A stretch of 46,447 nucleotides of DNA. It comes from Thiotrichaceae bacterium. GTDB taxonomy: Bacteria > Pseudomonadota > Gammaproteobacteria > Beggiatoales > Beggiatoaceae. The position numbers and the translations under genes are program-made. The stretch is taken from positions 1 through 46,447 of the forward strand of contig JAABRD010000041.1 of NCBI GenBank assembly GCA_011391085.1, in the 5' to 3' direction. This document shows positions 1-46,447 of this stretch, piece after piece. A model generated the notes under the pieces. It searched no databases. It saw only the letters and a list, made by a program, of their open reading frames with translations, and was not told the origin of the DNA. Within the stretch, counting starts at the first letter, position 1. The number at the start of each line of letters is the position of its first letter.

Positions 1-107
1 AGAAGCTTTGGCACAGATTACTAAAGAGGACTCTCTGGCCTGGTTTAGACATTGTCTTTAGTGATACTTATTCAAGTGAGAATTGCTATATTCAAAATCC
101 ACTCTGC

Positions 108-587
108 TTGCATCAAAATTTTGTCCATACGATAGAGGTAAGAGTCTTCCCTGACAACAATGATACACCGTATGGGTCTCTAGCTGGCGTAATAGGCACC
201 AGTACTCTAATGGCAGTGATGTTCTGTTTAGCCGCATGGGGAATGATAAACGCCCATACCAATTTCTTGACACGCGGCAAAGTGTCTGAAGCAATCGAGT
301 GGTTAGGTGGTCTGAAAAAGCCTGCGGAAGAATATCTGGCAACTAAGGGCGAATTTCCGCCCACGATAGATCTTCTGACGAAGAAAACTTCAGGTAAGTA
401 TGTTGCCAGTCTCGTGTCCAACCCTAAAGAATTTTACTTTGAGGCGTCCATGAATTGGGAGGATAGGGTTCTGGCGGGCAAGACGGTTCGGTTAATTTAT
501 GATCCAAACAAGAAGACGTGGAGTTGTAGTGCGGCTTATCCTGATGGAATACTACCGAAATATTTGCCTAGCGTGTGTAAACGGTAA
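108..587 (+). CDS. Type IV pilin-like protein (PilE/PilA-type C-terminal domain; N-terminus atypical)
   Basis: Residues ~50-160 match the pilin alpha1-helix/globular domain (..ARAQVSEAI..GLK..V.EY..G.FP.. and a C-terminal Cys..Cys disulfide loop WSCS...PSVCK). It lacks the canonical prepilin leader GFTLIELMIVV and Glu5. The reading frame is open back to the window start, and the ORF-caller start is a TTG. Confidence 0.4.
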   Translation: MHQNFVHTIEVRVFPDNNDTPYGSLAGVIGTSTLMAVMFCLAAWGMINAHTNFLTRGKVSEAIEWLGGLKKPAEEYLATKGEFPPTIDLLTKKTSGKYVASLVSNPKEFYFEASMNWEDRVLAGKTVRLIYDPNKKTWSCSAAYPDGILPKYLPSVCKR

Positions 588-750
588 GTGATTCCTATAA
601 ATTTGGGTAGTGGTGCAATGTGGGTGAGGATCGGGAACTGTGATGTGTGTGATGAGAAGAAGAGACGCTTCAGGGATGGAGACACGTCTTTCCCTTCATT
701 TTCCACTCATATACATCATATCTATCACACAAATCACAGTTCAAAAATTT

Positions 751-868
751 GGTAGTGATGCAATGTGGGTGATAACAGAGGCACTGGCTAATTGTCAGGT
801 TCGGCTAAACCTCCGAGGTCTTGAAGACCTCGGAGGTTTCTGGTTATCACCCAGATTGCATCACTACC
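751..868. mobile_element. MITE family A copy (22-bp TIR GGTAGTGATGCAATGTGGGTGA, inner palindrome CCTCCGAGGTCTTGAAGACCTCGGAGG)
   Basis: Perfect terminal inverted repeats at 751-772 and 847-868. Flanked by AAAAATTT/AAAAATCT (8-bp TSD with 1 mismatch). A solo TIR lies at 606-627. Confidence 0.8.
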
Positions 869-908
869 AAAAATCTCACCCACATTGCAATGAAATTAAA
901 ATGACGGT

Positions 909-1011
909 GGACTAGAGGCTTTAGCCGGTGGGTGCAGAACATGATTTAATCAAAGAGAACCGCCCACGGCTAAAGCCTCTAGTCCCGCACTCCGGCTGAA
1001 GCCTCTAGTCC
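909..1011. mobile_element. MITE family B copy (TIR GGACTAGAGGCTTTAGCCGG) plus partial third arm
   Basis: GGACTAGAGGCTTTAGCCGG ... CCGGCTAAAGCCTCTAGTCC inverted pair at 909-985, with a further CGGCTGAAGCCTCTAGTCC arm at 993-1011. It abuts the stop of the 1021..4350 gene. Confidence 0.75.
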
Positions 1012-1020
1012 CGCACTCCC

Positions 1021-4000
1021 TCACTTCTCTTGCCCTCTCACATACCCCCGTGCCGCCGCCTTCTCAAACCACTGTTTTGCCTCCTCCAGATTACGCGGAA
1101 CGCCTAGACCTCGACGATATAACTCACCTAAATTATATTGCGCCGGGGCATAACCTTGTTCTGCTGCCTTTCGCACTAAAATAACCGCCAGTTCCAAATC
1201 TTGAGGGACGTCATTACCTTCATAATATAGTCCTGCCAAGTTATTTTGGGCTTTGGCCAAACCTTGTTGGGCCGCTTTGCGAACCCAATAAACCGCTTGC
1301 TGTTTATCTTGCGGAAGACCTTTCCCTTCCCAATACAAACCGGCTAACGCATTTTGGGCACCGGCGAGACCTTGTTGGGCGGCTTTGCGAAACCACTCTG
1401 CCGCTTGGAAATAGTCACGTATTCCGCCGCGACCTTCGTAGTACATCCAACCTAATTGATATTGCGCCCGCGTCTCCCCCTGCTGGGCCGCTTGCAACAG
1501 CCAGTGAAGCGTTTTCTGATCGTCGTCACGATACCAATAGAAAGCCAACGCCAGTTGCGCTGACAAATCTCCTTTCGACGCGGCTGTTTCCAAGGTGGAA
1601 AACGATAAAGACAATTGCGTTCTAGGAAAACGAATAAACTCATTTACCGTTTGCCAATGGTGTTGGAAAACCGCGGCGGGGTCTTGGTCAACTAGGGAAA
1701 TATCTTGGATATTGTTATCCAAAAATTGATTATGCTTGAGGAGAATCTGACTGGATTGTTGCACCACCATTCCAATTTGTGCAAACTGAATCTGGTTGCC
1801 CGTTATCTCCACGTCGTCAACATTTGTCAAAGATAAACCATGATAGCCCGCTTCGATACGATTGTCACGAATCTGAATCTGTTTAGAAGCACGGATAGAT
1901 AAACCATTTTCAACCGCCGAATCGGCCACCTCATGGAGGAGATGCAGTCCCACAATGTCAATCTGTTCGGAATCGATAATGGTCAGCACCGTCTCCTTGG
2001 GGATGCGTGTGACGAGATGGGCATTGTCACCATAGATGGCAAGATGATGACGTCCAACCAAGTGAACGGTTTCATTATACGTGCCTGGGCACAACCACAG
2101 TACATCACCAGGTTGAGTGGCTACCCGCAACGCTTCATTGATGGTAGCGTACCTAGTTATCTGAGGTTCAGCTTTGGCAGAATATAGCAACACTTGTTGA
2201 GGAGAACAATGGGGTTGCACCAGCGGAAGCAGAAACTCTCTGAATTTCTCATCATACCACCTCCCTGTCTCCTCCATTTCCAGAAGAAATTCACCATCAT
2301 ATACTTCTAACAGACGTTGCAATCCCCGCACCCATTCCGAATACGTTTCGTCAAGTGTACGTCTTAGCCAAAAATTGACGGCGGTATGAACTTCATAAAG
2401 ATCATAACCGCGGTCCTCCAAAAATTGAAAATGCGCCGAGTAGTCACGAGTTTCATAACAACACGCCGGCAATGTGCGATTCTTCACCAATTCCCCATAC
2501 TGTTGTGCCTCCTGGGCTAGATAGTCAGGATGATCTTGAAAATACTGATGCACTTCATAAAACGTGCGGGCGAGTCTTCTCACATATTTTTCATACAGTG
2601 GTTGCGTTTGCGGTTGAAACTCCCGCTGTTGGGCCGCGGGAATCAGGTTATCTGCTAACCATTTCACAAATTCGATATGATAATGCCCAAAATCGTCTGT
2701 AGTGTTCAAATTCAGCGTTGTATACCGATGCGGACCGCTGACGAAAATAGGTGACTTGACGGCTTGTTGCAAAGTCGTGTAACTGAGGACATTTTGCAAG
2801 TGACAATAAAAACCGCGTACTCCTCTATCTGGCAGACGAGTTAAATCCGAAGGGCAGTTATCCGAAGAGGTATTGGCAAATAACGTGTCTAAACTTTGCC
2901 AAACTTGTTTGATAAGCCCATTCACATCCGGTTGACTGACAGTATCCACTTCACTATTGCCTTCCACGAAGCGTTGTTGTTTGACCGTTACCAATTGATC
3001 CGCAACCCGTTCTTTAACCGTCAACAGATAAACCCCAGCTTTGGAAAAATCCTGTAATTCCTGACGAATTAACAGCGGTTGGTCATTGACAAATTGATAG
3101 TGGTCGATTCCATAATTCAACTCACTGCCTTTCCAAGTTGAAATAATTTGTCTGTTCTCGGTATCTACAAAAGGAGAAGGAAGAGTGCCTAGAGACTTGT
3201 TTTCGACAAACATCTCCACACTGGGATCAAATAACCAGAAACGGTAATACGTGCTATCCGCAGTGGCAGAAGCAAAGATACGCAAGTCTTGATAACCATC
3301 AAAATTGACATCCTCGATCTTGACAGACTTATCTTTCTCATCACTCGGCATTTGAGAAGCAAGTTCCTGAAGAATTTGAAACGGCTTGGTGGTCTTCGCT
3401 TTATAAATGTTCAACTCTTTCAGAGTAGCCATTTTGTGTTTCACTGCACCAACCAGTTCAAAGGTGAAATCGGGCCAATCAGGACGAATCGAGACCGTCT
3501 CAGACCATAACACATTCGCCGTTGCGGAGGTACGGTTGTCCGGTTCCGTCGTGTCGTAAGAAAATTGATTGGCTTCAAAATCATTATTGGTGATTTCAAC
3601 ATCCTGAGAAGTAATAATCTTTCTGAAATAAGCATTTTTGTTATTCTTGACGGTGTTGTATTTAAAGAACACGTTATTGGAATGTTCCACATCTAAGATT
3701 CCATGTTTCGAACCTCCAGAATTGTCATTGTCAGTGATAGCGACCTCTTTGATGGTAACGTCAGCGGAATCTTTAATGTGAAACACACCTTCGGTATTCT
3801 TGACAGCCTTGCCACCCGTCACACTGACATGTTGGGAATTGTCGACAAACACCGCGTGCGTACCTGAACCGTTCAAAATGGTGTCGGTGATACTGATATT
3901 CTTAGCATTTTGTAACTTGAGGACGGTGCCTTCACAATAGCCACGTCTGACATCATGTATCAAACCCAGGTTGTGCAACGTAATGTCTTCCGAAGCCTGA

Positions 4001-4350
4001 ATCGTCAGAACCGCCACCCAGCCCTGTTTGGTTTTTAACCAAACATTGTCTTGACCTATCAAGGTAAGAGATTTTTTATTAGCAATCAGAAGGGCGGTAT
4101 GGTTATCGGTCGATTCTATCTCATAATCGCCAGATTTCAGAATGATGTAATCGCCCGTGTCAGCCTCGTTGATAACGGACTGTAACAAGTTCTGTTTGCC
4201 TGGTTGAACATAATGCACTTTATGGCTATCCACGCAATCTTCCTGAACTTTGATCGCGCCTTCCTGGCAGGCCGAAAAAACGGTGGTGTGGGCGCATAAT
4301 AAGACCCACAATGAGAAAAGGTGAGTAAGGGTAGAATGTGGTTTGAACAT
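1021..4350 (-). CDS. Large secreted protein: signal peptide, two right-handed parallel beta-helix (pectin-lyase/NosD-like) regions, C-terminal Sel1-type TPR repeats (~6)
   Basis: N-terminal MFKPHSTLTHLFSLWVLLCAHTTVFSA signal. Beta-helix rung motifs (NISITDTILNGSG, VTIKEVAITDN, IQIRDNRIEAG, VEITGNQIQ). C-terminal repeated AQxxLGxxYxxGxGVxxDxxxAxxWxxKAAxQG units (Sel1). Confidence 0.75.
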   Translation of the reverse strand: MFKPHSTLTHLFSLWVLLCAHTTVFSACQEGAIKVQEDCVDSHKVHYVQPGKQNLLQSVINEADTGDYIILKSGDYEIESTDNHTALLIANKKSLTLIGQDNVWLKTKQGWVAVLTIQASEDITLHNLGLIHDVRRGYCEGTVLKLQNAKNISITDTILNGSGTHAVFVDNSQHVSVTGGKAVKNTEGVFHIKDSADVTIKEVAITDNDNSGGSKHGILDVEHSNNVFFKYNTVKNNKNAYFRKIITSQDVEITNNDFEANQFSYDTTEPDNRTSATANVLWSETVSIRPDWPDFTFELVGAVKHKMATLKELNIYKAKTTKPFQILQELASQMPSDEKDKSVKIEDVNFDGYQDLRIFASATADSTYYRFWLFDPSVEMFVENKSLGTLPSPFVDTENRQIISTWKGSELNYGIDHYQFVNDQPLLIRQELQDFSKAGVYLLTVKERVADQLVTVKQQRFVEGNSEVDTVSQPDVNGLIKQVWQSLDTLFANTSSDNCPSDLTRLPDRGVRGFYCHLQNVLSYTTLQQAVKSPIFVSGPHRYTTLNLNTTDDFGHYHIEFVKWLADNLIPAAQQREFQPQTQPLYEKYVRRLARTFYEVHQYFQDHPDYLAQEAQQYGELVKNRTLPACCYETRDYSAHFQFLEDRGYDLYEVHTAVNFWLRRTLDETYSEWVRGLQRLLEVYDGEFLLEMEETGRWYDEKFREFLLPLVQPHCSPQQVLLYSAKAEPQITRYATINEALRVATQPGDVLWLCPGTYNETVHLVGRHHLAIYGDNAHLVTRIPKETVLTIIDSEQIDIVGLHLLHEVADSAVENGLSIRASKQIQIRDNRIEAGYHGLSLTNVDDVEITGNQIQFAQIGMVVQQSSQILLKHNQFLDNNIQDISLVDQDPAAVFQHHWQTVNEFIRFPRTQLSLSFSTLETAASKGDLSAQLALAFYWYRDDDQKTLHWLLQAAQQGETRAQYQLGWMYYEGRGGIRDYFQAAEWFRKAAQQGLAGAQNALAGLYWEGKGLPQDKQQAVYWVRKAAQQGLAKAQNNLAGLYYEGNDVPQDLELAVILVRKAAEQGYAPAQYNLGELYRRGLGVPRNLEEAKQWFEKAAARGYVRGQEK

Positions 4351-4483
4351 AGGAGTTTGTAGAAGATATGTTTAGTTTATGTTGGAGATGACAAATTATA
4401 TTTCATCTTTGGTTGTTGGTCAAGAGAGGTCTAGGGAGAAATTTTTTGGGTATGTTGAAATAGAGAGAATGATTAAACTTTCA

Positions 4484-4764
4484 GGACTTACGCAACCACT
4501 TTTGTAAGTCGTTGATTTGACACCCCCCCTATCCCCCCCCGCACGCGGCAATGCCATTAAGTTAAGGAACATTTCGGTGGAGTGGAGGCTTTAGCCGGTC
4601 GGCCGTAGGCATCACTCCTCACTCAAATTGCGGGGCGCCTACCGCTGGCCGGCTAAAGCCTCCACTCCACCGTACCCTAACTTAATGGCATTGCCCGCAC
4701 GCGGGGGGGAATCACTCCCTCCCCACGTGGGGGGAGGGTCGGGGTGGGGTGACTGCGTAAGTCC
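4484..4764. mobile_element. Composite/nested palindromic element (three concentric inverted-repeat pairs)
   Basis: Outer pair GGACTTACGC/GCGTAAGTCC (4484-4493/4755-4764). Middle pair GCACGCGGCAATGCCATTAAGTTAAGG/CCTAACTTAATGGCATTGCCCGCACGCGG (4541-/-4703). Inner family B variant GGAGTGGAGGCTTTAGCCGG/CCGGCTAAAGCCTCCACTCC (4579-4668). Confidence 0.7.
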
Positions 4765-5145
4765 TAACTTTGACAACTGTTGGGATGTGCAGATATGGCT
4801 TGCTAAAGTAGGATGGATAATGAAGGTAACAAAATGATTGACTGTCTATTGATCTTGGTTTATCTTGCCCATATACTCATCTTGTTGACCCAAGATGTCA
4901 GATTATGTGGTGTAAGTAAATTGAGGTAACTGCTGTGAAAATTATTTCTATTTTCTATTTTCAATAACCAATACGCGGGCGTAGGTTGCCATAATTCTTA
5001 TTGTGTTATAGTAGAAATAGTGCAAGTACGGGGGAATTTTACTATAATGTAGGACCAACTGAAAAGTCGGGTTTCCATCATCGCTATTTAGCAAAATGGT
5101 GGGCTACCTACCTAGACTGGCAGTTGTTTTATCGTTCAACCAATC

Positions 5146-5678
5146 ATGTCTATCAAGAAGGAGGTCATTATGATGACTATAAAATGGCAACAACCCAAAT
5201 CCGCTTTCCTATGGCAAAGCAGTTTTGTTTTTCCCTCTGCCGGTGGTGGAGGTGGCACTGATGAGGAAATAGTGACTTTAGAATACGATATTAGTCGTTA
5301 CGGTTCTGATTACTATTCTTTCACCCCTGCGCAAAGTGACCCTGAACGGTAGTGATGCAATCTGGGTGAAATGTCTGAACTCTGATTAGAATGATTTTCA
5401 GATGGACTCTGATTAGTCAAGCCTCCTTTCATAGCCCTCATTTAATCATCTCAATCAAAGTTCAAGACCGACGCGAAACCTCTCGATATTTCACCCACAT
5501 TGCATCACTACCCCCTGAACTATGTCGAGTTGCCTGTCAAAATGACTCCAGATGTAAAGCTTTCAGTTACGTCAAACCAGACGCAACATGGCCTGGTAGT
5601 CCTCCTGCTTGTTGGTTGAAAGAGGCAGTCCCACCAGCGGCAAGTAGTTCTTGCTGTGTGTCAGGAGTGAAAATGTAA
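5146..5678 (+). pseudogene. Small PAN/apple-domain protein gene interrupted by MITE insertion (MITE 5348-5512; TSD CCCTGAAC at 5340-5347 and 5513-5520)
   Basis: Removing the 165-bp MITE plus one TSD copy joins ...TPAQSDPE to LCRVACQNDSRCKAFSYVKPDATWPGSPPACWLKE... in frame (PAN-like Cys pattern). A strong RBS AAGGAGG lies 5 nt before ATG 5170. The upstream frame terminates at TAG, which lies inside the MITE TIR. Confidence 0.6.
5348..5512. mobile_element. MITE family A copy (single 81-bp core unit) inserted in coding sequence
   Basis: TIRs GGTAGTGATGCAATCTGGGTGA / TCACCCACATTGCATCACTACC. Exact 8-bp direct repeat CCCTGAAC on both flanks. Confidence 0.85.
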
Positions 5679-5784
5679 ATTTGTGTAGAATACGTCCCTC
5701 GTCACCCTTTCGCACTTCCAATGCCAATAGTGCGTGGGACGCACCCTACAATCCACATTCCCAAAATCAGGACTGATAGGACTG

Positions 5785-5940
5785 GAGATATAGTAATATT
5801 CGTTCAAATCTGTACGATTCCCGCCGGAGCGCAATAAGAATTATTGCGCTGTGCGCCCGCGTAGCGGCAGCGCGATACCGCGCAATAATTCTTATTGCGT
5901 TCCAGCGGAGGTGTACAAATTTATAGGAATATTACTATAA
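5785..5940. repeat. Palindromic repeat family C (TIR ..TATAGTAATATTC / GAATATTACTATA..) with GC-rich internal dyad
   Basis: Inverted termini at 5785-5802 and 5922-5940. Internal GCGCAATAAGAATTATTGCGC-type dyads. Related copies at 29845-29955 and a partial copy at 38207-38311. Confidence 0.6.
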
Positions 5941-6037
5941 TATTAAAGGAGTCCAAAGCGTGGCTTTGTATCGACAAAGCTACACTTTGGACACATGGAG
6001 ACTTTGTACAATCATTTCTAAACAGAAGTAAACTATT

Positions 6038-9000
6038 ATGACATTACCTACTTTCTTTCGTACCAGCGTAGGCGGAATAAGTTGTTTCCTGCTATTCGCC
6101 CAACTTACCTTTGCCGCTTCACCGCCACCCAATGACCATTTGAGTGAGGCGACGGCGATTCTCGGTTTGCCTTACACTTCCACACCTCAAAATGTCGCCG
6201 CGGCTACTTTGGAACCCAACGAATCTATACGAAGTTGTACTAGTACAGCCAGCAATGACAGTGTGTGGTATCAATACACACCTACCACAAACCAAGAAGT
6301 TGCCTTTAACACTTTCGGTTCCAATTATGACACCGTCTTATCGGTGTGGACTGGCACAACTCATCCGCTAGTCGAACTGGGTTGCAATGATGACACCAGT
6401 GGAAATTATCAGTCCTTCGTGCATTTATTTTTAAGCACAGGAACGACCTACTACATTAACATCGCCAGCTTTTCTGGTATGACTGATGAGAATAGTTCAC
6501 TCGTCTTAACTGTCAACCTTCTCCTGCCAGCGGACAATGACAATTTAGCCAACGCCATTCAGGTCGCGACTCTACCTTATACTTCCGCCAACCCGTACCT
6601 TTGGCAAAGCCAAACCCTGGAAACTAGCGAAACCCCTCCCAGTTGTGCCCTAAATGGATATGCGAGTGTGTGGTATCAATATACACCAACTATCAACCAA
6701 ACCGTTTCATTTGCCGCAGATGCGCCGGTATTATCGATTTGGAATGGCACCACGCATCCACTGACTGAAATCACCTGTAACAACAGCATGGCTTCGGGTT
6801 CCCCTTCTTTTCCCTTAGACTTGATAGCAGGCACCACCTATTATGTCAATCTGGGAATCCCAGATTCATCAGCAGGCACAAGGACGTTAAACATCAGTGA
6901 GTTGACGCAAGCTGGCAATGACGATTGGGCCAATGCCACCCTTATCACCACGCTTCCCTACGAAGGAAAGCAACAGGCGCAATGGGCCAGTGCCGAAGAA
7001 CAGGAAGTCACCTCGAGTTGTGAGTGGGAAGAACAGCAAAGTAGTGTTTGGTATCAATACACACCAACCACCGACCAGATGATAAGTTTAGAAGGGACGA
7101 CGTTGGAGGAGACGGTGTGGTCGTACCCTACTAAGGAGATGACAGTCTCTGTCTGGAATGGCACAGGTCACCCGTTGACTGAATTGAATTGCGAACGTTT
7201 TGGGAGTGGTGACAACACTCCTTTCCTGTTGAGGCTGACCGCCGGAACAACTTATTCTTTCAAGGTCACTACCCAGCCTTCAGGGGTTCTTGATTTTGTG
7301 TTATCGGTTTCCCCAGTTACGCCACCAACGAATGATAATTTGGCCACTGCCACCGTCATTCCTACCTTACCCTATAGCAATACCTCTCAAGAAGTTTTCG
7401 GAAGTACCAACGAAGACCAGGAACTGTCTAGTGGTTGCGGAGAAAGCGGCGGTAGTGTGTGGTATCAATATACACCGACTCAAAATCAAACCGTGGTGCT
7501 TAGTGGTCTGTCAGAGTGGTCTGTGACAGTATCGGTATGGACCGGCACCACTCACCCTTTGACAGAACTGACTTGCCTGGGTTCCGGGAATCTGTTGAAA
7601 CTCACCGCAGGTACCACTTACTTTATCAAAGTGAGTGTCCCGTCTAATCAGAAATCGTTGGTCTCCTTTGAAGCCACCGAGGTGACTCCACCTAGCAATG
7701 ATGATTTGGCCAATGCCACCGTCATTTCTACATTACCCTATAGCAATACCTCTCAAGAAGTTTTCGGAAGTACCAACGAAGACCAGGAACTGTCTAGTGG
7801 TTGCGGAGAAAGCGGCGGTAGTGTGTGGTATCAATATACACCGACTCAAAATCAAACCGTGGTGCTTAGTGGTCTGTCAGAGTGGTCTGTGACAGTATCG
7901 GTATGGACCGGCACCACTCACCCTTTGACAGAACTGACTTGCCTGGGTTCCGGGGTTCTGTTGAAACTCACCGCAGGTACCACTTACTTTATCAAAGTGA
8001 GTGTCCCGTCTAATCAGAAATCGTTGGTTTCCTTTGAAGCTACCGAGGTGACTCTCCCTAGCAATGATGATTTGGTCAATGCAACCGTCATTCCTACATT
8101 GCCTTATGGTCATTCTCAAAGTACCCAATGGGCGACGGCAGAACTGGGCGAAGTTAGCTATGAACAAGCAACCTCTGAAAGTTGTGGAGGAAGTTGGGGA
8201 TGGGCATACTTTGAAGACAGTGTTTGGTATCAATACACGCCAGACCATGACCAACTGGTGGAATTTGACACTTTGGGTTCTAGTTATAACACGGTTCTCT
8301 CTATTTGGACAGGCACTGCCCACCCACTGACGGCCTTGGTGTGTAATGATGACGAATATGGCGTCTTCCTTTCCCAAGCCAACTTGAAACTGACCGCGCA
8401 CACCACCTATTATATCAGGGTGAATAGTGGCGCGTCGTGGAATGGCAGTGACATCGGCGGTATGTTAAATTTCTACGCCCAGGAAGTCTTGCCACCTAGC
8501 AACGATAACTTGGCCCAAGCCATTTCTATCACGTCCTTGCCTTATATCCATCGGCAAAACACCCAAGGGGCTAGTTTGGAAACCGAGGAGATGACAGCCA
8601 GTTGTGCGAAGTCGGAGACGGGAATGAGTGTGTGGTACAAATACACGCCTACCACTTCTGAAACGGTGCGGCTAGATACACAAACTTCCAGTTACGACAC
8701 GGTGTTATCGGTGTGGACTGGCCAACCGTTGACCGAAATCGCTTGTCATGAGGATTTGAGTGCCACTGATTCACAATCTAAACTCATCGTGACTTTGACG
8801 GCTGGCACCACTTACTTGATGAATGTCAGTGGGACTCGAAATGATTACTATCTGCCTATTTCTTCTGGTAACTTGGTGTTAACCGTTACAGCCAATGACC
8901 TTGAGTTAACGTCCCTGGGTCTCGCCAACATGATAGATGCACTGGGAAACCCGGTGACCTCCTCCACAGAATTTCTGGGCGGCATGTCAGTCAATGGCAA

Positions 9001-9385
9001 TGCTTACCAAGTGGAGGTGGTGCAAAATCTCGCTGATGAAGTAGAGATTTGGGGTAAAATGACAGTGGACCCTAACCATGTTGGCCAAACTGCCGACGTG
9101 GTCGTGTATGCGAGTTATCAATCGTCCACGTTGGCTTCTGAAGAATATTTCTACATGGTCGATAACCGCTATTCCATTTATGTTTGGGACCAGAACCCAG
9201 CGAATTTAATGGCCCTGCAAACGGTTCGGTTAGCACCAGAACAATGGCAAGCCCTTTATCGCGGACGTTTCCAAGTGCCTGGCGTGTTAAACATCTTCTG
9301 GGGGTATCGTCTGGCAGATGGGACAGTGGTGACCAGTGGTCAAGGATTGCAGGTGATGATTCATCGGCAGGTGAGTCAGTATTAA
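6038..9385 (+). CDS. Secreted protein with 8 tandem PPC (bacterial pre-peptidase C-terminal)-like domains and a C-terminal ~110-aa domain shared with two other proteins in the window
   Basis: Signal peptide. ~120-aa modules repeat the motifs NDNLANA..LPY, SVWYQYTPT, DTVLSVWTG..HPL.EL.CNDD, AGTTYY. C-terminal tail ...VDPNHVGQTADVVVYA...IFWGYRLADGTVVTSG. Confidence 0.85.
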   Translation: MTLPTFFRTSVGGISCFLLFAQLTFAASPPPNDHLSEATAILGLPYTSTPQNVAAATLEPNESIRSCTSTASNDSVWYQYTPTTNQEVAFNTFGSNYDTVLSVWTGTTHPLVELGCNDDTSGNYQSFVHLFLSTGTTYYINIASFSGMTDENSSLVLTVNLLLPADNDNLANAIQVATLPYTSANPYLWQSQTLETSETPPSCALNGYASVWYQYTPTINQTVSFAADAPVLSIWNGTTHPLTEITCNNSMASGSPSFPLDLIAGTTYYVNLGIPDSSAGTRTLNISELTQAGNDDWANATLITTLPYEGKQQAQWASAEEQEVTSSCEWEEQQSSVWYQYTPTTDQMISLEGTTLEETVWSYPTKEMTVSVWNGTGHPLTELNCERFGSGDNTPFLLRLTAGTTYSFKVTTQPSGVLDFVLSVSPVTPPTNDNLATATVIPTLPYSNTSQEVFGSTNEDQELSSGCGESGGSVWYQYTPTQNQTVVLSGLSEWSVTVSVWTGTTHPLTELTCLGSGNLLKLTAGTTYFIKVSVPSNQKSLVSFEATEVTPPSNDDLANATVISTLPYSNTSQEVFGSTNEDQELSSGCGESGGSVWYQYTPTQNQTVVLSGLSEWSVTVSVWTGTTHPLTELTCLGSGVLLKLTAGTTYFIKVSVPSNQKSLVSFEATEVTLPSNDDLVNATVIPTLPYGHSQSTQWATAELGEVSYEQATSESCGGSWGWAYFEDSVWYQYTPDHDQLVEFDTLGSSYNTVLSIWTGTAHPLTALVCNDDEYGVFLSQANLKLTAHTTYYIRVNSGASWNGSDIGGMLNFYAQEVLPPSNDNLAQAISITSLPYIHRQNTQGASLETEEMTASCAKSETGMSVWYKYTPTTSETVRLDTQTSSYDTVLSVWTGQPLTEIACHEDLSATDSQSKLIVTLTAGTTYLMNVSGTRNDYYLPISSGNLVLTVTANDLELTSLGLANMIDALGNPVTSSTEFLGGMSVNGNAYQVEVVQNLADEVEIWGKMTVDPNHVGQTADVVVYASYQSSTLASEEYFYMVDNRYSIYVWDQNPANLMALQTVRLAPEQWQALYRGRFQVPGVLNIFWGYRLADGTVVTSGQGLQVMIHRQVSQY

Positions 9386-9448
9386 AGAATGGTAGAATGG
9401 TAGGGTGGGCAACAGGTTTATCGTGGCCTACCCATTCCAGGTATGAAT

Positions 9449-9478
9449 GGTAGGCAAACAAGAGGAGGTTTGCCTACC
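9449..9478 (+). terminator. Putative hairpin terminator after 6038..9385 (GGTAGGCAAAC-loop-GTTTGCCTACC)
   Basis: 11-bp perfect stem 64 nt after the stop codon, preceded by a second imperfect hairpin at 9399-9434. The trailing U-tract is weak. Confidence 0.35.
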
Positions 9479-9934
9479 CTACAGGGCTATTTGAAGATTT
9501 ATTTATAGATGACCCATGTAAATATGTTCATTTGATGTTTAAAACATGTTGGGTGCCTTGCATTAATTCCAATCCACGGGCTAATTGTAGATTCTTCGTT
9601 GCACACCAAATTCGATGTATTTGAATGGAGGGTAAACATAAAGGGCATTTGCCCACGCTACAGGACTGGATGGTCTTTTATAACCGCCTCGTAGAGTGTA
9701 CATACCAAACAACATACCCATATGAAAAAATCATCTTTGCACATGGCTATATTCCTCAAAAAAAGTGACTGGGTTAAGATAACAAAATTCACAGTTATTT
9801 TACCAGGAAATGCTGCCATGGGCATCTCTTTTCACACACTAAAATAGGAGTCCAAAGCGTAGCTTTGTCTGGGGCACGCACAAAGCTACGCTTTGGGCTG
9901 GCGATTACTTATCATTTTTTTTGGAGATTATTTT

Positions 9935-11332
9935 ATGAATTTACATATTTCTTTGCGTACCGTATGTTTATCGGTTTTCCTGACTACTCTTCCCGCTTGT
10001 GGAGGAGGTGAGGAAGTGGTTGAGGAAATTGTCAATAGCATTGTTAACAACACCATTTCCAACGTCCTCCTTGGTGAGGAAGTGATTGAAATTAATTTGC
10101 CGGTCACCACCCTTTCTACTGAAGGTGGACGCACCTTTTATTTGGAAGAGGCAGTGGGCAGTGGTGCCTTTCATTATCGTGAGGATGCTAACGATGAGTT
10201 TTATACAGTCACGGACCGCGGACCTATGGTCAATTGTGTGGACAGCCCCGACCTTCTTGGGATTGTCAACCCATGTCGGTTAACAAACAACGTTGCCGAT
10301 GAGAATGGTAAAATCTCCCTGCTTTCGGATTTCGTCCCAACCATCTACAAACTCAATGTCGATACCAGTGGTTTGATTGGTGCTAAAGTGGGTTTTAGAA
10401 TGATTGAAACTATCCCTTTAAAGGACCGCGATGGTAACAATCTTCATGGTCTGCCTCCCTCTTTTCGTTCTGCGACAACTGACAATGTATATGATCGACA
10501 AAGCCACAAACTGGCCTCCGATCCAAATGGTCTTGACCCCGAAGCCTTGATTAAATTGACAGATGGCACATTTTGGATTGCCGAAGAATATGGTCCCAGT
10601 TTGATACATCTGGCAGAGAATGGCAGAGTGTTAGAACGGGTAGTACCTTATGATCTGGAAATGGATTTATCAAATGCGAATTACCAGGTCACGGCTGGCT
10701 TGCCAGGGATTCTCAAGAAGCGGCAAGATGGACGCGGGGTCGAGGGGCTGGCGGTCAGTACGGATGAACACTATTTGTATTTTATCCTCCAAGCACCGTT
10801 GGCGAATCCCAATGACTCCGCCAAAAAGTCTCGTTACTTGCGCTTGTTCAAAGTCAATCTCAGAAGTGGTAACTTCAATGGAATCGCGGGTGAATATGTG
10901 TATGTTTTGGATCAAGCGGCGACTTTTACGGCTGATGACACGGCGTTACAAAGTGATGTCAATGTCAGTGAACTGGTGGCTTTAGACACTGACCGACTGT
11001 TGGTGGTAGAACATGTCAGAAGACATACCAAAATTTACCAAGTTCCACGTCTGCAAGGGGGTACTAACATATTTGGAAGTCATTGGGATGATGAAGGAAC
11101 TTATCCGTCGTTGGAAACGTCCTCTAATTTGGTGACTCAAGGAGTCATGGCCTTGGATAAGAAGCTGGTCTTCAATTCTCCCGACGACCTGCCCACGTTG
11201 GATGCAAACATTGAAGGGCTGGCCATTTTGAGTAATGAATTTGTGGCTTTCCTCAATGACAATGAGTTTAGTATCAAAGGTGAGAAGACGCGGGTGACAA
11301 TTCGGAGGATGACAGATATGTTGAATCGTTGA
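9935..11332 (+). CDS. Secreted/lipoprotein-like protein; possibly the phytase-like esterase (beta-propeller) family, function uncertain
   Basis: GGAG RBS 7 nt upstream of ATG 9935. N-terminal hydrophobic leader ending LTTLPAC|GGG (lipobox-like). There is no strong family motif; the family assignment is tentative. Confidence 0.65.
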   Translation: MNLHISLRTVCLSVFLTTLPACGGGEEVVEEIVNSIVNNTISNVLLGEEVIEINLPVTTLSTEGGRTFYLEEAVGSGAFHYREDANDEFYTVTDRGPMVNCVDSPDLLGIVNPCRLTNNVADENGKISLLSDFVPTIYKLNVDTSGLIGAKVGFRMIETIPLKDRDGNNLHGLPPSFRSATTDNVYDRQSHKLASDPNGLDPEALIKLTDGTFWIAEEYGPSLIHLAENGRVLERVVPYDLEMDLSNANYQVTAGLPGILKKRQDGRGVEGLAVSTDEHYLYFILQAPLANPNDSAKKSRYLRLFKVNLRSGNFNGIAGEYVYVLDQAATFTADDTALQSDVNVSELVALDTDRLLVVEHVRRHTKIYQVPRLQGGTNIFGSHWDDEGTYPSLETSSNLVTQGVMALDKKLVFNSPDDLPTLDANIEGLAILSNEFVAFLNDNEFSIKGEKTRVTIRRMTDMLNR

Positions 11333-11383
11333 GTGAGGTTGGTAGCCCGATGATCCGTCCTGCAACTGCCGCGGGATTAGAGG

Positions 11384-11575
11384 CCATTAAGTTAAGGAAT
11401 TGAGGTGACGAAACAATTAACATAGCGGTGGACTAGAGGCTTTAGCCGGTGAGGGGCATTGCGATTTCAATTATGTTCTGCCCCCCTCCGGCTAAAGCCT
11501 CTAGTCCACCTGTCGATTAATTTTAGGGGCTTTTTTTCTCAACTTAATGGCATTGCGGCTGAAGCCTCTAGTCCA
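11384..11575. mobile_element. Composite MITE family B (outer CCATTAAGTTAAGG/CTTAATGGCATTGC arms enclosing a GGACTAGAGGCTTTAGCCGG inverted pair at 11430-11507)
   Basis: Same architecture recurs at 32670-32860 and (as a variant) at 4541-4703. Lies between convergent genes 9935..11332 and 11612..12346. Confidence 0.75.
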
Positions 11576-11611
11576 ACCGGACCTGGCTAAAGAAAAACTT
11601 GAACATCGAAT

Positions 11612-12346
11612 TTACATAAAGACCTGTTCCAACCATTTTTTAAATCCTTTTATCTCCTCTGATTCCAAGTCTATCAAGGGAGATGGAAGTTGTGTCGATG
11701 GTAAAGGAGACCGCGACGCTTTAGGAAACAAATTAGCAAAAGACTGTCCCGGTGGGTTCTGCCAGGCCAACCAAGTATAAACCCCAGCCTTGGTTTGATG
11801 AAAGTCACTGAATAATTTTAACTCCTTGGGTAACTGATTGACACACTCGGTTGCATGTTCTAACAGTCTTTGTGGCTTCCCCTGACAAACCGCCGATTTA
11901 ATGAAGTCTTCTAACATGCCATCTCCTCTATGGTCAGGCATAATCCATAAACCGACTGGCGGGAGTCCACAATCATGTTGAAAAATATTTCCAACATAGG
12001 CTTGGTCAGGAGGAAGATTGATAATATAGTCCCTGTCCTGCTTTTGTAAAATATCTGTGACCGTTTTCCAACGTGCCGCAAACCCGCCATTGAGATTGGT
12101 ATAATCAGCATCAACCACAATGCCCAGTCGGTTGCGCGGATCGTCTCTAAGTCCCCTGAGTAAGACGGGCAATCTGCGAAGAACTCCCTTAATACCATCC
12201 TCATGCCCACCACACTCGGTTGGAGTTAACACCGGAATGTTAGGTTCGGGAAGTAACTGATTCAGCAAAATTTTGAAAAATTCCACATCGCGACCTCCTT
12301 CCACCAGCAGACGGACTTCTTTTTTGGGATTGTTTGTCTGTTTCAT
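11612..12346 (-). CDS. TOPRIM-like small protein (DUF4435/RloB-like); partner of upstream ABC ATPase; candidate antiphage effector
   Basis: N-terminal RLLVEGGRDVEFF (TOPRIM Glu) and GIVVDADYTN (DxD). The start ATG directly abuts the ATPase stop (TGAATG on the minus strand). Confidence 0.7.
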   Translation of the reverse strand: MKQTNNPKKEVRLLVEGGRDVEFFKILLNQLLPEPNIPVLTPTECGGHEDGIKGVLRRLPVLLRGLRDDPRNRLGIVVDADYTNLNGGFAARWKTVTDILQKQDRDYIINLPPDQAYVGNIFQHDCGLPPVGLWIMPDHRGDGMLEDFIKSAVCQGKPQRLLEHATECVNQLPKELKLFSDFHQTKAGVYTWLAWQNPPGQSFANLFPKASRSPLPSTQLPSPLIDLESEEIKGFKKWLEQVFM

Positions 12347-13510
12347 TCACCGTACCCCCAACTTATCTTGCGTGACTATTTGCAAGTCTTGTTTATCATA
12401 AATTGTAGCAATGACCTGACCCTTATTGGTAGTCCTGATACTACGGCCCAATCGGAAGAGAATAGTCTCCACTTCACTCTCTTCAGACACCCGCTGAAAA
12501 GCATCGATACAATCGTCGCTATGGGTGGTGGCAAAGACTTGAATGTTAAATTGCTTGGCCAGCGTGAAAATCAGTTCCCAAATGAGTGGCTGAATCTCGT
12601 AATGTAAACCATTTTCAAATTCGTCTATGAGTAGCAAACGACCTTTGGCTTTGATCAGATAGAGAAGCAATTGCAAAACTCGGCGCATACCATCTCCATA
12701 ACTCTTGAGTGGTTCAAGCTGTTCTTGCCCATTTCGTTTCACAAATGGTTTCCGTTCTCCTTCCAGATCACCGGTCACTTTCTTAAATGTCAGTCCTTCT
12801 ACACCGGGGTCAATCAGTTTGAGTCCGTCAATCACATATTGACCATACGTTAGATAAACGTCATCCCAAATATCGGCCAGTCGACGAGTCGGAATGAAAT
12901 CCACCGGCACGTAGTAATTGGAGAAATCCAAACCGATTTTTTGGAGTTCAAATTGACCGACTTTATAGTTGTCACGGTCATACGATTGAAAATCCAGCCA
13001 CACTTGCAAAACCCCTTGCAATTTGAGTCTGGAACGAATGGCTGGTAATTCTAATTGACGTTTTTTGCTACTGATTTTCAGGGCCTGGCGCACTCCTTCA
13101 AAAGAAGTCAATTCAGTTGGATCCAGTTCAGTTCTGACCCGGCGCCGAAAGAAGCCACCTTCCTGATCTTGTTCACTGTTTCCCAAAGTGAAATAGACCG
13201 ATTTGAGACTGACATATTCCGTTTGTTCTGAATTACCAATATAAATACTTTCCCCAGAGTCAGGAAAAGTACGATTTGTAAAGAAATTTTCAACTGCTAA
13301 AATCCCTTCACCAGTTTCGATTTCATCATGTTCTTTGAGAAGAGTTTCCAGCAAGAGGGGGGAACCTAAAGATTCATAAATTCGTAGGGCTTCCAAGACG
13401 CTACTTTTACCGGCATTGTTTTTGCCTACAATGAGATTGATTCGTCCTAGCTGTGGGATTTCGAGATCTTTTAGCAGACGAAAATTTTGGATTTTAAGGT
13501 TGGTTAGCAT
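12347..13510 (-). CDS. ABC/SMC-like ATPase (AAA_21/AAA_15 type); PARIS AriA-/AbiLi-/OLD-ATPase-like
   Basis: N-terminal LKIQNFRLLKDLEI..LIVGKNNAGKSSVLEAL (Walker A). Signature-like SYGDGMRR. Walker B LLLIDEFENGLH. H-loop ATTHS. Confidence 0.8.
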   Translation of the reverse strand: MLTNLKIQNFRLLKDLEIPQLGRINLIVGKNNAGKSSVLEALRIYESLGSPLLLETLLKEHDEIETGEGILAVENFFTNRTFPDSGESIYIGNSEQTEYVSLKSVYFTLGNSEQDQEGGFFRRRVRTELDPTELTSFEGVRQALKISSKKRQLELPAIRSRLKLQGVLQVWLDFQSYDRDNYKVGQFELQKIGLDFSNYYVPVDFIPTRRLADIWDDVYLTYGQYVIDGLKLIDPGVEGLTFKKVTGDLEGERKPFVKRNGQEQLEPLKSYGDGMRRVLQLLLYLIKAKGRLLLIDEFENGLHYEIQPLIWELIFTLAKQFNIQVFATTHSDDCIDAFQRVSEESEVETILFRLGRSIRTTNKGQVIATIYDKQDLQIVTQDKLGVR

Positions 13511-13522
13511 ATTGGAATTTTT

Positions 13523-14010
13523 AGTAGTGATGCAATCTGGGTGTACTGTCTGAACTCTGATTAGAATGATTTTCAGATGGACTCTGATTAGTCAAGCCTC
13601 CTTTCATGGCTATCATTTAATCATCTCAATCAGAACTCTGATTAGAATGATTTTCAGATGGACTCTGATTCGTCAAGCCTCCTTTCATAGCCCTCATTTA
13701 ATCATCTCAATCTGAACTCTGATTAGAATGATTTTCAGATGGACTCTGATTCGTCAAGCCTCCTTTCATAGCCTTCATTTAATCATCTCAATCTGAACTC
13801 TGATTAGAATGATTTTCAGATGGACTCTGATTAGTCAAGCCTCCTTTCATGGCTATCATTTAATCATCTCAATCTGAACTCTGATTAGAATGATTTTCAG
13901 ATGGACTCTGATTTGTCAAGCCTCCTTTCATAGCCCTCATTTAATCATCTCAATCAGAGTTCAAGACCAAGAGAAACCGCACGATATTTCACCCAGATTG
14001 CATCACTACC
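13523..14010. mobile_element. MITE family A copy with 5x tandem expansion of the 81-bp internal unit; 8-bp TSD GAATTTTT (13515-13522 / 14011-14018)
   Basis: TIRs (A)GTAGTGATGCAATCTGGGTG / CACCCAGATTGCATCACTACC. The internal unit GAACTCTGATTAGAATGATTTTCAGATGGACTCTGATTNGTCAAGCCTCCTTTCAT..CATCTCAATC repeats 5 times. Its left end lies 13 bp upstream of the ATPase start codon. Confidence 0.85.
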
Positions 14011-14156
14011 GAATTTTTGTTGTTATGGAAGTTAAAAACATAAGTAGTCAAGGTGCCGCCTGTCTCCTCTCTCCCTCTGGGAGAGGGGCCGGGGGGAGGG
14101 CCCGGTACTTAGTATTCTACCAAAATTAATTTAAGTCAATACTTAATTGAAATTCT

Positions 14157-14319
14157 GGTAGTGATGCAATGTGGGTGATATGTTTACCCTCACCCCCGGC
14201 CCCTCTCCCAGAGGGCGTGGGGAGAAAACCACTGGTGCCGCCGTTCCCCCCACGCCCTCTGGGAGAGGGGCCGGGGGTGAGGGAAACTCTATGAATATCA
14301 CCCAGATTGCATTACTACC
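14157..14319. mobile_element. MITE family A copy (GC-rich palindromic core variant); TSD GAAATTCT
   Basis: TIRs GGTAGTGATGCAATGTGGGTGA / TCACCCAGATTGCATTACTACC. Core CCCTCACCCCCGGCCCCTCTCC....GGAGAGGGGCCGGGGGTGAGGG. Exact 8-bp flanking repeat at 14149-14156 and 14320-14327. A core fragment also occurs at 14057-14100. Confidence 0.85.
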
Positions 14320-14468
14320 GAAATTCTGTGTATAAGGGGACAAATAAGACGATTTAAAATGTCATGGTCGGAGAGTCGCGCTGCCCGATCACTCCATAAC
14401 CCTCTCTTGAAACGGGTGGGGGAAGTGTTGGGACTGGCGGTCATTAAAAGACTGCCAGTCCTGCCTCA

Positions 14469-17400
14469 TCACCGAGTCACCCACCAATGCCACGGTGTGT
14501 TACCATTGAAAATCACCGTACCATTGCCTAGTCGATACCCTACATACAAGAATACTTCCCCGCCTGGTTGCAGTTCTCCAATCACTTCTGAAGTCACCAG
14601 TTTGAGAGTTTTGGAGACTGTGGCAGGTAGGCTGTCAAAGGCGTTGGCAATGGCCAGTTGTGATAAATTACCGGCCCACAGGCGCCACACAGGGGAGGTG
14701 GAGACACTGGCATCATAGGTGAAGAATTGACCTCCATAGGAGAATACGATGGCCAAAGTCGCGGCTTGTCCAACATGAGATGGGTCCACCTGAATATTTA
14801 GATTCGCGGTCACCACCGCGGTGGCAGCCACCGCTAAGTCATTTCCAGATTGGCCCGAAGAGGTACTGAGTTGCCCGGTAAAATGCGCCTTGGTGGTCAC
14901 ATCTTGACCATCAAACGAGATGCCAACACCGTTGTTACCCACCACGCGCAAGGGGAGGTTGCCATTGAAAACGAGGTTGCCAGTGGCGACGAGGCGATAA
15001 CCAACATAGATTAACGTTGTTCCTCTCGTTAACAGTTTGGCTGGTGTTAACTCTTCCGATAATTCCAAGAACGCTGGAAGTGAGGGGTACTCTTTGACAA
15101 CCACAAGGTCCGATAAGGTGAGACCGTCCCACGGTTGCCACACTTTTCCATCGTACTTCAGCCATTGTCCAGTTTCAATTTGTTTAGCTGCCATCAGTAA
15201 GTTGGCCGCTTGGCCGACATGCGCTGGGTCGGTGAAAAGGGACATCACGACCTTTTGAGTGGAATCGGCAGAGAGGCTAGTTCCGGGATAAAAGAAATAG
15301 GCGGTCGTGCCAATCAGATTACCTCCTGCATCTTTGGCCATGGCGGTTTCCGCTACTTCGTTGACACGGTCTGGGGTTTGACAAATGCCGTCGGTCTTGT
15401 TTGCTTTCTCACAATAATAGGCAAGTGTTTTAGGTTTCGTCACTTGAATTTTGACGGTTGCTTGACTGGCGCAGTCACTCAAGGTCAAGGTCGTTTTTCC
15501 TACCGCCCGCGGGGTCAAGGTTAAGAAGGCGCCACCTGTGTCTGGGAAGATGGGAATACTCATGGTTACGACTTTTCCATCGGGTGCCTGACTTAGCCAC
15601 CGGCTACTTTGACCGCCTGTGAATGCTAAGGTGAGAGGGGCTTCGCCCATTTCTAAGATGACTTCTTGTTGGGCTGGTTGCATGGCTAACGTAGAGTCAG
15701 TTTGACATTCCAGGTCAGTGCCGGTGTCGGTTTTAACCACGGTGATAGAGACCGTCGCTTGACTGGCACAATCGCTGATAGCCAATTCCGTTTGTCCCAC
15801 TTTTCGCGGAGTGAGAGTGACTAAGGCACCGCCATTTTCTAAAAAGGTCGGGGCTTGCATGGTGACGACGACTCCATCTGGCGCCTTGGATAACCAACGT
15901 TTTTCCTGTCCTCCAGAGAAAGCGAGAGTGAGGGGAACTTCGCCTTCGGACAACGTAATGTCTTGATGGGCGGGTTGTAACGCTAAGGTAGAATCGGTCT
16001 GACATTCTTCTCCTGGCGTGGGCGGAGTGACCTCAGCAGGTTGCACCGTGACCGTGACGACCGCTTGACTGTTGGCACAATCGGCCAGAATTAACTGCGT
16101 TTGGCCAGCTTTCACGGGGGTCAACGTGAGTTGAGTGCCTCCTTCTCCGGACGTTTCTAAAGCGGCCATCACCACTTCAACATCAGGAGATTGTTGAATC
16201 GTCACTTCACCTTGTCCACCGGTGAACGTTAGGGTGACAGATTCTCCCGTTTCCTTCAAGATGACGGTTTTCGACTGCGGTTGTAAAGCCAACGTTTCAT
16301 TGGCGGTGCATTGTCCTTCATTGTCATTGATAGTGACGACCACTTCGCCAGGCGTGCCTAATTCGACATTGCCGGAGGGAGAGGATAATTGGAGGCTAAA
16401 CGTTTCAGGTCCTTCCACTTCTTGGTCATCCAGAATCAAGATCGAAATGGATTTAGGTTGCGTCTCCCCGTCGGCCCAAGTTAAGGTGCCAGTCATAGCA
16501 GAAACGTAGTAATCACTGCCAACCAGGGCACTGCCATCGGTAATCGTGTAATCGATGGTGACGGTGCCTCGACTACTGCCAGTTCGAGTCACTGGGATGG
16601 TAATCAGAGAACCGGTCATATTGTCTAACGTGGCTTGGGTGCCATATTCGTCCACTGCCAGCGTGTCGATGCCAAATTGTAACTGACCAGGTTTCTCGGT
16701 GGTGACACCCAAGAGACTGACGATACGTCCATCTGGGTTGCCATCATCACCTCCTCCACCATCTTGCAGTGGCACAGTAGCTAACGTTGCGGGATTACCT
16801 CCCACGGTGGTGGCTTCCAAAGTGGCTTGTGTCAGGGTCTGCCATTGGGGTGAAGAGGACGCTTGATAGGAACGGTATAACCCGCTGGTGAGGGTGCTGT
16901 CACCATGATAATATAACAAGAGGTCCGCTGTGGAACAGGGTAATTCCAAACTGATTAGGTCTTTAGGAAAATCATAGTCGGCATCTGAAGTCGGTATGGC
17001 ACTTTCGGTTTGCACTTGAACTTGTTGGAGGACACAACGGGCGTCTTTGACGGCGACGGTGAGATAATCTTGGCCATTACGGAGTAACAGGGAGGCCACG
17101 GCACCTTGTTGACTGTCTAGTACGCCATCACCATTGCCATCCCCGCCATTGGGGGCTGCGTCTTCCAGGTAGTTTAACACGCCATCTTGGTCTTGGTCTT
17201 CGCCATTGCCTACCACGTCAACGGTAATCGTCTTTTCAAAGGTCAGGCCACCGCTGTCTGTCACTTGCACTTTGAGAGAATAGTTCCCCACGGCCAGCGG
17301 CGCATCCACGGCCGTTTGTAAGAGATCGCCGGTGATGACAAAATAGGTGGACGCATCTTCTAGCAAGGTATACGAATGCGTGTCTGACGGGTCCTCATCG

Positions 17401-20051
17401 GTGGTGGTGAAGATACCGACACTGGTGCCGAGGGGACTGTCACTGGTGATGGTTTGATTAGACAAACTCAAGTCAGTGGGTGGATGGTTGTCCGCGGAGG
17501 AGACCACTTTGAGGGTAAATTCCTTGTCAAAGGAAAGACCGCCATAATCCGTCGTGCGAATCTTAACAGAATAAACACCTGCCACTAACTGAGAACTGTC
17601 TGCCACTTGCAAGGCATCACCATACAGGGCCAAACGGGTCTCGGTGTCGTCCACCAAACTGTAGGTGTGGTAGTCTCCCACATCTGCATCGGTTGTTGTC
17701 AAAGTGCCAATAACCGTCCCAAAATCGATGGGTAACGTGAGGGTGTCATTGGTCAAACTTATATCGGTGGGTGGATGATTCACCGGTTCGCCGGTGCCAC
17801 TGTCTTGGACATGAATCGTCAATTCTTTGTCAAAGGAGAGAGTGCCCGTGTCCGTCGTGCGAATCTTAACAGAGTAATCTCCGGTCACTAACTGAGAACT
17901 GTCTGCCACTTGCAAGGTGTCCCCTGAGATAGCAAAGCGCGTCTCTCCCTCCTCTACAAAAGTGTAGGTGTGCGAGTCTCCCACATCCTCATCAGTCGTA
18001 GTCAACGTACCCATTGCCAGACCCGTTTCTATCGGCAATGTGACCGTATCATTGGACAGGGTGAGGTCGGTTGGAGAATGATTGGTAGTGGGTTCGGTGG
18101 TAGTAGCAGTCAGGTGAATGGCCAACTCTTTCTCAAAGGTGAGACCACCTGCATCTGTCGTGCGAATTTTGATGGAATAATCACCTGCCACCACTTGAGA
18201 ATTATCTGCCACTTGCAAAGCATCACCCGTGATAGCAAATCGGGTTTCACCCTCCTCCACAAAAGTGTAGGTATGAAAGTCTCCCGCATCGGCATCCGTT
18301 GTCGTGAAAGTGCCTATCACCGTTCCTGTTTCGACTGGTAAAGTGACGGTATTGTTGGACAACGACAGGTCGGCAGGTGGCTGATTCACAGTCGGTTCTT
18401 CCACTGTCTCATTGGGTAACAGGTGAATGGTGAACGACACGTCCTTGGATAATCCGCCGTAGTCGGTGGTACGAATCTTGACGGTATAGTTTCCCGCCGT
18501 CAATTCTGAATCAGCGACTAGCAAGGTGTCGCTGTACAGGCTGAACCGACTTTCGGTTTCGTCGACAAATGAGTAAGTGTGATAATCTCCTTCATCCACA
18601 TCGGTGGTGGTCAACGTTCCAATGATAGTGCTAGAGTCCACGGGCAAGGTGACGGTGGCATTCGACAGGGTGATTTGGGTGGGCGGATGATTGACGGGGG
18701 TGACGGTAATCGTAAAGACGGTCACATCTCCAAGCGGATTGCCTTGACTGTCGATGGCTTGCGCCAAAATTTGGTAGAGGGGTTGAACACTGGCTTTTGG
18801 TAGGGCACTACCGGCCACTTGTAAGTCCTTTTTGACCACTTTAAAATGTCCTTCGCCATTGTCTGTTAAAGTGATAGAATAGTCTCGGCTAGGTGGCGGG
18901 TTGAGGGAAAAAGTACCTACCACAGTGTTTTGAGGACTGTCTTCTGGCACTTCCACATCGGATAACTCTAGGGTGGTGAGGCAATCGTCACAGGTGGTTA
19001 TGGCTTGAACGCGAAAGCCTTTGGGCAAACTGGCGATTTCTTCACCTGTGATGACAAAGACATCGCGTTCACCTAGCAAGGCGGTTTCGCTGATTTCCAG
19101 AACCGCTTGTAAGGAGGTTTCGGAGGTGATTTCTAACAATTTGATTTCAACACCGTTGCCGGAAAATTTGAGGAAGCTGTCGTCGGTCTTAAAATGAGTG
19201 TCGGTACCCTCCACCGCGAGTACCACCATCTCCTTGAGGGCCCCTTGAGAGGGAGTGAGGCTGGTCAGCACCGGTTGAACCTTGGTAGGAATCACCAAGA
19301 GTCCTTGTGGTTCAGACACCATCTCATCGTTGGTGAAAATGACCGCGTCGTGAAATCCTGTAGGGACGGTACTATCTATTTGCAGTTGCATTTTCAAATG
19401 CGTGGCACTGAGTCCGTCTTGAATCGAGGTCCCCGTGATTCCGTCCCCAAAATACGTTTCGAAAAGGGTATTGAAATGGGTACCGCTTCCATAAATCTCT
19501 ATCTCTTGTGGCGTGGTGGAGGGCGTTAAACGGCTAGGATTGATACTGAGGATTTGAGGCGCGGTAGAGGCTTCTACCACTTCTAGCAAACAGGCGCCCT
19601 GTACCGTTTTAGAAGAGGTTTTGACTACTACATCATAAATGTCCATGGCCGTGGTGGCCGGCACTGTGACATTAACTTGTACCTGAGAAGGAGGTAACAC
19701 CGTGGTTTTATTAATCACCAAACTGCCAATTTGGACCGAACTCACCGTCGTGAAGTTGGCCCCAGGCGCGGTGAGTAGTAAATTGAATGTGCTGTCTTGT
19801 GGCACGGTAGCAGGCGTGGCGGCGATAATCACAGGAGTAGTGGAATTAGCGGAGATACTTTGACTGGCACACCAGACGGTGTCACCAGTCATTTTAGGAA
19901 TAGCCACACAGCTTCCACCAGATTTTTCTATGTCACGACACTCTTGTTCTGAAGTCACGACGGTAGCTTGAAGGAGAGAGGGGCAAGAATAGAATATCAG
20001 GAGACTCAGTATGAAACTGACGGGTTTCCAGAAAGTATGTTGGTGCATCAT
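14469..20051 (-). CDS. Giant secreted adhesin-like protein (1860 aa): signal peptide, 5 cadherin-like ~100-aa repeats, Ca-binding Asp-rich linker, Calx-beta domain, 3 Ig-like repeats, two tandem copies of the shared C-terminal domain
   Basis: MMHQHTFWKPVSFILSLLIFYSCPSLLQA signal. Cadherin-like repeats (NHPPTDLxLSNxTVTLPxxxGTVIGTLTTTDxDxGDxHTYxxVxE..RFxIxGDxLQVA..YSVKIRTTD). Calx-beta (TIDYTITDGSALVGSDYY...DDQEVEGPETF). Ig-like repeats CQTDSTLALQP..LTLTPRxVGxT. C-terminal tails VDPSHVGQAA...YVGYRLxxGxxVFNGN. Confidence 0.9.
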   Translation of the reverse strand: MMHQHTFWKPVSFILSLLIFYSCPSLLQATVVTSEQECRDIEKSGGSCVAIPKMTGDTVWCASQSISANSTTPVIIAATPATVPQDSTFNLLLTAPGANFTTVSSVQIGSLVINKTTVLPPSQVQVNVTVPATTAMDIYDVVVKTSSKTVQGACLLEVVEASTAPQILSINPSRLTPSTTPQEIEIYGSGTHFNTLFETYFGDGITGTSIQDGLSATHLKMQLQIDSTVPTGFHDAVIFTNDEMVSEPQGLLVIPTKVQPVLTSLTPSQGALKEMVVLAVEGTDTHFKTDDSFLKFSGNGVEIKLLEITSETSLQAVLEISETALLGERDVFVITGEEIASLPKGFRVQAITTCDDCLTTLELSDVEVPEDSPQNTVVGTFSLNPPPSRDYSITLTDNGEGHFKVVKKDLQVAGSALPKASVQPLYQILAQAIDSQGNPLGDVTVFTITVTPVNHPPTQITLSNATVTLPVDSSTIIGTLTTTDVDEGDYHTYSFVDETESRFSLYSDTLLVADSELTAGNYTVKIRTTDYGGLSKDVSFTIHLLPNETVEEPTVNQPPADLSLSNNTVTLPVETGTVIGTFTTTDADAGDFHTYTFVEEGETRFAITGDALQVADNSQVVAGDYSIKIRTTDAGGLTFEKELAIHLTATTTEPTTNHSPTDLTLSNDTVTLPIETGLAMGTLTTTDEDVGDSHTYTFVEEGETRFAISGDTLQVADSSQLVTGDYSVKIRTTDTGTLSFDKELTIHVQDSGTGEPVNHPPTDISLTNDTLTLPIDFGTVIGTLTTTDADVGDYHTYSLVDDTETRLALYGDALQVADSSQLVAGVYSVKIRTTDYGGLSFDKEFTLKVVSSADNHPPTDLSLSNQTITSDSPLGTSVGIFTTTDEDPSDTHSYTLLEDASTYFVITGDLLQTAVDAPLAVGNYSLKVQVTDSGGLTFEKTITVDVVGNGEDQDQDGVLNYLEDAAPNGGDGNGDGVLDSQQGAVASLLLRNGQDYLTVAVKDARCVLQQVQVQTESAIPTSDADYDFPKDLISLELPCSTADLLLYYHGDSTLTSGLYRSYQASSSPQWQTLTQATLEATTVGGNPATLATVPLQDGGGGDDGNPDGRIVSLLGVTTEKPGQLQFGIDTLAVDEYGTQATLDNMTGSLITIPVTRTGSSRGTVTIDYTITDGSALVGSDYYVSAMTGTLTWADGETQPKSISILILDDQEVEGPETFSLQLSSPSGNVELGTPGEVVVTINDNEGQCTANETLALQPQSKTVILKETGESVTLTFTGGQGEVTIQQSPDVEVVMAALETSGEGGTQLTLTPVKAGQTQLILADCANSQAVVTVTVQPAEVTPPTPGEECQTDSTLALQPAHQDITLSEGEVPLTLAFSGGQEKRWLSKAPDGVVVTMQAPTFLENGGALVTLTPRKVGQTELAISDCASQATVSITVVKTDTGTDLECQTDSTLAMQPAQQEVILEMGEAPLTLAFTGGQSSRWLSQAPDGKVVTMSIPIFPDTGGAFLTLTPRAVGKTTLTLSDCASQATVKIQVTKPKTLAYYCEKANKTDGICQTPDRVNEVAETAMAKDAGGNLIGTTAYFFYPGTSLSADSTQKVVMSLFTDPAHVGQAANLLMAAKQIETGQWLKYDGKVWQPWDGLTLSDLVVVKEYPSLPAFLELSEELTPAKLLTRGTTLIYVGYRLVATGNLVFNGNLPLRVVGNNGVGISFDGQDVTTKAHFTGQLSTSSGQSGNDLAVAATAVVTANLNIQVDPSHVGQAATLAIVFSYGGQFFTYDASVSTSPVWRLWAGNLSQLAIANAFDSLPATVSKTLKLVTSEVIGELQPGGEVFLYVGYRLGNGTVIFNGNTPWHWWVTR

Positions 20052-20093
20052 AGGTATTGTGTTCCTTAATGGATGGTTGTGAATAGTTGTTGG

Positions 20094-20148
20094 GGTAGTG
20101 ATGCAATCTGGGTGATATGTTTACCCTCACCCAGATTACATCACTACC
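20094..20148. mobile_element. Minimal MITE family A copy (TIRs only, 55 bp)
   Basis: GGTAGTGATGCAATCTGGGTGATATGTTTACCCTCACCCAGATTACATCACTACC, located 43 bp upstream of the giant adhesin start codon. No TSD recognised. Confidence 0.7.
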
Positions 20149-20417
20149 CAAATCCCGTACTTTGTACTATTATGTAGTATAGCACATATTCAGTAAATAA
20201 AAAAGTGGGTGGCGCCTGAAAAATCCACTTCACGCAAGAATACTTTTGTGAACCCCTTGACGGTGGAATAAACCAGGAAGTATCATAGAGACTCTAAAAT
20301 ACAAGTAGCGGTCATGGTCTCAGTCCCAGCCACCCAAAAGTGTGGCTTTGCCAAGTGATAGATTGCGCCGTGAACTTGTTTATATTTGTCACTCTATCCG
20401 ATTTTTTCGCTATCCAG

Positions 20418-22427
20418 ATGATGACCAGCAAACCCATTATTTTAGTTGTTGACGATAACCAAACCAATTTAATTTTCTTAGGCGATGTGTTGCGAGATGC
20501 TTTTGAGGTGTTATTAGCCTCCACAGGCCATCAGGGTCTAAAGTTGGCCCAAGAATATCGCCCGGACTTGATTTTACTAGATATCACCATGCCAGAGTGG
20601 GATGGTTATGAAACTTGTAAACATCTTAAAGAAGATGTCAATTTGGCTAAAATTCCAGTCTTATTTCTGTCTGCCATTCATCGCCCAGAACATAAAATTC
20701 GGGCGTTTGAAGCCGGTGGGGTGGATTATGTGGAGAAACCTTTTCATGAACAGGAACTGTTGGCGCGAGTCAATACCCATGTCGAACTTTATCGTCTCCG
20801 CAAAGATTTAGAACGGGCCAAAGAAATGGCAGAAGCTGCCAGTTTGGCGAAGAGTCAATTTTTGGCCAATATGAGTCATGAATTGCGCACTCCTATGAAT
20901 GCGATTATTGGTTACAGCGAAATGCTACAAGAAGAGGCCGAAGAGTTAGGGTCATCCGAGTGTGTCAATGACCTTGATAAGGTGATTTCGGCGGGCAAGC
21001 ATTTGTTGGGACTGATTAATGATATTCTGGATTTGTCTAAAATTGAGTCGGGAAAGATGGAACTCTACCTGGAAAATTTTCAGATGGAACAACTGCTTTT
21101 GGAAATAGAGACGACTGTGCAACCGCTAGTGGAGAGTAAGTCGAATCAATTTTACCTTCGTATTATAAATTCTCTGGGAGAGGTGTACGCTGATTTAACG
21201 AAAACTCGTCAAGTCTTGCTAAACCTTCTTACGAATGCGATTAAATTCACGGAACAGGGTTCTATTCGGTTAGAAGTGAGGCGGAAAGTGGTAAATAACG
21301 TGGAGTGGATTTATTTTCGGATCAGTGACAACGGTATTGGGATGACCCCAGAACAGCAAAAGAAGTTATTTCAGCCGTTCACTCAAGTAGATGCTTCTAC
21401 TACCCGCCGCTTTGGGGGAACGGGATTGGGGTTAACCATTGTCAAAAAATTTCTGGACATGATGGGTGGCACTATCCATGTATCCAGCACTTTTGGACAA
21501 GGTAGCGCATTTACGGTGCATTTGCCCGTCATCGTGACCGAGGGGCAACGGCCGTTGTCTTCGCCAGAACCAGAACAGGTTCAAGGTATCATCTTGGTCA
21601 TTGATGATGACCAGGTGGTGCGTGAGTTAATTCAGGTCTATCTCAGTGACTTAGGCTATTCTGTGGCGTGTGCCGCAGATGGTAAGGAGGGCATGATGTT
21701 GGCGAAAAAACTCCGTCCTGATGCGATTATCCTGGACGTAATGATGCCCCAAATGGATGGTTGGGAAGTCTTATCGGGCTTGACCAATGATGCCCTCTTG
21801 TCTCATACGCCGGTCATAATGACTTCCTTTGAAGAAAATCTGAAAGAAGGGTCTGTCATGTTAGGTGCCACCGATTATCTTCCTAAACCGGTCAGTCGTC
21901 ATCAATTGGCCACCATTTTAGATAAGTATAAAATCGGTGACCCGTCTAAGAGTTTGGTGATGGTAGTGGAAGACAACGACATTCTTAGAAACGTGATGGC
22001 AGAAGTGTTAGAAGAAGAGGGGTGGCGTGTTTTTAAAGCCGAAAATGGTCAAGTGGCGTTAGAACATATCGATGATAAAAAACCTGCGCTGATTTTACTG
22101 GACCTCCACATGCCTGAGATGGATGGTTTTGAGTTTGTTACCCTTCTCCGCCAAAACGAAGCGTGGCGTCATATTCCCGTTATTGTGATTACCTCAGCCA
22201 ATTTAAGTAGTCAAGATCAAGCGCGTTTACATGGCTATGTAGAAAGTATTTTTCAGAAACAGACTTACAACCGTGAAGCCCTTCTGGACCGCGTTCGAGA
22301 ACTGATTAGTGTGGTCCCGCCGATTCGTTTGGAAGAACCGCGGAATCAGAATGTGTTCACAAAACGGTTGATGGAAAATTTGAGTAAGCGGGGTAAGTCA
22401 TTGTCGGATAGCGGTTTTAGTGGATAG
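20418..22427 (+). CDS. Soluble hybrid sensor histidine kinase/response regulator (REC - HisKA - HATPase_c - REC - REC)
   Basis: N-terminal receiver [11 protein letters not shown]...[12 protein letters not shown]-box [21 protein letters not shown] boxes [25 protein letters not shown]. Two C-terminal receivers ([34 protein letters not shown]). No TM segments. ATG chosen at 20418 rather than the ORF-caller start at 20340. Confidence 0.9.
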
Positions 22428-22429
22428 TG

Positions 22430-22503
22430 GGTAGGGTGCGTCCCACGCACCGATTAGGCGTGGTGCGTCTTTCCATAAGGTGCGTGGGACGCACCCTACC
22501 GGT
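22430..22503. terminator. Long GC-rich palindrome between convergent genes (putative bidirectional terminator / repeat element)
   Basis: GGGTAGGGTGCGTCCCACGCACC...GGTGCGTGGGACGCACCCTACC with ~22-bp perfect arms. A related half-motif lies at 5733-5755. Confidence 0.5.
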
Positions 22504-22523
22504 GACTCGGTGGCAAATTAAAC

Positions 22524-23489
22524 TTAACACAGCAACTTTGCCATATCATCCGTAGCTTCCACCAAGGCTGACAGCATTTCTGGTTCGCTAGTTAAATGTC
22601 CAGAGGTGGGTAACACACGCAACTGGGCCGCTGGCCACTCTTTTTCGACCCAATAAGAACTTTCTAGTGGACACATCAAATCACATTGGCCATGAACCAG
22701 AATGGCAGGAATATTGGCGACTTTGTTCACATCCTGTAACAGTTGATTTTCTTCCAAAAAACAATGATGAAACACATAATGGCATTCCAAACGTGACTCA
22801 TTTAGCAATTCTTGGGAACAGTCAGTAAGCGGTGGCAGTTGGCCAAAACTCACGACACAACCACCCCAGGTAGCCCAGGCCAGGGCCGCTTGTTTGGCCA
22901 AAGTATCATTGGACCCGGTCAAATGTTCATGATAAATAGCTAACGGATTATCCCAATGTCCTTCTTTGGGCATAAAACGCATGAAAGCCCGCCATTGTTT
23001 CGGAAAGAAGCGATTGACACCACCGTCACGATAAGACCAGTGAATATCCCGTTCTCTGGCTAAAAAGATACTACGTAAGACCAAGCCTGATACGGCTTCA
23101 GGATACTGTTGGGCGTATAAAAGACCCAAAGTAGCACCCCATGATCCACCAAATACTACCCAATTGGGAATCCCTAAGCGACTCCTCAAGAGTTCCAAAT
23201 CTTTTAGCAAATCCCAAGTGGTATTGTTCTGTAAACTCCCAGCGGGTGTGGAACGGCCGGCCCCCCGTTGATCAAATAACACCATTCGATAGATTTCTGG
23301 GTTGAATAAAGAACGATGATAAGGCTTACAAGAACCGCCCGGGCCGCCATGTAAAAACACCACTGGCAGACCATTAGGGTTGCCAGATTCTTCTACATAT
23401 AAGACGTGCCCTTGTCCAACGGGGACCGAGTGGATGGCATACGGTTCTATGTCAGGATAAAGACGAGTTGTTGAGGTCATTGTATTCAT
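22524..23489 (-). CDS. pip: Proline iminopeptidase (prolyl aminopeptidase, alpha/beta-hydrolase S33)
   Basis: MNTMTSTTRLYPDIEPY...VVFLHGGPGGS...GGSWGATLGLLYAQQYPE, which matches the PIP N-terminus and the GxSxG nucleophile elbow. The start was set at the internal Met (23489) rather than the ORF-caller start at 23558. Confidence 0.85.
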   Translation of the reverse strand: MNTMTSTTRLYPDIEPYAIHSVPVGQGHVLYVEESGNPNGLPVVFLHGGPGGSCKPYHRSLFNPEIYRMVLFDQRGAGRSTPAGSLQNNTTWDLLKDLELLRSRLGIPNWVVFGGSWGATLGLLYAQQYPEAVSGLVLRSIFLARERDIHWSYRDGGVNRFFPKQWRAFMRFMPKEGHWDNPLAIYHEHLTGSNDTLAKQAALAWATWGGCVVSFGQLPPLTDCSQELLNESRLECHYVFHHCFLEENQLLQDVNKVANIPAILVHGQCDLMCPLESSYWVEKEWPAAQLRVLPTSGHLTSEPEMLSALVEATDDMAKLLC

Positions 23490-24161
23490 GATAAGTTCTC
23501 CCACCGAATATGGGACCTGCTTTTCTAAGTTGTCAATCTTTAAAAAAGCGAAAGTCATGGTTTATTGGCTGTCATCAGATCATGTCAGCCAGACTATAGG
23601 TGTCTTTCGAATTTGTCCACACCACACGATGACACTGATGAATTGAAGTACATGCAAAATTGACCAGACGTAGGTGGAGGACTTGAACATTATCATGCAA
23701 ATGCCAGGCCAGATGCCCCACTGGATTAAGATTATAGTGACTCTTGATACCCCCCTAACTCCTTCTGAGGTAGTCCAATATGGAGTGCCACGCACCAGCG
23801 TGCCCGGTGGTGGGTGGTGTTGACTGGAATAAGATAGGTTTCTCGTTTCGGGTCGGAATTTGGTGCGTCCACACGGCGTTTCTCCAATTTTTGAAGGCGG
23901 AACCAAACGCCTCTCGTAATTTGGATAATTCTTCACTTGGAATGGTTTCAGAATGGTTAGACCAGACAGTTATGACATGTTGCACCCGTTCACTTACCTC
24001 GGTGGATTGACGTTCTACCCGATACAGATAGTTAAGCATTTGAGCCACGGCGGGCATTGCCAGGAAAATTGGTAGTCCTTGCAATTTAGTGGAGGTGTGC
24101 TAAACTAGCTAAACTAAGGTTAATAATTTCACTTTAATTGTAGCATTGTTATGCAATAAGT

Positions 24162-24317
24162 ATGTCCAAGAAACTGAAATGTGAAACTAGACTTTTTTGT
24201 CCAGATACTGAATGTAAACATTACCAAAAAACGGACAACAAAGTCACTAAAGATGGTTTTTATACGACAACACACGACAAACAATACAGTTTCATAAGAG
24301 TTTGCGTCAAAATTTGA
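24162..24317 (+). pseudogene. Possible transposase N-terminal zinc-ribbon fragment (IS1595/ISXO2-like), truncated
   Basis: A 51-aa ORF, MSKKLKCETRLFCPDTECKHYQKTDNKVTKDGFYTTTHDKQY..., resembles the KNGFY..K.GK.QRY Zn-ribbon N-terminus of IS1595-type transposases. No catalytic domain follows. AT-rich surroundings next to a tRNA gene. Confidence 0.3.
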
Positions 24318-24648
24318 ATAATCACGCCGATAAGTTCAACAAACATTATCAACAGTGTACCCCCGCCATGAAGATGGCATTGACCACAGACCCGCTGTCA
24401 TGGCGATTTTTGTTCACGGTCCCGATTCTCGTAACACGTTGATTTTTAACGCCTCCATTACTTTGTAGGGACTACCAGTTATTCAGCGGGAATCGAGTTT
24501 CTTTAAGAGTTACGATGCCCCCGTTTTAAACCGAATATAGACTGGCATGGTGAAGAAACAAACTGGGATAAACTTCTAAAAGGGGGAAATCTTTTGTAGC
24601 GTATGGTGTATAAACCATATTATAATACTTAGGTAGGAAAGAAAATCA

Positions 24649-24732
24649 TACCGAGAAGAGGACTTGAACCTCCACAGGGTTGCCCCCACTAGCACCTGAA
24701 GCTAGCGCGTCTACCAATTCCGCCATCTCGGC
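24649..24732 (-). tRNA. tRNA-Leu (anticodon CAG), type II with long variable arm
   Basis: Reverse complement GCCGAGATGGCGGAATTGGTAGACGCGCTAGCTTCAGGTGCTAGTGGGGGCAACCCTGTGGAGGTTCAAGTCCTCTTCTCGGTA. It folds as a 7-bp acceptor stem (G1-U72 wobble), 3-bp D stem, anticodon loop UUCAGGU, 16-nt variable arm and GGTTCAAGTCC T-arm. No encoded CCA. Confidence 0.85.
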
Positions 24733-24863
24733 TTAATAAAAACATCACATCACTCCTTTTACGGATTTATGACGTGCAATAAGCTACCCTTATAAGATAG
24801 TTCCGCACCCCAGACTTTTCAAGAGGGCGCTTTTATTTTTTTCTATCCAAAATGTTATTTGTC

Positions 24864-27056
24864 ATGAGTCATAAGAAAAAATCCCCAGCCGCAGACCCCT
24901 TTGCACAGCGCGAGGCGCAAAAATACGATAATCCTATTTCTAGTAGAGAATTTATCATGCTACAGCTTGACGCTGTTGGCAAACCCATGAATTTTCAAGG
25001 CCTAGCCAAAGCTTTAAATATCCAAGGCGCCAAAGATTCAGAAGCCTTACGCCGTCGTTTGGCGGCAATGGAACGGGATGGCCAGTTAGTACGCAATCGC
25101 CGTAATCAATACGGACTCGCCAAAAAAATGGACTTAGTCCGCGGACGCATTATCGCCCATCCCAGTGGCTATGGCTTCCTCGTTCCCGACGAGGGCACAG
25201 GCGACCTCTTCCTCTCCGAAAAAGAAATGCGTAGCCTCATGCACGGCGACCGCGTTCTGGTCAACCTCCTTGGCATCGACCATCGGGGCCGCCGAGAAGG
25301 GGCCCTGGTGGAAGTCTTAGAACGCAACACGCATCAAATCGTAGGACGCTTCAACTACCGCAAAAGTCAAGGCATCTCTTTTGTCAAATCGGATAATGCT
25401 AGAATCCGTCACACCATTCTCGTCGACAATAAGAAACGACATCACGCCAGAGATGGTCAAATGGTCGTGGTCAAAATTGTCGAACATCCAACCCCCTACA
25501 ATCCCCCCGTGGGCGAAATCATTGAAGTTCTCGGCGACTACCGGGCCCCTGGGATGGAAATCGACATTGCCATTCGTAGCCACGATTTACCTCATCAATG
25601 GGAACCTGAAGTCTTAGCGGAAACTACCCAATTTGCTGAAAAAATTCCCAAATCTCTCCTCCAAGGACGCGAAGACCTTCGTCATCTCCCCTTTGTCACC
25701 ATCGATGGCGAAGACGCCCATGACTTTGACGATGCCGTTTATTGCGAACCCAAAGGCAAAGGATGGCTCCTCCGCGTCGCCATTGCCGACGTCTCGGCCT
25801 ATGTCAAACCCGATTCTGCGATCGATGTAGAAGCGAAAAAACGTGGTAACTCCGTCTATTTTCCGGCGCGGATGATACCGATGTTACCAGAAATTCTCGC
25901 TACCAAACTTTGTTCTCTCCAACCCCAGGTGGACCGCCTCTGCCTCGTCTGCGAACTCTCTATCGATTTCTACGGTAGAACCAGACGCATTCACTACTCG
26001 GAAGCCACTATTCGATCCGCGGCCCGCCTCACTTACACCGAAGTTGCCGACGTCCTGGCCGGCCATGAACAAAATTTCCGTTCCCCCGACCTCCTCCCCT
26101 GTATTCGCCATCTCTACAACCTCTATCAACTCCTCCTCAAACGTCGCAAAAAACGCGGCGCCATTGATTTTGAAACGGTTGAAACACGCATTATTTTCAA
26201 TGACCAACAAAAAATTGAAAAAATCGTCCCCGTGCATCGCAATGACGCCCATAAACTGATTGAAGAAATGATGTTAGCTGCCAACGTTGCCACCGCCGAA
26301 TGGCTAACCGCGAAAGAGATGCTACTATTATATCGTGTTCACGACGGCCCGAAACCCGATAAACTCCCCGATTTACGCGCTTTTCTCGCCCAACTCGGTC
26401 TCAACCTGGGAAGAAAAGAACAACCCGAAGCCAAACACTATGCCAAGGTGGTTGAAAAAATTCAAGAACGTCCCGACGCCCGCATGATTCAAACCGTCCT
26501 ACTTAGGAGTCTCCAACTGGCTATTTATAGTCCTGAGAAAAAAGGCCACTTCGGTTTGTCCTATCCCATTTACACCCACTTCACTTCTCCGATTCGGCGC
26601 TACCCTGACCTCCTGGTACATCGTGCCATTCGCCACTGTTTACGGAATCTGCCACCCGAACAGTTTGCCTATTCTTACCACGATATGCAGCAACTGGGAG
26701 AACAATGTTCCATGACGGAACGCCGGGCCGACGAAGCTACCCGCGACGCCGTGGGCTGGCTGAAATGCGAATTTATGCAAGACAAAGTGGGACAACACTT
26801 TGAAGGCACCGTCACCGCAGTCACCTCCTTTGGCCTGTTTGTAGAACTTGACGGCATCTTTGTCGAAGGTCTCATTCACGTTGCTACCTTACGAAATGAT
26901 TACTATCATTTTGACCCCGTGAATCAACGACTTCAGGGGGAACACACTGGTATGGCTTACCGCCTTTCAGACCGCGTCCAAGTCAAAGTCATGGCAGTTC
27001 ATCTGGAAGAAAAGAAGATTGATTTTGAACTGGTTGGGAATCCTAAACCAGGATAG
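24864..27056 (+). CDS. rnr: Ribonuclease R (RNase II family 3'-5' exoribonuclease; CSD - RNB - S1)
   Basis: The N-terminus ...DPFAQREAQKYDNPISSREFI matches E. coli RNase R (DPFQEREAEKYANPIPSREFI). RNB motifs LPFVTIDGEDAHDFDDAV, HFGLSYPIYTHFTSPIRRYPDL. C-terminal S1 domain. Confidence 0.93.
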   Translation: MSHKKKSPAADPFAQREAQKYDNPISSREFIMLQLDAVGKPMNFQGLAKALNIQGAKDSEALRRRLAAMERDGQLVRNRRNQYGLAKKMDLVRGRIIAHPSGYGFLVPDEGTGDLFLSEKEMRSLMHGDRVLVNLLGIDHRGRREGALVEVLERNTHQIVGRFNYRKSQGISFVKSDNARIRHTILVDNKKRHHARDGQMVVVKIVEHPTPYNPPVGEIIEVLGDYRAPGMEIDIAIRSHDLPHQWEPEVLAETTQFAEKIPKSLLQGREDLRHLPFVTIDGEDAHDFDDAVYCEPKGKGWLLRVAIADVSAYVKPDSAIDVEAKKRGNSVYFPARMIPMLPEILATKLCSLQPQVDRLCLVCELSIDFYGRTRRIHYSEATIRSAARLTYTEVADVLAGHEQNFRSPDLLPCIRHLYNLYQLLLKRRKKRGAIDFETVETRIIFNDQQKIEKIVPVHRNDAHKLIEEMMLAANVATAEWLTAKEMLLLYRVHDGPKPDKLPDLRAFLAQLGLNLGRKEQPEAKHYAKVVEKIQERPDARMIQTVLLRSLQLAIYSPEKKGHFGLSYPIYTHFTSPIRRYPDLLVHRAIRHCLRNLPPEQFAYSYHDMQQLGEQCSMTERRADEATRDAVGWLKCEFMQDKVGQHFEGTVTAVTSFGLFVELDGIFVEGLIHVATLRNDYYHFDPVNQRLQGEHTGMAYRLSDRVQVKVMAVHLEEKKIDFELVGNPKPG

Positions 27057-27080
27057 AAATACAACGACTAGGTCAAACTG

Positions 27081-27206
27081 TAGGGTGGATTAAGCGAAGC
27101 GTATCCACCTACGGGTCTTAATCCACCCTACTCAAATGGTGGATACGCTTCGCTTAATCCACCCTACTCAAATGGTGGATACGCTTCGCTTAATCCACCC
27201 TACTCA
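27081..27206. repeat. Palindrome plus 2x tandem 36-bp repeat (AATGGTGGATACGCTTCGCTTAATCCACCCTACTCA) immediately upstream of the vault-protein gene
   Basis: An inverted copy (TAGGGTGGATTAAGCGAAGCGTATCCACC) is followed by two direct 36-bp units. This creates a spurious in-frame N-terminal extension (MVDTLRLIHPTQ x2) of the following ORF. Confidence 0.8.
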
Positions 27207-27228
27207 CTATTATTCACCATTCACCAAT

Positions 27229-37117: not shown

Positions 37118-38185
37118 ATGAGTATACAATGCGAAGTCACTGCCAATTCAATGGGAGGAGGAGACCCACTGGGTCTGTTTGGACGTTATTTAACCGTGTG
37201 GGTGACTATCTGTATTATGATAGGCATTGGACTGGGAAACTGGTTTCCAACCTGGTTTGTCTTCCTCAGTCACTTAGAAATAGGTCATGTTAATCTCGTG
37301 GTAGCGGTCTTAATTTGGGTGATGATTTATCCAATGATGGTGAATGTGGACTTCAATTCGTTGCGACACATTGGAGAACGTCCCAAGGGATTGATTATCA
37401 CTTCCGTCACCAATTGGTTTGTCAAACCTTTTACGATGGTAGCGTTAGGAATGTTATTTTTTGACATTCTGTTTCGTCCCTGGGTAGAACCGCAAGTCGC
37501 CAAAGAGTATATTGCGGGAATGATTCTGTTGGGGTCGGCCCCGTGTACGGCGATGGTTTTTGTATGGAGTCAATTAACAAAAGGAGATGCGACGTATACC
37601 CTGGTACAAGTCTCCCTAAACGACCTTATTATGATATTCGCTTATGCCCCTCTCGTGGCTTTTCTATTGGGTCTTAGCGATATTGTGGTGCCTTGGGAAA
37701 CGCTTTTATTATCCGTTCTTCTATATGTCGTCATCCCTTTGACCGCAGGTTATGTGACTCGTGTACAACTGTTAAAACAAGGAGATGACAAACGGGTCAC
37801 AGTTTTCACTGACCGTCTTAAACCTTGGACCATCATTGGTCTTTTGCTAACCGTGGTGTTACTGTTTGGTTTCCAAGGTAAAACGATTCTCAGTCAACCG
37901 TTGGTCATTGGGTTAATCGCCATCCCACTGATTATTCAAAGTGTCGGAGTGGCCACTTTGGCTTATGTGTGGGCGTGGTTATGGAAGGTACCTTTTGAGA
38001 TTGCAGGCCCTGTCGCTTTAATTGGGTCTTCCAACTTCTTTGAACTCGCCGTAGCAGTAGCTATCAGCTTGTTTGGACTGGATTCAGGTGCCGCGTTGGC
38101 CACGGTCGTCGGCGTGTTAGTCGAAGTACCAGTGATGCTATTTCTAGTATCTTTGGTCAATCGTACTCGCCAATGGTTTCAATGA
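37118..38185 (+). CDS. acr3: Arsenite efflux permease, ACR3 family
   Basis: A 10-TM protein with [12 protein letters not shown], and [12 protein letters not shown] containing the conserved ACR3 Cys. Confidence 0.9.
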
Positions 38186-38206
38186 GATGAAATGACCACC
38201 CGCTGG

Positions 38207-38311
38207 GGCGCCATAAAAATGATTGCGTAATGCGCCGGTGCGACGTAGCGCCATAATTCTTATGGCGTTCCAGCGGAAATCGTGCGGAGTTAGAAGGAAT
38301 ATCGCTATAAT
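38207..38311. repeat. Partial copy of palindromic repeat family C (right half only)
   Basis: GCGCCATAATTCTTATGGCGTTCCAGCGGA...GGAATATCGCTATAAT aligns with 5838-5940. Confidence 0.55.
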
Positions 38312-38341
38312 CCTTGCCCCTCACCCTCTATTCATCACTCC

Positions 38342-39232
38342 CTACATTTGCTGATTCAGCAATGCTTTCAACCGCGCAATTTCTGCCTCCGCAACTTGTG
38401 CCCGTTGTTCCGCCACTTGTGCGCGTTGCGCTTCCACCTGTGCGCGTTGTGCTTCCACCTGTGCGCGTTGTGTCTCAGTCTGTGCCCATAGTTCAGCTAC
38501 CTGGGCCCGTTGTTCCGCTGCCTCTTCTGGAAGTAGTAATAACTCACCCGTGGGAGTGGCCCACCGTAACCAGGTCGTCTGGATGTCTTGATACAGCCCG
38601 TCCCAAAGAGTTAAAGTCAATCCCATGGAACGGCTGAGAAGACGTCCCTCACGGACGCGAAGTGTTTTATAGACTCCCTTGACCAGGCGAAACCCCGTGA
38701 ATTGGGCAGGATCAAAGGGGTCAAACCAAAAATATTCAGGTGCCTTGAGTTCATCCTGATAGACCCTCTTCTTTTCGCCCTTATCGTATGCGGCGGTAGT
38801 CTCAGATAATAACTCAATGACCACATCAGGTCGTTTTCCCTCGTGCCAGACTACCCAACTTTTACGTTCCCCTGGGACTGCGTCGGCAACCACAAACACG
38901 TCTGGACCTTTGAAGTCTTGGGCCCGAATCTGTTTGGGGCTGTAGTAAATGAACATGTTGCCATTGACATAACCACGTTGACGTTGGTTTAGCCACGGTT
39001 GCAAAGACTGGATGAGAAGTTCCATCTGCTTTTTATGTCGTTCCGTTTCCATATTGTCATTGTCCTCATAAGGCAAGTCATCTTGAGTGGGTAAAGATGA
39101 CAGGTTGAAAATATCTTGGTCAAATTTGGTAAGTTGTTCGAACCACGGTTGGTCCTGAGTGGGGCGAGACCGAAGGTTCAAGGGAGGGTGGTATCGGGTC
39201 GTTGGGAAGATGGCTGGTGTAAGGTGTAACAT
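38342..39232 (-). CDS. Uma2 family (DUF820) putative endonuclease with C-terminal heptad repeat tail
   Basis: PDVFVVADAVPGERKSWVVWHEGKRPDVVIELLSETT...YFWFDP (PD-(D/E)xK-like Uma2 core). C-terminal (QRAQVEA)x4 is encoded by 21-bp tandem DNA repeats at 38395-38480. Confidence 0.8.
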   Translation of the reverse strand: MLHLTPAIFPTTRYHPPLNLRSRPTQDQPWFEQLTKFDQDIFNLSSLPTQDDLPYEDNDNMETERHKKQMELLIQSLQPWLNQRQRGYVNGNMFIYYSPKQIRAQDFKGPDVFVVADAVPGERKSWVVWHEGKRPDVVIELLSETTAAYDKGEKKRVYQDELKAPEYFWFDPFDPAQFTGFRLVKGVYKTLRVREGRLLSRSMGLTLTLWDGLYQDIQTTWLRWATPTGELLLLPEEAAEQRAQVAELWAQTETQRAQVEAQRAQVEAQRAQVAEQRAQVAEAEIARLKALLNQQM

Positions 39233-39300
39233 AGTGTTCTCGTATAAAGTTCCTGGAGTCCAAAGCTACGCTTTGAACTCCTGGTTTGGATGGATTATTG

Positions 39301-39465
39301 GGTAGTGATGCAATGTGGGTTCTTTGTCTGAACTCTGATTAGAATGATTTTCAGATGGACTCTGATTAGTCATAGCCTCCTTTCATGGCCATCATTTAAT
39401 CATCTCAATCAGAGTTCAAGACTAAGAGAAACCGCACGATATTTCACCCAGATTGCATCACTACC
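39301..39465. mobile_element. MITE family A copy (81-bp core type); TSD GATTATTG
   Basis: TIRs GGTAGTGATGCAATGTGGGTTC / TCACCCAGATTGCATCACTACC. Exact 8-bp repeat at 39293-39300 and 39466-39473. Located between divergent genes. Confidence 0.85.
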
Positions 39466-39596
39466 GATTATTGGAAGATTGGGTTAATGGACTTTTATTG
39501 ATTAAGTCAGTTATAATACCATCTATAGCTATTCTTTGGCAAAGATTTGGCATAAGTATTTGTTTCAGACATTTCAAAGTTACCTTATAAAATGCA

Positions 39597-42359
39597 ATGT
39601 TCACCAACGACAAAGAACAGCCCACTTATTTGGTGGTATCTATTCTGCTAATCATTTCTGTTATTTTTGTTACCATTGGACTTATCGGTTTTTATTACCT
39701 GAAAGGAAACAGTTTAAAACAACAAACCGTTTCACAACAGCGCCGATATGTCGAAAAGGTGGCCGGGGGTTTGGAAATTTATCTCGTCAACGCCCAACAA
39801 TTGGCTAACTCAGTTTCTTCTTTGGTAGCCCCGTTGCAGGGCAATCAACAGGAAGTGGAACTTCTCTTGGACCGCATGTTGAAATCCGCACCGCAGGAAA
39901 TTATTTACGGTATTGGTGTTTGGTTTGAACCATATCAGTTTTCCTCCACCGAACGTTATTTTGGCCCCTATGTTCACCGTGGTAAAGAAATAGATGATCC
40001 ACCTGTCTTAACCTATGAGTGGACCACGCCTGAATATGATTTTCATCAGCAATCCTGGTATCAAGTAGGTAAATCTGGCCAAGGAAAAGTGGAGTTCACA
40101 GAACCTTATTTTGATACCGATTTGGTTTACATGAGTGCTTCACAAGCCTTTTATGATGAGAAAGGTCATCAATTTATGGGTGTGGTGACCATCGATATGG
40201 TGTTGCCATTGATACGCGATTATATTTTAAAAGCCAATCTCAATCAAGTGGGGACTATTTATCTGACCACTCGTCAAGGGGCATTGTTTGTGCATCCACA
40301 CGAAAAAATGTTGCTGGAATTTGCACGGGGACGTGGTAAAAAATTGACTAGTATTTTAGATTTGACGGTAGCTGACCTAAATGAATTTAATCTCCAAAAT
40401 CATCTGCTTCGGGATAGTTTCGATATTTCTGAAAAAGTTAACTATGTGGGTTGGACCGTACATCTGGTTACCGAAGAACGTTTGTTATTTCAAGAAGTCA
40501 ATGGCTTACGAGGCACGATTGGGTCTGTGATTGTTACTCTTTGGATAGGTTTAGCTATCATCTTGTTGGTCTTGTCTCATCTAAGGAAACAATCTTTACA
40601 GGTGAAACGAGAAAAAACGCGATTGGAAGAGGAACTCAAAATTCGTCAGCAAGCCGAAGCAAAGTTGCAGGAAATGAATGCCGAATTGCAGGCGAAAGAG
40701 AGTGAACTGAAACAGTTTTTGGAAGCGATGCCGGTGGGTGTAGGGGTAGGAATGTTAGATGACCAGGGGCAGCCTTATTATTATTACATGAACCGAAAAG
40801 GCAAGGATTTACTCAGTTCAGAGGCATTAGTTCAGGATTCTGTTCAAGATTCTCTGCCTTCCATTTACCAAATCTATTTGGCTGGGACTTCCCAATTTTA
40901 TCCTGCGGCCAACATCCCGATTTTGCGTGCCTTAACAGGGGACAGCAGTCATGTCGATGATATGGAAATTCATCGCGGTGACACCGTTGTTCCGGTGGAG
41001 GCGTGGGGAAGTCCAATTGTGAATGAAAATCGTCAAGTGATTTACGCGATCACGGCTTTTCAAGAGATTACCGAACGGAAACGGGCGGAGGCGGAAAGAG
41101 AACGTTTTACCAAAGAATTATTTCAACTGAATCAAGCGTATGAACGTTTCGTTCCGCGGGAATTGTTAAGTTTGTTAGATAAGAAAAGTATCTTAGATAT
41201 TCAATTGGGCGACCAAGTGGAGAAAGAAATGACGGTGTTATTTTCCGATATTCGGTCTTTCACGTCGTTTTCAGAAAGAATGACCCCCCAAGATATTTTC
41301 GATTTTATGAATAACTACTTAGGACAAATGGTGCCCATTATTTTTGAACATCAGGGGGTGGTTGACAAGTATATAGGCGATGCGATCATGGCGATTTTTC
41401 CAACCACTGCCGATGCCGCGGTGCAAAGTGCGATTGCTATGTTGAAAGCGTTGGAGAAGTATAATCAATTGTTACGCAAAACGCATTTGCCACCTCTGAA
41501 AATTGGTATTGGCTTGAATACAGGTCCTGTGATGTTGGGCACCGTGGGGGGAAGGCATCGTATGGAAGGTACCGTCATTGCCGACGCGGTAAACTTAGCA
41601 GCGCGGGTGGAGGAACTGACTAAAATATATCAGACTTCTTTGCTGATTACGGAACATACTTATCGAAAATTAAGTGACCCGTTGCAATATCATATTCGGG
41701 TGATAGACGTAGTGAAAGTCAAGGGAAAATCTCAAGAGGTCACCGTCTATGAAGTGTATGACGCGGACCCGCCAGACCAGATGATTCGAAAAGATGTTAC
41801 CAGAGAAAATTTGGAATTGGGATTTGTGCTGTACCATTCAGGAAAATTTGCCGATGCCCAACTTTTTTTTGAAAAGGTTTGGGTAGCCGATGAACAGGAT
41901 AAAGTGGCACAAATTTATTTGAATCGTTGTCATGACTTGTTAGGCATGACGATGCCGTTGTCAGTGAAAATCTTGGTAGTAGATGATGCACCCACCAATG
42001 TCAAATTGTTATCCTATTTTCTGATTGACAGTCAATTTGAGGTATTGGGTGCGTATGATGGGGCAAGTGCATTATCGATAGCAGAGTTGCAACAGCCTCA
42101 TTTGATTTTATTAGATGTGTTGATGCCTGGGATAGATGGTTTTGAGACCTGTCGAAAACTCAAGGAATGTCCCCAAACGAAAGATATTCCAGTGATTTTC
42201 TTGACTTCTTTAACCGATGGCGAGGATAAAATCAAGGGGTTTGAAGCGGGTGCAGTGGATTATATTACAAAACCGTTTTATCAGCAGGAAGTGTTGGCAC
42301 GGATTAGGGTTCATTTGTCTAATTTGTATTTGAGACAACGGTTGGTGGAGAAAATGTGA
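39597..42359 (+). CDS. Sensor adenylate/guanylate cyclase: TM - dCache - TM - coiled coil - PAS - class III cyclase (CHD) - TPR-like - C-terminal receiver
   Basis: Periplasmic dCache motifs between two TM helices. Cyclase core VLFSDIRSFTSFSE...YIGDAIMAIFP...GLNTGPVMLGTVG. C-terminal REC ILVVDDAPTN...LLDVLMPGIDG...DYITKPF. Confidence 0.9.
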   Translation: MFTNDKEQPTYLVVSILLIISVIFVTIGLIGFYYLKGNSLKQQTVSQQRRYVEKVAGGLEIYLVNAQQLANSVSSLVAPLQGNQQEVELLLDRMLKSAPQEIIYGIGVWFEPYQFSSTERYFGPYVHRGKEIDDPPVLTYEWTTPEYDFHQQSWYQVGKSGQGKVEFTEPYFDTDLVYMSASQAFYDEKGHQFMGVVTIDMVLPLIRDYILKANLNQVGTIYLTTRQGALFVHPHEKMLLEFARGRGKKLTSILDLTVADLNEFNLQNHLLRDSFDISEKVNYVGWTVHLVTEERLLFQEVNGLRGTIGSVIVTLWIGLAIILLVLSHLRKQSLQVKREKTRLEEELKIRQQAEAKLQEMNAELQAKESELKQFLEAMPVGVGVGMLDDQGQPYYYYMNRKGKDLLSSEALVQDSVQDSLPSIYQIYLAGTSQFYPAANIPILRALTGDSSHVDDMEIHRGDTVVPVEAWGSPIVNENRQVIYAITAFQEITERKRAEAERERFTKELFQLNQAYERFVPRELLSLLDKKSILDIQLGDQVEKEMTVLFSDIRSFTSFSERMTPQDIFDFMNNYLGQMVPIIFEHQGVVDKYIGDAIMAIFPTTADAAVQSAIAMLKALEKYNQLLRKTHLPPLKIGIGLNTGPVMLGTVGGRHRMEGTVIADAVNLAARVEELTKIYQTSLLITEHTYRKLSDPLQYHIRVIDVVKVKGKSQEVTVYEVYDADPPDQMIRKDVTRENLELGFVLYHSGKFADAQLFFEKVWVADEQDKVAQIYLNRCHDLLGMTMPLSVKILVVDDAPTNVKLLSYFLIDSQFEVLGAYDGASALSIAELQQPHLILLDVLMPGIDGFETCRKLKECPQTKDIPVIFLTSLTDGEDKIKGFEAGAVDYITKPFYQQEVLARIRVHLSNLYLRQRLVEKM

Positions 42360-42655
42360 GGAAAGAAGCGTTGGAGTAGAGGCGTTGGAATAGAGGCGTT
42401 GGAGTAAAAGCTTTAGACGGTGGGCAAAAAACACTTGCCCTGCCCACCCTACCTTGACTAAAGGCGAATCTTATATATTATGATTGAACTGAATTATTCA
42501 CTAATGAAGACGGTGGACAAACAAATATTTGCCCACTCTACCTTGACTTGACGGTGCAAAATCAGCTTGCCGACCTTGCATAGCTTGACAAAGTTAAGTC
42601 CCAATTGTTAAACTGTGAAGATGACCAACCACCCAAACAGGAGTTAAACGACACG

Positions 42656-43147
42656 ATGACCAAACCCTCGGTCTATTTGGAAACCAGTTTCATTAGTTAT
42701 TTGACCGCTAGACCCAGTCGCGACCTGATTGTGGCAGGACATCAAGCCATTACGGCTGAATGGTGGGAAAACCGTCGTCACGAATTTGAACTGTTTATCT
42801 CTCCTGTGGTGATTGAGGAAGCCAAATTAGGTGACCCACAAGCGGCCGCGAAGAGAAGAGATTAGCCGTGCTGGAAGGATTGAACACGTTGACGGTGACT
42901 GATGAAGTGATTCAGTTTGCTGCCAACTTAATCAAGGAAAAGGCGATTCCAGACACCGAACTACGAGACGCTTATCATGTTTCTTGTGCTTATATTTGCT
43001 TATATTCATGGGATAAACTATTTATTGACCTGGAACTGTAAGCATTTGGCCCACGCCCAACAACGTGAGAGAATCCAACAATTGGGGGCTACTTGGGGTT
43101 ATCTCTCCCCCATTTTATGTACCCCCGAAGAACTGTTAGGAGATTAA
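42656..43147 (+). pseudogene. PIN-domain nuclease pseudogene (at least two frameshifts) - decayed paralog of 43501..43980
   Basis: N-terminal KPSVYLETSFISYLTARPSRDLIVAGHQ matches KPLIYLDTSIISYLTAPLSRDLIIAAHQ. The middle (..IQFAANLIKEKAIPDTELRDAYHVS) and C-terminus (WNCKHL...ILCTPEELLGD*) continue in two other frames. Confidence 0.6.
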
Positions 43148-43149
43148 TT

Positions 43150-43353
43150 ATGTGGAATGACCCCATTGTCGAAGAAATTCGTCAAGCCAGTGATAAACTG
43201 GCAGCCCAGTTTAATTATGATTTGCGTGCCTTGTGGGAATACTATCGTGAACAACAACGATTACAAAATCGCCCCGTGGTCTCGCGACCACCGCGGTATC
43301 GTAAGCCGTTGCCAACGTTAAATTCTCCAGTGCCAGAATTGGGAGGAGAATGA
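43150..43353 (+). CDS. Small protein (67 aa) of the DPIV..EIR...F(N)YDL family; putative cognate partner (antitoxin-like) of the PIN gene
   Basis: MWNDPIVEEIRQASDKLAAQFNYDLRALWEYYREQQ.... The start lies 2 nt after the PIN pseudogene stop. Paralog of 43983..44186. Confidence 0.6.
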   Translation: MWNDPIVEEIRQASDKLAAQFNYDLRALWEYYREQQRLQNRPVVSRPPRYRKPLPTLNSPVPELGGE

Positions 43354-43447
43354 GTTTATGTAAAGTGGGCAACAGGTTTCTCGTTGTCGACCAGAAATTT
43401 TGAGAATGAAGAGGGTGGGCAAACGAATATTTGCCCCTCTACCTTGA
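43318..43447. repeat. 130-bp duplicated segment (copy 1) ending in family D hairpin GGTGGGCAAACGAATATTTGCCC
   Basis: ~92% identical to 44260-44395. Copy 1 includes the last 11 codons of the small ORF. Confidence 0.7.
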
Positions 43448-43500
43448 TTATCATTGTGATATAACTCTGCCAACTTTGGTTGACTCAGAAAGGTTTAAAA

Positions 43501-43980
43501 ATGAAACCACTTATTTACCTGGATACCAGCATTATCAGCTACCTAACTGCACCTCTAAGTCGAGACTTAATTATTGCGGCCCATCAACAAATAACCCAAG
43601 AATGGTGGATGACAGGGGCTGGCAGTTATGAACTTTATGTGTCAGAATTGGTTTGGAATGAAGTTCAAGAAGGTGACGCCAAGGAGGCTAGAAAACGCAT
43701 GGATTTGATTAGTCCATTCACCGTGTTACCACTCAATGAAGTGGCCGAAACGCTGGGCCAAACCTTCATTCAAAAACATGCCTTACCGACCAAAGCTATC
43801 ACGGATGCGCTTCATATAGCAATCGCAACGGTGCATGGCATGGATTACTTGATGACCTGGAATCTGAAACACATGGTCAATCCTGTCATACAAAAATCGC
43901 TACGCCGGCTTATCGAGGCGAATGGCTATAACATGCCAACTATCTGTACCCCTGAAGTACTTTTACGAGGAGAAAAATAA
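43501..43980 (+). CDS. PIN-domain ribonuclease (VapC-like), intact
   Basis: MKPLIYLDTSIISYL (Asp8), ELYVSELVWNEV (Glu), ITDALHIAIATVHG (Asp), TWNLKHM (C-terminal PIN motif). Confidence 0.75.
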   Translation: MKPLIYLDTSIISYLTAPLSRDLIIAAHQQITQEWWMTGAGSYELYVSELVWNEVQEGDAKEARKRMDLISPFTVLPLNEVAETLGQTFIQKHALPTKAITDALHIAIATVHGMDYLMTWNLKHMVNPVIQKSLRRLIEANGYNMPTICTPEVLLRGEK

Positions 43981-43982
43981 TC

Positions 43983-44186
43983 ATGATAGATGACCCCATC
44001 ATAGCAGAATTGAGAAAGTTCCGAGAAGAGTATGCGGCCAAGTTTAATTATGATCTGGCAGCAATATGTCGGGATTTGAGAGAAAAAGAACAACGGCATG
44101 GACGTAAATTGGTATCGTTGCCACCTAAACCGTATCTGCCACCCACTTTAGAGGTCGCGGGCCAGGAGTTTGTCGTTGTGTCTTGA
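43983..44186 (+). CDS. Small protein (67 aa), DPII..ELR...FNYDL family; putative partner of the upstream PIN gene
   Basis: MIDDPIIAELRKFREEYAAKFNYDLAAICRDLREKEQ.... The start lies 2 nt after the PIN stop (translational coupling). Confidence 0.6.
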   Translation: MIDDPIIAELRKFREEYAAKFNYDLAAICRDLREKEQRHGRKLVSLPPKPYLPPTLEVAGQEFVVVS

Positions 44187-44259
44187 CAGAAGAATTGAGT
44201 GAGAGGTTGGTGGGCCAAGAAACATTTGCCTCCCTTACCTTGACTGAATGGACGGTAGC

Positions 44260-44395
44260 CGTAAATTCTCCAGTGCCAGAATTGGGAGGAGAATGAGTTT
44301 ATGTAGAGTGTGCAACAGGTTTCTTGTTGTCCACCAGACATTTTGAGAATGACGAGGGTGGGCAAACAAATATTTGCCCACTCTAACCTTGACTA
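44260..44395. repeat. 130-bp duplicated segment (copy 2) with family D hairpin
   Basis: Retains AATTCTCCAGTGCCAGAATTGGGAGGAGAATGA, which is the 3'-end relic of another small-ORF copy. Confidence 0.7.
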
Positions 44396-45508
44396 CTTTA
44401 TCATAACGTCAATGGTCTTCCCATTAAATACCAACATGCCATCTGACAACCGATAGCCGAAGTTGATACAGAGATGACCTTTGGCATCAAACTGACCCTC
44501 ATAGAGGGGACCAAATCCTTTACTCACACCATCGGTTGTCAACTGGATGGGTTCTGCCAGTGAAGCACCCTTGTAAAGGGCCTCCAACTTCTGAAGGTTT
44601 CCGTCCCATAATTTAACCCATATTTGGGAATAATCTTGGCTGATTTCCGGTTTGCTACGCGGTGATGATTTGCAATAGGACTTATCCGCATTGCAATAGT
44701 TGTCAGGGACTGTTTGCATCATGTAGTAGTCCCCATTTGCCGGGTCACAGTTGTCAACTCCTAATTTCTCCGGTGGCACATACAGACCCACCACAATAAT
44801 GTCTGCGGTTTGGGCGTTGTGAGTAGAGTCAGGAGTGATAACGCCGGTCAATTTTACCGAATCTGTCAAAGTCATTTCTACGGTTTGCGCTGGGGTTCCA
44901 CCATTGACAGAAAGACCGCCTTCAAATTTGGCGGTGGTGGTGGTGACAGCGTTGCCTGAAACGTCGAAGGCAAGCACTTGACCTAAATTGGGTAGTTCTG
45001 TGGAAGTTGACGGAGGTGTTGAGGAAGAAACGCCTTCACCACTGAGAGGAATCTCCTTTTGAGGTTTGTTGAGGATACCTAAAGTTGTTTTGTCAGGGTC
45101 ACCGTGGTAAATTTGCAGGAAACCGTTTATTTTGCCGGCAGATGTTGGTGTAAACGTGACCGTAATCTGACAAATTTGGGCCGGTGCCAATTCATCAGCA
45201 GGACATTCGCTTTGCGAACTGAAAGCTGGGTCACTATCTTTGATTCGAATAGATTTCCCGCCGGTCAATTCCAAAGGCTTCTTCCCTACATTTTTCAGAG
45301 TTACGGTCATGGGTTTGGAAGTGTTTACGGGAACTTGACCAAATGGCAGTTCTGTTAGAGATTGGCCGTTAGGGTCTTGTAAGTCAGGTTGAGGACGGCC
45401 GAGGCCACCTCCGAAGGGATCGTCGGCGGCCATTGCTATAGAAGCATAAGCCAGCATTCCTCCTAAAGTTAGCCATATAAAAAGAGGATATTTATTTGTT
45501 CTGTTCAT
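44393..45508 (-). CDS. Secreted protein: signal peptide, ASH/choice-of-anchor-like Ig-fold region, and the shared C-terminal domain with an inserted Cys-rich loop
   Basis: MNRTNKYPLFIWLTLGGMLAYASIAMA signal. C-terminal ...NAQTADIIVVGLY...LCINFGYRLSDGMLVFNGKTIDVMIK aligns with the tails of 6038..9385 and 14469..20051. Confidence 0.75.
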   Translation of the reverse strand: MNRTNKYPLFIWLTLGGMLAYASIAMAADDPFGGGLGRPQPDLQDPNGQSLTELPFGQVPVNTSKPMTVTLKNVGKKPLELTGGKSIRIKDSDPAFSSQSECPADELAPAQICQITVTFTPTSAGKINGFLQIYHGDPDKTTLGILNKPQKEIPLSGEGVSSSTPPSTSTELPNLGQVLAFDVSGNAVTTTTAKFEGGLSVNGGTPAQTVEMTLTDSVKLTGVITPDSTHNAQTADIIVVGLYVPPEKLGVDNCDPANGDYYMMQTVPDNYCNADKSYCKSSPRSKPEISQDYSQIWVKLWDGNLQKLEALYKGASLAEPIQLTTDGVSKGFGPLYEGQFDAKGHLCINFGYRLSDGMLVFNGKTIDVMIK

Positions 45509-45574
45509 GTTTAAACCTGTGGGTGAAAATTTGTTTTTCGTTCCCATGCACCTGTATGAAAACGAGAAATCATT

Positions 45575-45670
45575 TTTTAGAAACCGAGTTTAGAAATCGA
45601 GTTTTTGAAAAAAACTCGATTTCTTTCAAAGAACTAAATCAGAAACCGAGTTTTTTCCAAAAACTCGGTT
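45575..45670. terminator. Two tandem near-identical hairpins (GAAANCGAGTTTTT..AAAAACTCGNTTTC) between same-strand genes
   Basis: AAATCGAGTTTTTGAAAAAAACTCGATTTC and GAAACCGAGTTTTTTCCAAAAACTCGGTTTC, each followed by T-rich sequence. Likely terminator/attenuator for 45683..46378. Confidence 0.45.
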
Positions 45671-45682
45671 TCTTCCAAGGAA

Positions 45683-46378
45683 CTACCATCCTGGGCAAAA
45701 GGAAACTAGCACTTCATCCAGAGGCGCAAGATACTCCCAATACCCATCAAAAGCGTAATAGGTGTCGCGTTGATAAGTGGCCAGATAAGACTCACTGGCA
45801 TATTGACCACATGGGCCACATTGATAGAGGGCATAATAACGGAAGTAAATAACACTCCCATAACCGTCATCAGTTTTCTCTGTCGTGCCGGGTCCTGGGA
45901 AATAACTGGGATACTGGTTTTCGATGCAACCAAAGAAGCGATTCGAGTCACGTTCATCCGAAGTCCCACCACCACATGTAGGACTCCTCTTGCAAGCCGC
46001 GATGATACCCGGTAAAATTCCATCTAACTCATCCCTATACAACCGTTCCTTTTTGTTCCAACTTGACGGGATGAGACCGCTGTGGTAAGCGTTACCCAGG
46101 ACCTGCCTGATGGAGTCAACAAACTCCTGTTTGCGCACAAATCGAGAGGTATCGTCATTGCACACAGTACAATTGGAGATGTTTATCTGACTTTCGGAAA
46201 GGGCATTGCGCACCGTGCGTTGAGAAGCCAACTTTTTCGGACAATCTGGAGGAATTTCGATGACGCCTTTTCCCTCCCCATTGCTGTTTACCAATGGTTT
46301 GCCGTTTTTTCCAATAAATTGGATGTCTTGGCCACCAGTACATTGTGTTATAGCATTTCTCACTTGATTAACTATCAA
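45683..46378 (-). CDS. Hypothetical Cys-rich protein (231 aa)
   Basis: A long ORF with ~14 Cys (CPDCP, CTVCNDD, CKRSPTCGGG, CGPCGQY). No recognisable family. The start is uncertain. Confidence 0.45.
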   Translation of the reverse strand: MIVNQVRNAITQCTGGQDIQFIGKNGKPLVNSNGEGKGVIEIPPDCPKKLASQRTVRNALSESQINISNCTVCNDDTSRFVRKQEFVDSIRQVLGNAYHSGLIPSSWNKKERLYRDELDGILPGIIAACKRSPTCGGGTSDERDSNRFFGCIENQYPSYFPGPGTTEKTDDGYGSVIYFRYYALYQCGPCGQYASESYLATYQRDTYYAFDGYWEYLAPLDEVLVSFCPGW

Positions 46379-46447
46379 CTTCTAAGATAAAATAACTTAA
46401 ATGTTAACTTTAATTTGAGAGGAATTTTTTATGAAAGCTTATCCAAC

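Follow-up and report, generated by a model that had tools for sequence, protein, structure and literature searches.

Results

Short inverted-repeat elements in intergenic DNA of a giant sulfur bacterium

The window that we analyzed (the whole 46,447-nt stretch of DNA) belongs to a giant sulfur bacterium of the Beggiatoaceae, Thiomargarita/Parabeggiatoa-like, and the spaces between its genes hold repeats (family A) that end in a 22-bp terminus, GGTAGTGATGCAAT[C/G]TGGGTGA. A search with the pattern GGTAGTGATGCAATNTGGGTGA returned 18 matches in the window at three or fewer mismatches and none in 100 shuffled versions. They bound eight two-ended elements (55–488 bp); a chimera, a solo left end and a truncated right end are present as well, and family-A features cover 1,657 bp, or 3.6% of the window, which bears out the high density given in the original prediction. 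When 42 termini were aligned, positions 1–22 were 90–100% conserved, except for a variable position 15 (60%), values that are partly built in by the preselection of termini at two or fewer mismatches; that preselection accounts neither for the drop in conservation beyond position 22 (76% at position 23, then 60% or less) nor for the A/T-rich composition of the flanks (approximately NAAAWTTK). The repeats are not an assembly artifact, in that a public Logan contig (L001) matches window positions 30103–31739 at 100% identity and breaks off, at both ends, inside elements.

Exact 8-bp target-site duplications (TSDs) lie directly outside the termini in five of the eight two-ended copies, the same five that had been claimed: CCCTGAAC at 5348–5512, GAATTTTT at 13523–14010, GAAATTCT at 14157–14319, TATCAGGT at 31680–31833 and GATTATTG at 39301–39465. 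The copy at 751 has an imperfect duplication (7/8, AAAAATTT / AAAAATCT), and inspection of the flanks of the copies at 20094 and 36262 revealed none. Family-A copies in Thiomargarita sp. DZAL01 supplied four more exact cases (GAAAACTG, CAAATCTG, GAAAAATT and GAAAAATG). The elements thus combine inverted 22-bp termini, a size below about 500 bp, a lack of coding capacity and a duplication of fixed length, and the proposed family of MITEs (miniature inverted-repeat transposable elements) that have a 22-bp inverted repeat and an 8-bp TSD stands.

Individual elements and their cores

The several core types ascribed to the family are present: a CCTCCGAGG palindrome (type i), an 81-bp unit (type ii) and a GC-rich long palindrome (type iii). 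The type i element (751–868, 118 bp), whose core is the CCTCCGAGG palindrome (CCTCCGAGGTCTTGAAGACCTCGGAGG hairpin), is flanked by a pilin gene and a Sel1/beta-helix gene, each with its 3′ end toward it. Around it are a left terminus, GGTAGTGGTGCAATGTGGGTGA (606–627, plus strand), found by the pattern search, and a truncated right terminus, TCACCCACATTGCA (876–889, minus strand; 14 of 22 nt), read directly from the sequence, which stops where a family-B hairpin repeat starts (at about 894) and is probably the partner of 606–627. From these two ends, 606–889 looks like an older, disrupted element into which the 751 copy was inserted.

The 81-bp unit occurs once in each of two 165-bp elements: 5348–5512, in a divergent intergenic region with start codons 525 and 997 bp away, and 39301–39465, in the divergent region between a Uma2 gene and an adenylate-cyclase response-regulator gene, whose starts are 68 and 131 bp away. 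In the 488-bp element at 13523–14010, Tandem Repeats Finder (TRF) detected 5.0 tandem copies of the same unit (13549–13955, 95% matches). The ATG of an AAA_15 ATPase gene, which PADLOC assigns to a candidate defense pair (PDC-M38A/B), is 12 bp from the end of this element.

Type iii elements are found at 14157–14319 (163 bp), which lies 149 bp beyond the stop codon of a 1860-aa Calx-beta/cadherin gene; at 31680–31833 (154 bp), in the spacer between lysA and a carbonic anhydrase gene; and at 36262–36420 (159 bp), 48 bp beyond the stop of an AsmA-family gene. The last is probably older, since its left terminus has two mismatches and it has no TSD. A 55-bp type iii derivative (20094–20148) retains both termini around an internal deletion whose junction falls at a shared TCACCC. 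Within the window, type iii copies are 77–86% identical to one another, and they are 82–88% identical to a copy in another species; because copies in the window are no closer to each other than to one across species, much of family A may be old.

Of the ten copies originally listed, the solo end at 606 and the eight two-ended elements hold up, but the one placed at 29994 does not. It has no family-A left end, and we rejected the idea that it is a family-A copy missing an end because its left end belongs to another family: the 168-bp feature (29953–30120), which lies 60 bp upstream of lptM, is a chimera whose left end (29953–29972, TAAGTACAGAGGCAGAAATT) comes from a TAAGTACTGAAGCAGAAATT MITE family with ends unrelated to those of family A, and whose right half and right terminus (30099–30120) come from family A. 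The two families have the GC-rich core in common.

Six or more interiors with no relation to one another are found between these same IS1 termini across the Beggiatoaceae: the CCTCCGAGG hairpin, the 81-bp unit, the GC-rich palindrome, AGGACTGCCAGTCCT, GACAACTTTTGAAAAGTTGTC and a Parabeggiatoa-specific hairpin. A related genome holds the hairpin cores AGGACTGCCAGTCCT and AGATTTGACAACTTTTCGAAAGTTGTCAAATCT as free-standing palindromes and tandem clusters as well.

Gene context, reading frames and predicted RNA structure

All ten features are intergenic, three in divergent, two in convergent and five in tandem regions. Because these classes account for 28%, 17% and 55% of MITE-free intergenic length, about 2.8, 1.7 and 5.5 features would be expected, such that the split follows the available length and the preference for gene 5′ regions that had been proposed finds no support. 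Features 606 and 751 lie between two gene 3′ ends, and the copies at 14157, 31680 and 36262 are closer to a 3′ end than to a 5′ end. All that marks the copies is an intergenic location in A/T-rich targets.

The suspicion that the repeats generate misleading reading frames was well founded. Open reading frames 13890–14129, 14143–14343 and 36032–36406 exist, and because they lie partly or wholly within repeats they are probably spurious; element-borne frames are short (41–79 aa) and made of repeat sequence. The first 33 codons of 31797–32654 begin within the 31680–31833 element, and the real start is likely MYKKLAILTL at 31896.

A consensus scan of the elements and their flanks gave the proposed rewiring of promoters no direct support: it found no hybrid promoter across any terminus, and the sole match was a weak TTGACN-18-AATCAT motif within the 81-bp unit. 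Predicted RNA hairpins reach −138.6, −77.8 and −62.5 kcal/mol (z-scores −17, −12 and −8), with no terminator-type T run after them. An Rfam scan of the window matched no family to the elements and recovered only a tRNA-Leu (24649–24732).

The parent insertion sequence

The 8-bp TSD had been taken to suggest a hAT-like or an IS-family transposase. The second alternative proved right: judged by its sequence, the parent belongs to the IS1 family of insertion sequences, and a hAT-like parent was rejected in that the termini belong to the IS1 family and only the 8-bp TSD length is held in common. A public 1.2-kb contig (L106; Logan SRR28042078) encodes an intact 242-aa IS1 transposase (P0009) flanked by GGTAGTGATGCAATGTGGGTGG at 400–421 and TCACCCACATTGCATCACTACC at 1204–1225, which together bound an 826-bp element whose ends are those of the MITE. 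In Ca. Thiomargarita nelsonii THI036, an 802-bp element (L014) has GGTAGTAATGCAATGTGGGTGA at one end and the exact right terminus at the other, and a 237-aa protein reconstructed from its frameshifted reading frames has the Pfam domains DDE_Tnp_IS1 (PF03400, 7.6e-19) and Zn_ribbon_InsA (PF03811, 7e-06, exactly at the gathering cut-off of 26.1 bits). Among the IS copies, this one alone comes from a named close relative, and it is a pseudogene without a TSD. Precomputed domains of P0001 and P0009 agree with the assignment to IS1 transposases. A third IS1 contig (L020), from Beggiatoa sp. PS, begins mid-terminus with AGTGGTGCAATGTGGGTGA, one base different from the family-A terminus; this readable part is identical to positions 4–22 of the variant solo end at 606.

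Among 56 related IS1 elements with recognizable ends, nearly all start with GGTAGT and an exact 8-bp TSD is present in 15; L017 is an intact 798-bp IS1 with perfect GGTAGTCCTGAAATGTGGGTGA ends and the TSD CCTTTATT. Full-length relatives measure about 780–840 bp, make 8-bp duplications and contain one continuous frame of about 235–242 aa, and the parent's IS1 relatives are common in cyanobacteria. The GG(T) start, the termini of about 20–25 bp and the 8–9-bp duplication of the IS1 family are all found in family A. A tblastn search of the window detected no IS1-like coding sequence, so any mobilization of the copies would occur in trans.

The orthologous site in relatives

Missing TSDs, or positions conserved across distant species, had been named as signs of an ancient structured repeat. 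TSDs are present here and in relatives, and two related genomes lack a family-A element at the lysA/carbonic anhydrase site: the spacer measures 258 bp in the window, where it contains the element, vs. 36 bp without it in Thiomargarita sp. DZAL01 (L023), and in a relative from a JGI metagenome (L021) it is 144 bp and holds a different repeat. In that this filled-versus-empty comparison is between species only, at 73–75% nucleotide identity in lysA, it shows non-orthology and not recent movement.

Discussion

We consider it very probable (about 0.9) that these elements are non-autonomous MITEs, deletion products or other derivatives of an IS1-family insertion sequence in a Beggiatoaceae genome. 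Each would retain only the 22-bp terminal inverted repeats that serve as recognition sites for an IS1-type transposase, a protein with an N-terminal InsA zinc ribbon and a DDE catalytic domain. Supplied by a full-length IS1 copy of about 800 bp elsewhere in the genome and with the same ends, the transposase would bind both termini and insert the element at a staggered 8-bp cut, with a preference for A/T-rich DNA, leaving an 8-bp direct duplication. Survival chiefly between genes would result from this target preference together with selection against insertions in coding sequence. The interior would be free to vary, so that different hairpin or minisatellite cores could come to lie between the same ends, and recombination at the common GC-rich core could have produced the chimera with the second MITE family. 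The termini, the TSDs, the identical ends of IS1 elements, the site free of the element in relatives and the lack of a transposase in the window are observed; mobilization in trans, present activity and any effect on neighboring genes are inferred.

A different possibility is that these IS1-derived MITEs are now fossils, with no working transposase with matching ends left in the genome, and that the inert intergenic copies change only by deletion, tandem expansion and recombination. The absence of a transposase from the window by tblastn, the frameshifts in the T. nelsonii parent copy, the 14–23% divergence among type iii copies and the presence of decayed forms (the 55-bp copy with its internal deletion, the chimera, truncated ends and the 36262 copy without a TSD) all point in this direction. 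However, five copies combine perfect 8-bp TSDs and near-perfect termini with interiors that differ by about 15%, a pattern that insertion from already diverged sources fits better than does long decay in place, and an intact transposase with exact ends is present in public data (L106). We therefore regard complete inertness as conceivable but somewhat unlikely. Less probable still is that the elements, in line with the promoter rewiring of the original prediction, are modules coopted by the host as promoters, terminators or mRNA stabilizers and kept in position by selection. The predicted RNA hairpins are very stable, type iii copies lie 42–149 bp beyond the stops of lysA, AsmA and the giant Calx-beta gene, and the TTGACN-18-AATCAT motif recurs in each 81-bp unit, five of which point at the AAA_15 gene, with its ATG 12 bp off; but placement tracks intergenic length per class with no 5′ bias, no promoter match runs from a terminus into its flank, and the 39301 copy has a broken −35 match. 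The hairpins are followed by no T run of the terminator type and match no Rfam family, and relatives have no family-A element at the lysA/carbonic anhydrase site.

GTAG, which tags one REP superfamily, is part of the termini, and several of the palindromic cores are also free-standing and in tandem clusters in a relative, as might be expected if the repeats were REP/REPIN palindromes moved by a RAYT (an IS200/IS605-like tyrosine transposase) or were ancient structured repeats. This explanation is highly improbable: REPs and REPINs make no target duplications, whereas exact 8-bp TSDs are found here; IS1 elements encoding DDE_Tnp_IS1 transposases have ends identical to these termini; and conservation ends a base or two past position 22, with interiors that are mutually unrelated.

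Returning to derivation from IS1, the variety of interiors raises the tentative idea, which we would not yet favor, that hairpin cores are interchangeable modules and not fixed parts of one element. If so, giant sulfur bacteria would repeatedly make new MITEs as host palindromes are captured between IS1 ends (or, alternatively, palindromes would invade MITEs), and MITE families would exchange halves via recombination at common cores.

Family A belongs to an ordinary class of element, now with its parent identified, and it reveals no new mechanism. Masking the 22-bp termini and interiors clears probably spurious frames and false N-terminal extensions, such as that of the carbonic anhydrase gene, and the repeats explain breaks in short-read contigs from these genomes, as in L001, which ends within two copies. 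One abundant MITE family of the Beggiatoaceae thereby gains a named parent, when none was found for the earlier Thiomargarita MITEs (PMC4853749), and insertion polymorphism is a possible marker among the thousands of genome copies in each giant cell.

Those earlier MITEs come from the same host group: the genome of Ca. Thiomargarita nelsonii Bud S10 contains very many, some of them intergenic (Flood et al. 2016, PMC4853749). The inverted repeat of its hupL MITE is 19 bp long (…GTCAATGCCATTAAGTTAAG…) and the direct repeat 10 bp, with no IS parent found, and the MITE in the dsrA intron has TATA(G) ends (PMC4853749). Because these ends differ, family A is a separate family, and we rejected its identity with the hupL MITE, whose supplementary sequence contains neither GATGCAAT nor its complement ATTGCATC.

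In cyanobacteria, Nezha of Anabaena and Nostoc (Zhou et al. 2008) is described as a MITE of 130–170 bp with terminal inverted repeats and direct repeats, a stable predicted hairpin, a preference for A+T-rich sites and ends shared with ISNpu3, an IS that is missing from some host genomes (PMC3184786). Family A resembles it, by description only, in its inverted repeats, hairpin, A/T-rich sites and IS-shared ends, but its host is a gammaproteobacterial sulfur oxidizer; the sequence string for a comparison with Nezha and ISNpu3 had no match in the searchable literature. BrickBuilt of Porphyromonas gingivalis, a MITE with an internal minisatellite (PMC4596501), parallels the tandem 81-bp unit, although its host, ends and repeat unit are unrelated.

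Palindromes of the REP/BIME type are like the free-standing AGGACTGCCAGTCCT and AGATTTGACAACTTTTCGAAAGTTGTCAAATCT hairpins of the related genome, and the IS1 termini and TSDs of family-A elements set them apart from REPs. Classical IS1 carries insA and insB joined by a frameshift, unlike the single continuous frame of the full-length relatives found here. The window copies are 55–488 bp long and have no transposase, unlike members of the IS1 family, and yet they begin, like E. coli IS1 and the single-ORF relatives ISMae3 and ISAba3, with GGT. ISAba3-like copies carry an 8-bp TSD and ends of the form GGTGGTG... (PMC6382973), and intergenic insertion is documented for the cyanobacterial ISMae3 (PMC11448079).

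Results

Family-A Elements in the Window

Allowing up to three mismatches, the terminus pattern GGTAGTGATGCAATNTGGGTGA matched 18 times on the two strands of the window and not once in 100 dinucleotide-preserving shuffles, and reading the copies individually yielded eight two-ended family-A elements. Their cores fall into the three types originally described: a CCTCCGAGG hairpin (type i), an 81-bp unit (type ii) and a long, GC-rich palindrome (type iii). The single type i copy (751-868, 118 bp) has flanks that agree at seven of eight positions (AAAAATTT / AAAAATCT). Type ii occurs as one unit in each of two 165-bp copies, at 5348-5512 and 39301-39465 (exact target-site duplications CCCTGAAC and GATTATTG, respectively), and in expanded form, with 5.0 units and 95% matches, in the 488-bp copy at 13523-14010 (exact duplication GAATTTTT). 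Type iii accounts for the copies at 14157-14319 (163 bp, exact duplication GAAATTCT), 31680-31833 (154 bp, exact duplication TATCAGGT), 36262-36420 (159 bp, no duplication) and 20094-20148 (55 bp, with an internal deletion and no duplication). Each of the five 8-bp duplications in the original prediction was recovered, and all are exact.

A solo terminus lies at 606-627, and its likely partner is a 14-nt right-end fragment at 876-889 that is broken off where another hairpin repeat starts; given this pairing, 606-889 looks like an older element that received the copy at 751. Positions 30103-31739 of the window recur with 100% identity in a 1.6-kb public Logan contig (L001) that was assembled independently and breaks within two elements, so the sequence is real and repetitive enough to break short-read assemblies. 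Using a type ii copy as a blastn query against a plasmid collection gave no match, comparing the window to Rfam gave none other than one tRNA, and the terminus string did not occur in the searchable literature.

A third repeat family, of hairpins (GGTGGACTAGAGGCTTTAGCCGG … CCGGCTAAAGCCTCTAGTCCACC), occupies 894-1018, 4564-4689, 11415-11581, 32702-32814, 33392-33488 and 36527-36552, and is also found in loci of Thiomargarita sp. DZAL01 and upstream of lptM in a metagenome relative (L021). Other repeats in the window include long in-frame tandem arrays in two large surface-protein genes (6255-8652 and 17509-18398, with periods of ~366-411 bp and 303 bp) and two copies of a 118-nt repeat 943 bp apart (43319-43436 and 44262-44379).

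A Chimera with a Second MITE Family

A further copy, at 29994, had been assigned to family A, but its left end (29953-29972, TAAGTACAGAGGCAGAAATT) comes from a second MITE family, matching the terminus of TAAGTACTGAAGCAGAAATT … AATTTCTGCTTCAGTACTTA (the TAAGTAC family). This second family is abundant in Thiomargarita sp. DZAL01, is present at loci L002, L003, L008, L013, L015 and L023, and carries one arm of the GC-rich module. The element at 29953-30120 is thus a chimera of the two families, joined within the GC-rich core that they share, and not a family-A element with one terminus lost. In Thiomargarita sp. DZAL01, the intergenic region ahead of lptM, which holds the chimera in the window, contains a TAAGTAC-family element. 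The flanks ATAAGTAGTCAAG … GGTACTTAG of another GC-rich fragment (14052-14103, within ~14044-14118) led us to drop its interpretation as a family-A relic, as they make it more likely to be a short TAAGTAC-family member, which it probably is.

A 13-bp direct repeat, GAATATCACTATA, is found on either side of the chimera (29940-29952 and 30132-30144), its right copy 11 bp outside the family-A terminus. The neighboring 901-aa open reading frame (27136-29841, plus strand) is a full-length homologue of the major vault protein (Pfam Vault repeats, 5.6e-69; MVP_shoulder, 1.2e-51; Vault_2/3/4), i.e., a vault shell protein of the eukaryotic type encoded by a giant sulfur bacterium, and an imperfect palindrome of G/C runs (GTACCCCCCCAACCCCCCCGTACACGGGGGGAGTGACCCCCCTGCGTGCGGGGGGTAC, 29870-29930) directly follows it.

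IS1 Elements with Family-A Termini

No IS1-type transposase is encoded within the window. The original prediction had read the 8-bp duplication as suggesting a hAT-like or IS-family transposase, and related genomes point to the latter. In Ca. Thiomargarita nelsonii (L014), family-A termini bound an 802-bp element (347-1148) whose minus strand contains a frameshifted gene; the rebuilt 237-aa product has a Pfam DDE_Tnp_IS1 domain (E = 7.6e-19) and an InsA zinc ribbon. Intact, single-ORF relatives (~235-242 aa) number in the thousands in a protein search. One intact element of 798 bp (L017) has perfect GGTAGTCCTGAAATGTGGGTGA ends and an 8-bp duplication, CCTTTATT; the copy from Beggiatoa sp. PS (L020) begins in mid-terminus with AGTGGTGCAATGTGGGTGA, which equals positions 4-22 of the solo end at 606. 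The most direct case for a parent is an 826-bp element on a Logan contig (L106) with an intact 242-aa transposase between GGTAGTGATGCAATGTGGGTGG and TCACCCACATTGCATCACTACC, ends that are the MITE's own termini. Because IS1 transposase genes sit between matching termini in L014 and L106, the family is IS1 and not hAT.

The wider clade was sampled through 80 related metagenome IS1 loci and a few copies fetched earlier. Recognizable end pairs, 770-960 bp apart, were present in 56 loci; nearly all of these begin GGTAGT, and an exact 8-bp duplication flanks 15 of them. An 8-bp duplication together with GGT-initiated ends is the signature of this IS1 clade.

Conservation of the Termini and Evidence for Mobility

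Among 42 termini taken from the window and relatives, the consensus base occurs in 90-100% at each of positions 1-22 except position 15 (G in 60%, C in 36%, the remainder A), whereas position 23 shows 76% agreement and those further in at most 60%; since these termini were pre-selected at no more than two mismatches, only the drop past position 22 is informative. The 22-bp termini are the sole conserved part of the elements, and conservation limited to the ends is what recognition by a transposase would predict. In E. coli IS1, the inverted repeats are the binding sites of InsA and InsAB'. By analogy, both ends of a MITE would be brought together by a transposase acting in trans, and the element would then be inserted at an 8-bp staggered cut.

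The lysA/carbonic-anhydrase spacer allows a single site to be compared among species. It measures 258 bp in the window, including the 154-bp element and the duplicated TATCAGGT; 36 bp, without the element, in Thiomargarita sp. DZAL01; and 144 bp, with gene order kept and an unrelated repeat, in a metagenome relative. The spacer in that relative (L021) holds another hairpin repeat (GGAGTCCGGAATTTATTCCGT …, 7265-7350), which also occurs in L015 near 6700. Mobility of family A is supported, at the level of sequence, by this comparison and by the target-site duplications. The type iii copies in the window diverge from each other by 14-23% and are no closer to one another than to those of other species (82-88% identity across species, where lysA DNA is 73-75% identical). 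Perfect duplications around diverged interiors suggest descent from several diverged source lineages, not gradual decay at fixed sites.

Placement Relative to Genes

All ten features (the eight elements, the chimera and the solo end) are intergenic, although the window is 80% coding. Their flanks indicate an A/T-rich target (~NAAAWTTK), and such a preference, combined with selection against genic hits, is enough to explain this placement. The proposed preference for gene 5' regions was not detectable: three features are in divergent, two in convergent and five in tandem intergenic regions, close to plain intergenic expectation, since these classes make up 28%, 17% and 55% of MITE-free intergenic length and would therefore receive about 2.8, 1.7 and 5.5. 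Two features have a gene 3' end on either side, and three others are closer to a stop than to a start codon.

A consensus scan returned no promoter match across terminus and flank (i.e., an outward TTGCAT in the TIR with a -10 in the flank). It did return a weak TTGACN-18-AATCAT match in each 81-bp unit; five of these face the AAA_15 ATPase gene, whose ATG is only 12 bp from the end of the 488-bp element, and the first hexamer of the match is disrupted in the 39301 copy. The elements form very stable predicted hairpins, some directly after stop codons, and in none is there a terminator-type T run. Effects of the elements on gene expression are possible. The AAA_15 ATPase and its DUF3226 partner (11612-13510, minus strand) match a candidate defence system, PDC-M38 (PADLOC; A, 1.8e-110; B, 5.8e-58), as well as AbiLi/AriA-type ATPases.

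Discussion

The distribution of the termini and the identities of the lysA product both place the host among the Beggiatoaceae, the giant sulfur bacteria. With one genome taken per species, the exact terminus occurs in Thiomargarita sp. MAG DZAL01, Ca. Thiomargarita nelsonii THI036 and Ca. Parabeggiatoa among the matches listed, and the lysA product shares 82% identity with its best relative and 77-79% with proteins of Thiomargarita sp. DZAL01, Parabeggiatoa, Thioploca and Beggiatoa sp. PS. A cyanobacterial origin, which was the first guess from sequence style, is set aside, in that only Thiomargarita, Ca. T. nelsonii and Ca. Parabeggiatoa appear among the listed terminus matches. Genomes of giant sulfur bacteria are rich in mobile elements, including MITEs (PMC4853749).

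The interiors of family A appear to be modular. In related genomes, its termini enclose other cores (AGGACTGCCAGTCCT, GACAACTTTTGAAAAGTTGTC and a Parabeggiatoa-specific hairpin), and one Parabeggiatoa copy pairs a CCTGA-variant end with a GATGC-variant end. Two of the hairpin cores also occur with no IS1 termini around them, either free-standing or tandemly clustered, and the GC-rich module is common to family A and the TAAGTAC family. It is therefore plausible that hairpin modules have been repeatedly captured by, or exchanged between, ends. The core of some family-A MITEs, a 33-bp palindrome (AGATTTGACAACTTTTCGAAAGTTGTCAAATCT), forms tandem clusters at 44-52 bp spacing in Thiomargarita sp. 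DZAL01 (L006, 1662-1772 and 4540-4650; L013, 3334-3510; L002, 851-911) that resemble BIME/REP clusters.

Judged by sequence, the elements fit each criterion for a bacterial MITE, and specifically for an IS1-family derivative. Mechanistically, family A holds no surprise; its use lies in annotation and in following genome dynamics in giant bacteria. It is distinct from the hupL and dsrA MITEs of Ca. T. nelsonii Bud S10, whose ends and direct repeats differ and for which no parent was identified, and the hupL MITE was rejected as a counterpart on its ends and direct-repeat length. In design, as far as its description goes, the cyanobacterial MITE Nezha (PMC3184786) resembles family A, and the internal minisatellite of 81-bp units parallels BrickBuilt of Porphyromonas gingivalis (PMC4596501).

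Follow-up and report, generated by a model that had tools for sequence, protein, structure and literature searches.

A short gene at positions 5146–5678 of a contig from a Thiotrichaceae bacterium of the family Beggiatoaceae (GenBank assembly GCA_011391085.1, contig JAABRD010000041.1, positions 1–46,447, the whole of which is called the window here) is split by a repeated sequence, which raises the question of what this sequence is, how it came to lie there, what the gene lost by it and whether the repeat can still move. The source of the contig is possibly a metagenome bin. The answer set out below, which we consider very probable, is that a gene of 111 codons, which codes for a single PAN/apple domain, was hit in codon 60 by a non-autonomous element derived from IS1.

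The interrupting sequence is a MITE of family A with a length of 165 bp (5348–5512), which contains no transposase gene and only incidental open reading frames. One strand of it is predicted to form a long hairpin (−34.7 kcal/mol, z = −7.3). Its left terminal inverted repeat, GGTAGTGATGCAATCTGGGTGAAAT (5348–5372, plus strand), starts with the pattern GGnnnTG and is matched at 24 of 25 positions by the right one (5488–5512, minus strand); over 28 nt, the inverted ends are still 93% complementary. The element is bordered on both sides by the octamer CCCTGAAC, present as a left copy at 5340–5347 and a right copy at 5513–5520 (neither the MITEs nor the duplications are assigned a strand). This duplication is exact at 8 bp, whereas lengths of 6, 7, 9, 10 or 11 bp give mismatches. 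The preliminary description had placed a 165-bp MITE with an exact 8-bp target-site duplication at this position, and re-reading of the coordinates and of both copies gave the same result. The occupied-site junctions read CCCTGAAC/GGTAGTGATG on the left and CATCACTACC/CCCTGAACTATG on the right, and 173 bp were added in total by the insertion.

Deleting positions 5348–5520 in silico produced the empty-site junction GCGCAAAGTGACCCTGAACTATGTCGAGTTGCC and a single open frame running from 5146 to the TAA codon at 5676–5678 (119 aa). The earlier claim that excision restores one 119-aa ORF thus stands for the uninterrupted frame, but probably not for the length of the protein. The claimed ribosome-binding site AAGGAGG is indeed present (5158–5164, plus strand), and it lies inside the 119-aa frame, 5 nt before an ATG at 5170. 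Because of this position and of the public annotation of the truncated half, which is on record once as a 60-aa protein starting from the same codon (P0076, MMTIKW...SDPER), the true start is most likely the ATG at 5170, and the restored protein would comprise 111 rather than 119 aa. Counted from this start, the upstream half of the gene (5170–5347, plus strand) contains codons 1–59 and the first base of codon L60, whereas the downstream half (5521–5678, plus strand) extends from the remainder of codon L60 to M111 and the TAA codon and contains all six cysteines of the domain. Codon L60 itself is split, with the left duplicate ending on the C of this codon and the TA standing behind the right duplicate. 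Both halves of the restored ORF are without further lesions.

In the present-day sequence, the upstream frame ends with ...GAC CCT GAA CGG TAG. The stop codon TAG (5350–5352) falls inside the left terminus of the MITE, whose GGTAG places it two codons beyond the junction, just as had been proposed from the first reading. The ORF that remains (5170–5352) codes for a product of 60 aa ending with ...SDPER and lacking any domain cysteine. The insertion point falls at the N-terminus of the central helix, upstream of all six cysteines, and therefore the 60-aa stub cannot form a PAN domain. The helix, the remaining strands and the six cysteines remain downstream and lack their own start site. Because the stub has no cysteines and the downstream half has no start site, we infer that the PAN gene was inactivated by the insertion.

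The N-terminus of the restored protein (MMTIKWQQPKSAFLWQSSFVFPSAGGGGG) shows no obvious signal peptide or clear hydrophobic signal sequence, which is present in the homologues P0001 and P0002. The gene was perhaps dispensable or already a degenerate remnant before the MITE arrived, which would account for its tolerance of the insertion. A reading of the ORF as the tail of a larger peptidase-PAN gene is not supported, since no homology upstream of the ORF was detected when the closest homologue (620 aa) served as the query in tblastn. A scan of positions 4900–6100 for promoters and terminators yielded counts that were not above those of shuffled sequences.

The restored ORF is predicted to encode a genuine PAN/apple domain. 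It matched the Pfam profile PAN_4 (PF14295) with a score of 57.1 bits at a cut-off of 27 bits, with the alignment covering profile positions 3–51 of 51 and residues 43–93 and crossing the junction at residue 59/60. The downstream half alone reached 43.7 bits over profile positions 16–51, and the upstream half alone gave no match to Pfam. At the junction, the excision re-forms a DPELC motif that is conserved in the homologues. When 1.84 billion representative proteins were searched exhaustively, 3214 homologues were obtained at E ≤ 0.001, nearly all of them aligning to residues ~36–110, and in most of them, the aligned region is one of several tandem modules. The homologues continue without gaps across the junction (VxxEYDxNRYGSDYxxFxLxxADPELCRxAC...CWLK...CCVSGVK), with D57, P58, L60 and C61 being invariant in an alignment of six sequences and C61, C65, C71, C90 and C105 being invariant among 43 homologues. 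Excision followed by a homology search, which had been suggested as a check on the restored ORF, thus recovered homologues that are continuous through the site of insertion.

The predicted structure agrees with this assignment. An AlphaFold model of the restored protein based on the 43-sequence alignment reached a mean pLDDT of 86.7, with values >90 for residues 34–110, and showed a secondary structure of the order E-E-H-E-E-E; the model obtained from the six-sequence alignment was unusable (pLDDT 39). Searching the PDB with Foldseek placed the apple domains of plasma kallikrein and factor XI at the top (probability 1.00, rmsd 1.8–1.9 Å over 78 columns), followed by PAN modules of Sarcocystis and Eimeria, plasminogen and the N-domains of HGF, and the first 37 matches were all PAN/apple-type or related domains. 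A search of the PDB by sequence with the restored protein likewise retrieved the apple domains of factor XI (E = 0.001). The protein would therefore share the fold of the kallikrein and factor XI apple domains, as far as the predicted model goes, and the PAN-like domain with a C-terminal cysteine pattern that had been noticed at the outset is confirmed by the profile match, the invariant cysteines and the modelled fold.

Among bacterial PAN_4 proteins, a PAN domain-containing protein of Archangium violaceum (P0002), for example, shares a module of ~75 residues with 55% identity (EYDxxRYGSDY...DPELCRxAC...C.A.TYVKP...CWLK...CCVSGVK). The PAN_4 homologues mostly contain two to seven tandem modules, often joined to other secreted domains, whereas the gene studied here would code for a lone module in a protein of 111 aa without a clear signal peptide. 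Just 3' of the PAN gene lies a gene for a secreted repeat protein of 1115 aa (6038–9385, plus strand) that matches the model GBD_T9SS_assoc. A domain in the C-terminal part of this protein recurs at the N-terminus of P0005 (38% identity, E = 3e-8), which is the closest PAN homologue and carries a zinc-protease motif (HEFGHAIGFQHEH) followed by two PAN modules. Because P0005 combines the shared domain with two PAN modules, PAN modules appear to be linked to the class of secreted proteins to which the 1115-aa neighbour belongs.

The MITE within the PAN gene is one of many repeats with the same ends. The terminus occurs 14 times in the 46-kb window at ≤3 mismatches, compared to 0 occurrences in 100 shuffled sequences, and besides the element at 5348–5512 there are at least nine further copies or ends with MITE termini. 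A second family-A copy of 165 bp (39301–39465) is 90% identical to the one in the PAN gene and is flanked by the exact duplication GATTATTG. A longer family-A copy of 488 bp (13523–14010) has the exact duplication GAATTTTT and a core consisting of 5.0 repeats of an 81-bp unit. Two copies with a GC-rich palindromic core, of 163 bp (14157–14319) and 154 bp (31680–31833), carry the exact duplications GAAATTCT and TATCAGGT, respectively, while a third one of 159 bp (36262–36420) has flanks that agree at only 4 of 8 positions. A copy of 118 bp with the same termini and a distinct core (751–868) is flanked by AAAAATTT and AAAAATCT, which agree at 7 of 8 positions. The smallest element, with 55 bp (20094–20148), consists of two termini placed back to back, 8 nt apart, and shows no duplication (1 of 8 positions); it may have arisen by deletion or by recombination. 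In addition, there are a partial copy with a GC-rich palindromic core that has an intact right terminus and has lost the left one (29994–30120) and a solo end (606–627), whose flanks are not scorable in either case.

Exact 8-bp duplications are therefore present at five of the eight complete copies (CCCTGAAC, GAATTTTT, GAAATTCT, TATCAGGT and GATTATTG), a sixth is matched at 7 of 8 positions, and the remaining two have lost them. Because an exact match of two octamers is expected by chance at only 1.5e-5 per copy, the 8-bp footprint characterizes the family as a whole. The footprint originally read from the PAN-gene site, an 8-bp target-site duplication and terminal inverted repeats beginning with (G)GTAGTG, consequently applies to the family as well. 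The copies have only the ~25-bp termini in common and contain at least three unrelated cores, namely the 81-bp unit, the GC-rich palindrome and the core of the 118-bp copy. The core can expand, because the copies at 5348–5512 and 39301–39465 hold a single 81-bp unit, compared to the 5.0 units in the copy at 13523–14010. These units form a minisatellite at 13549–13955 with 95% identity between its repeats. Within the window, the insertion into the PAN gene is the sole genic one; every remaining copy is intergenic and abuts gene ends. The family consists of short, dispersed elements without a transposase that have inverted ends and target-site duplications of constant length, as is characteristic of MITEs. 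Because the family-A copies diverge from each other by 5–10%, the family does not represent a very young burst.

Some further features of the window were recorded. The listed GTG start of an ORF for a eukaryotic-type (alpha) carbonic anhydrase (31797–32654, plus strand) is located inside the MITE copy at 31680–31833, for which reason its true start is probably further downstream. An ORF of 901 aa (27136–29841, plus strand) resembles the Major Vault Protein and shows the complete architecture of the eukaryotic MVP, with four stretches of Vault repeats, Vault_2, Vault_3, Vault_4 and the MVP shoulder (E values down to 5.6e-69); at 90% identity, it has no cluster partner in the protein collection. 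An adjacent gene pair at 11612–13510 (minus strand) codes for an AAA_15/AAA_21 ATPase of 387 aa and a DUF3226 protein of 244 aa, an arrangement that resembles two-gene defence-type modules. Other dispersed or palindromic repeats are present at 5789–5941 and 38199–38311, as well as at 4568–4673 together with 904–932, 11419–11450 and 32714–32796. Within the first pair, GCGCAATAAGAATTATTGCGC...GCGCAATAATTCTTATTGCG at ~5828–5900 is roughly 70% similar to the copy near 38200–38311. These repeats flanking the PAN gene belong to families distinct from the IS1-type MITE.

Outside the window, the exact terminus pattern was detected in species-representative genomes, the matches listed including a Thiomargarita sp. 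MAG (at least 11 stretches), Ca. Thiomargarita nelsonii THI036 and a Ca. Parabeggiatoa sp. A search of the PLSDB plasmids with the MITE in distant mode gave no match. For the RNase R encoded in the window, one short metagenome contig from JGI carries a protein with 96% identity, and the closest proteins of named organisms are those of Ca. Parabeggiatoa and Beggiatoa (66–67%), that of Thiomargarita reaching 59%. A cyanobacterial source, at first suggested by the GC-rich palindromic cores of the repeats, was rejected on the basis of these RNase R similarities and of the genomes that carry the terminus pattern, both of which place the contig in the Beggiatoaceae.

No transposase was found on the 46-kb contig. 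Judged from sequence comparisons, the MITE family belongs to IS1 by its ends, its 8-bp footprint and the existence of ~800-bp elements with matching ends that encode IS1 transposases. ISfinder describes IS1 elements as being 740–1180 bp long, with direct repeats of 8–9 bp, ends of the type GGnnnTG and DDE chemistry (tabulated in PMC10425158), and both the GGTAGTG ends and the 8-bp repeats of the MITEs fit this description, as does the size of the ~800-bp elements. The only element found with termini matching the MITE pattern is an 802-bp sequence of Ca. Thiomargarita nelsonii (L011:347-1148), in which one terminus matches exactly and the other one with 1 mismatch in 22; this element is frameshifted and decayed and comes from another genus. 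Its product, bridged across the frameshifts, comprises 236 aa and scored 175.4 bits with the NCBIfam IS1 transposase model NF033558, the equivalog cut-off of which is 100 bits. More than 5000 homologues of this transposase with lengths of ~235–240 aa are annotated as IS1 family and carry the Pfam domain DDE_Tnp_IS1, including proteins from Beggiatoa sp. PS and many cyanobacteria. The best intact homologue (L014:123-824, 76% identity) is a 233-aa IS1 transposase encoded inside a 798-bp element (L014:56-853), whose inverted ends GGTAGTCCTGAAATGTGGGTGA agree with the MITE ends at 19 of 22 positions and which lies between the two copies of its own exact duplication of 8 bp, CCTTTATT.

The MITEs thus resemble IS1 elements of the single-ORF type common in cyanobacteria and Beggiatoaceae in their GGnnnTG ends, their inverted repeats of ~25 bp and their 8-bp duplications. 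They differ from these full-length partners, which are ~800 bp long and code for an IS1 transposase with a zinc-ribbon N-terminus, in sharing only the ~25-bp termini, while the MITE cores are unrelated to the transposase gene. A further contig (L015:290-1311, ENA ERZ27251186) contains an intact IS1-family element between outer MITE-like termini GGTAGTGCTGCAATGTGAGTGA at 290 (plus strand) and 1311 (minus strand), with an additional terminus at 120, an arrangement that points to nested insertions of related elements.

Duplications of 8 bp are made by several IS families, and the likeness to the IS1 ends might accordingly be a coincidence and the parent belong to IS1595, ISL3, IS256, IS6 or IS66. 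The transposases of IS1 and IS1595 moreover have the N-terminal zinc domain NF050000 in common. We nevertheless regard such a parent as very unlikely, because the score of the L011 product with the IS1 equivalog is set against scores far below the respective cut-offs with the other models (ISL3, 26 bits, cut-off 180; IS1249, 21.6 bits, cut-off 300; an IS256 variant, 21.6 bits, cut-off 150), its homologues are IS1 by annotation and domain content, and intact IS1 relatives with near-identical ends make 8-bp duplications, too. The insertion might also have arisen only in the assembly, if a repeat-induced misjoin had put a MITE copy into a gene that is intact in the real genome. The family does seem to break short-read assemblies: the Logan contig L018 (SRR29699977) with a lysA gene identical to that of the window is 1637 bp long, and because this is close to the distance between the two MITEs flanking lysA (30120–31680), it suggests that the MITE family fragments assemblies. 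Run SRR29699977 may come from the source sample itself or from one closely related to it. A misjoin, however, does not make an exact 8-bp duplication of a unique target on both sides of a repeat, nor does it keep the unique flanks collinear, with their reading frames related to each other as after a real insertion; with both ends of the MITE at 5348–5512 being complete as well, an artefact is extremely improbable.

A different kind of alternative accepts the interruption as real but takes it to be functional or reversible, whether as an intron-like sequence, by programmed excision or as a switch operated by recombination between the 8-bp repeats in a polyploid cell. The genomes of Thiomargarita contain many introns, including a group I intron in dsrA that harbours a MITE (PMC4853749), the carriers of the terminus pattern and of close homologues of the IS1 transposase are giant sulfur bacteria, and the two halves of the PAN gene have not acquired additional lesions. 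Yet a scan of the whole window against Rfam at gathering thresholds detected one tRNA only and no group I or group II intron family, the MITE shows the hallmarks of DDE transposition with its remaining copies in the window being intergenic, and an intact allele was not found in protein collections, metagenome contigs or exact-sequence look-ups. We therefore consider a functional interruption to be exceedingly unlikely. Very improbable, too, is a more specific version, in which interrupted and intact alleles coexist among the genome copies of a polyploid giant sulfur bacterium and the PAN gene is regenerated by exact removal of the MITE from between the 8-bp repeats. If this were true, an abundant IS1-type MITE family would represent a reversible within-cell source of variation by switching genes on and off.

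An insertion by IS1-type transposition remains the preferred reading, and its course can be outlined as follows. An IS1-family DDE transposase produced elsewhere in the genome would have bound the ~25-bp ends of the MITE in trans and linked them to a target whose two strands were cut 8 bp apart, and the repair of this staggered cut would have led to the duplication of CCCTGAAC. Past mobility of the MITE family is well supported by the 8-bp footprints. The statement in the preliminary description that the family is, or recently was, mobile holds in this respect, but not for present activity, given that the contig contains no transposase and no empty allele was found. The insertion into the PAN gene would be recent enough for the duplication to have stayed exact and the halves to have stayed free of lesions, although this dates it only weakly, with just 333 coding bases available and copies that are 5–10% apart.

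The searches for an empty allele covered several collections. A word-indexed protein search yielded only two homologues with 53–55% identity and no intact orthologue, and the best homologue in the exhaustive search of representative proteins showed 58% identity, again without an intact orthologue. A scan of metagenomes retrieved only relatives with 39–41% identity and no empty allele, and exact look-ups of the restored proteins in versions of 111, 119 and 110 aa as well as of a chimeric ORF of 95 aa returned no record. Exact look-ups of the 1115-aa neighbour and of the 60-aa stub, made to trace the contig, gave no record either.

MITEs of a giant sulfur bacterium have been described before by Flood et al. 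(2016; PMC4853749), who reported one within the hupL gene of Ca. Thiomargarita nelsonii Bud S10, with a 10-bp direct and a 19-bp inverted repeat, and a second one within the dsrA intron, and no parent IS family was found for either of them. Like the hupL MITE, the element studied here is short, abundant and non-coding, has direct and inverted repeats and interrupts a protein gene. The family differs from it in its 8-bp duplications, its GGTAGTG ends and its IS1 parent. We rejected the hupL MITE as a member of the same family, because the ends of the published sequence are unrelated to those found here and its direct repeat measures 10 bp. The terminus GGTAGTGATGCAAT is also absent from the supplements of PMC4853749 and from all full texts searched. 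Because the hupL ends are unrelated and the terminus does not occur in these texts, the MITE family is a previously undescribed one; its kind is well known, and IS1 can be identified as its parent.

As an event, the insertion is ordinary for repeat-rich genomes and involves no new mechanism. What it provides is a clean insertion footprint, consisting of the 8-bp duplication and the GGTAGTG ends, for an abundant repeat family of the Beggiatoaceae that is now tied to an IS1 parent. This is of modest practical use for annotating pseudogenes and repeat-induced assembly breaks in fragmented genomes. The site in the PAN gene, finally, offers a specific place at which the heterogeneity of alleles within populations or within single cells of these bacteria can be tested.

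Follow-up and report, generated by a model that had tools for sequence, protein, structure and literature searches.

An ABC ATPase gene paired with a stand-alone DUF3226 Toprim gene in a Thiotrichaceae bacterium, a member of the candidate defence family PDC-M38

Does a pair of adjacent genes in a contig of a Thiotrichaceae bacterium (JAABRD010000041.1, assembly GCA_011391085.1) belong to the immune systems that couple an ABC ATPase to a separately encoded Toprim protein, and if so, to which of them? The original prediction read the pair as a candidate antiphage system of the PARIS, AbiL or split OLD type with a DUF4435/RloB-like effector, lying in an islet bounded by MITEs. We analysed the whole stretch of 46,447 nucleotides in which the pair lies (the window) together with related loci in other genomes, plasmids and viral sequences.

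The gene pair and its family

The list of open reading frames and a reading of the junction confirmed two abutting genes on the minus strand, gene A (12347..13510), encoding a 387-aa ABC ATPase of the Rad50/SMC/OLD-like kind, and gene B (11612..12346), encoding a 244-aa protein. They meet at a TGAATG (12344..12349, minus strand). In the minus-strand context GGTGAATGAAA the TGA of gene A is followed by the ATG of gene B with 0 nt between them, and a stop codon lying directly against the next start suggests translational coupling of the two genes. The quoted ATPase and Toprim motifs were likewise all found and their coordinates verified. Those of gene A, all on the minus strand, are the Walker A motif GKNNAGKSS (13400-13426), the signature-like SYGDGMRR (12680-12703), the Walker B motif LLLIDEFENGLH (12602-12637) and the H-loop TTHS (12518-12529). 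With this full set of catalytic motifs, the ABC ATPase of gene A is intact. The G+C content of both genes (0.445-0.449, against 0.39-0.53 over the window) marks no compositional anomaly. An exact-sequence look-up of the window protein returned no matching record, and a terminator scan gave three sites against 2.7 expected, which is not above chance.

Profile searches matched both proteins nearly end to end with the PADLOC models of PDC-M38. Gene A matched PDC-M38A (PDLC04611) with E 1.8e-110 and 368 bits, over protein residues 1-387 and model positions 1-383 of 383, and gene B matched PDC-M38B (PDLC04623) with E 5.8e-58, over residues 12-243 and model positions 5-218 of 219. With such E-values, far beyond what chance would give, both genes can be taken as real. 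Among the Pfam families, gene A matched AAA_15 (6e-28) and AAA_21 (5e-23), and gene B matched DUF3226 (PF11536) with E 5e-45 and 154.3 bits (cutoff 27), over profile positions 3-207 of 208. The DUF4435/RloB label first given to the small protein had to be replaced by this one, as DUF4435 (PF14491) scored 12.7 bits, short of its cutoff of 27, with E 0.1. The NCBIfam models gave no match above cutoff for either protein.

Weaker PADLOC matches of gene A were to AbiLi (PDLC02336; 2.1e-50, model positions 1-340 of 340), AriA (1.6e-27) and the GajA models (1e-14). The pair shares with AbiL the two-gene operon and the match to AbiLi, but gene A scores about 200 bits better with PDC-M38A than with AbiLi, and the partner AbiLii is not matched. 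Gene B had five PADLOC matches at E <= 1, of which AriB was a marginal one (E 0.017) and none was AbiLii. The weak AriB score and the lack of an AbiLii match among these five place the pair in neither PARIS nor AbiL, so that of the candidacy first proposed the likeness in design stands and the membership does not.

We assign the locus to the PADLOC candidate family PDC-M38, an assignment with which every sequence test agreed; in gene order, strand and adjacency the window pair has the layout of that family, with no structural difference. PDC-M38 and DUF3226 are both already catalogued, and the locus adds one more copy of this candidate family. The PDC systems are 145 bioinformatic candidates proposed by 'guilt-by-embedding', and PDC-M38 is listed in the supplementary cassette table of the same work (Payne et al., bioRxiv 10.1101/2024.01.29.577857). 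Neither DUF3226 nor PDC-M38 is mentioned in the text of any paper in the literature searched. HEC-01, a related ATPase and TOPRIM candidate, gave no defence in the single published assay. The pair was foreseen as a possibly distinct or compact variant, and this guess proved right.

Fold, putative active site and relation to known systems

To compare gene A with known ATPases we used structure comparison scores, which were highest for Rad50 (17.7) and SMC (16.9), followed by the Retron Ec83/Eco7 ATPases (16.6), PtuA (16.4), AriA (15.5), the Retron Eco8 OLD (13.9), GajA (13.5) and Ts OLD (12.5). As Rad50, SMC and PtuA score at least as high as AriA, gene A belongs with the ABC ATPases of conflict systems and has no special affinity to AriA.

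The AlphaFold2 model of gene B, built on an alignment of 63 homologous sequences that also underlies the conservation counts below, is confident (pLDDT 92.4, pTM 0.90) and has an OLD-type Toprim fold. With the profile results it bears out the predicted architecture of an ABC ATPase and a separately encoded Toprim protein. The closest structure was PH0156 of Pyrococcus horikoshii (PDB 2p62; score 10.9), an uncharacterised archaeal protein with 14% identity that the DUF3226 family profile misses at E <= 10. It was followed by the C-terminal region of a class 2 OLD (6nk8; 9.2), the class 1 OLD of Thermus scotoductus (6p74; 9.0, 21% identity), Retron Ec67 (8.3) and GajA (7.5), with AriB at rank eight (6.5). 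In Foldseek AriB was the top match, with a TM of just 0.3. When the protein sequence alone was run against the PDB, only noise came back; with the family profile the sole match near significance was again AriB (E 0.002, residues 1-54). The sequence likeness to AriB is thus confined to about the first 50 residues, where E16 of gene B aligns with E26 of AriB, a residue needed for tRNA cleavage, which is lost in the E26A mutant (PMC12409363).

In OLD nucleases metal A is bound by a glutamate of strand 1 and a DxD motif, metal B by an acidic residue at Glu+4 and an (S/T)xE motif, and a lysine or arginine completes the active site (PMC7049728). The motif LLVEGGRD of gene B (12287-12310, minus strand) carries E16, kept in all 63 homologues, and D20, kept in 59 and replaced by glutamate in three more. 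VVDAD (12104-12118, minus strand) carries D79, kept in 63 of 63, and D81, kept in 57 with asparagine in the remainder. E16 and D79/D81 correspond to the metal A ligands of OLD, and D20 to the Glu+4 ligand of metal B. E146, invariant and located after strand 4 in MPD..GMLED (11906-11941, minus strand), and K186, kept in 62 of the 63 and lying in K186..WLAWQ196 (11759-11791, minus strand), are plausible but conjectural candidates for the remaining metal B glutamate and for the basic residue. The C-terminal half of the protein, with its WLAWQxxPG motif, is specific to the DUF3226 family, and Q196 and W238 are invariant among the homologues. Judged by model and alignment, the product of gene B is a Toprim protein of the OLD type that stands alone and has kept the metal A ligands and the Glu+4 acid, and by analogy it is predicted to be a metal-dependent nuclease effector.

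In its design the pair resembles PARIS, which likewise consists of an ABC ATPase gene (AriA) followed by a gene for a stand-alone Toprim protein (AriB) with an N-terminal LLVEGxxD that holds the catalytic glutamate; moreover, both PARIS and PDC-M38 may sit within restriction or BREX loci. The effectors differ, since AriB is a DUF4435 Toprim protein and gene B a DUF3226 one, and gene A does not answer to the description of the PARIS sensor (a best match to AriA models, and insertions that build a trimer of dimers). In OLD and GajA, ATPase and Toprim domain are fused in one polypeptide, and Gabija adds an adjacent GajB helicase to the fused GajA. By contrast, the genes of the window pair are separate, and no UvrD-like or GajB helicase was found beside them among the neighbouring proteins scanned. 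The locus is therefore PARIS/OLD-like in design, with an effector that is that of neither PARIS, AbiL nor OLD/Gabija.

Genomic context in the window and in relatives

The pair lies between genes for a phytase-like 479-aa protein and a Calx-beta/cadherin 1860-aa protein, unrelated neighbours as originally described. Further genes encode a hybrid kinase, a hydrolase, RNase R, two-component and secreted or adhesin-like proteins. No other defence gene was present among the ten neighbouring proteins scanned, and with neighbours of this kind a defence island in the window was rejected. The repeats flanking the pair are real. On the gene A side lies a MITE (13524..14009) made up of five tandem 81-nt units enclosed by perfect 20-nt terminal inverted repeats (GTAGTGATGCAATCTGGGTG), with a shorter second copy at 14158-14318; downstream of gene B lies a composite palindromic element with inverted repeats (about 11383-11575). 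Both are context and not part of the system. The window holds 18 termini of the first family and 13 matches to the core of the composite element, TGGACTAGAGGCTTTAGCCG, against 0 expected in each case, and the two families fill most of its intergenic regions that exceed about 250 nt. None of the 86 related loci contains either family. The MITEs are thus a background spread throughout the window, and the argument for a MITE-bounded mobile islet fell. Flank homology with the closest relatives was not found either, even with a relative in Thiomargarita that shares 83% identity in the ATPase.

The end of the MITE falls 13 nt before the start codon of gene A, a position held in relatives by an AGGA ribosome-binding site. 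On the minus strand, that of the operon, each 81-nt unit holds a promoter-like TTGACn-N18-AATCAT. Because the MITE end replaces the AGGA of the relatives and the units carry promoter-like sequence, it is uncertain whether this copy of the pair would be expressed.

A scan of one genome per species confirmed more than 541 DUF3226 loci, which are patchily distributed over bacteria and archaea and occur in Thiomargarita, Parabeggiatoa, methanotrophs, cyanobacteria, Chloroflexota, Bacteroidales and Methanosarcinales, among others. Among the best 80 of these, 77 have a gene A homologue directly beside the DUF3226 gene and on its strand, and in the other three the match begins within 160 nt of a contig end. 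The ATPase gene lies upstream in all paired loci but one, in which it is downstream, and in the 74 related loci analysed the spacing between the two genes is minimal or they overlap. The bit scores of the two genes correlate over the loci (Spearman 0.70-0.73). Adjacency and a shared orientation are all but constant for the two genes, which diverge together and travel together between unrelated contexts. When 1.84 billion cluster representatives were searched with the family profile, 5,617 representative clusters of the family at 50% identity were recovered, 3,189 of them at E <= 1e-10. The best 150 of the 5,617 representatives are all stand-alone proteins of 163-254 aa, and the split, two-gene architecture is thus the stable state of the DUF3226 family.

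Around 74 of these loci, the 133 nearest flanking genes match 142 Pfam families, none of which occurs in more than four genes. Several genomes carry relatives of the window pair inside other defence systems. In three loci the pair lies directly between the BREX genes pglX and pglZ, and in four more one flank is a BREX gene, which together makes seven of the 74 related loci (about 9%). With its place in PDC-M38, this embedding upholds the standing of the pair as an antiphage candidate. In a group of methanotrophs the pair lies between putative hisG and hisD genes, assigned by cluster size and protein length, and in three further loci it adjoins purD.

The pair was also found on 10 plasmid records, as against the more than 541 genome loci. 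It is essentially the sole cargo of a 6.4-kb ColE10/MOBQ mobilizable plasmid of Citrobacter, where the two genes overlap by 4 nt, and on other small plasmids it lies beside BrnT/BrnA. PARIS is often phage-borne, whereas PDC-M38 is nearly absent from phage records: the DUF3226 family had no tblastn match in 50,697 phage records, no family was found for it in PHROGs, and it occurred on five of 2.9 million viral contigs. A phage origin of the pair was thus unsupported.

Proposed function and alternative explanations

With moderate confidence, and by analogy with characterised systems, we favour the reading that the pair is a self-contained conflict module in which an ATPase sensor controls a Toprim nuclease and brings about abortive infection. 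In PARIS, the AriA hexamer sequesters AriB and senses Ocr in an ATP-dependent manner, whereupon AriB is released, dimerises and cuts tRNA-Lys (PMC11464382). In the window pair, an oligomer of the ATPase would similarly hold or license the Toprim nuclease, by analogy with PARIS and OLD, and would detect infection, perhaps by responding to anti-restriction or anti-BREX proteins. Sensing would activate the nuclease, which would cleave nucleic acid by two-metal catalysis. Its target may be tRNA, the substrate of AriB and P2 Old, or it may be DNA, which Ts OLD, Bp OLD and GajA cut. The nuclease activity would then lead to growth arrest and so to an aborted infection. Between release of the nuclease and a stable complex, both of which fit a sensor-plus-nuclease model, we have no strong preference. 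The BREX embedding of relatives is only suggestive of a PARIS-like trigger by anti-restriction proteins.

The pair could instead form a stable OLD/Gabija-like DNA nuclease in two chains that acts directly on invading or damaged DNA by nicking or degrading it, with neither release nor a tRNA target. GajA, Ts OLD and Bp OLD cut DNA in vitro. We regard this reading as unlikely, as a split that persists with no fused forms among the best 150 DUF3226 representatives argues for a separable effector. Moreover, P2 Old is reported to cleave anticodon arms of tRNA (PMC12445682), so that likeness to the OLD fold does not imply a DNA target. Less probable still is an addiction module of the toxin-antitoxin-like kind, in which the ATPase would restrain a toxic nuclease that loss of the element sets free, thereby stabilising mobile DNA. 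The near-exclusive cargo role on the Citrobacter plasmid, the copies beside BrnT/BrnA and the sporadic insertion into housekeeping operons such as the putative hisG-hisD all speak for it, but the family is mostly chromosomal, the position between pglX and pglZ points to immunity, and the PARIS effector alone is just mildly toxic, unlike a classic toxin (PMC11464382).

A housekeeping ATPase of DNA repair or recombination (RecF/SbcC/Rad50-like) with an accessory nuclease was the reading that conserved chromosomal synteny in relatives would have favoured. The diversity of the flanking genes rules such synteny out, and the patchy distribution over bacteria and archaea also stands against a housekeeping role. 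So do the NCBIfam scores, which are far under their cutoffs (RecF, 39 bits against 172), and the make-up of gene A, which has no long coiled coil and is accompanied by no Mre11/SbcD partner. By the variety of its neighbours and its carriage on plasmids this reading is effectively refuted, and we give it hardly any weight.

Returning to the sensor-plus-nuclease reading, we put forward more tentatively, as a possibility that we hold to be rather doubtful, that DUF3226 pairs form a distinct branch of ATPase-Toprim immunity. Their favoured position between pglX and pglZ suggests a possible role as guards of BREX that respond to anti-BREX proteins, and the family-specific C-terminal WLAWQxxPG module could give the nuclease a target unlike those of AriB and OLD.

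The locus itself will not surprise a specialist and, as a single locus, adds little. Its value is as a pointer to a large family with a confidently modelled, apparently intact OLD-type Toprim site, of which enterobacterial plasmid copies exist, such as the pair at 508-2354 of the Citrobacter plasmid NZ_CP055541.1, and the DUF3226 family is worth experimental attention. If it is active in defence, it would provide a new effector family for the ATPase-Toprim immune group of PARIS, OLD and Gabija, and would help to settle whether tRNA or DNA is the general target of its Toprim effectors.

Repeat families around the ATPase-DUF3226 operon

The 46-kb window holds 18 termini of a MITE family whose 20-nt terminal inverted repeats read GTAGTGATGCAATCTGGGTG. 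The copy adjoining the ATPase gene (13524-14009) is enlarged by five tandem 81-nt units, every one of which carries a promoter-like TTGACn-N18-AATCAT sequence oriented towards the ATPase-DUF3226 operon. Other copies of the family are located at 607-867, 5349-5511, 14158-14318, 20095-20147, 31681-31832, 36263-36419 and 39302-39464. At the operon itself (13511-13543), the MITE terminus stops 13 nt 5' of the ATPase ATG and occupies the position of the AGGA ribosome-binding site found in the relatives from Thiomargarita and Parabeggiatoa; this copy retains no obvious Shine-Dalgarno sequence. Within and beside the second MITE copy there are near-perfect G+C-rich hairpins (14052-14095 and 14184-14286; CCCTCTGGGAGAGGGGCCGGGGG and its complement, with arms of 43 nt and 95% complementarity), which give rise to two spurious ORFs (14143-14343 and 14171-14335). 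The second repeat family is palindromic, with the core TGGACTAGAGGCTTTAGCCG; it yielded 13 matches in the window versus 0 expected, and its copies lie in several intergenic regions (908-1012, 4578-4669, 11429-11575, 32716-32794 and 33406-33468).

A Major Vault Protein homologue in the window

Full-length homologues of the Major Vault Protein (MVP) are unusual in bacteria. The domain scan revealed the complete MVP architecture in a 901-aa ORF (27136-29841, forward strand), with Vault repeats (5.6e-69), MVP_shoulder (1.2e-51) and the Vault_2, Vault_3 and Vault_4 domains present; an RNase R gene (24852-27056) is found immediately upstream, and the contig appears to be a bacterial one of Thiomargarita/Beggiatoaceae type.

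Neighbourhoods of related pairs

Further ATPases accompany the related pair on a 61-kb Thiomargarita contig (L083, CCYTUG010000194.1). A second ATPase pair (471-2673), encoding a 504-aa AAA_15/AAA_21 protein and a 227-aa protein without a Pfam match, precedes the PDC-M38 pair at a distance of 6 kb on its upstream side, and two more paralogous ATPases (P0251 and P0253) with 44-45% identity to the window ATPase are reported from this contig. On a 6.4-kb Citrobacter plasmid (L085, NZ_CP055541.1), a 193-aa gene annotated as "tRNA modification GTPase" (2429-3010) precedes the ATPase-DUF3226 pair immediately upstream on the same strand, and is possibly a third component, or else a misannotation.

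Four loci from Methylococcaceae/Methylobacter genomes (L011, L028, L035 and L043) carry the pair at approximately 4160-8000, co-directional with and between genes assigned as hisG and hisD from cluster size and protein length. On this assignment, the pair is inserted within a histidine biosynthesis operon. In Hymenobacter sediminis (L087, 8654-14053), the pair is followed by a gene for a DUF3686/DUF7902/AAA protein of 1645 aa and by a DUF559 (Vsr-like) gene, surroundings that may represent another conflict-system neighbourhood.

Follow-up and report, generated by a model that had tools for sequence, protein, structure and literature searches.

We consider it likely that the 488-bp element upstream of an ABC-type ATPase gene in a contig of probable Beggiatoaceae origin is an IS1-derived MITE of recent insertion, with an amplified core, that destroyed no ribosome-binding site and left the downstream operon most likely still expressed. 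This reading was drawn from a 46,447-bp stretch of DNA, analysed whole (the window), and from its comparison with related sequences. The insertion is a genuine one of ordinary kind, and the MITE family to which it belongs is not previously described. Coordinates of the element, of the adjacent genes and of other family members are listed in Table 1.

Structure, site and IS1 origin of the element

The element is non-autonomous and consists of 22-nt terminal inverted repeats that enclose five 81-bp tandem units. Its inverted repeats (AGTAGTGATGCAATCTGGGTGT and the reverse complement of TCACCCAGATTGCATCACTACC) were found to match at 20/22 positions, and the 20-nt core of the repeat occurred 18 times in the window compared to 0 expected from 100 shuffles. 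The 8-bp duplication GAATTTTT is perfect on both flanks, and the original prediction of a 488-bp MITE bounded by this duplication held to the nucleotide. No open reading frame of more than 79 aa was detected inside the element, nor was any Rfam match detected across it at the gathering threshold or at E <= 1; sub-threshold matches to miRNA hairpins were confined to the neighbouring GC-rich MITE. The marks of a MITE, namely inverted repeats, a duplication of fixed length, small size without a transposase gene and an empty site, were all present.

The empty site, for which a comparison with related genomes had been proposed, was found in L001, a metagenomic contig with a 94%-identical ATPase, as CATAACAAC-AAAACTTC-CAATATG, and the element is thereby confirmed as a true insertion. 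L001 reads CATAACAACAAAACTTCCAATATG, equal to the window minus the MITE and one duplication copy, and is colinear through the ATG; its single AAAACTTC is the counterpart of the left duplication copy. The element was likewise absent from this site in the aligned orthologues of 83% identity (L002, L003, L007 and L009).

Table 1. Positions of the 488-bp element, its surroundings and its relatives in the window.
Feature	Position	Strand	Basis or remark
Whole element, IS1-family MITE, 81-bp-core subfamily	13523..14010	+	Inverted repeats, duplication, tandem core, empty site L001
Target-site duplication, left copy, GAATTTTT	13515..13522	.	AAAAATTC in ATPase sense, -12 to -5 from ATG
Target-site duplication, right copy, GAATTTTT	14011..14018	.	
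Left terminal inverted repeat, AGTAGTGATGCAATCTGGGTGT	13523..13544	+	2 changes vs family consensus GGTAGTGATGCAATCTGGGTGA
Right terminal inverted repeat, GGTAGTGATGCAATCTGGGTGA read inward	13989..14010	-	IS1-type end GGnnnTG
Five head-to-tail 81-bp units	13549..13953	+	Starts 13549, 13630, 13711, 13792, 13873; TRF, unit listing, mismatch matrix
Promoter-like motif nearest ATPase, TTGACT-18-AATCAT, facing gene	13566..13595	-	Consensus scan
Further copies of motif facing ATPase	13647-13676, 13728-13757, 13809-13838, 13890-13919	-	
Native promoter-like site, TTGACT-17-AATACT	14111..14139	-	Scan; alignment with L002, L003, L007, L009
AAA_15/AAA_21 ABC-type ATPase, 387 aa, first gene of candidate defence pair	12347..13510	-	Pfam AAA_15 6e-28, AAA_21 5e-23
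DUF3226 protein, 244 aa, second gene, abuts ATPase stop codon	11612..12346	-	Pfam DUF3226 5e-45
GC-rich palindromic module, ~68 nt, in leader just after -10 hexamer, absent from orthologues	14043..14110	.	Boundaries approximate
Second MITE, same inverted-repeat family, GC-rich core, duplication GAAATTCT	14157..14319	+	~10 nt upstream of native -35 hexamer
Single-unit copy, same 81-bp-core subfamily, duplication CCCTGAAC	5348..5512	+	Within PAN/Apple-like coding sequence
Single-unit copy, same 81-bp-core subfamily, duplication GATTATTG	39301..39465	+	Insertion common to orthologous site in L026

Members of the family range from 55 to 488 bp, and several unrelated palindromic cores share the same ends (the AT-rich 81-bp core, GC-rich cores and a 55-bp minimal form). 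Perfect 8-bp duplications flanked 9/17 of the paired elements examined (at 13523, 5348, 14157, 31680 and 39301, and in L011, L016, L019 and L023), and the family duplications are AT-rich (GAATTTTT, GAAATTCT, GATTATTG, GAAAACTG, GAAAAATT, CAAATCTG and CGTAATTC). The position of the insertion probably reflects this preference of the element for AT-rich targets and not selection for a regulatory role. The module at 14043-14110 has no inverted repeats of its own and resembles, when compared by eye, the core of the GC-rich MITE subfamily. The core-bearing copy at 39301 is an addition to the original account of the window.

Elements of the IS1 family have GGnnnTG ends and generate target duplications of 8-9 bp (PMC10425158, PMC6807381), and the GGTAGTG ends of the element fit this type. 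IS6 shares both GGnnnTG ends and duplications of this length, and these two traits alone are insufficient to assign an element to IS1. The family has GGTAGTGATGCAAT ends, and an 802-bp element with these same ends was found in Ca. Thiomargarita nelsonii (L024, 347-1148). This element carries a frameshifted IS1 transposase, with matches to DDE_Tnp_IS1 (7.3e-19, 68.9 bits, Pfam cut-off 24.1) and to the InsA zinc ribbon (Zn_ribbon_InsA, 29.2 bits, cut-off 26.1). Judged from the GGnnnTG ends, the 8-bp duplications and this element with shared ends, the 488-bp MITE derives from an IS1-family insertion sequence, of which the single parent-like copy found is degenerate and from another species. The AT-rich insertion sites are a further trait in common with that family. 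Only the ~22-nt ends are common to the MITE and the insertion sequence; derivation of the MITE interior from that of the L024 element was ruled out, as their local alignment score of 22 fell within that of shuffles (19.6 ± 2.3, maximum 27). No IS1 transposase gene was detected in the 46-kb contig.

Flood et al. (2016, PMC4853749) described MITEs in hupL and in a dsrA intron of Ca. Thiomargarita nelsonii, a member of the same bacterial family. MITEs abound in that family and in some cases disrupt genes, and the 5348 copy similarly splits a coding sequence. Identity of the present MITE family with the hupL MITE or with a RepeatModeler family of that study was ruled out based on their different ends (those of the hupL MITE being TCAATGCCATTAAGTTAAG with a 10-bp direct repeat), and the family sequence was absent from the text and supplements of that paper.

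Translation start and transcription of the candidate defence pair

The genes downstream of the element encode an ATPase and a DUF3226 protein that were matched over the full length of the ATPase to PADLOC PDC-M38A (1.8e-110; AbiLi, 2e-50) and to PDC-M38B (5.8e-58), respectively. The two proteins may thus form PDC-M38, an AbiL-like two-gene candidate defence pair, PDC denoting a candidate system in PADLOC naming. The DUF3226 protein had no meaningful match in a PDB sequence search and none in NCBIfam. Exact look-ups of the ATPase and of a 920-aa cyclase of the window yielded no record, in a collection that does not return this contig itself. The pair is kept in all orthologous loci (L001-L009), the ATPase is full length compared to its orthologues, and neither reading frame has a frameshift or premature stop. 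With a dN/dS of 0.11 and dS of 0.28 for the ATPase against L001, values that mostly reflect history prior to the insertion, both genes appear to be intact and under purifying selection.

The element begins 12 nt upstream of the A of the ATPase ATG (13510-13508, minus strand). It had been proposed to occupy the place of the ribosome-binding site and hence to have removed one, and this proposal did not withstand comparison with the insertion-free orthologue, which reads CATAACAACAAAACTTCCAAT-ATG and is itself devoid of a Shine-Dalgarno sequence. The 83%-identical orthologues similarly have no well-placed Shine-Dalgarno, and 19/22 long open reading frames in the contig have no Shine-Dalgarno-like core within 30 nt of the start. 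The original prediction was correct that no Shine-Dalgarno lies next to the ATG but not in its spacing: the 12 nt separate the ATG from the MITE, not from the duplication, which accounts for 8 of them, and only 4 nt (CAAT) remain. With the duplication in place, the 12 nt that precede the ATG read as they did prior to the insertion. Since the gene never had a Shine-Dalgarno and its 12 nt were restored, the insertion appears to have destroyed no ribosome-binding site. Starts without a Shine-Dalgarno are the rule in this contig, and the absence of this sequence beside an insertion is not evidence of disruption in this lineage.

Transcription of the operon could follow either of two routes. By the first, read-through from the native promoter-like site at 14139-14111, which is ~600 nt upstream of the ATPase and conserved with the 83%-identical loci, would yield a structured leader of ~590 nt with 15% C in its sense RNA and no terminator-like site. 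By the second, initiation at the TTGACN-18-AATCAT motif of the nearest unit would yield an open leader of ~50 nt that is without the partner inverted repeat. The operon is most likely still expressed.

In another reading, the MITE drives the operon, with at least one of the five motifs acting as an outward promoter and the number of units setting the level of expression, i.e., a copy-number rheostat comparable to promoter-bearing Correia elements or BOX modules. The motif is present on the ATPase strand in 5/5 units and is similar to the native promoter upstream of the ATPase (TTGACT-17-AATACT), and a transcript from the nearest unit would have no upstream inverted-repeat arm and hence an open leader. 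MITE-borne sigma-70 promoters have been documented for Correia, MITEAba12 and others (PMC10969869), and boxA and boxC stimulate downstream expression while boxB can have an inhibitory effect, depending on orientation (PMC3049150). Correia/NEMIS elements of Neisseria (PMC10969869) are likewise small, bounded by inverted repeats, located just upstream of genes and equipped with sigma-70-like hexamers that face the gene. By contrast, they have no tandem core, and their promoter activity is demonstrated, whereas that of the present element is pattern-matched. The match is also weak (9-10/12 consensus positions, with AATCAT as -10 and an 18-nt spacer). The 8 promoter-like sites of the region exceed the 2.2 ± 1.3 of shuffles, but five of these come from one repeated unit and count as a single observation, and about two such matches are expected per 1.3 kb of shuffled sequence. 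In addition, one extra nucleotide interrupts the -35 region of the 39301 copy, and three copies are too few for a statistical orientation bias. We consider it rather unlikely that the MITE drives the operon in this way.

In the opposite outcome, expression of the operon would be silenced or strongly attenuated by the MITE, with the defence pair on its way to becoming a pseudogene, as the structured 488-nt insert would block elongation or a stable helix at -13 would block 30S loading. The leader has indeed lengthened from ~75 nt in the orthologues to ~590 nt, the RNA is predicted to fold at -173 kcal/mol (z = -5.65), and the control region was struck by two more repeat insertions (14043-14110 and 14157-14319). 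In read-through transcripts the 21-bp helix of the inverted repeats is predicted to abut -13, locking -20 to -13 (unpaired probability 0.01); by this model the helix overlaps the upstream part of the 30S footprint and could lower initiation. However, positions -12 to +12 are predicted to stay open, with a mean unpaired probability in silico of 0.74 with the MITE versus 0.63 without it, and no Shine-Dalgarno was lost. A scan of 13300-14600 detected no intrinsic terminator-like site on the minus strand, which ruled out such a terminator within the MITE, and the C-poor sense RNA would be a poor substrate for Rho. Both reading frames are full length, although this is a weak point, as the insertion may be too young for decay. 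Silencing is on this balance unlikely.

Amplification of the 81-bp core

The tandem array was delimited by TRF to 13549-13955 (period 81, 5.0 copies, 95% matches, score 737). The three core-bearing copies of the window (5348, 13523 and 39301) have 1, 5 and 1 units, in agreement with the original prediction that the internal unit, present once at 5348-5512 and five times here, is variable in copy number. By pairwise mismatch matrix, there is no difference between units 1 and 4, units 2 and 5 have 2 mismatches, and the pattern of units has a 243-bp super-period. Because of this near-identity of units 1/4 and 2/5, the last step of amplification is best explained by duplication of a multi-unit block. 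The ancestral element would have had a single 81-bp core between arms that pair into a long hairpin, and the core of the 13523 copy would have expanded to five units by slipped-strand or unequal recombination. No open frame runs through the unit, and a role in coding or in translational coupling, as for MIRUs, with which its length (81 = 27 × 3) would be compatible, was ruled out by stops in all six frames. Two patterns of 26-28 nt from the core gave zero exact matches in GTDB genomes, JGI metagenomes and IMG/VR.

The count of five units depends on assembly of a 46,447-bp NCBI contig, probably part of a metagenome-assembled genome, and a short-read mis-join or over-expansion of a one- or two-unit element could in principle have produced the array or the exact count of its units. 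The identity of units 1 and 4 and the super-period might also arise from a looped assembly graph, and Logan contigs of relatives break within the 81-bp core, as does L026, the only related contig with this core. This explanation is nevertheless improbable, as the five variable positions among the units are in coherent order, the flanks, inverted repeats and duplication are all intact, and the intergenic DNA of related genomes frequently carries tandem arrays with units of 25-150 bp.

The closest known architecture, by analogy, is the BOX element of pneumococcus, boxA-(boxB)n-boxC (Croucher et al. 2011, PMC3049150). This MITE-like interspersed repeat has modules at its two ends and, between them, a tandem module that differs in number between copies, and effects on the expression of neighbouring genes are reported for it. 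The two are also alike in their intergenic or leader location and in a predicted folding in which the repeated module contributes little to the outer stem. This likeness is of architecture only, and no sequence relationship is implied; the present element differs in its clear IS1-type ends and 8-bp duplications and in its host, a gammaproteobacterial sulfur oxidiser of another phylum. Its 81-bp unit also differs from boxB, which is much shorter at ~45 bp.

The module contains an 11-nt direct repeat, ACTCTGATTAG, a possible protein site, and it is conceivable, if very improbable, that the module is a self-amplifying regulatory cassette of which each copy adds one promoter-like site and one such repeat immediately ahead of a potentially toxic operon of abortive-infection type. 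If so, units gained and lost by slippage would tune defence expression in a heritable and reversible manner across the many genome copies that a giant, polyploid sulfur bacterium contains.

Age and meaning of the insertion

Based on the empty site of L001, the insertion postdates the split from the relative with the 94%-identical ATPase. The right arm of the element differs from that of the 39301 copy at 1/57 positions (counted from the sequences), whereas the 39301 copy and its L026 orthologue differ at roughly 8/57 (estimated by eye, not computed). Since the right arm is nearly identical to the 39301 copy while the orthologue of that copy has diverged more, the insertion appears to be recent. 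The 488-bp MITE transposed into the AT-rich 5' leader of the ATPase-DUF3226 operon and generated an 8-bp duplication, as is typical of IS1. Insertion sequences and MITEs are known to excise precisely, if rarely, between their target duplications, and only one empty-site sequence is at hand, yet ancestry of the element at this site with its later loss from L001 between the 8-bp direct repeats is extremely improbable, given that the 83%-identical orthologues also have no element here and that the right arm is almost identical to another copy on this contig, with the shared 39301 insertion being far more diverged between lineages.

Mobile elements are known to pervade Beggiatoaceae genomes, and the insertion provides a clean and dated example from this family of an IS1-derived MITE in the control sequences ahead of a candidate defence operon, for which the site has been identified both occupied and empty, together with the type of parental insertion sequence. 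If the amplified core does affect transcription, the element would represent a second, independent case of the BOX type, in which variable internal modules act on neighbouring genes. As the evidence stands, it is an ordinary genome parasite in an ordinary place.

The ATPase gene and its flanking insertions

The ATPase was found to match PADLOC model PDC-M38A across its full length (1.8e-110) as well as AbiLi (2e-50), with its closest named homologue in Ca. Parabeggiatoa (67%). Based on these matches and those of the abutting gene, the two form a candidate defence pair around an OLD/ABC-type ATPase. Since the ATPase ATG is at 13510-13508 (minus strand), the MITE starts 12 nt upstream of it, and the target duplication accounts for 8 of these 12 nt.

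Coordinates of the gene pair, of the insertions in its control region and of related elements in the window
Feature	Position	Strand	Details
DUF3226 (PDC-M38B) ORF	11612-12346	minus	244 aa, abutting ATPase; PDC-M38B 5.8e-58
ATPase ORF	12347-13510	minus	387 aa; AAA_15 6e-28, AAA_21 5e-23
Target duplication	13515-13522 and 14011-14018	plus	GAATTTTT; flanks 488-bp MITE
488-bp MITE	13523-14010		five 81-bp units
Terminal inverted repeats of 488-bp MITE			left AGTAGTGATGCAATCTGGGTGT; right, reverse complement of TCACCCAGATTGCATCACTACC
GC-rich module, about 68 nt	about 14043-14110		directly after -10 hexamer
Native promoter-like site	14139-14111	ATPase strand	TTGACT-17-AATACT; consensus scan
163-bp GC-rich MITE	14157-14319		GC-rich palindromic core, family ends; about 10 nt upstream of -35 hexamer
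Core-bearing element	5348-5512		one 81-bp unit
Core-bearing element	39301-39465		one 81-bp unit
GC-rich palindromic core, family ends	31680-31833		
GC-rich palindromic core, family ends	36262-36420		
Family ends, different hairpin interior	751-868		
Minimal family member, 55 bp	20094-20148		little beyond two inverted repeats

The closest ATPase homologue, P0001 (94% identity), is encoded on a 2.1-kb Logan contig (L001, SRR26046680) that also carries the DUF3226 partner. The sequence 5' of its ATPase ATG reads ...TTTTCATAACAACAAAACTTCCAAT-ATG compared to ...CTTCCATAACAACAAAAATTC-[MITE]-AAAAATTC-CAAT-ATG in the window (ATPase orientation), and once the MITE and a single 8-mer copy had been taken out, the window aligned colinearly with L001 through the start codon. 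The original prediction of a 488-bp MITE with a five-unit core at this position was borne out, and the empty site in L001 confirmed that the element is a true insertion. No element was detected at the ATPase position in the 83%-identity orthologues (L002-L009). The right arm of the 13523 copy differed from that of the 39301 copy at 1 of 57 positions (hand count from the sequences), compared to roughly 8 of 57 (read by eye) between the 39301 copy and its counterpart at 1-79 of L026, a relative's contig (SRR14556214) that has the 39301 insertion in common, with the same duplication GATTATTG and a neighbouring protein of 95% identity. Because the orthologues are empty and in view of these divergence figures, the sequences point to a lineage-specific and fairly recent insertion rather than to excision in L001. 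The 39301-39465 element itself separates two divergent genes: the ATG of one, for a Uma2-family endonuclease, is 69 nt away, and the ATG of the other, for a Cache-cyclase-receiver protein, 132 nt.

IS1-type ends and the interiors they flank

The 20-nt core of the inverted repeat occurred 18 times in the 46-kb window (≤3 mismatches) compared to none in 100 dinucleotide-preserving shuffles. Perfect 8-bp duplications were found for 9 of the 17 paired elements examined, and the element ends, GGTAGTG, fit GGnnnTG. An exact-pattern scan of GTDB species genomes recovered the repeat from three: Ca. Parabeggiatoa, a sulfidic-cave MAG of Thiomargarita sp. and Ca. Thiomargarita nelsonii. These occurrences, together with the ATPase homologue in Ca. 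Parabeggiatoa, make a member of the Beggiatoaceae the most likely host. On a Ca. T. nelsonii contig (L024), two inverted copies bracket 802 bp that were revealed by three-frame translation to encode a frameshifted IS1-type transposase, the stitched pieces of which matched DDE_Tnp_IS1 (7.3e-19, 68.9 bits vs cut-off 24.1) and Zn_ribbon_InsA (29.2 bits vs cut-off 26.1). Every ISfinder descriptor of IS1 (740-1180 bp, direct repeats of 8-9 bp, ends GGnnnTG, two CDSs and DDE chemistry; PMC10425158, noted in PMC6807381) was recovered. Taken together, these results showed the element is an IS1-family MITE. No derivation of the MITE interior from the L024 IS interior was detectable. The hupL and dsrA MITEs of Ca. 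T. nelsonii were rejected as candidates, as their ends (TCAATGCCATTAAGTTAAG, with a 10-bp repeat; Flood et al. 2016, PMC4853749) differ. An element with ends of that hupL-MITE family (CAATGCCATTAAGTTAAG) was observed upstream of the orthologous ATPase at about 1125-1260 of L007, a Baltic Sea metagenome contig.

Five further elements of the window have the same ends and different interiors. A GC-rich palindromic module (CCGGCCCCTCTCCCAGAGGG...) forms the core of three of these and is also present alone, without inverted repeats, in the ATPase leader. The presence of this module in both settings, plus the other cores in the window, suggests that several unrelated hairpin cargos are carried by the same IS1-type ends. 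The 55-bp member precedes the ATG (20051) of the gene for a 1860-aa cadherin-like repeat protein by 43 nt, and no clean target duplication was seen around it. At 606-868, left-end repeats at 606 and 751 accompany a single right end at 847, a pattern that fits a complete 118-bp element with a solo end beside it, or else an insertion that is nested or in tandem. The 5348-5512 element (duplication CCCTGAAC) lies within a PAN/Apple-like coding sequence, and its in silico deletion with one duplication copy gave a continuous 129-codon frame ending ...CRVACQNDSRCKAFSYVKPDATWPGSPPACWLKEAV....

Elsewhere in the window, a 901-aa ORF (27136-29841, plus strand) matched all Pfam domains known from the eukaryotic Major Vault Protein (Vault 5.6e-69, MVP_shoulder 1.2e-51, Vault_2, Vault_3 and Vault_4) and is, as judged by these domains, a bacterial MVP homologue of full length; its start is overlapped by a perfect tandem repeat (36 bp, 2.5 copies, 27117-27206). 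Within a 1115-aa secreted repeat protein (6038-9385), a 122-aa domain was recently duplicated in frame, seen as a 366-bp unit (2.1 copies, 96% identity) at 7331-8107.

Translation and transcription of the ATPase operon

The MITE had also been proposed to occupy the position of the ribosome-binding site, which was not supported. The empty site of L001 has no Shine-Dalgarno sequence at all, and the 83%-identical orthologues no well-placed one; among 22 long ORFs of the window, for which mechanically called starts are approximate, an SD-like core was absent within 30 nt of the start in 19 and was present at a plausible distance in only two or three; and the target duplication rebuilds the original 12 nt before the ATG. 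Thus, to judge from sequence, no ribosome-binding site was displaced. A missing Shine-Dalgarno is uninformative on function in this lineage, and initiation in the source genome is suggested to be mostly SD-independent.

The native promoter-like site aligned with sequence 5' of the ATPase in L002, L003, L007 and L009, at a distance of about 60-70 nt from the ATG, showing a conserved putative promoter upstream of the insertion. The control region in the window has been struck by three insertions. The read-through leader is about 590 nt and 15% C, with a strong predicted fold (-173 kcal/mol, z = -5.65) and no intrinsic terminator-like site found on its ATPase strand. We consider that the insertion is probably tolerated with the operon still expressed, and that an AT-rich target preference probably explains its position. 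The ATPase and DUF3226 ORFs are both intact, and dN/dS of the ATPase versus L001 is 0.11 (dS = 0.28), values compatible with continued function in a signal dominated by pre-insertion history.

Alternatively, the MITE may donate a promoter; promoter-bearing MITEs such as Correia are well known (PMC10969869). Each 81-bp unit has TTGAC(T/G/A)-18-AATCAT on the ATPase strand (9-10/12, a consensus match only), and the five matches are one repeated sequence. From the gene-nearest motif, a transcript would start at about 13559, with a leader of about 50 nt that is without the partner inverted repeat. Silencing of the operon by the MITE is another possible explanation. In base-pairing probabilities computed on the leader beginning at the native promoter, -20 to -13 was unpaired at 0.01 with the MITE (inverted-repeat helix) versus 0.37 without, and this modelled helix could reduce 30S loading; -12 to +12 was unpaired at 0.74 versus 0.63.

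The tandem 81-bp core and repeats in related genomes

Tandem Repeats Finder detected 5.0 copies of the 81-bp unit at 13549-13955 (95% matches, score 737), and a BLAST search of the whole window placed this unit in only three elements. Their 1, 5 and 1 units, with the count of five resting on contig assembly, agree with the earlier claim that the unit is copy-number variable. The closest architecture is that of pneumococcal BOX, boxA-(boxB)n-boxC, in which boxB number varies and which is able to influence neighbouring genes (PMC3049150). A single long hairpin is the predicted fold of the one-unit element (DNA, -34.7 kcal/mol, z = -7.3); in it the unit's 5' part, CTCTGATTAGAATGATT, pairs with its 3' part, AATCATCTCAATCAGAG. 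When units are in tandem, the 3' part of each could also pair with the 5' part of the unit that follows, which would place a local hairpin, a natural slippage substrate, at each junction. Five columns vary among the five units: unit 1 is identical to unit 4, units 2 and 5 have two differences, and a single change separates unit 5 from the one-unit element at 5348. Based on this mismatch pattern, the array appears to have grown stepwise, with a final step that copied a multi-unit block (243-bp super-period). Amplification may have been via slippage or unequal recombination.

Exact-pattern searches for the core in GTDB genomes, JGI metagenomes and IMG/VR gave no hits; outside the window its sole trace is in the broken contig L026. 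Intergenic DNA of the related genomes that were fetched commonly carried tandem arrays with units of 25-150 bp, including one upstream of the orthologous ATPase of L002 beside related inverted-repeat-like sequence. There, at 5643-5837, a 43-bp hairpin unit (2.7 tandem copies, 97% identity) comes after a diverged copy of the inverted repeat (GATAGTGATGCCATTTGGGTGA), for which no right-hand partner was detected. Amplification of the core is in keeping with a general tendency of these genomes, and the control region of the ATPase operon draws repeats in more than one lineage.

Follow-up and report, generated by a model that had tools for sequence, protein, structure and literature searches.

An unnamed, mostly C-terminal beta-sandwich domain on exported proteins of Beggiatoaceae, possibly a surface-retention module

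Why should three otherwise different proteins encoded within 46,447 nucleotides of a Thiotrichaceae contig (JAABRD010000041.1; the whole stretch is referred to here as the window) end in the same tail, and what might that tail do? The original prediction held that the tails of three otherwise unrelated proteins align, with two tandem copies in one of them. We found four copies of one domain at the C-termini of these proteins, termed A, B (two in tandem) and C. By BLASTP, protein A matched protein C at E=5e-18 (30% identity across ~200 columns), A and C each matched copy 2 of protein B at E=2e-6, and A matched copy 1 of protein B at E=0.03. Every other alignment, covering the remainder of the three proteins, had E>0.1; since nothing outside the domain aligns, the proteins are indeed otherwise unrelated. 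An independent profile, built from 42 relatives with the window sequences excluded and scored against a database size of 1.8e9, found all four copies (A at 2e-49, C at 1e-30 and B at 1.5e-25, with both copies of the tandem pair matched), and a six-frame HMM scan of the whole window returned exactly these four and none further. The predicted motifs, VDPxHVGQxA, a Trp-containing middle and (I/L)(F/Y)xGYRLxDGTxVxNG, are also present. The predicted length of ~110 aa holds for the Ig-like core, but the full domain comprises ~155 aa, because ~45 residues forming a four-strand N-terminal extension, often beginning LPxLG...GGISVNG, precede the VDPxHVGQ motif.

Protein A (6038..9385, + strand, 1115 aa) carries a copy of the single-copy type at 8900..9367 (+; aa 955-1110 of 1115; HMM E=9e-59), finishing 5 aa ahead of the stop codon. 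Its predicted Sec signal peptide (6038..6115, +; MTLPTFFRTSVGGISCFLLFAQLTFA, followed by AS, with the cleavage site inferred by eye from the translation) precedes a passenger region of repeated galactose-binding-domain-like (PPC-like) modules (6116..8899, +), which matches Pfam PF23759 GBD_T9SS_assoc in four stretches (E=1.3e-28) and contains DNA repeats D4, D8 and D9. Protein B (14469..20051, - strand, 1860 aa) ends in the tandem pair: copy 1 lies at 14931..15368 (-; aa 1562-1707; HMM E=8e-23, and 1.6e-6 with the non-window profile) and copy 2 at 14472..14942 (-; aa 1704-1860; HMM E=1e-30, and 5e-11 with the non-window profile), the latter finishing at the stop codon. Between the predicted signal peptide (19965..20051, -; MMHQHTFWKPVSFILSLLIFYSCPSLLQA, followed by TV, inferred from the translation) and the pair, the passenger region (15369..19964, -) contains cadherin-like repeats, a Calx-beta domain and Ig-like repeats (Pfam Calx-beta, 1.6e-15; Cadherin, 1.1e-8). 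Protein B is a giant adhesin-like protein.

Protein C (44393..45508/45547, - strand) can be read as a 371-aa or a 384-aa form. The start at 45508, which had been proposed for it, is the most likely; the 371-aa form is present in the public collection (entry P0008, 100% identical) and has a typical signal peptide. This predicted peptide, counted from an internal Met, spans 45428..45508 (-; MNRTNKYPLFIWLTLGGMLAYASIAMA, followed by AD). The passenger region (45002..45427, -) consists of one choice-of-anchor D / ASH-type Ig-like domain (NCBIfam NF012200 choice_anch_D, 2.4e-14; Pfam matches to ASH, Cep192_D4 and HYDIN_VesB Ig) and a Ser/Thr/Pro linker, SSSTPPSTSTE, upstream of the domain copy. The copy itself (44396..45001, -; aa 183-384 of the 384-aa ORF; HMM E=2e-44) is of a long, ~200-aa subtype and finishes at the stop codon. 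A Cys-rich insertion of ~30 aa had been noticed in this copy, and we located it at 44624..44716 (-; aa 278-308, 31 aa). The insertion together with C267 and C360 gives four cysteines that are conserved across the long subfamily, recurring in P0013, P0140, P0147, P0054, P0076, P0085 and P0142, where they may form two disulfide bonds. The insertion marks a recurrent ~200-aa subfamily and is not a one-off of protein C.

Could these tails belong to a family that already has a name? Searches of the whole proteins A, B and C against Pfam and NCBIfam left the tails without a match. Among 46 isolated domains, no Pfam or NCBIfam family drew matches from two or more members (best E values of 0.003 and 0.0047, respectively, which are chance-level), and a PDB sequence profile search of the same 46 gave a best E of 0.074, which is spurious. 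Neither Por_Secre_tail / CHU_C (PF18962, TIGR04183, PF13585) nor any other sorting-signal HMM matched at E<=1 in the 46 members. PPC (PF04151) and PKD (PF00801) gave no match over the tail; PKD and GBD-like matches were confined to the passenger regions. Cluster names of 30 relatives were either 'hypothetical protein' or taken from other domains, with none naming the domain itself, and a literature search found nothing on such a domain. The earlier statement that no named family can be assigned therefore stands, and the domain is a genuine, undescribed family.

A word-indexed protein search with a 4-copy and then a 46-sequence profile returned 5 proteins only; the family is evidently poorly reachable in this way and an exhaustive search of cluster representatives was needed. 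That profile search recovered 1,112 representatives at E<=1e-3, of which 590 also passed E<=1e-10. The named representatives are all from Beggiatoaceae except two weaker gammaproteobacterial cases, in a taxonomic census that is skewed to close relatives because the related-loci search used a 5-sequence subset with narrow peptide patterns. The host of the window, an uncultured bacterium, falls in the same family (Beggiatoaceae, Gammaproteobacteria), and the RNase R encoded on the contig is 64-67% identical to those of Parabeggiatoa, Beggiatoa and Thioploca. The family is expanded, with three genes on the 46-kb contig and at least seven loci in one Thiomargarita MAG. A tblastn search of a plasmid collection gave no match, and a search for encoding contigs returned none for P0001 or for protein C with either start. 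The domain represents a large, unnamed and lineage-enriched family on exported proteins of Beggiatoaceae, the large sulfur bacteria. Recent partial gene duplication was considered and ruled out as the origin of the window copies, which are mutually only 23-40% identical and each have closer relatives in other genomes. Together with the number of representatives and the diversity of their partners, this confirms a modular domain rather than local paralogy.

Position and copy number were measured in 153 relatives. In 125 of 153 relatives (~80%) it lies no more than 10 aa from the stop codon, and proteins A, B and C stop 0-5 residues past the last beta-strand. The proposal of a conserved C-terminal module on surface proteins therefore holds as a strong extreme-C-terminal bias on signal-peptide proteins (predicted for all three window proteins, and for 87 of 126 Met-starting relatives by a crude test; the four conserved cysteines of the long subfamily also fit an exported setting), but not as a rule: the domain is internal in 17 of the 153 and N-terminal, directly after the signal peptide, in at least 11. 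The latter arrangement is seen in P0074, P0091, P0051 and P0102 and at four of 16 genomic loci (L002, L004, L010, L011). Some proteins seem to consist of the domain alone, such as P0003, a 169-aa putative lipoprotein, and several of the 'stand-alone' and 'N-terminal' examples, which come from short metagenomic contigs, may be fragments. Tandem copies occur in 66 of the 153 relatives (~43%; two copies in 48, three in 18); more than three were never seen, and the domain is terminal in ~90% of cases. Its partners include enzymes (S8 subtilase, astacin/matrixin, TAP-like alpha/beta-hydrolase), CAP, VWD, fn3, teneurin TTR/FN-plug, beta-propeller, Calx-beta and cadherin domains, and both adhesin and lectin-like repeats. 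It is also found with GBD_T9SS_assoc, Ig_7 ('CHU_C associated') and choice-of-anchor D, which in other phyla stand upstream of C-terminal sorting or anchor domains. Choice-of-anchor D is named for the alternative anchors that follow it, LPXTG, PEP-CTERM or T9SS (10.1101/2023.03.06.531300).

AF2 modelled the single domain of protein A as a 13-strand all-beta sandwich (pLDDT 96.9, pTM 0.90) and the tandem pair of protein B with pLDDT 86.6 and pTM 0.71, copy 1 being folded as a beta-sandwich; going by these models, the domain probably folds autonomously. The nearest solved folds in a PDB search were generic Ig-like sandwiches only, the best full-length match being the glycan-binding domain of Wzt (TM 0.46), whose C-terminal carbohydrate-binding domain (PDB 2r5o, 5hno/5hnp, 6o14) we list among the close known systems for comparison. 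A search of a viral fold library was uninformative. Most of the best-conserved polar and aromatic positions fall within predicted loops (D57-x-x-H60-x-G62-Q63, W96-D97, D140-G141 and N146), and Y136 and R137 are likewise conserved. Y136 is found in 100% of the sequences, W96 in 96%, H60 in 87% and D57 in 82%. Such conservation of loop motifs at an overall identity of 25-40% argues for a functional site.

We tentatively favor, at somewhat less than even probability, a non-catalytic binding module through which Sec-exported proteins would attach, without a covalent bond, to a shared polymer. Attached in one to three copies, usually C-terminally, to proteases, hydrolases, lectin-like repeats and giant adhesins, the domain would hold its carriers most likely to a glycan in the envelope, sheath or slime of the cell itself, or to one of a colonised surface, and multiple copies would give higher avidity. 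On this reading, a glycan would be the ligand and retention at the cell surface the outcome. The mode of action would be that of SLH, CWB2 or GW anchoring repeats or of a carbohydrate-binding module, not that of a cleaved secretion signal. Tandem copies, placement after the signal peptide and domain-alone proteins are all easier to reconcile with a self-contained binding or retention module than with a sorting signal that is cleaved off. SLH, CWB2, GW and LysM repeats and carbohydrate-binding modules also come in one to three tandem copies, at either terminus but mostly the C-terminus, on diverse secreted enzymes and adhesins, with a linker upstream and conserved aromatic and polar residues, although they show no sequence or close fold kinship to the domain. 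The SLH, CWB2, GW and LysM systems are mainly those of Gram-positive or S-layer-bearing bacteria and have SCWP, teichoic acids or peptidoglycan as ligands. Counting against a binding module, the extreme-C-terminal bias and the sorting-type partners would also be expected of a sorting domain, and no partner glycan-synthesis gene was found linked to the domain.

The Beggiatoaceae (Beggiatoa, Thioploca, Thiomargarita and relatives) are giant bacteria of ecological importance, most of them uncultured, and to our knowledge almost nothing is understood at the molecular level about their envelope, their sheath or their gliding. One domain common to more than 1,000 clusters of exported proteins, among them proteases, hydrolases, lectins and giant adhesins, provides a handle on the organisation of their cell surface. 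It marks a candidate surface proteome straight from sequence and, as a small, confidently modelled module of 155 aa, can be expressed for a ligand search. It also closes a database gap, as these tails are now unannotated and their carriers are 'hypothetical' or named by other domains.

The original prediction had compared the tails to sorting signals (T9SS CTD, PEP-CTERM, LPXTG), with a common ligand-binding or surface-anchoring module as its second option. As a C-terminal sorting or secretion domain, the tail would be recognised by a dedicated Beggiatoaceae machinery that delivers the cargo to or through the outer membrane, perhaps cleaving the domain and attaching the cargo covalently; it would then be the functional equivalent of the T9SS CTD with PorU/PorV. 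We consider this unlikely, although much about the family resembles the CTDs of Bacteroidota (Por_Secre_tail, PF18962 / TIGR04183): many surface proteins that are exported by Sec and otherwise unrelated end in a beta-sandwich, the partner types are the same, and the family is lineage-restricted and expanded to numerous members per genome. However, with 155 aa and 13 strands the domain is roughly double the T9SS CTD in size (~80 aa and 7 strands), it is often tandem whereas the sorting domains known to us are single-copy, and it is sometimes N-terminal, internal or alone. None of the sorting-signal HMMs matched it, and its host is a gammaproteobacterium from a family in which we know of no T9SS; the 46-kb contig contains no T9SS genes. 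No recurrent neighbour gene that might encode a machinery was found within +/-3 kb at 16 loci and the window. After the domain in proteins A, B and C there is no hydrophobic helix, short motif or basic tail of the PEP-CTERM, LPXTG, GlyGly-CTERM or similar kind. The conserved LPxLG at the domain start is a possible processing site, but it is modelled as strand 1 and not as a linker; a sortase-type reading was rejected, as 150 folded residues follow this strand with no TM anchor. The analogy to sorting signals thus fits poorly, and the second option appears to be the better reading. Should the domain prove to be a sorting tag, a new route for secretion or anchoring in Proteobacteria would be implied.

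Two further readings seem improbable to a similar degree. The domain might be the address tag of a new surface-display pathway specific to large sulfur bacteria, read by dedicated machinery or by a lineage-specific envelope or sheath polymer; in each genome, dozens of proteases, adhesins and lectins would depend on it for sorting and for retention on the surface of the giant gliding filaments. Were this true, Proteobacteria would have a counterpart to the T9SS-CTD or SLH systems. Or it might resemble the PPC and PKD extensions of secreted enzymes, aiding folding, secretion or targeting to insoluble substrates and being removed on maturation, and not be a surface anchor. S8, M10/M12 and alpha/beta-hydrolase enzymes bear such tails in marine Gammaproteobacteria, the class of the host; the domain is fused to the same enzyme classes in one to three copies, where PPC and PKD tails are likewise C-terminal beta-sandwiches in one or two copies on S8 and metalloproteases, and a Pseudohongiella matrixin (locus L015) carries it at its C-terminus. 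But it is larger than these extensions and is matched by neither HMM, it also occurs at N-termini, and a maturation pro-domain makes little sense for the many non-enzymatic adhesin- or lectin-like giants (A, B, P0005, P0015 and others). Least probable is an inert Ig-like structural, spacer or oligomerisation domain without a specific ligand and with an incidental terminal position, since spacers form long internal arrays, unlike this mostly terminal domain of at most three copies, and its loop motifs (W96, Y136, H60, D57) are strongly conserved.

The original prediction that the C-terminal tails of three secreted proteins align (A, B and C, with two tandem copies in B) was borne out by BLASTP, by a six-frame scan and by a profile built without the window sequences. 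The tails of A and C matched with a BLASTP E-value of 5e-18, those of A and B copy 2 and of B and C each with 2e-6, and those of A and B copy 1 with 0.03. The tails alone aligned, no other pair of segments from the three proteins showing BLASTP similarity (all E>0.1). Scanning the window in six frames with a profile of relatives yielded exactly four copies of the domain, and the window-free profile recovered A (2e-49), C (1e-30) and B (1.5e-25, both copies matched), with E-values calculated for 1.8 billion sequences. Recent partial duplication, raised earlier as a possible source of the similarity, is excluded because identity among the window copies is no more than 23-40%, and each has a closer relative in another genome (P0016 for A, 62% identity; P0004 for the B tail, 87%; P0013 for C, 57%). 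The suggested search of public sequences with a four-copy profile, run exhaustively with HMMER over 1.84 billion cluster representatives, returned 1,112 proteins at E<=1e-3, of which 590 passed E<=1e-10 and 55 passed E<=1e-30. The tail domain is a modular family, not a case of local paralogy.

The carrier genes are non-adjacent. Their host is a Beggiatoaceae bacterium (Gammaproteobacteria) not yet in culture, since the RNase R encoded in the window shares 64-67% identity with its counterparts in Ca. Parabeggiatoa, Beggiatoa sp. IS2, Ca. Halobeggiatoa, Ca. Marithrix, Thioploca, B. leptomitoformis and B. alba. Each carrier begins with a predicted signal peptide, followed in A (6038..9385, plus strand, 1115 aa) by repeated galactose-binding-domain-like modules (PF23759, GBD_T9SS_assoc), in B (14469..20051, minus strand, 1860 aa) by cadherin-like repeats, a Calx-beta domain and Ig-like repeats, and in C (44393..45508/45547, minus strand, 371/384 aa) by one choice-of-anchor D/ASH Ig-like domain; the 371-aa form of C is the one found among public protein sequences. 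Two neighbouring 300-nt segments of gene A (7316-7615 and 7682-7981) are 96% identical and their translated units near-identical, so one GBD-like repeat unit was duplicated very recently.

Every sequence motif described for the tail was found. The predicted length of ~110 aa holds for the core as the minimal unit, since the first ~40 residues are often missing from later tandem copies. It falls short of the full domain of ~155 aa, to which ~45 residues upstream of VDPxHVGQ also belong, with an LPxLG start and GGISVNG in most relatives. The Cys-rich insertion of ~30 aa in C is real (31 aa, aa 278-308) and, together with C267 and C360, makes up a four-cysteine pattern conserved in seven or more further proteins, all of a long (~200 aa) subtype. 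Judged from sequence, this pattern suggests two disulfides, which would fit an exported domain.

We examined 153 relatives, namely the best 150 of the 1,112 HMMER matches and three from another profile search. One copy was present in 87 of them, two in 48 and three in 18; in 125 the final copy stopped no more than 10 residues short of the C-terminus. By position, 62 carried a single C-terminal copy, 46 tandem C-terminal copies, 11 N-terminal and 17 internal copies, and in 17 the domain or domains were essentially the whole protein, some of these surely being contig fragments. Single and tandem copies form separate subfamilies (the best between-protein match was single for 83 of 86 single copies), A and C being of the single and B of the tandem type. 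The tail domain is joined to a wide variety of others, all of extracellular character, including enzymes (S8 subtilase, astacin/matrixin, TAP-like alpha/beta-hydrolase) as well as CAP, VWD, fn3, teneurin TTR/FN-plug, Reg_prop propeller, Calx-beta, cadherin, GBD_T9SS_assoc, Ig_7 and ASH/choice-of-anchor D. Three B-like adhesins of Ca. Parabeggiatoa (P0005, P0007 and P0019) have a short extra tail behind the tandem domains with a conserved C-terminal motif, CLFC[D/N/M], which is absent from window protein B.

Consistent with the domain having been called unrecognised, 46 diverse members of the family gave no above-noise match in Pfam-A (2025 copy) or NCBIfam (June 2026), the family profile matched none of the PDB sequences, and no description of this domain was found in the literature. 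As far as these libraries go, the domain appears to belong to no known family. Cluster members are named 'hypothetical protein' or after another domain, and those with a named source are all Ca. Parabeggiatoa, Thiotrichales or 'Pseudomonadota'. When one genome per species was scanned with two peptide patterns, 16 loci were recovered, 14 of them in Beggiatoaceae MAGs (Thiomargarita spp. from sulfidic caves, Thioploca, Ca. Parabeggiatoa and Beggiatoa sp.); a single Thiomargarita MAG held at least seven, and at one locus (L003) two carriers are direct neighbours. The two weaker matches outside the Beggiatoaceae were a Pseudohongiella matrixin with a full-length C-terminal copy (E=2e-12) and an orthologous, syntenic locus in a 'Proteobacteria bacterium'. 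Because the peptide patterns are narrow, the domain probably extends to more taxa than these loci show.

Structure prediction, also proposed originally, gave a very confident all-beta AlphaFold2 model of the A copy from a 46-sequence alignment (pLDDT 96.9, pTM 0.90), with 13 strands and one short helical turn. The B tandem pair was modelled as two similar sandwiches (pLDDT 86.6, pTM 0.71). By prediction the domain is clearly an Ig-like beta-sandwich, extended by an additional N-terminal sheet. A Foldseek search found no close solved relative, the top matches being Wzt O-antigen-cap-binding domains (5hnp, 5hno and 2r5o) at TM of only 0.42-0.46. Across 127 copies, numbered on the 161-aa segment of A and with locations as predicted, the most conserved positions include LPxLG at the domain start, F25, G27, L103, L111 and G128. 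Also conserved are D57 (82%), H60 (87%), G62 (85%) and Q63 in the loop between strands 5 and 6, A65 at the start of strand 6, W96 (96%) and D97 (78%) in the loop after strand 8, G135, Y136 (100%), R137 (87%) and L138 in a strand, G141 in a turn and N146 (77%) in a loop. Several of the conserved polar and aromatic residues fall in predicted loops, as would be expected of a site for a ligand or metal. With a median pI of 4.65, the domains are acidic.

The existence of the domain, its predicted fold, its modularity and distribution, and the absence of any annotation are established; its function is what we infer. We tentatively favour a non-catalytic binding module, because copy number, N-terminal or apparently stand-alone placement and a globular fold are the hallmark of avidity-based binding modules, as in the autonomous SLH, CWB2, GW and LysM anchors and carbohydrate-binding modules. 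Such a module would attach enzymes and adhesins, once exported, to a common polymer, most plausibly a glycan from the bacterium's own envelope, sheath or slime; the weak fold likeness to the Wzt carbohydrate-binding domain is consistent with glycan binding but no proof of it. The strong C-terminal bias, the signal peptides of the carriers, the lineage-specific expansion and three partner families that elsewhere characteristically precede C-terminal sorting or anchor domains would also fit a true sorting domain, the first choice of the original prediction. We consider this unlikely, as two or three copies occur in 43% of relatives (best 150 of 1,112 plus 3) and in several full-length proteins the domain comes immediately behind the signal peptide, ahead of fn3 and VWD in P0074, an alpha/beta-hydrolase in P0051 and at locus L002, and astacin at locus L010. 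Apparent stand-alone domains exist (P0003, behind a lipoprotein-type signal, ...LGGC), the 155-aa globular fold has nothing downstream of it, sorting-signal models gave no match and no neighbouring gene recurred within 3 kb at the 16 loci and in the window. The module predicted as unrecognised stands as such, whereas its tandem, N-terminal and apparently stand-alone copies and the lack of a sorting-model match tell against the sorting or secretion role; an anchoring or ligand-binding module is more likely than a secretion signal. A PPC/PKD-like extension removed on maturation seems improbable, and an inert spacer or oligomerisation domain slightly more so. The domain family is new but of a familiar kind, that of beta-sandwich modules serving as accessories on secreted bacterial proteins; it merits a database entry and a binding experiment, but is not in itself surprising as a mechanism.

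Several other features of the window were observed. Directly downstream of RNase R lies a full-length, 901-aa homologue of eukaryotic Major Vault Protein (27136..29841, plus strand; Pfam Vault repeats 5.6e-69, MVP_shoulder 1.2e-51, Vault_2/3/4); such homologues are rare in bacteria. An intergenic array of five to six 81-nt tandem repeats (13468-13958, 95-98% identity) adjoins the 3' end of gene B, with partial copies at two further intergenic sites (5293-5540 and 39291-39472). The ~27-nt motif GGTAGTGATGCAATSTGGGTGATATGT occurs at at least 10 intergenic sites (592, 737, 5334, 13509, 14143, 20080, 31666 and 39287; inverted at 30073, 31786, 36373 and 39418), often flanking G+C-rich palindromes (14184-14286, 29991-30093, 31710-31804 and 36289-36391), an arrangement suggestive of a MITE/REP-like element family. 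A hairpin element, GGTGGACTAGAGGCTTTAGCCGG ... CCGGCTAAAGCCTCTAGTCCACC, resembling a REP or terminator element, is found just past gene ends at five sites (894-1032, 4562-4685, 11415-11528, 32702-32814 and 33392-33488). Directly downstream of gene C are tandem paralogous pairs of a PIN-domain toxin and a small antitoxin-like gene (42605-43353, broken into fragments, and 43480-44186), each followed by a 118-nt direct repeat (43319-43436 and 44262-44379, 94% identity). On the minus strand at 11612..13510, a DUF3226 protein is encoded beside an AAA_15/AAA_21 (AbiEii/OLD-like) ATPase, a pairing reminiscent of a defence-type module of two genes. A eukaryotic-type (alpha) carbonic anhydrase (31797..32654, plus strand) and a Uma2-family endonuclease (38342..39232, minus strand) are also encoded, the latter typical of the cyanobacteria-like gene content reported for Beggiatoaceae.
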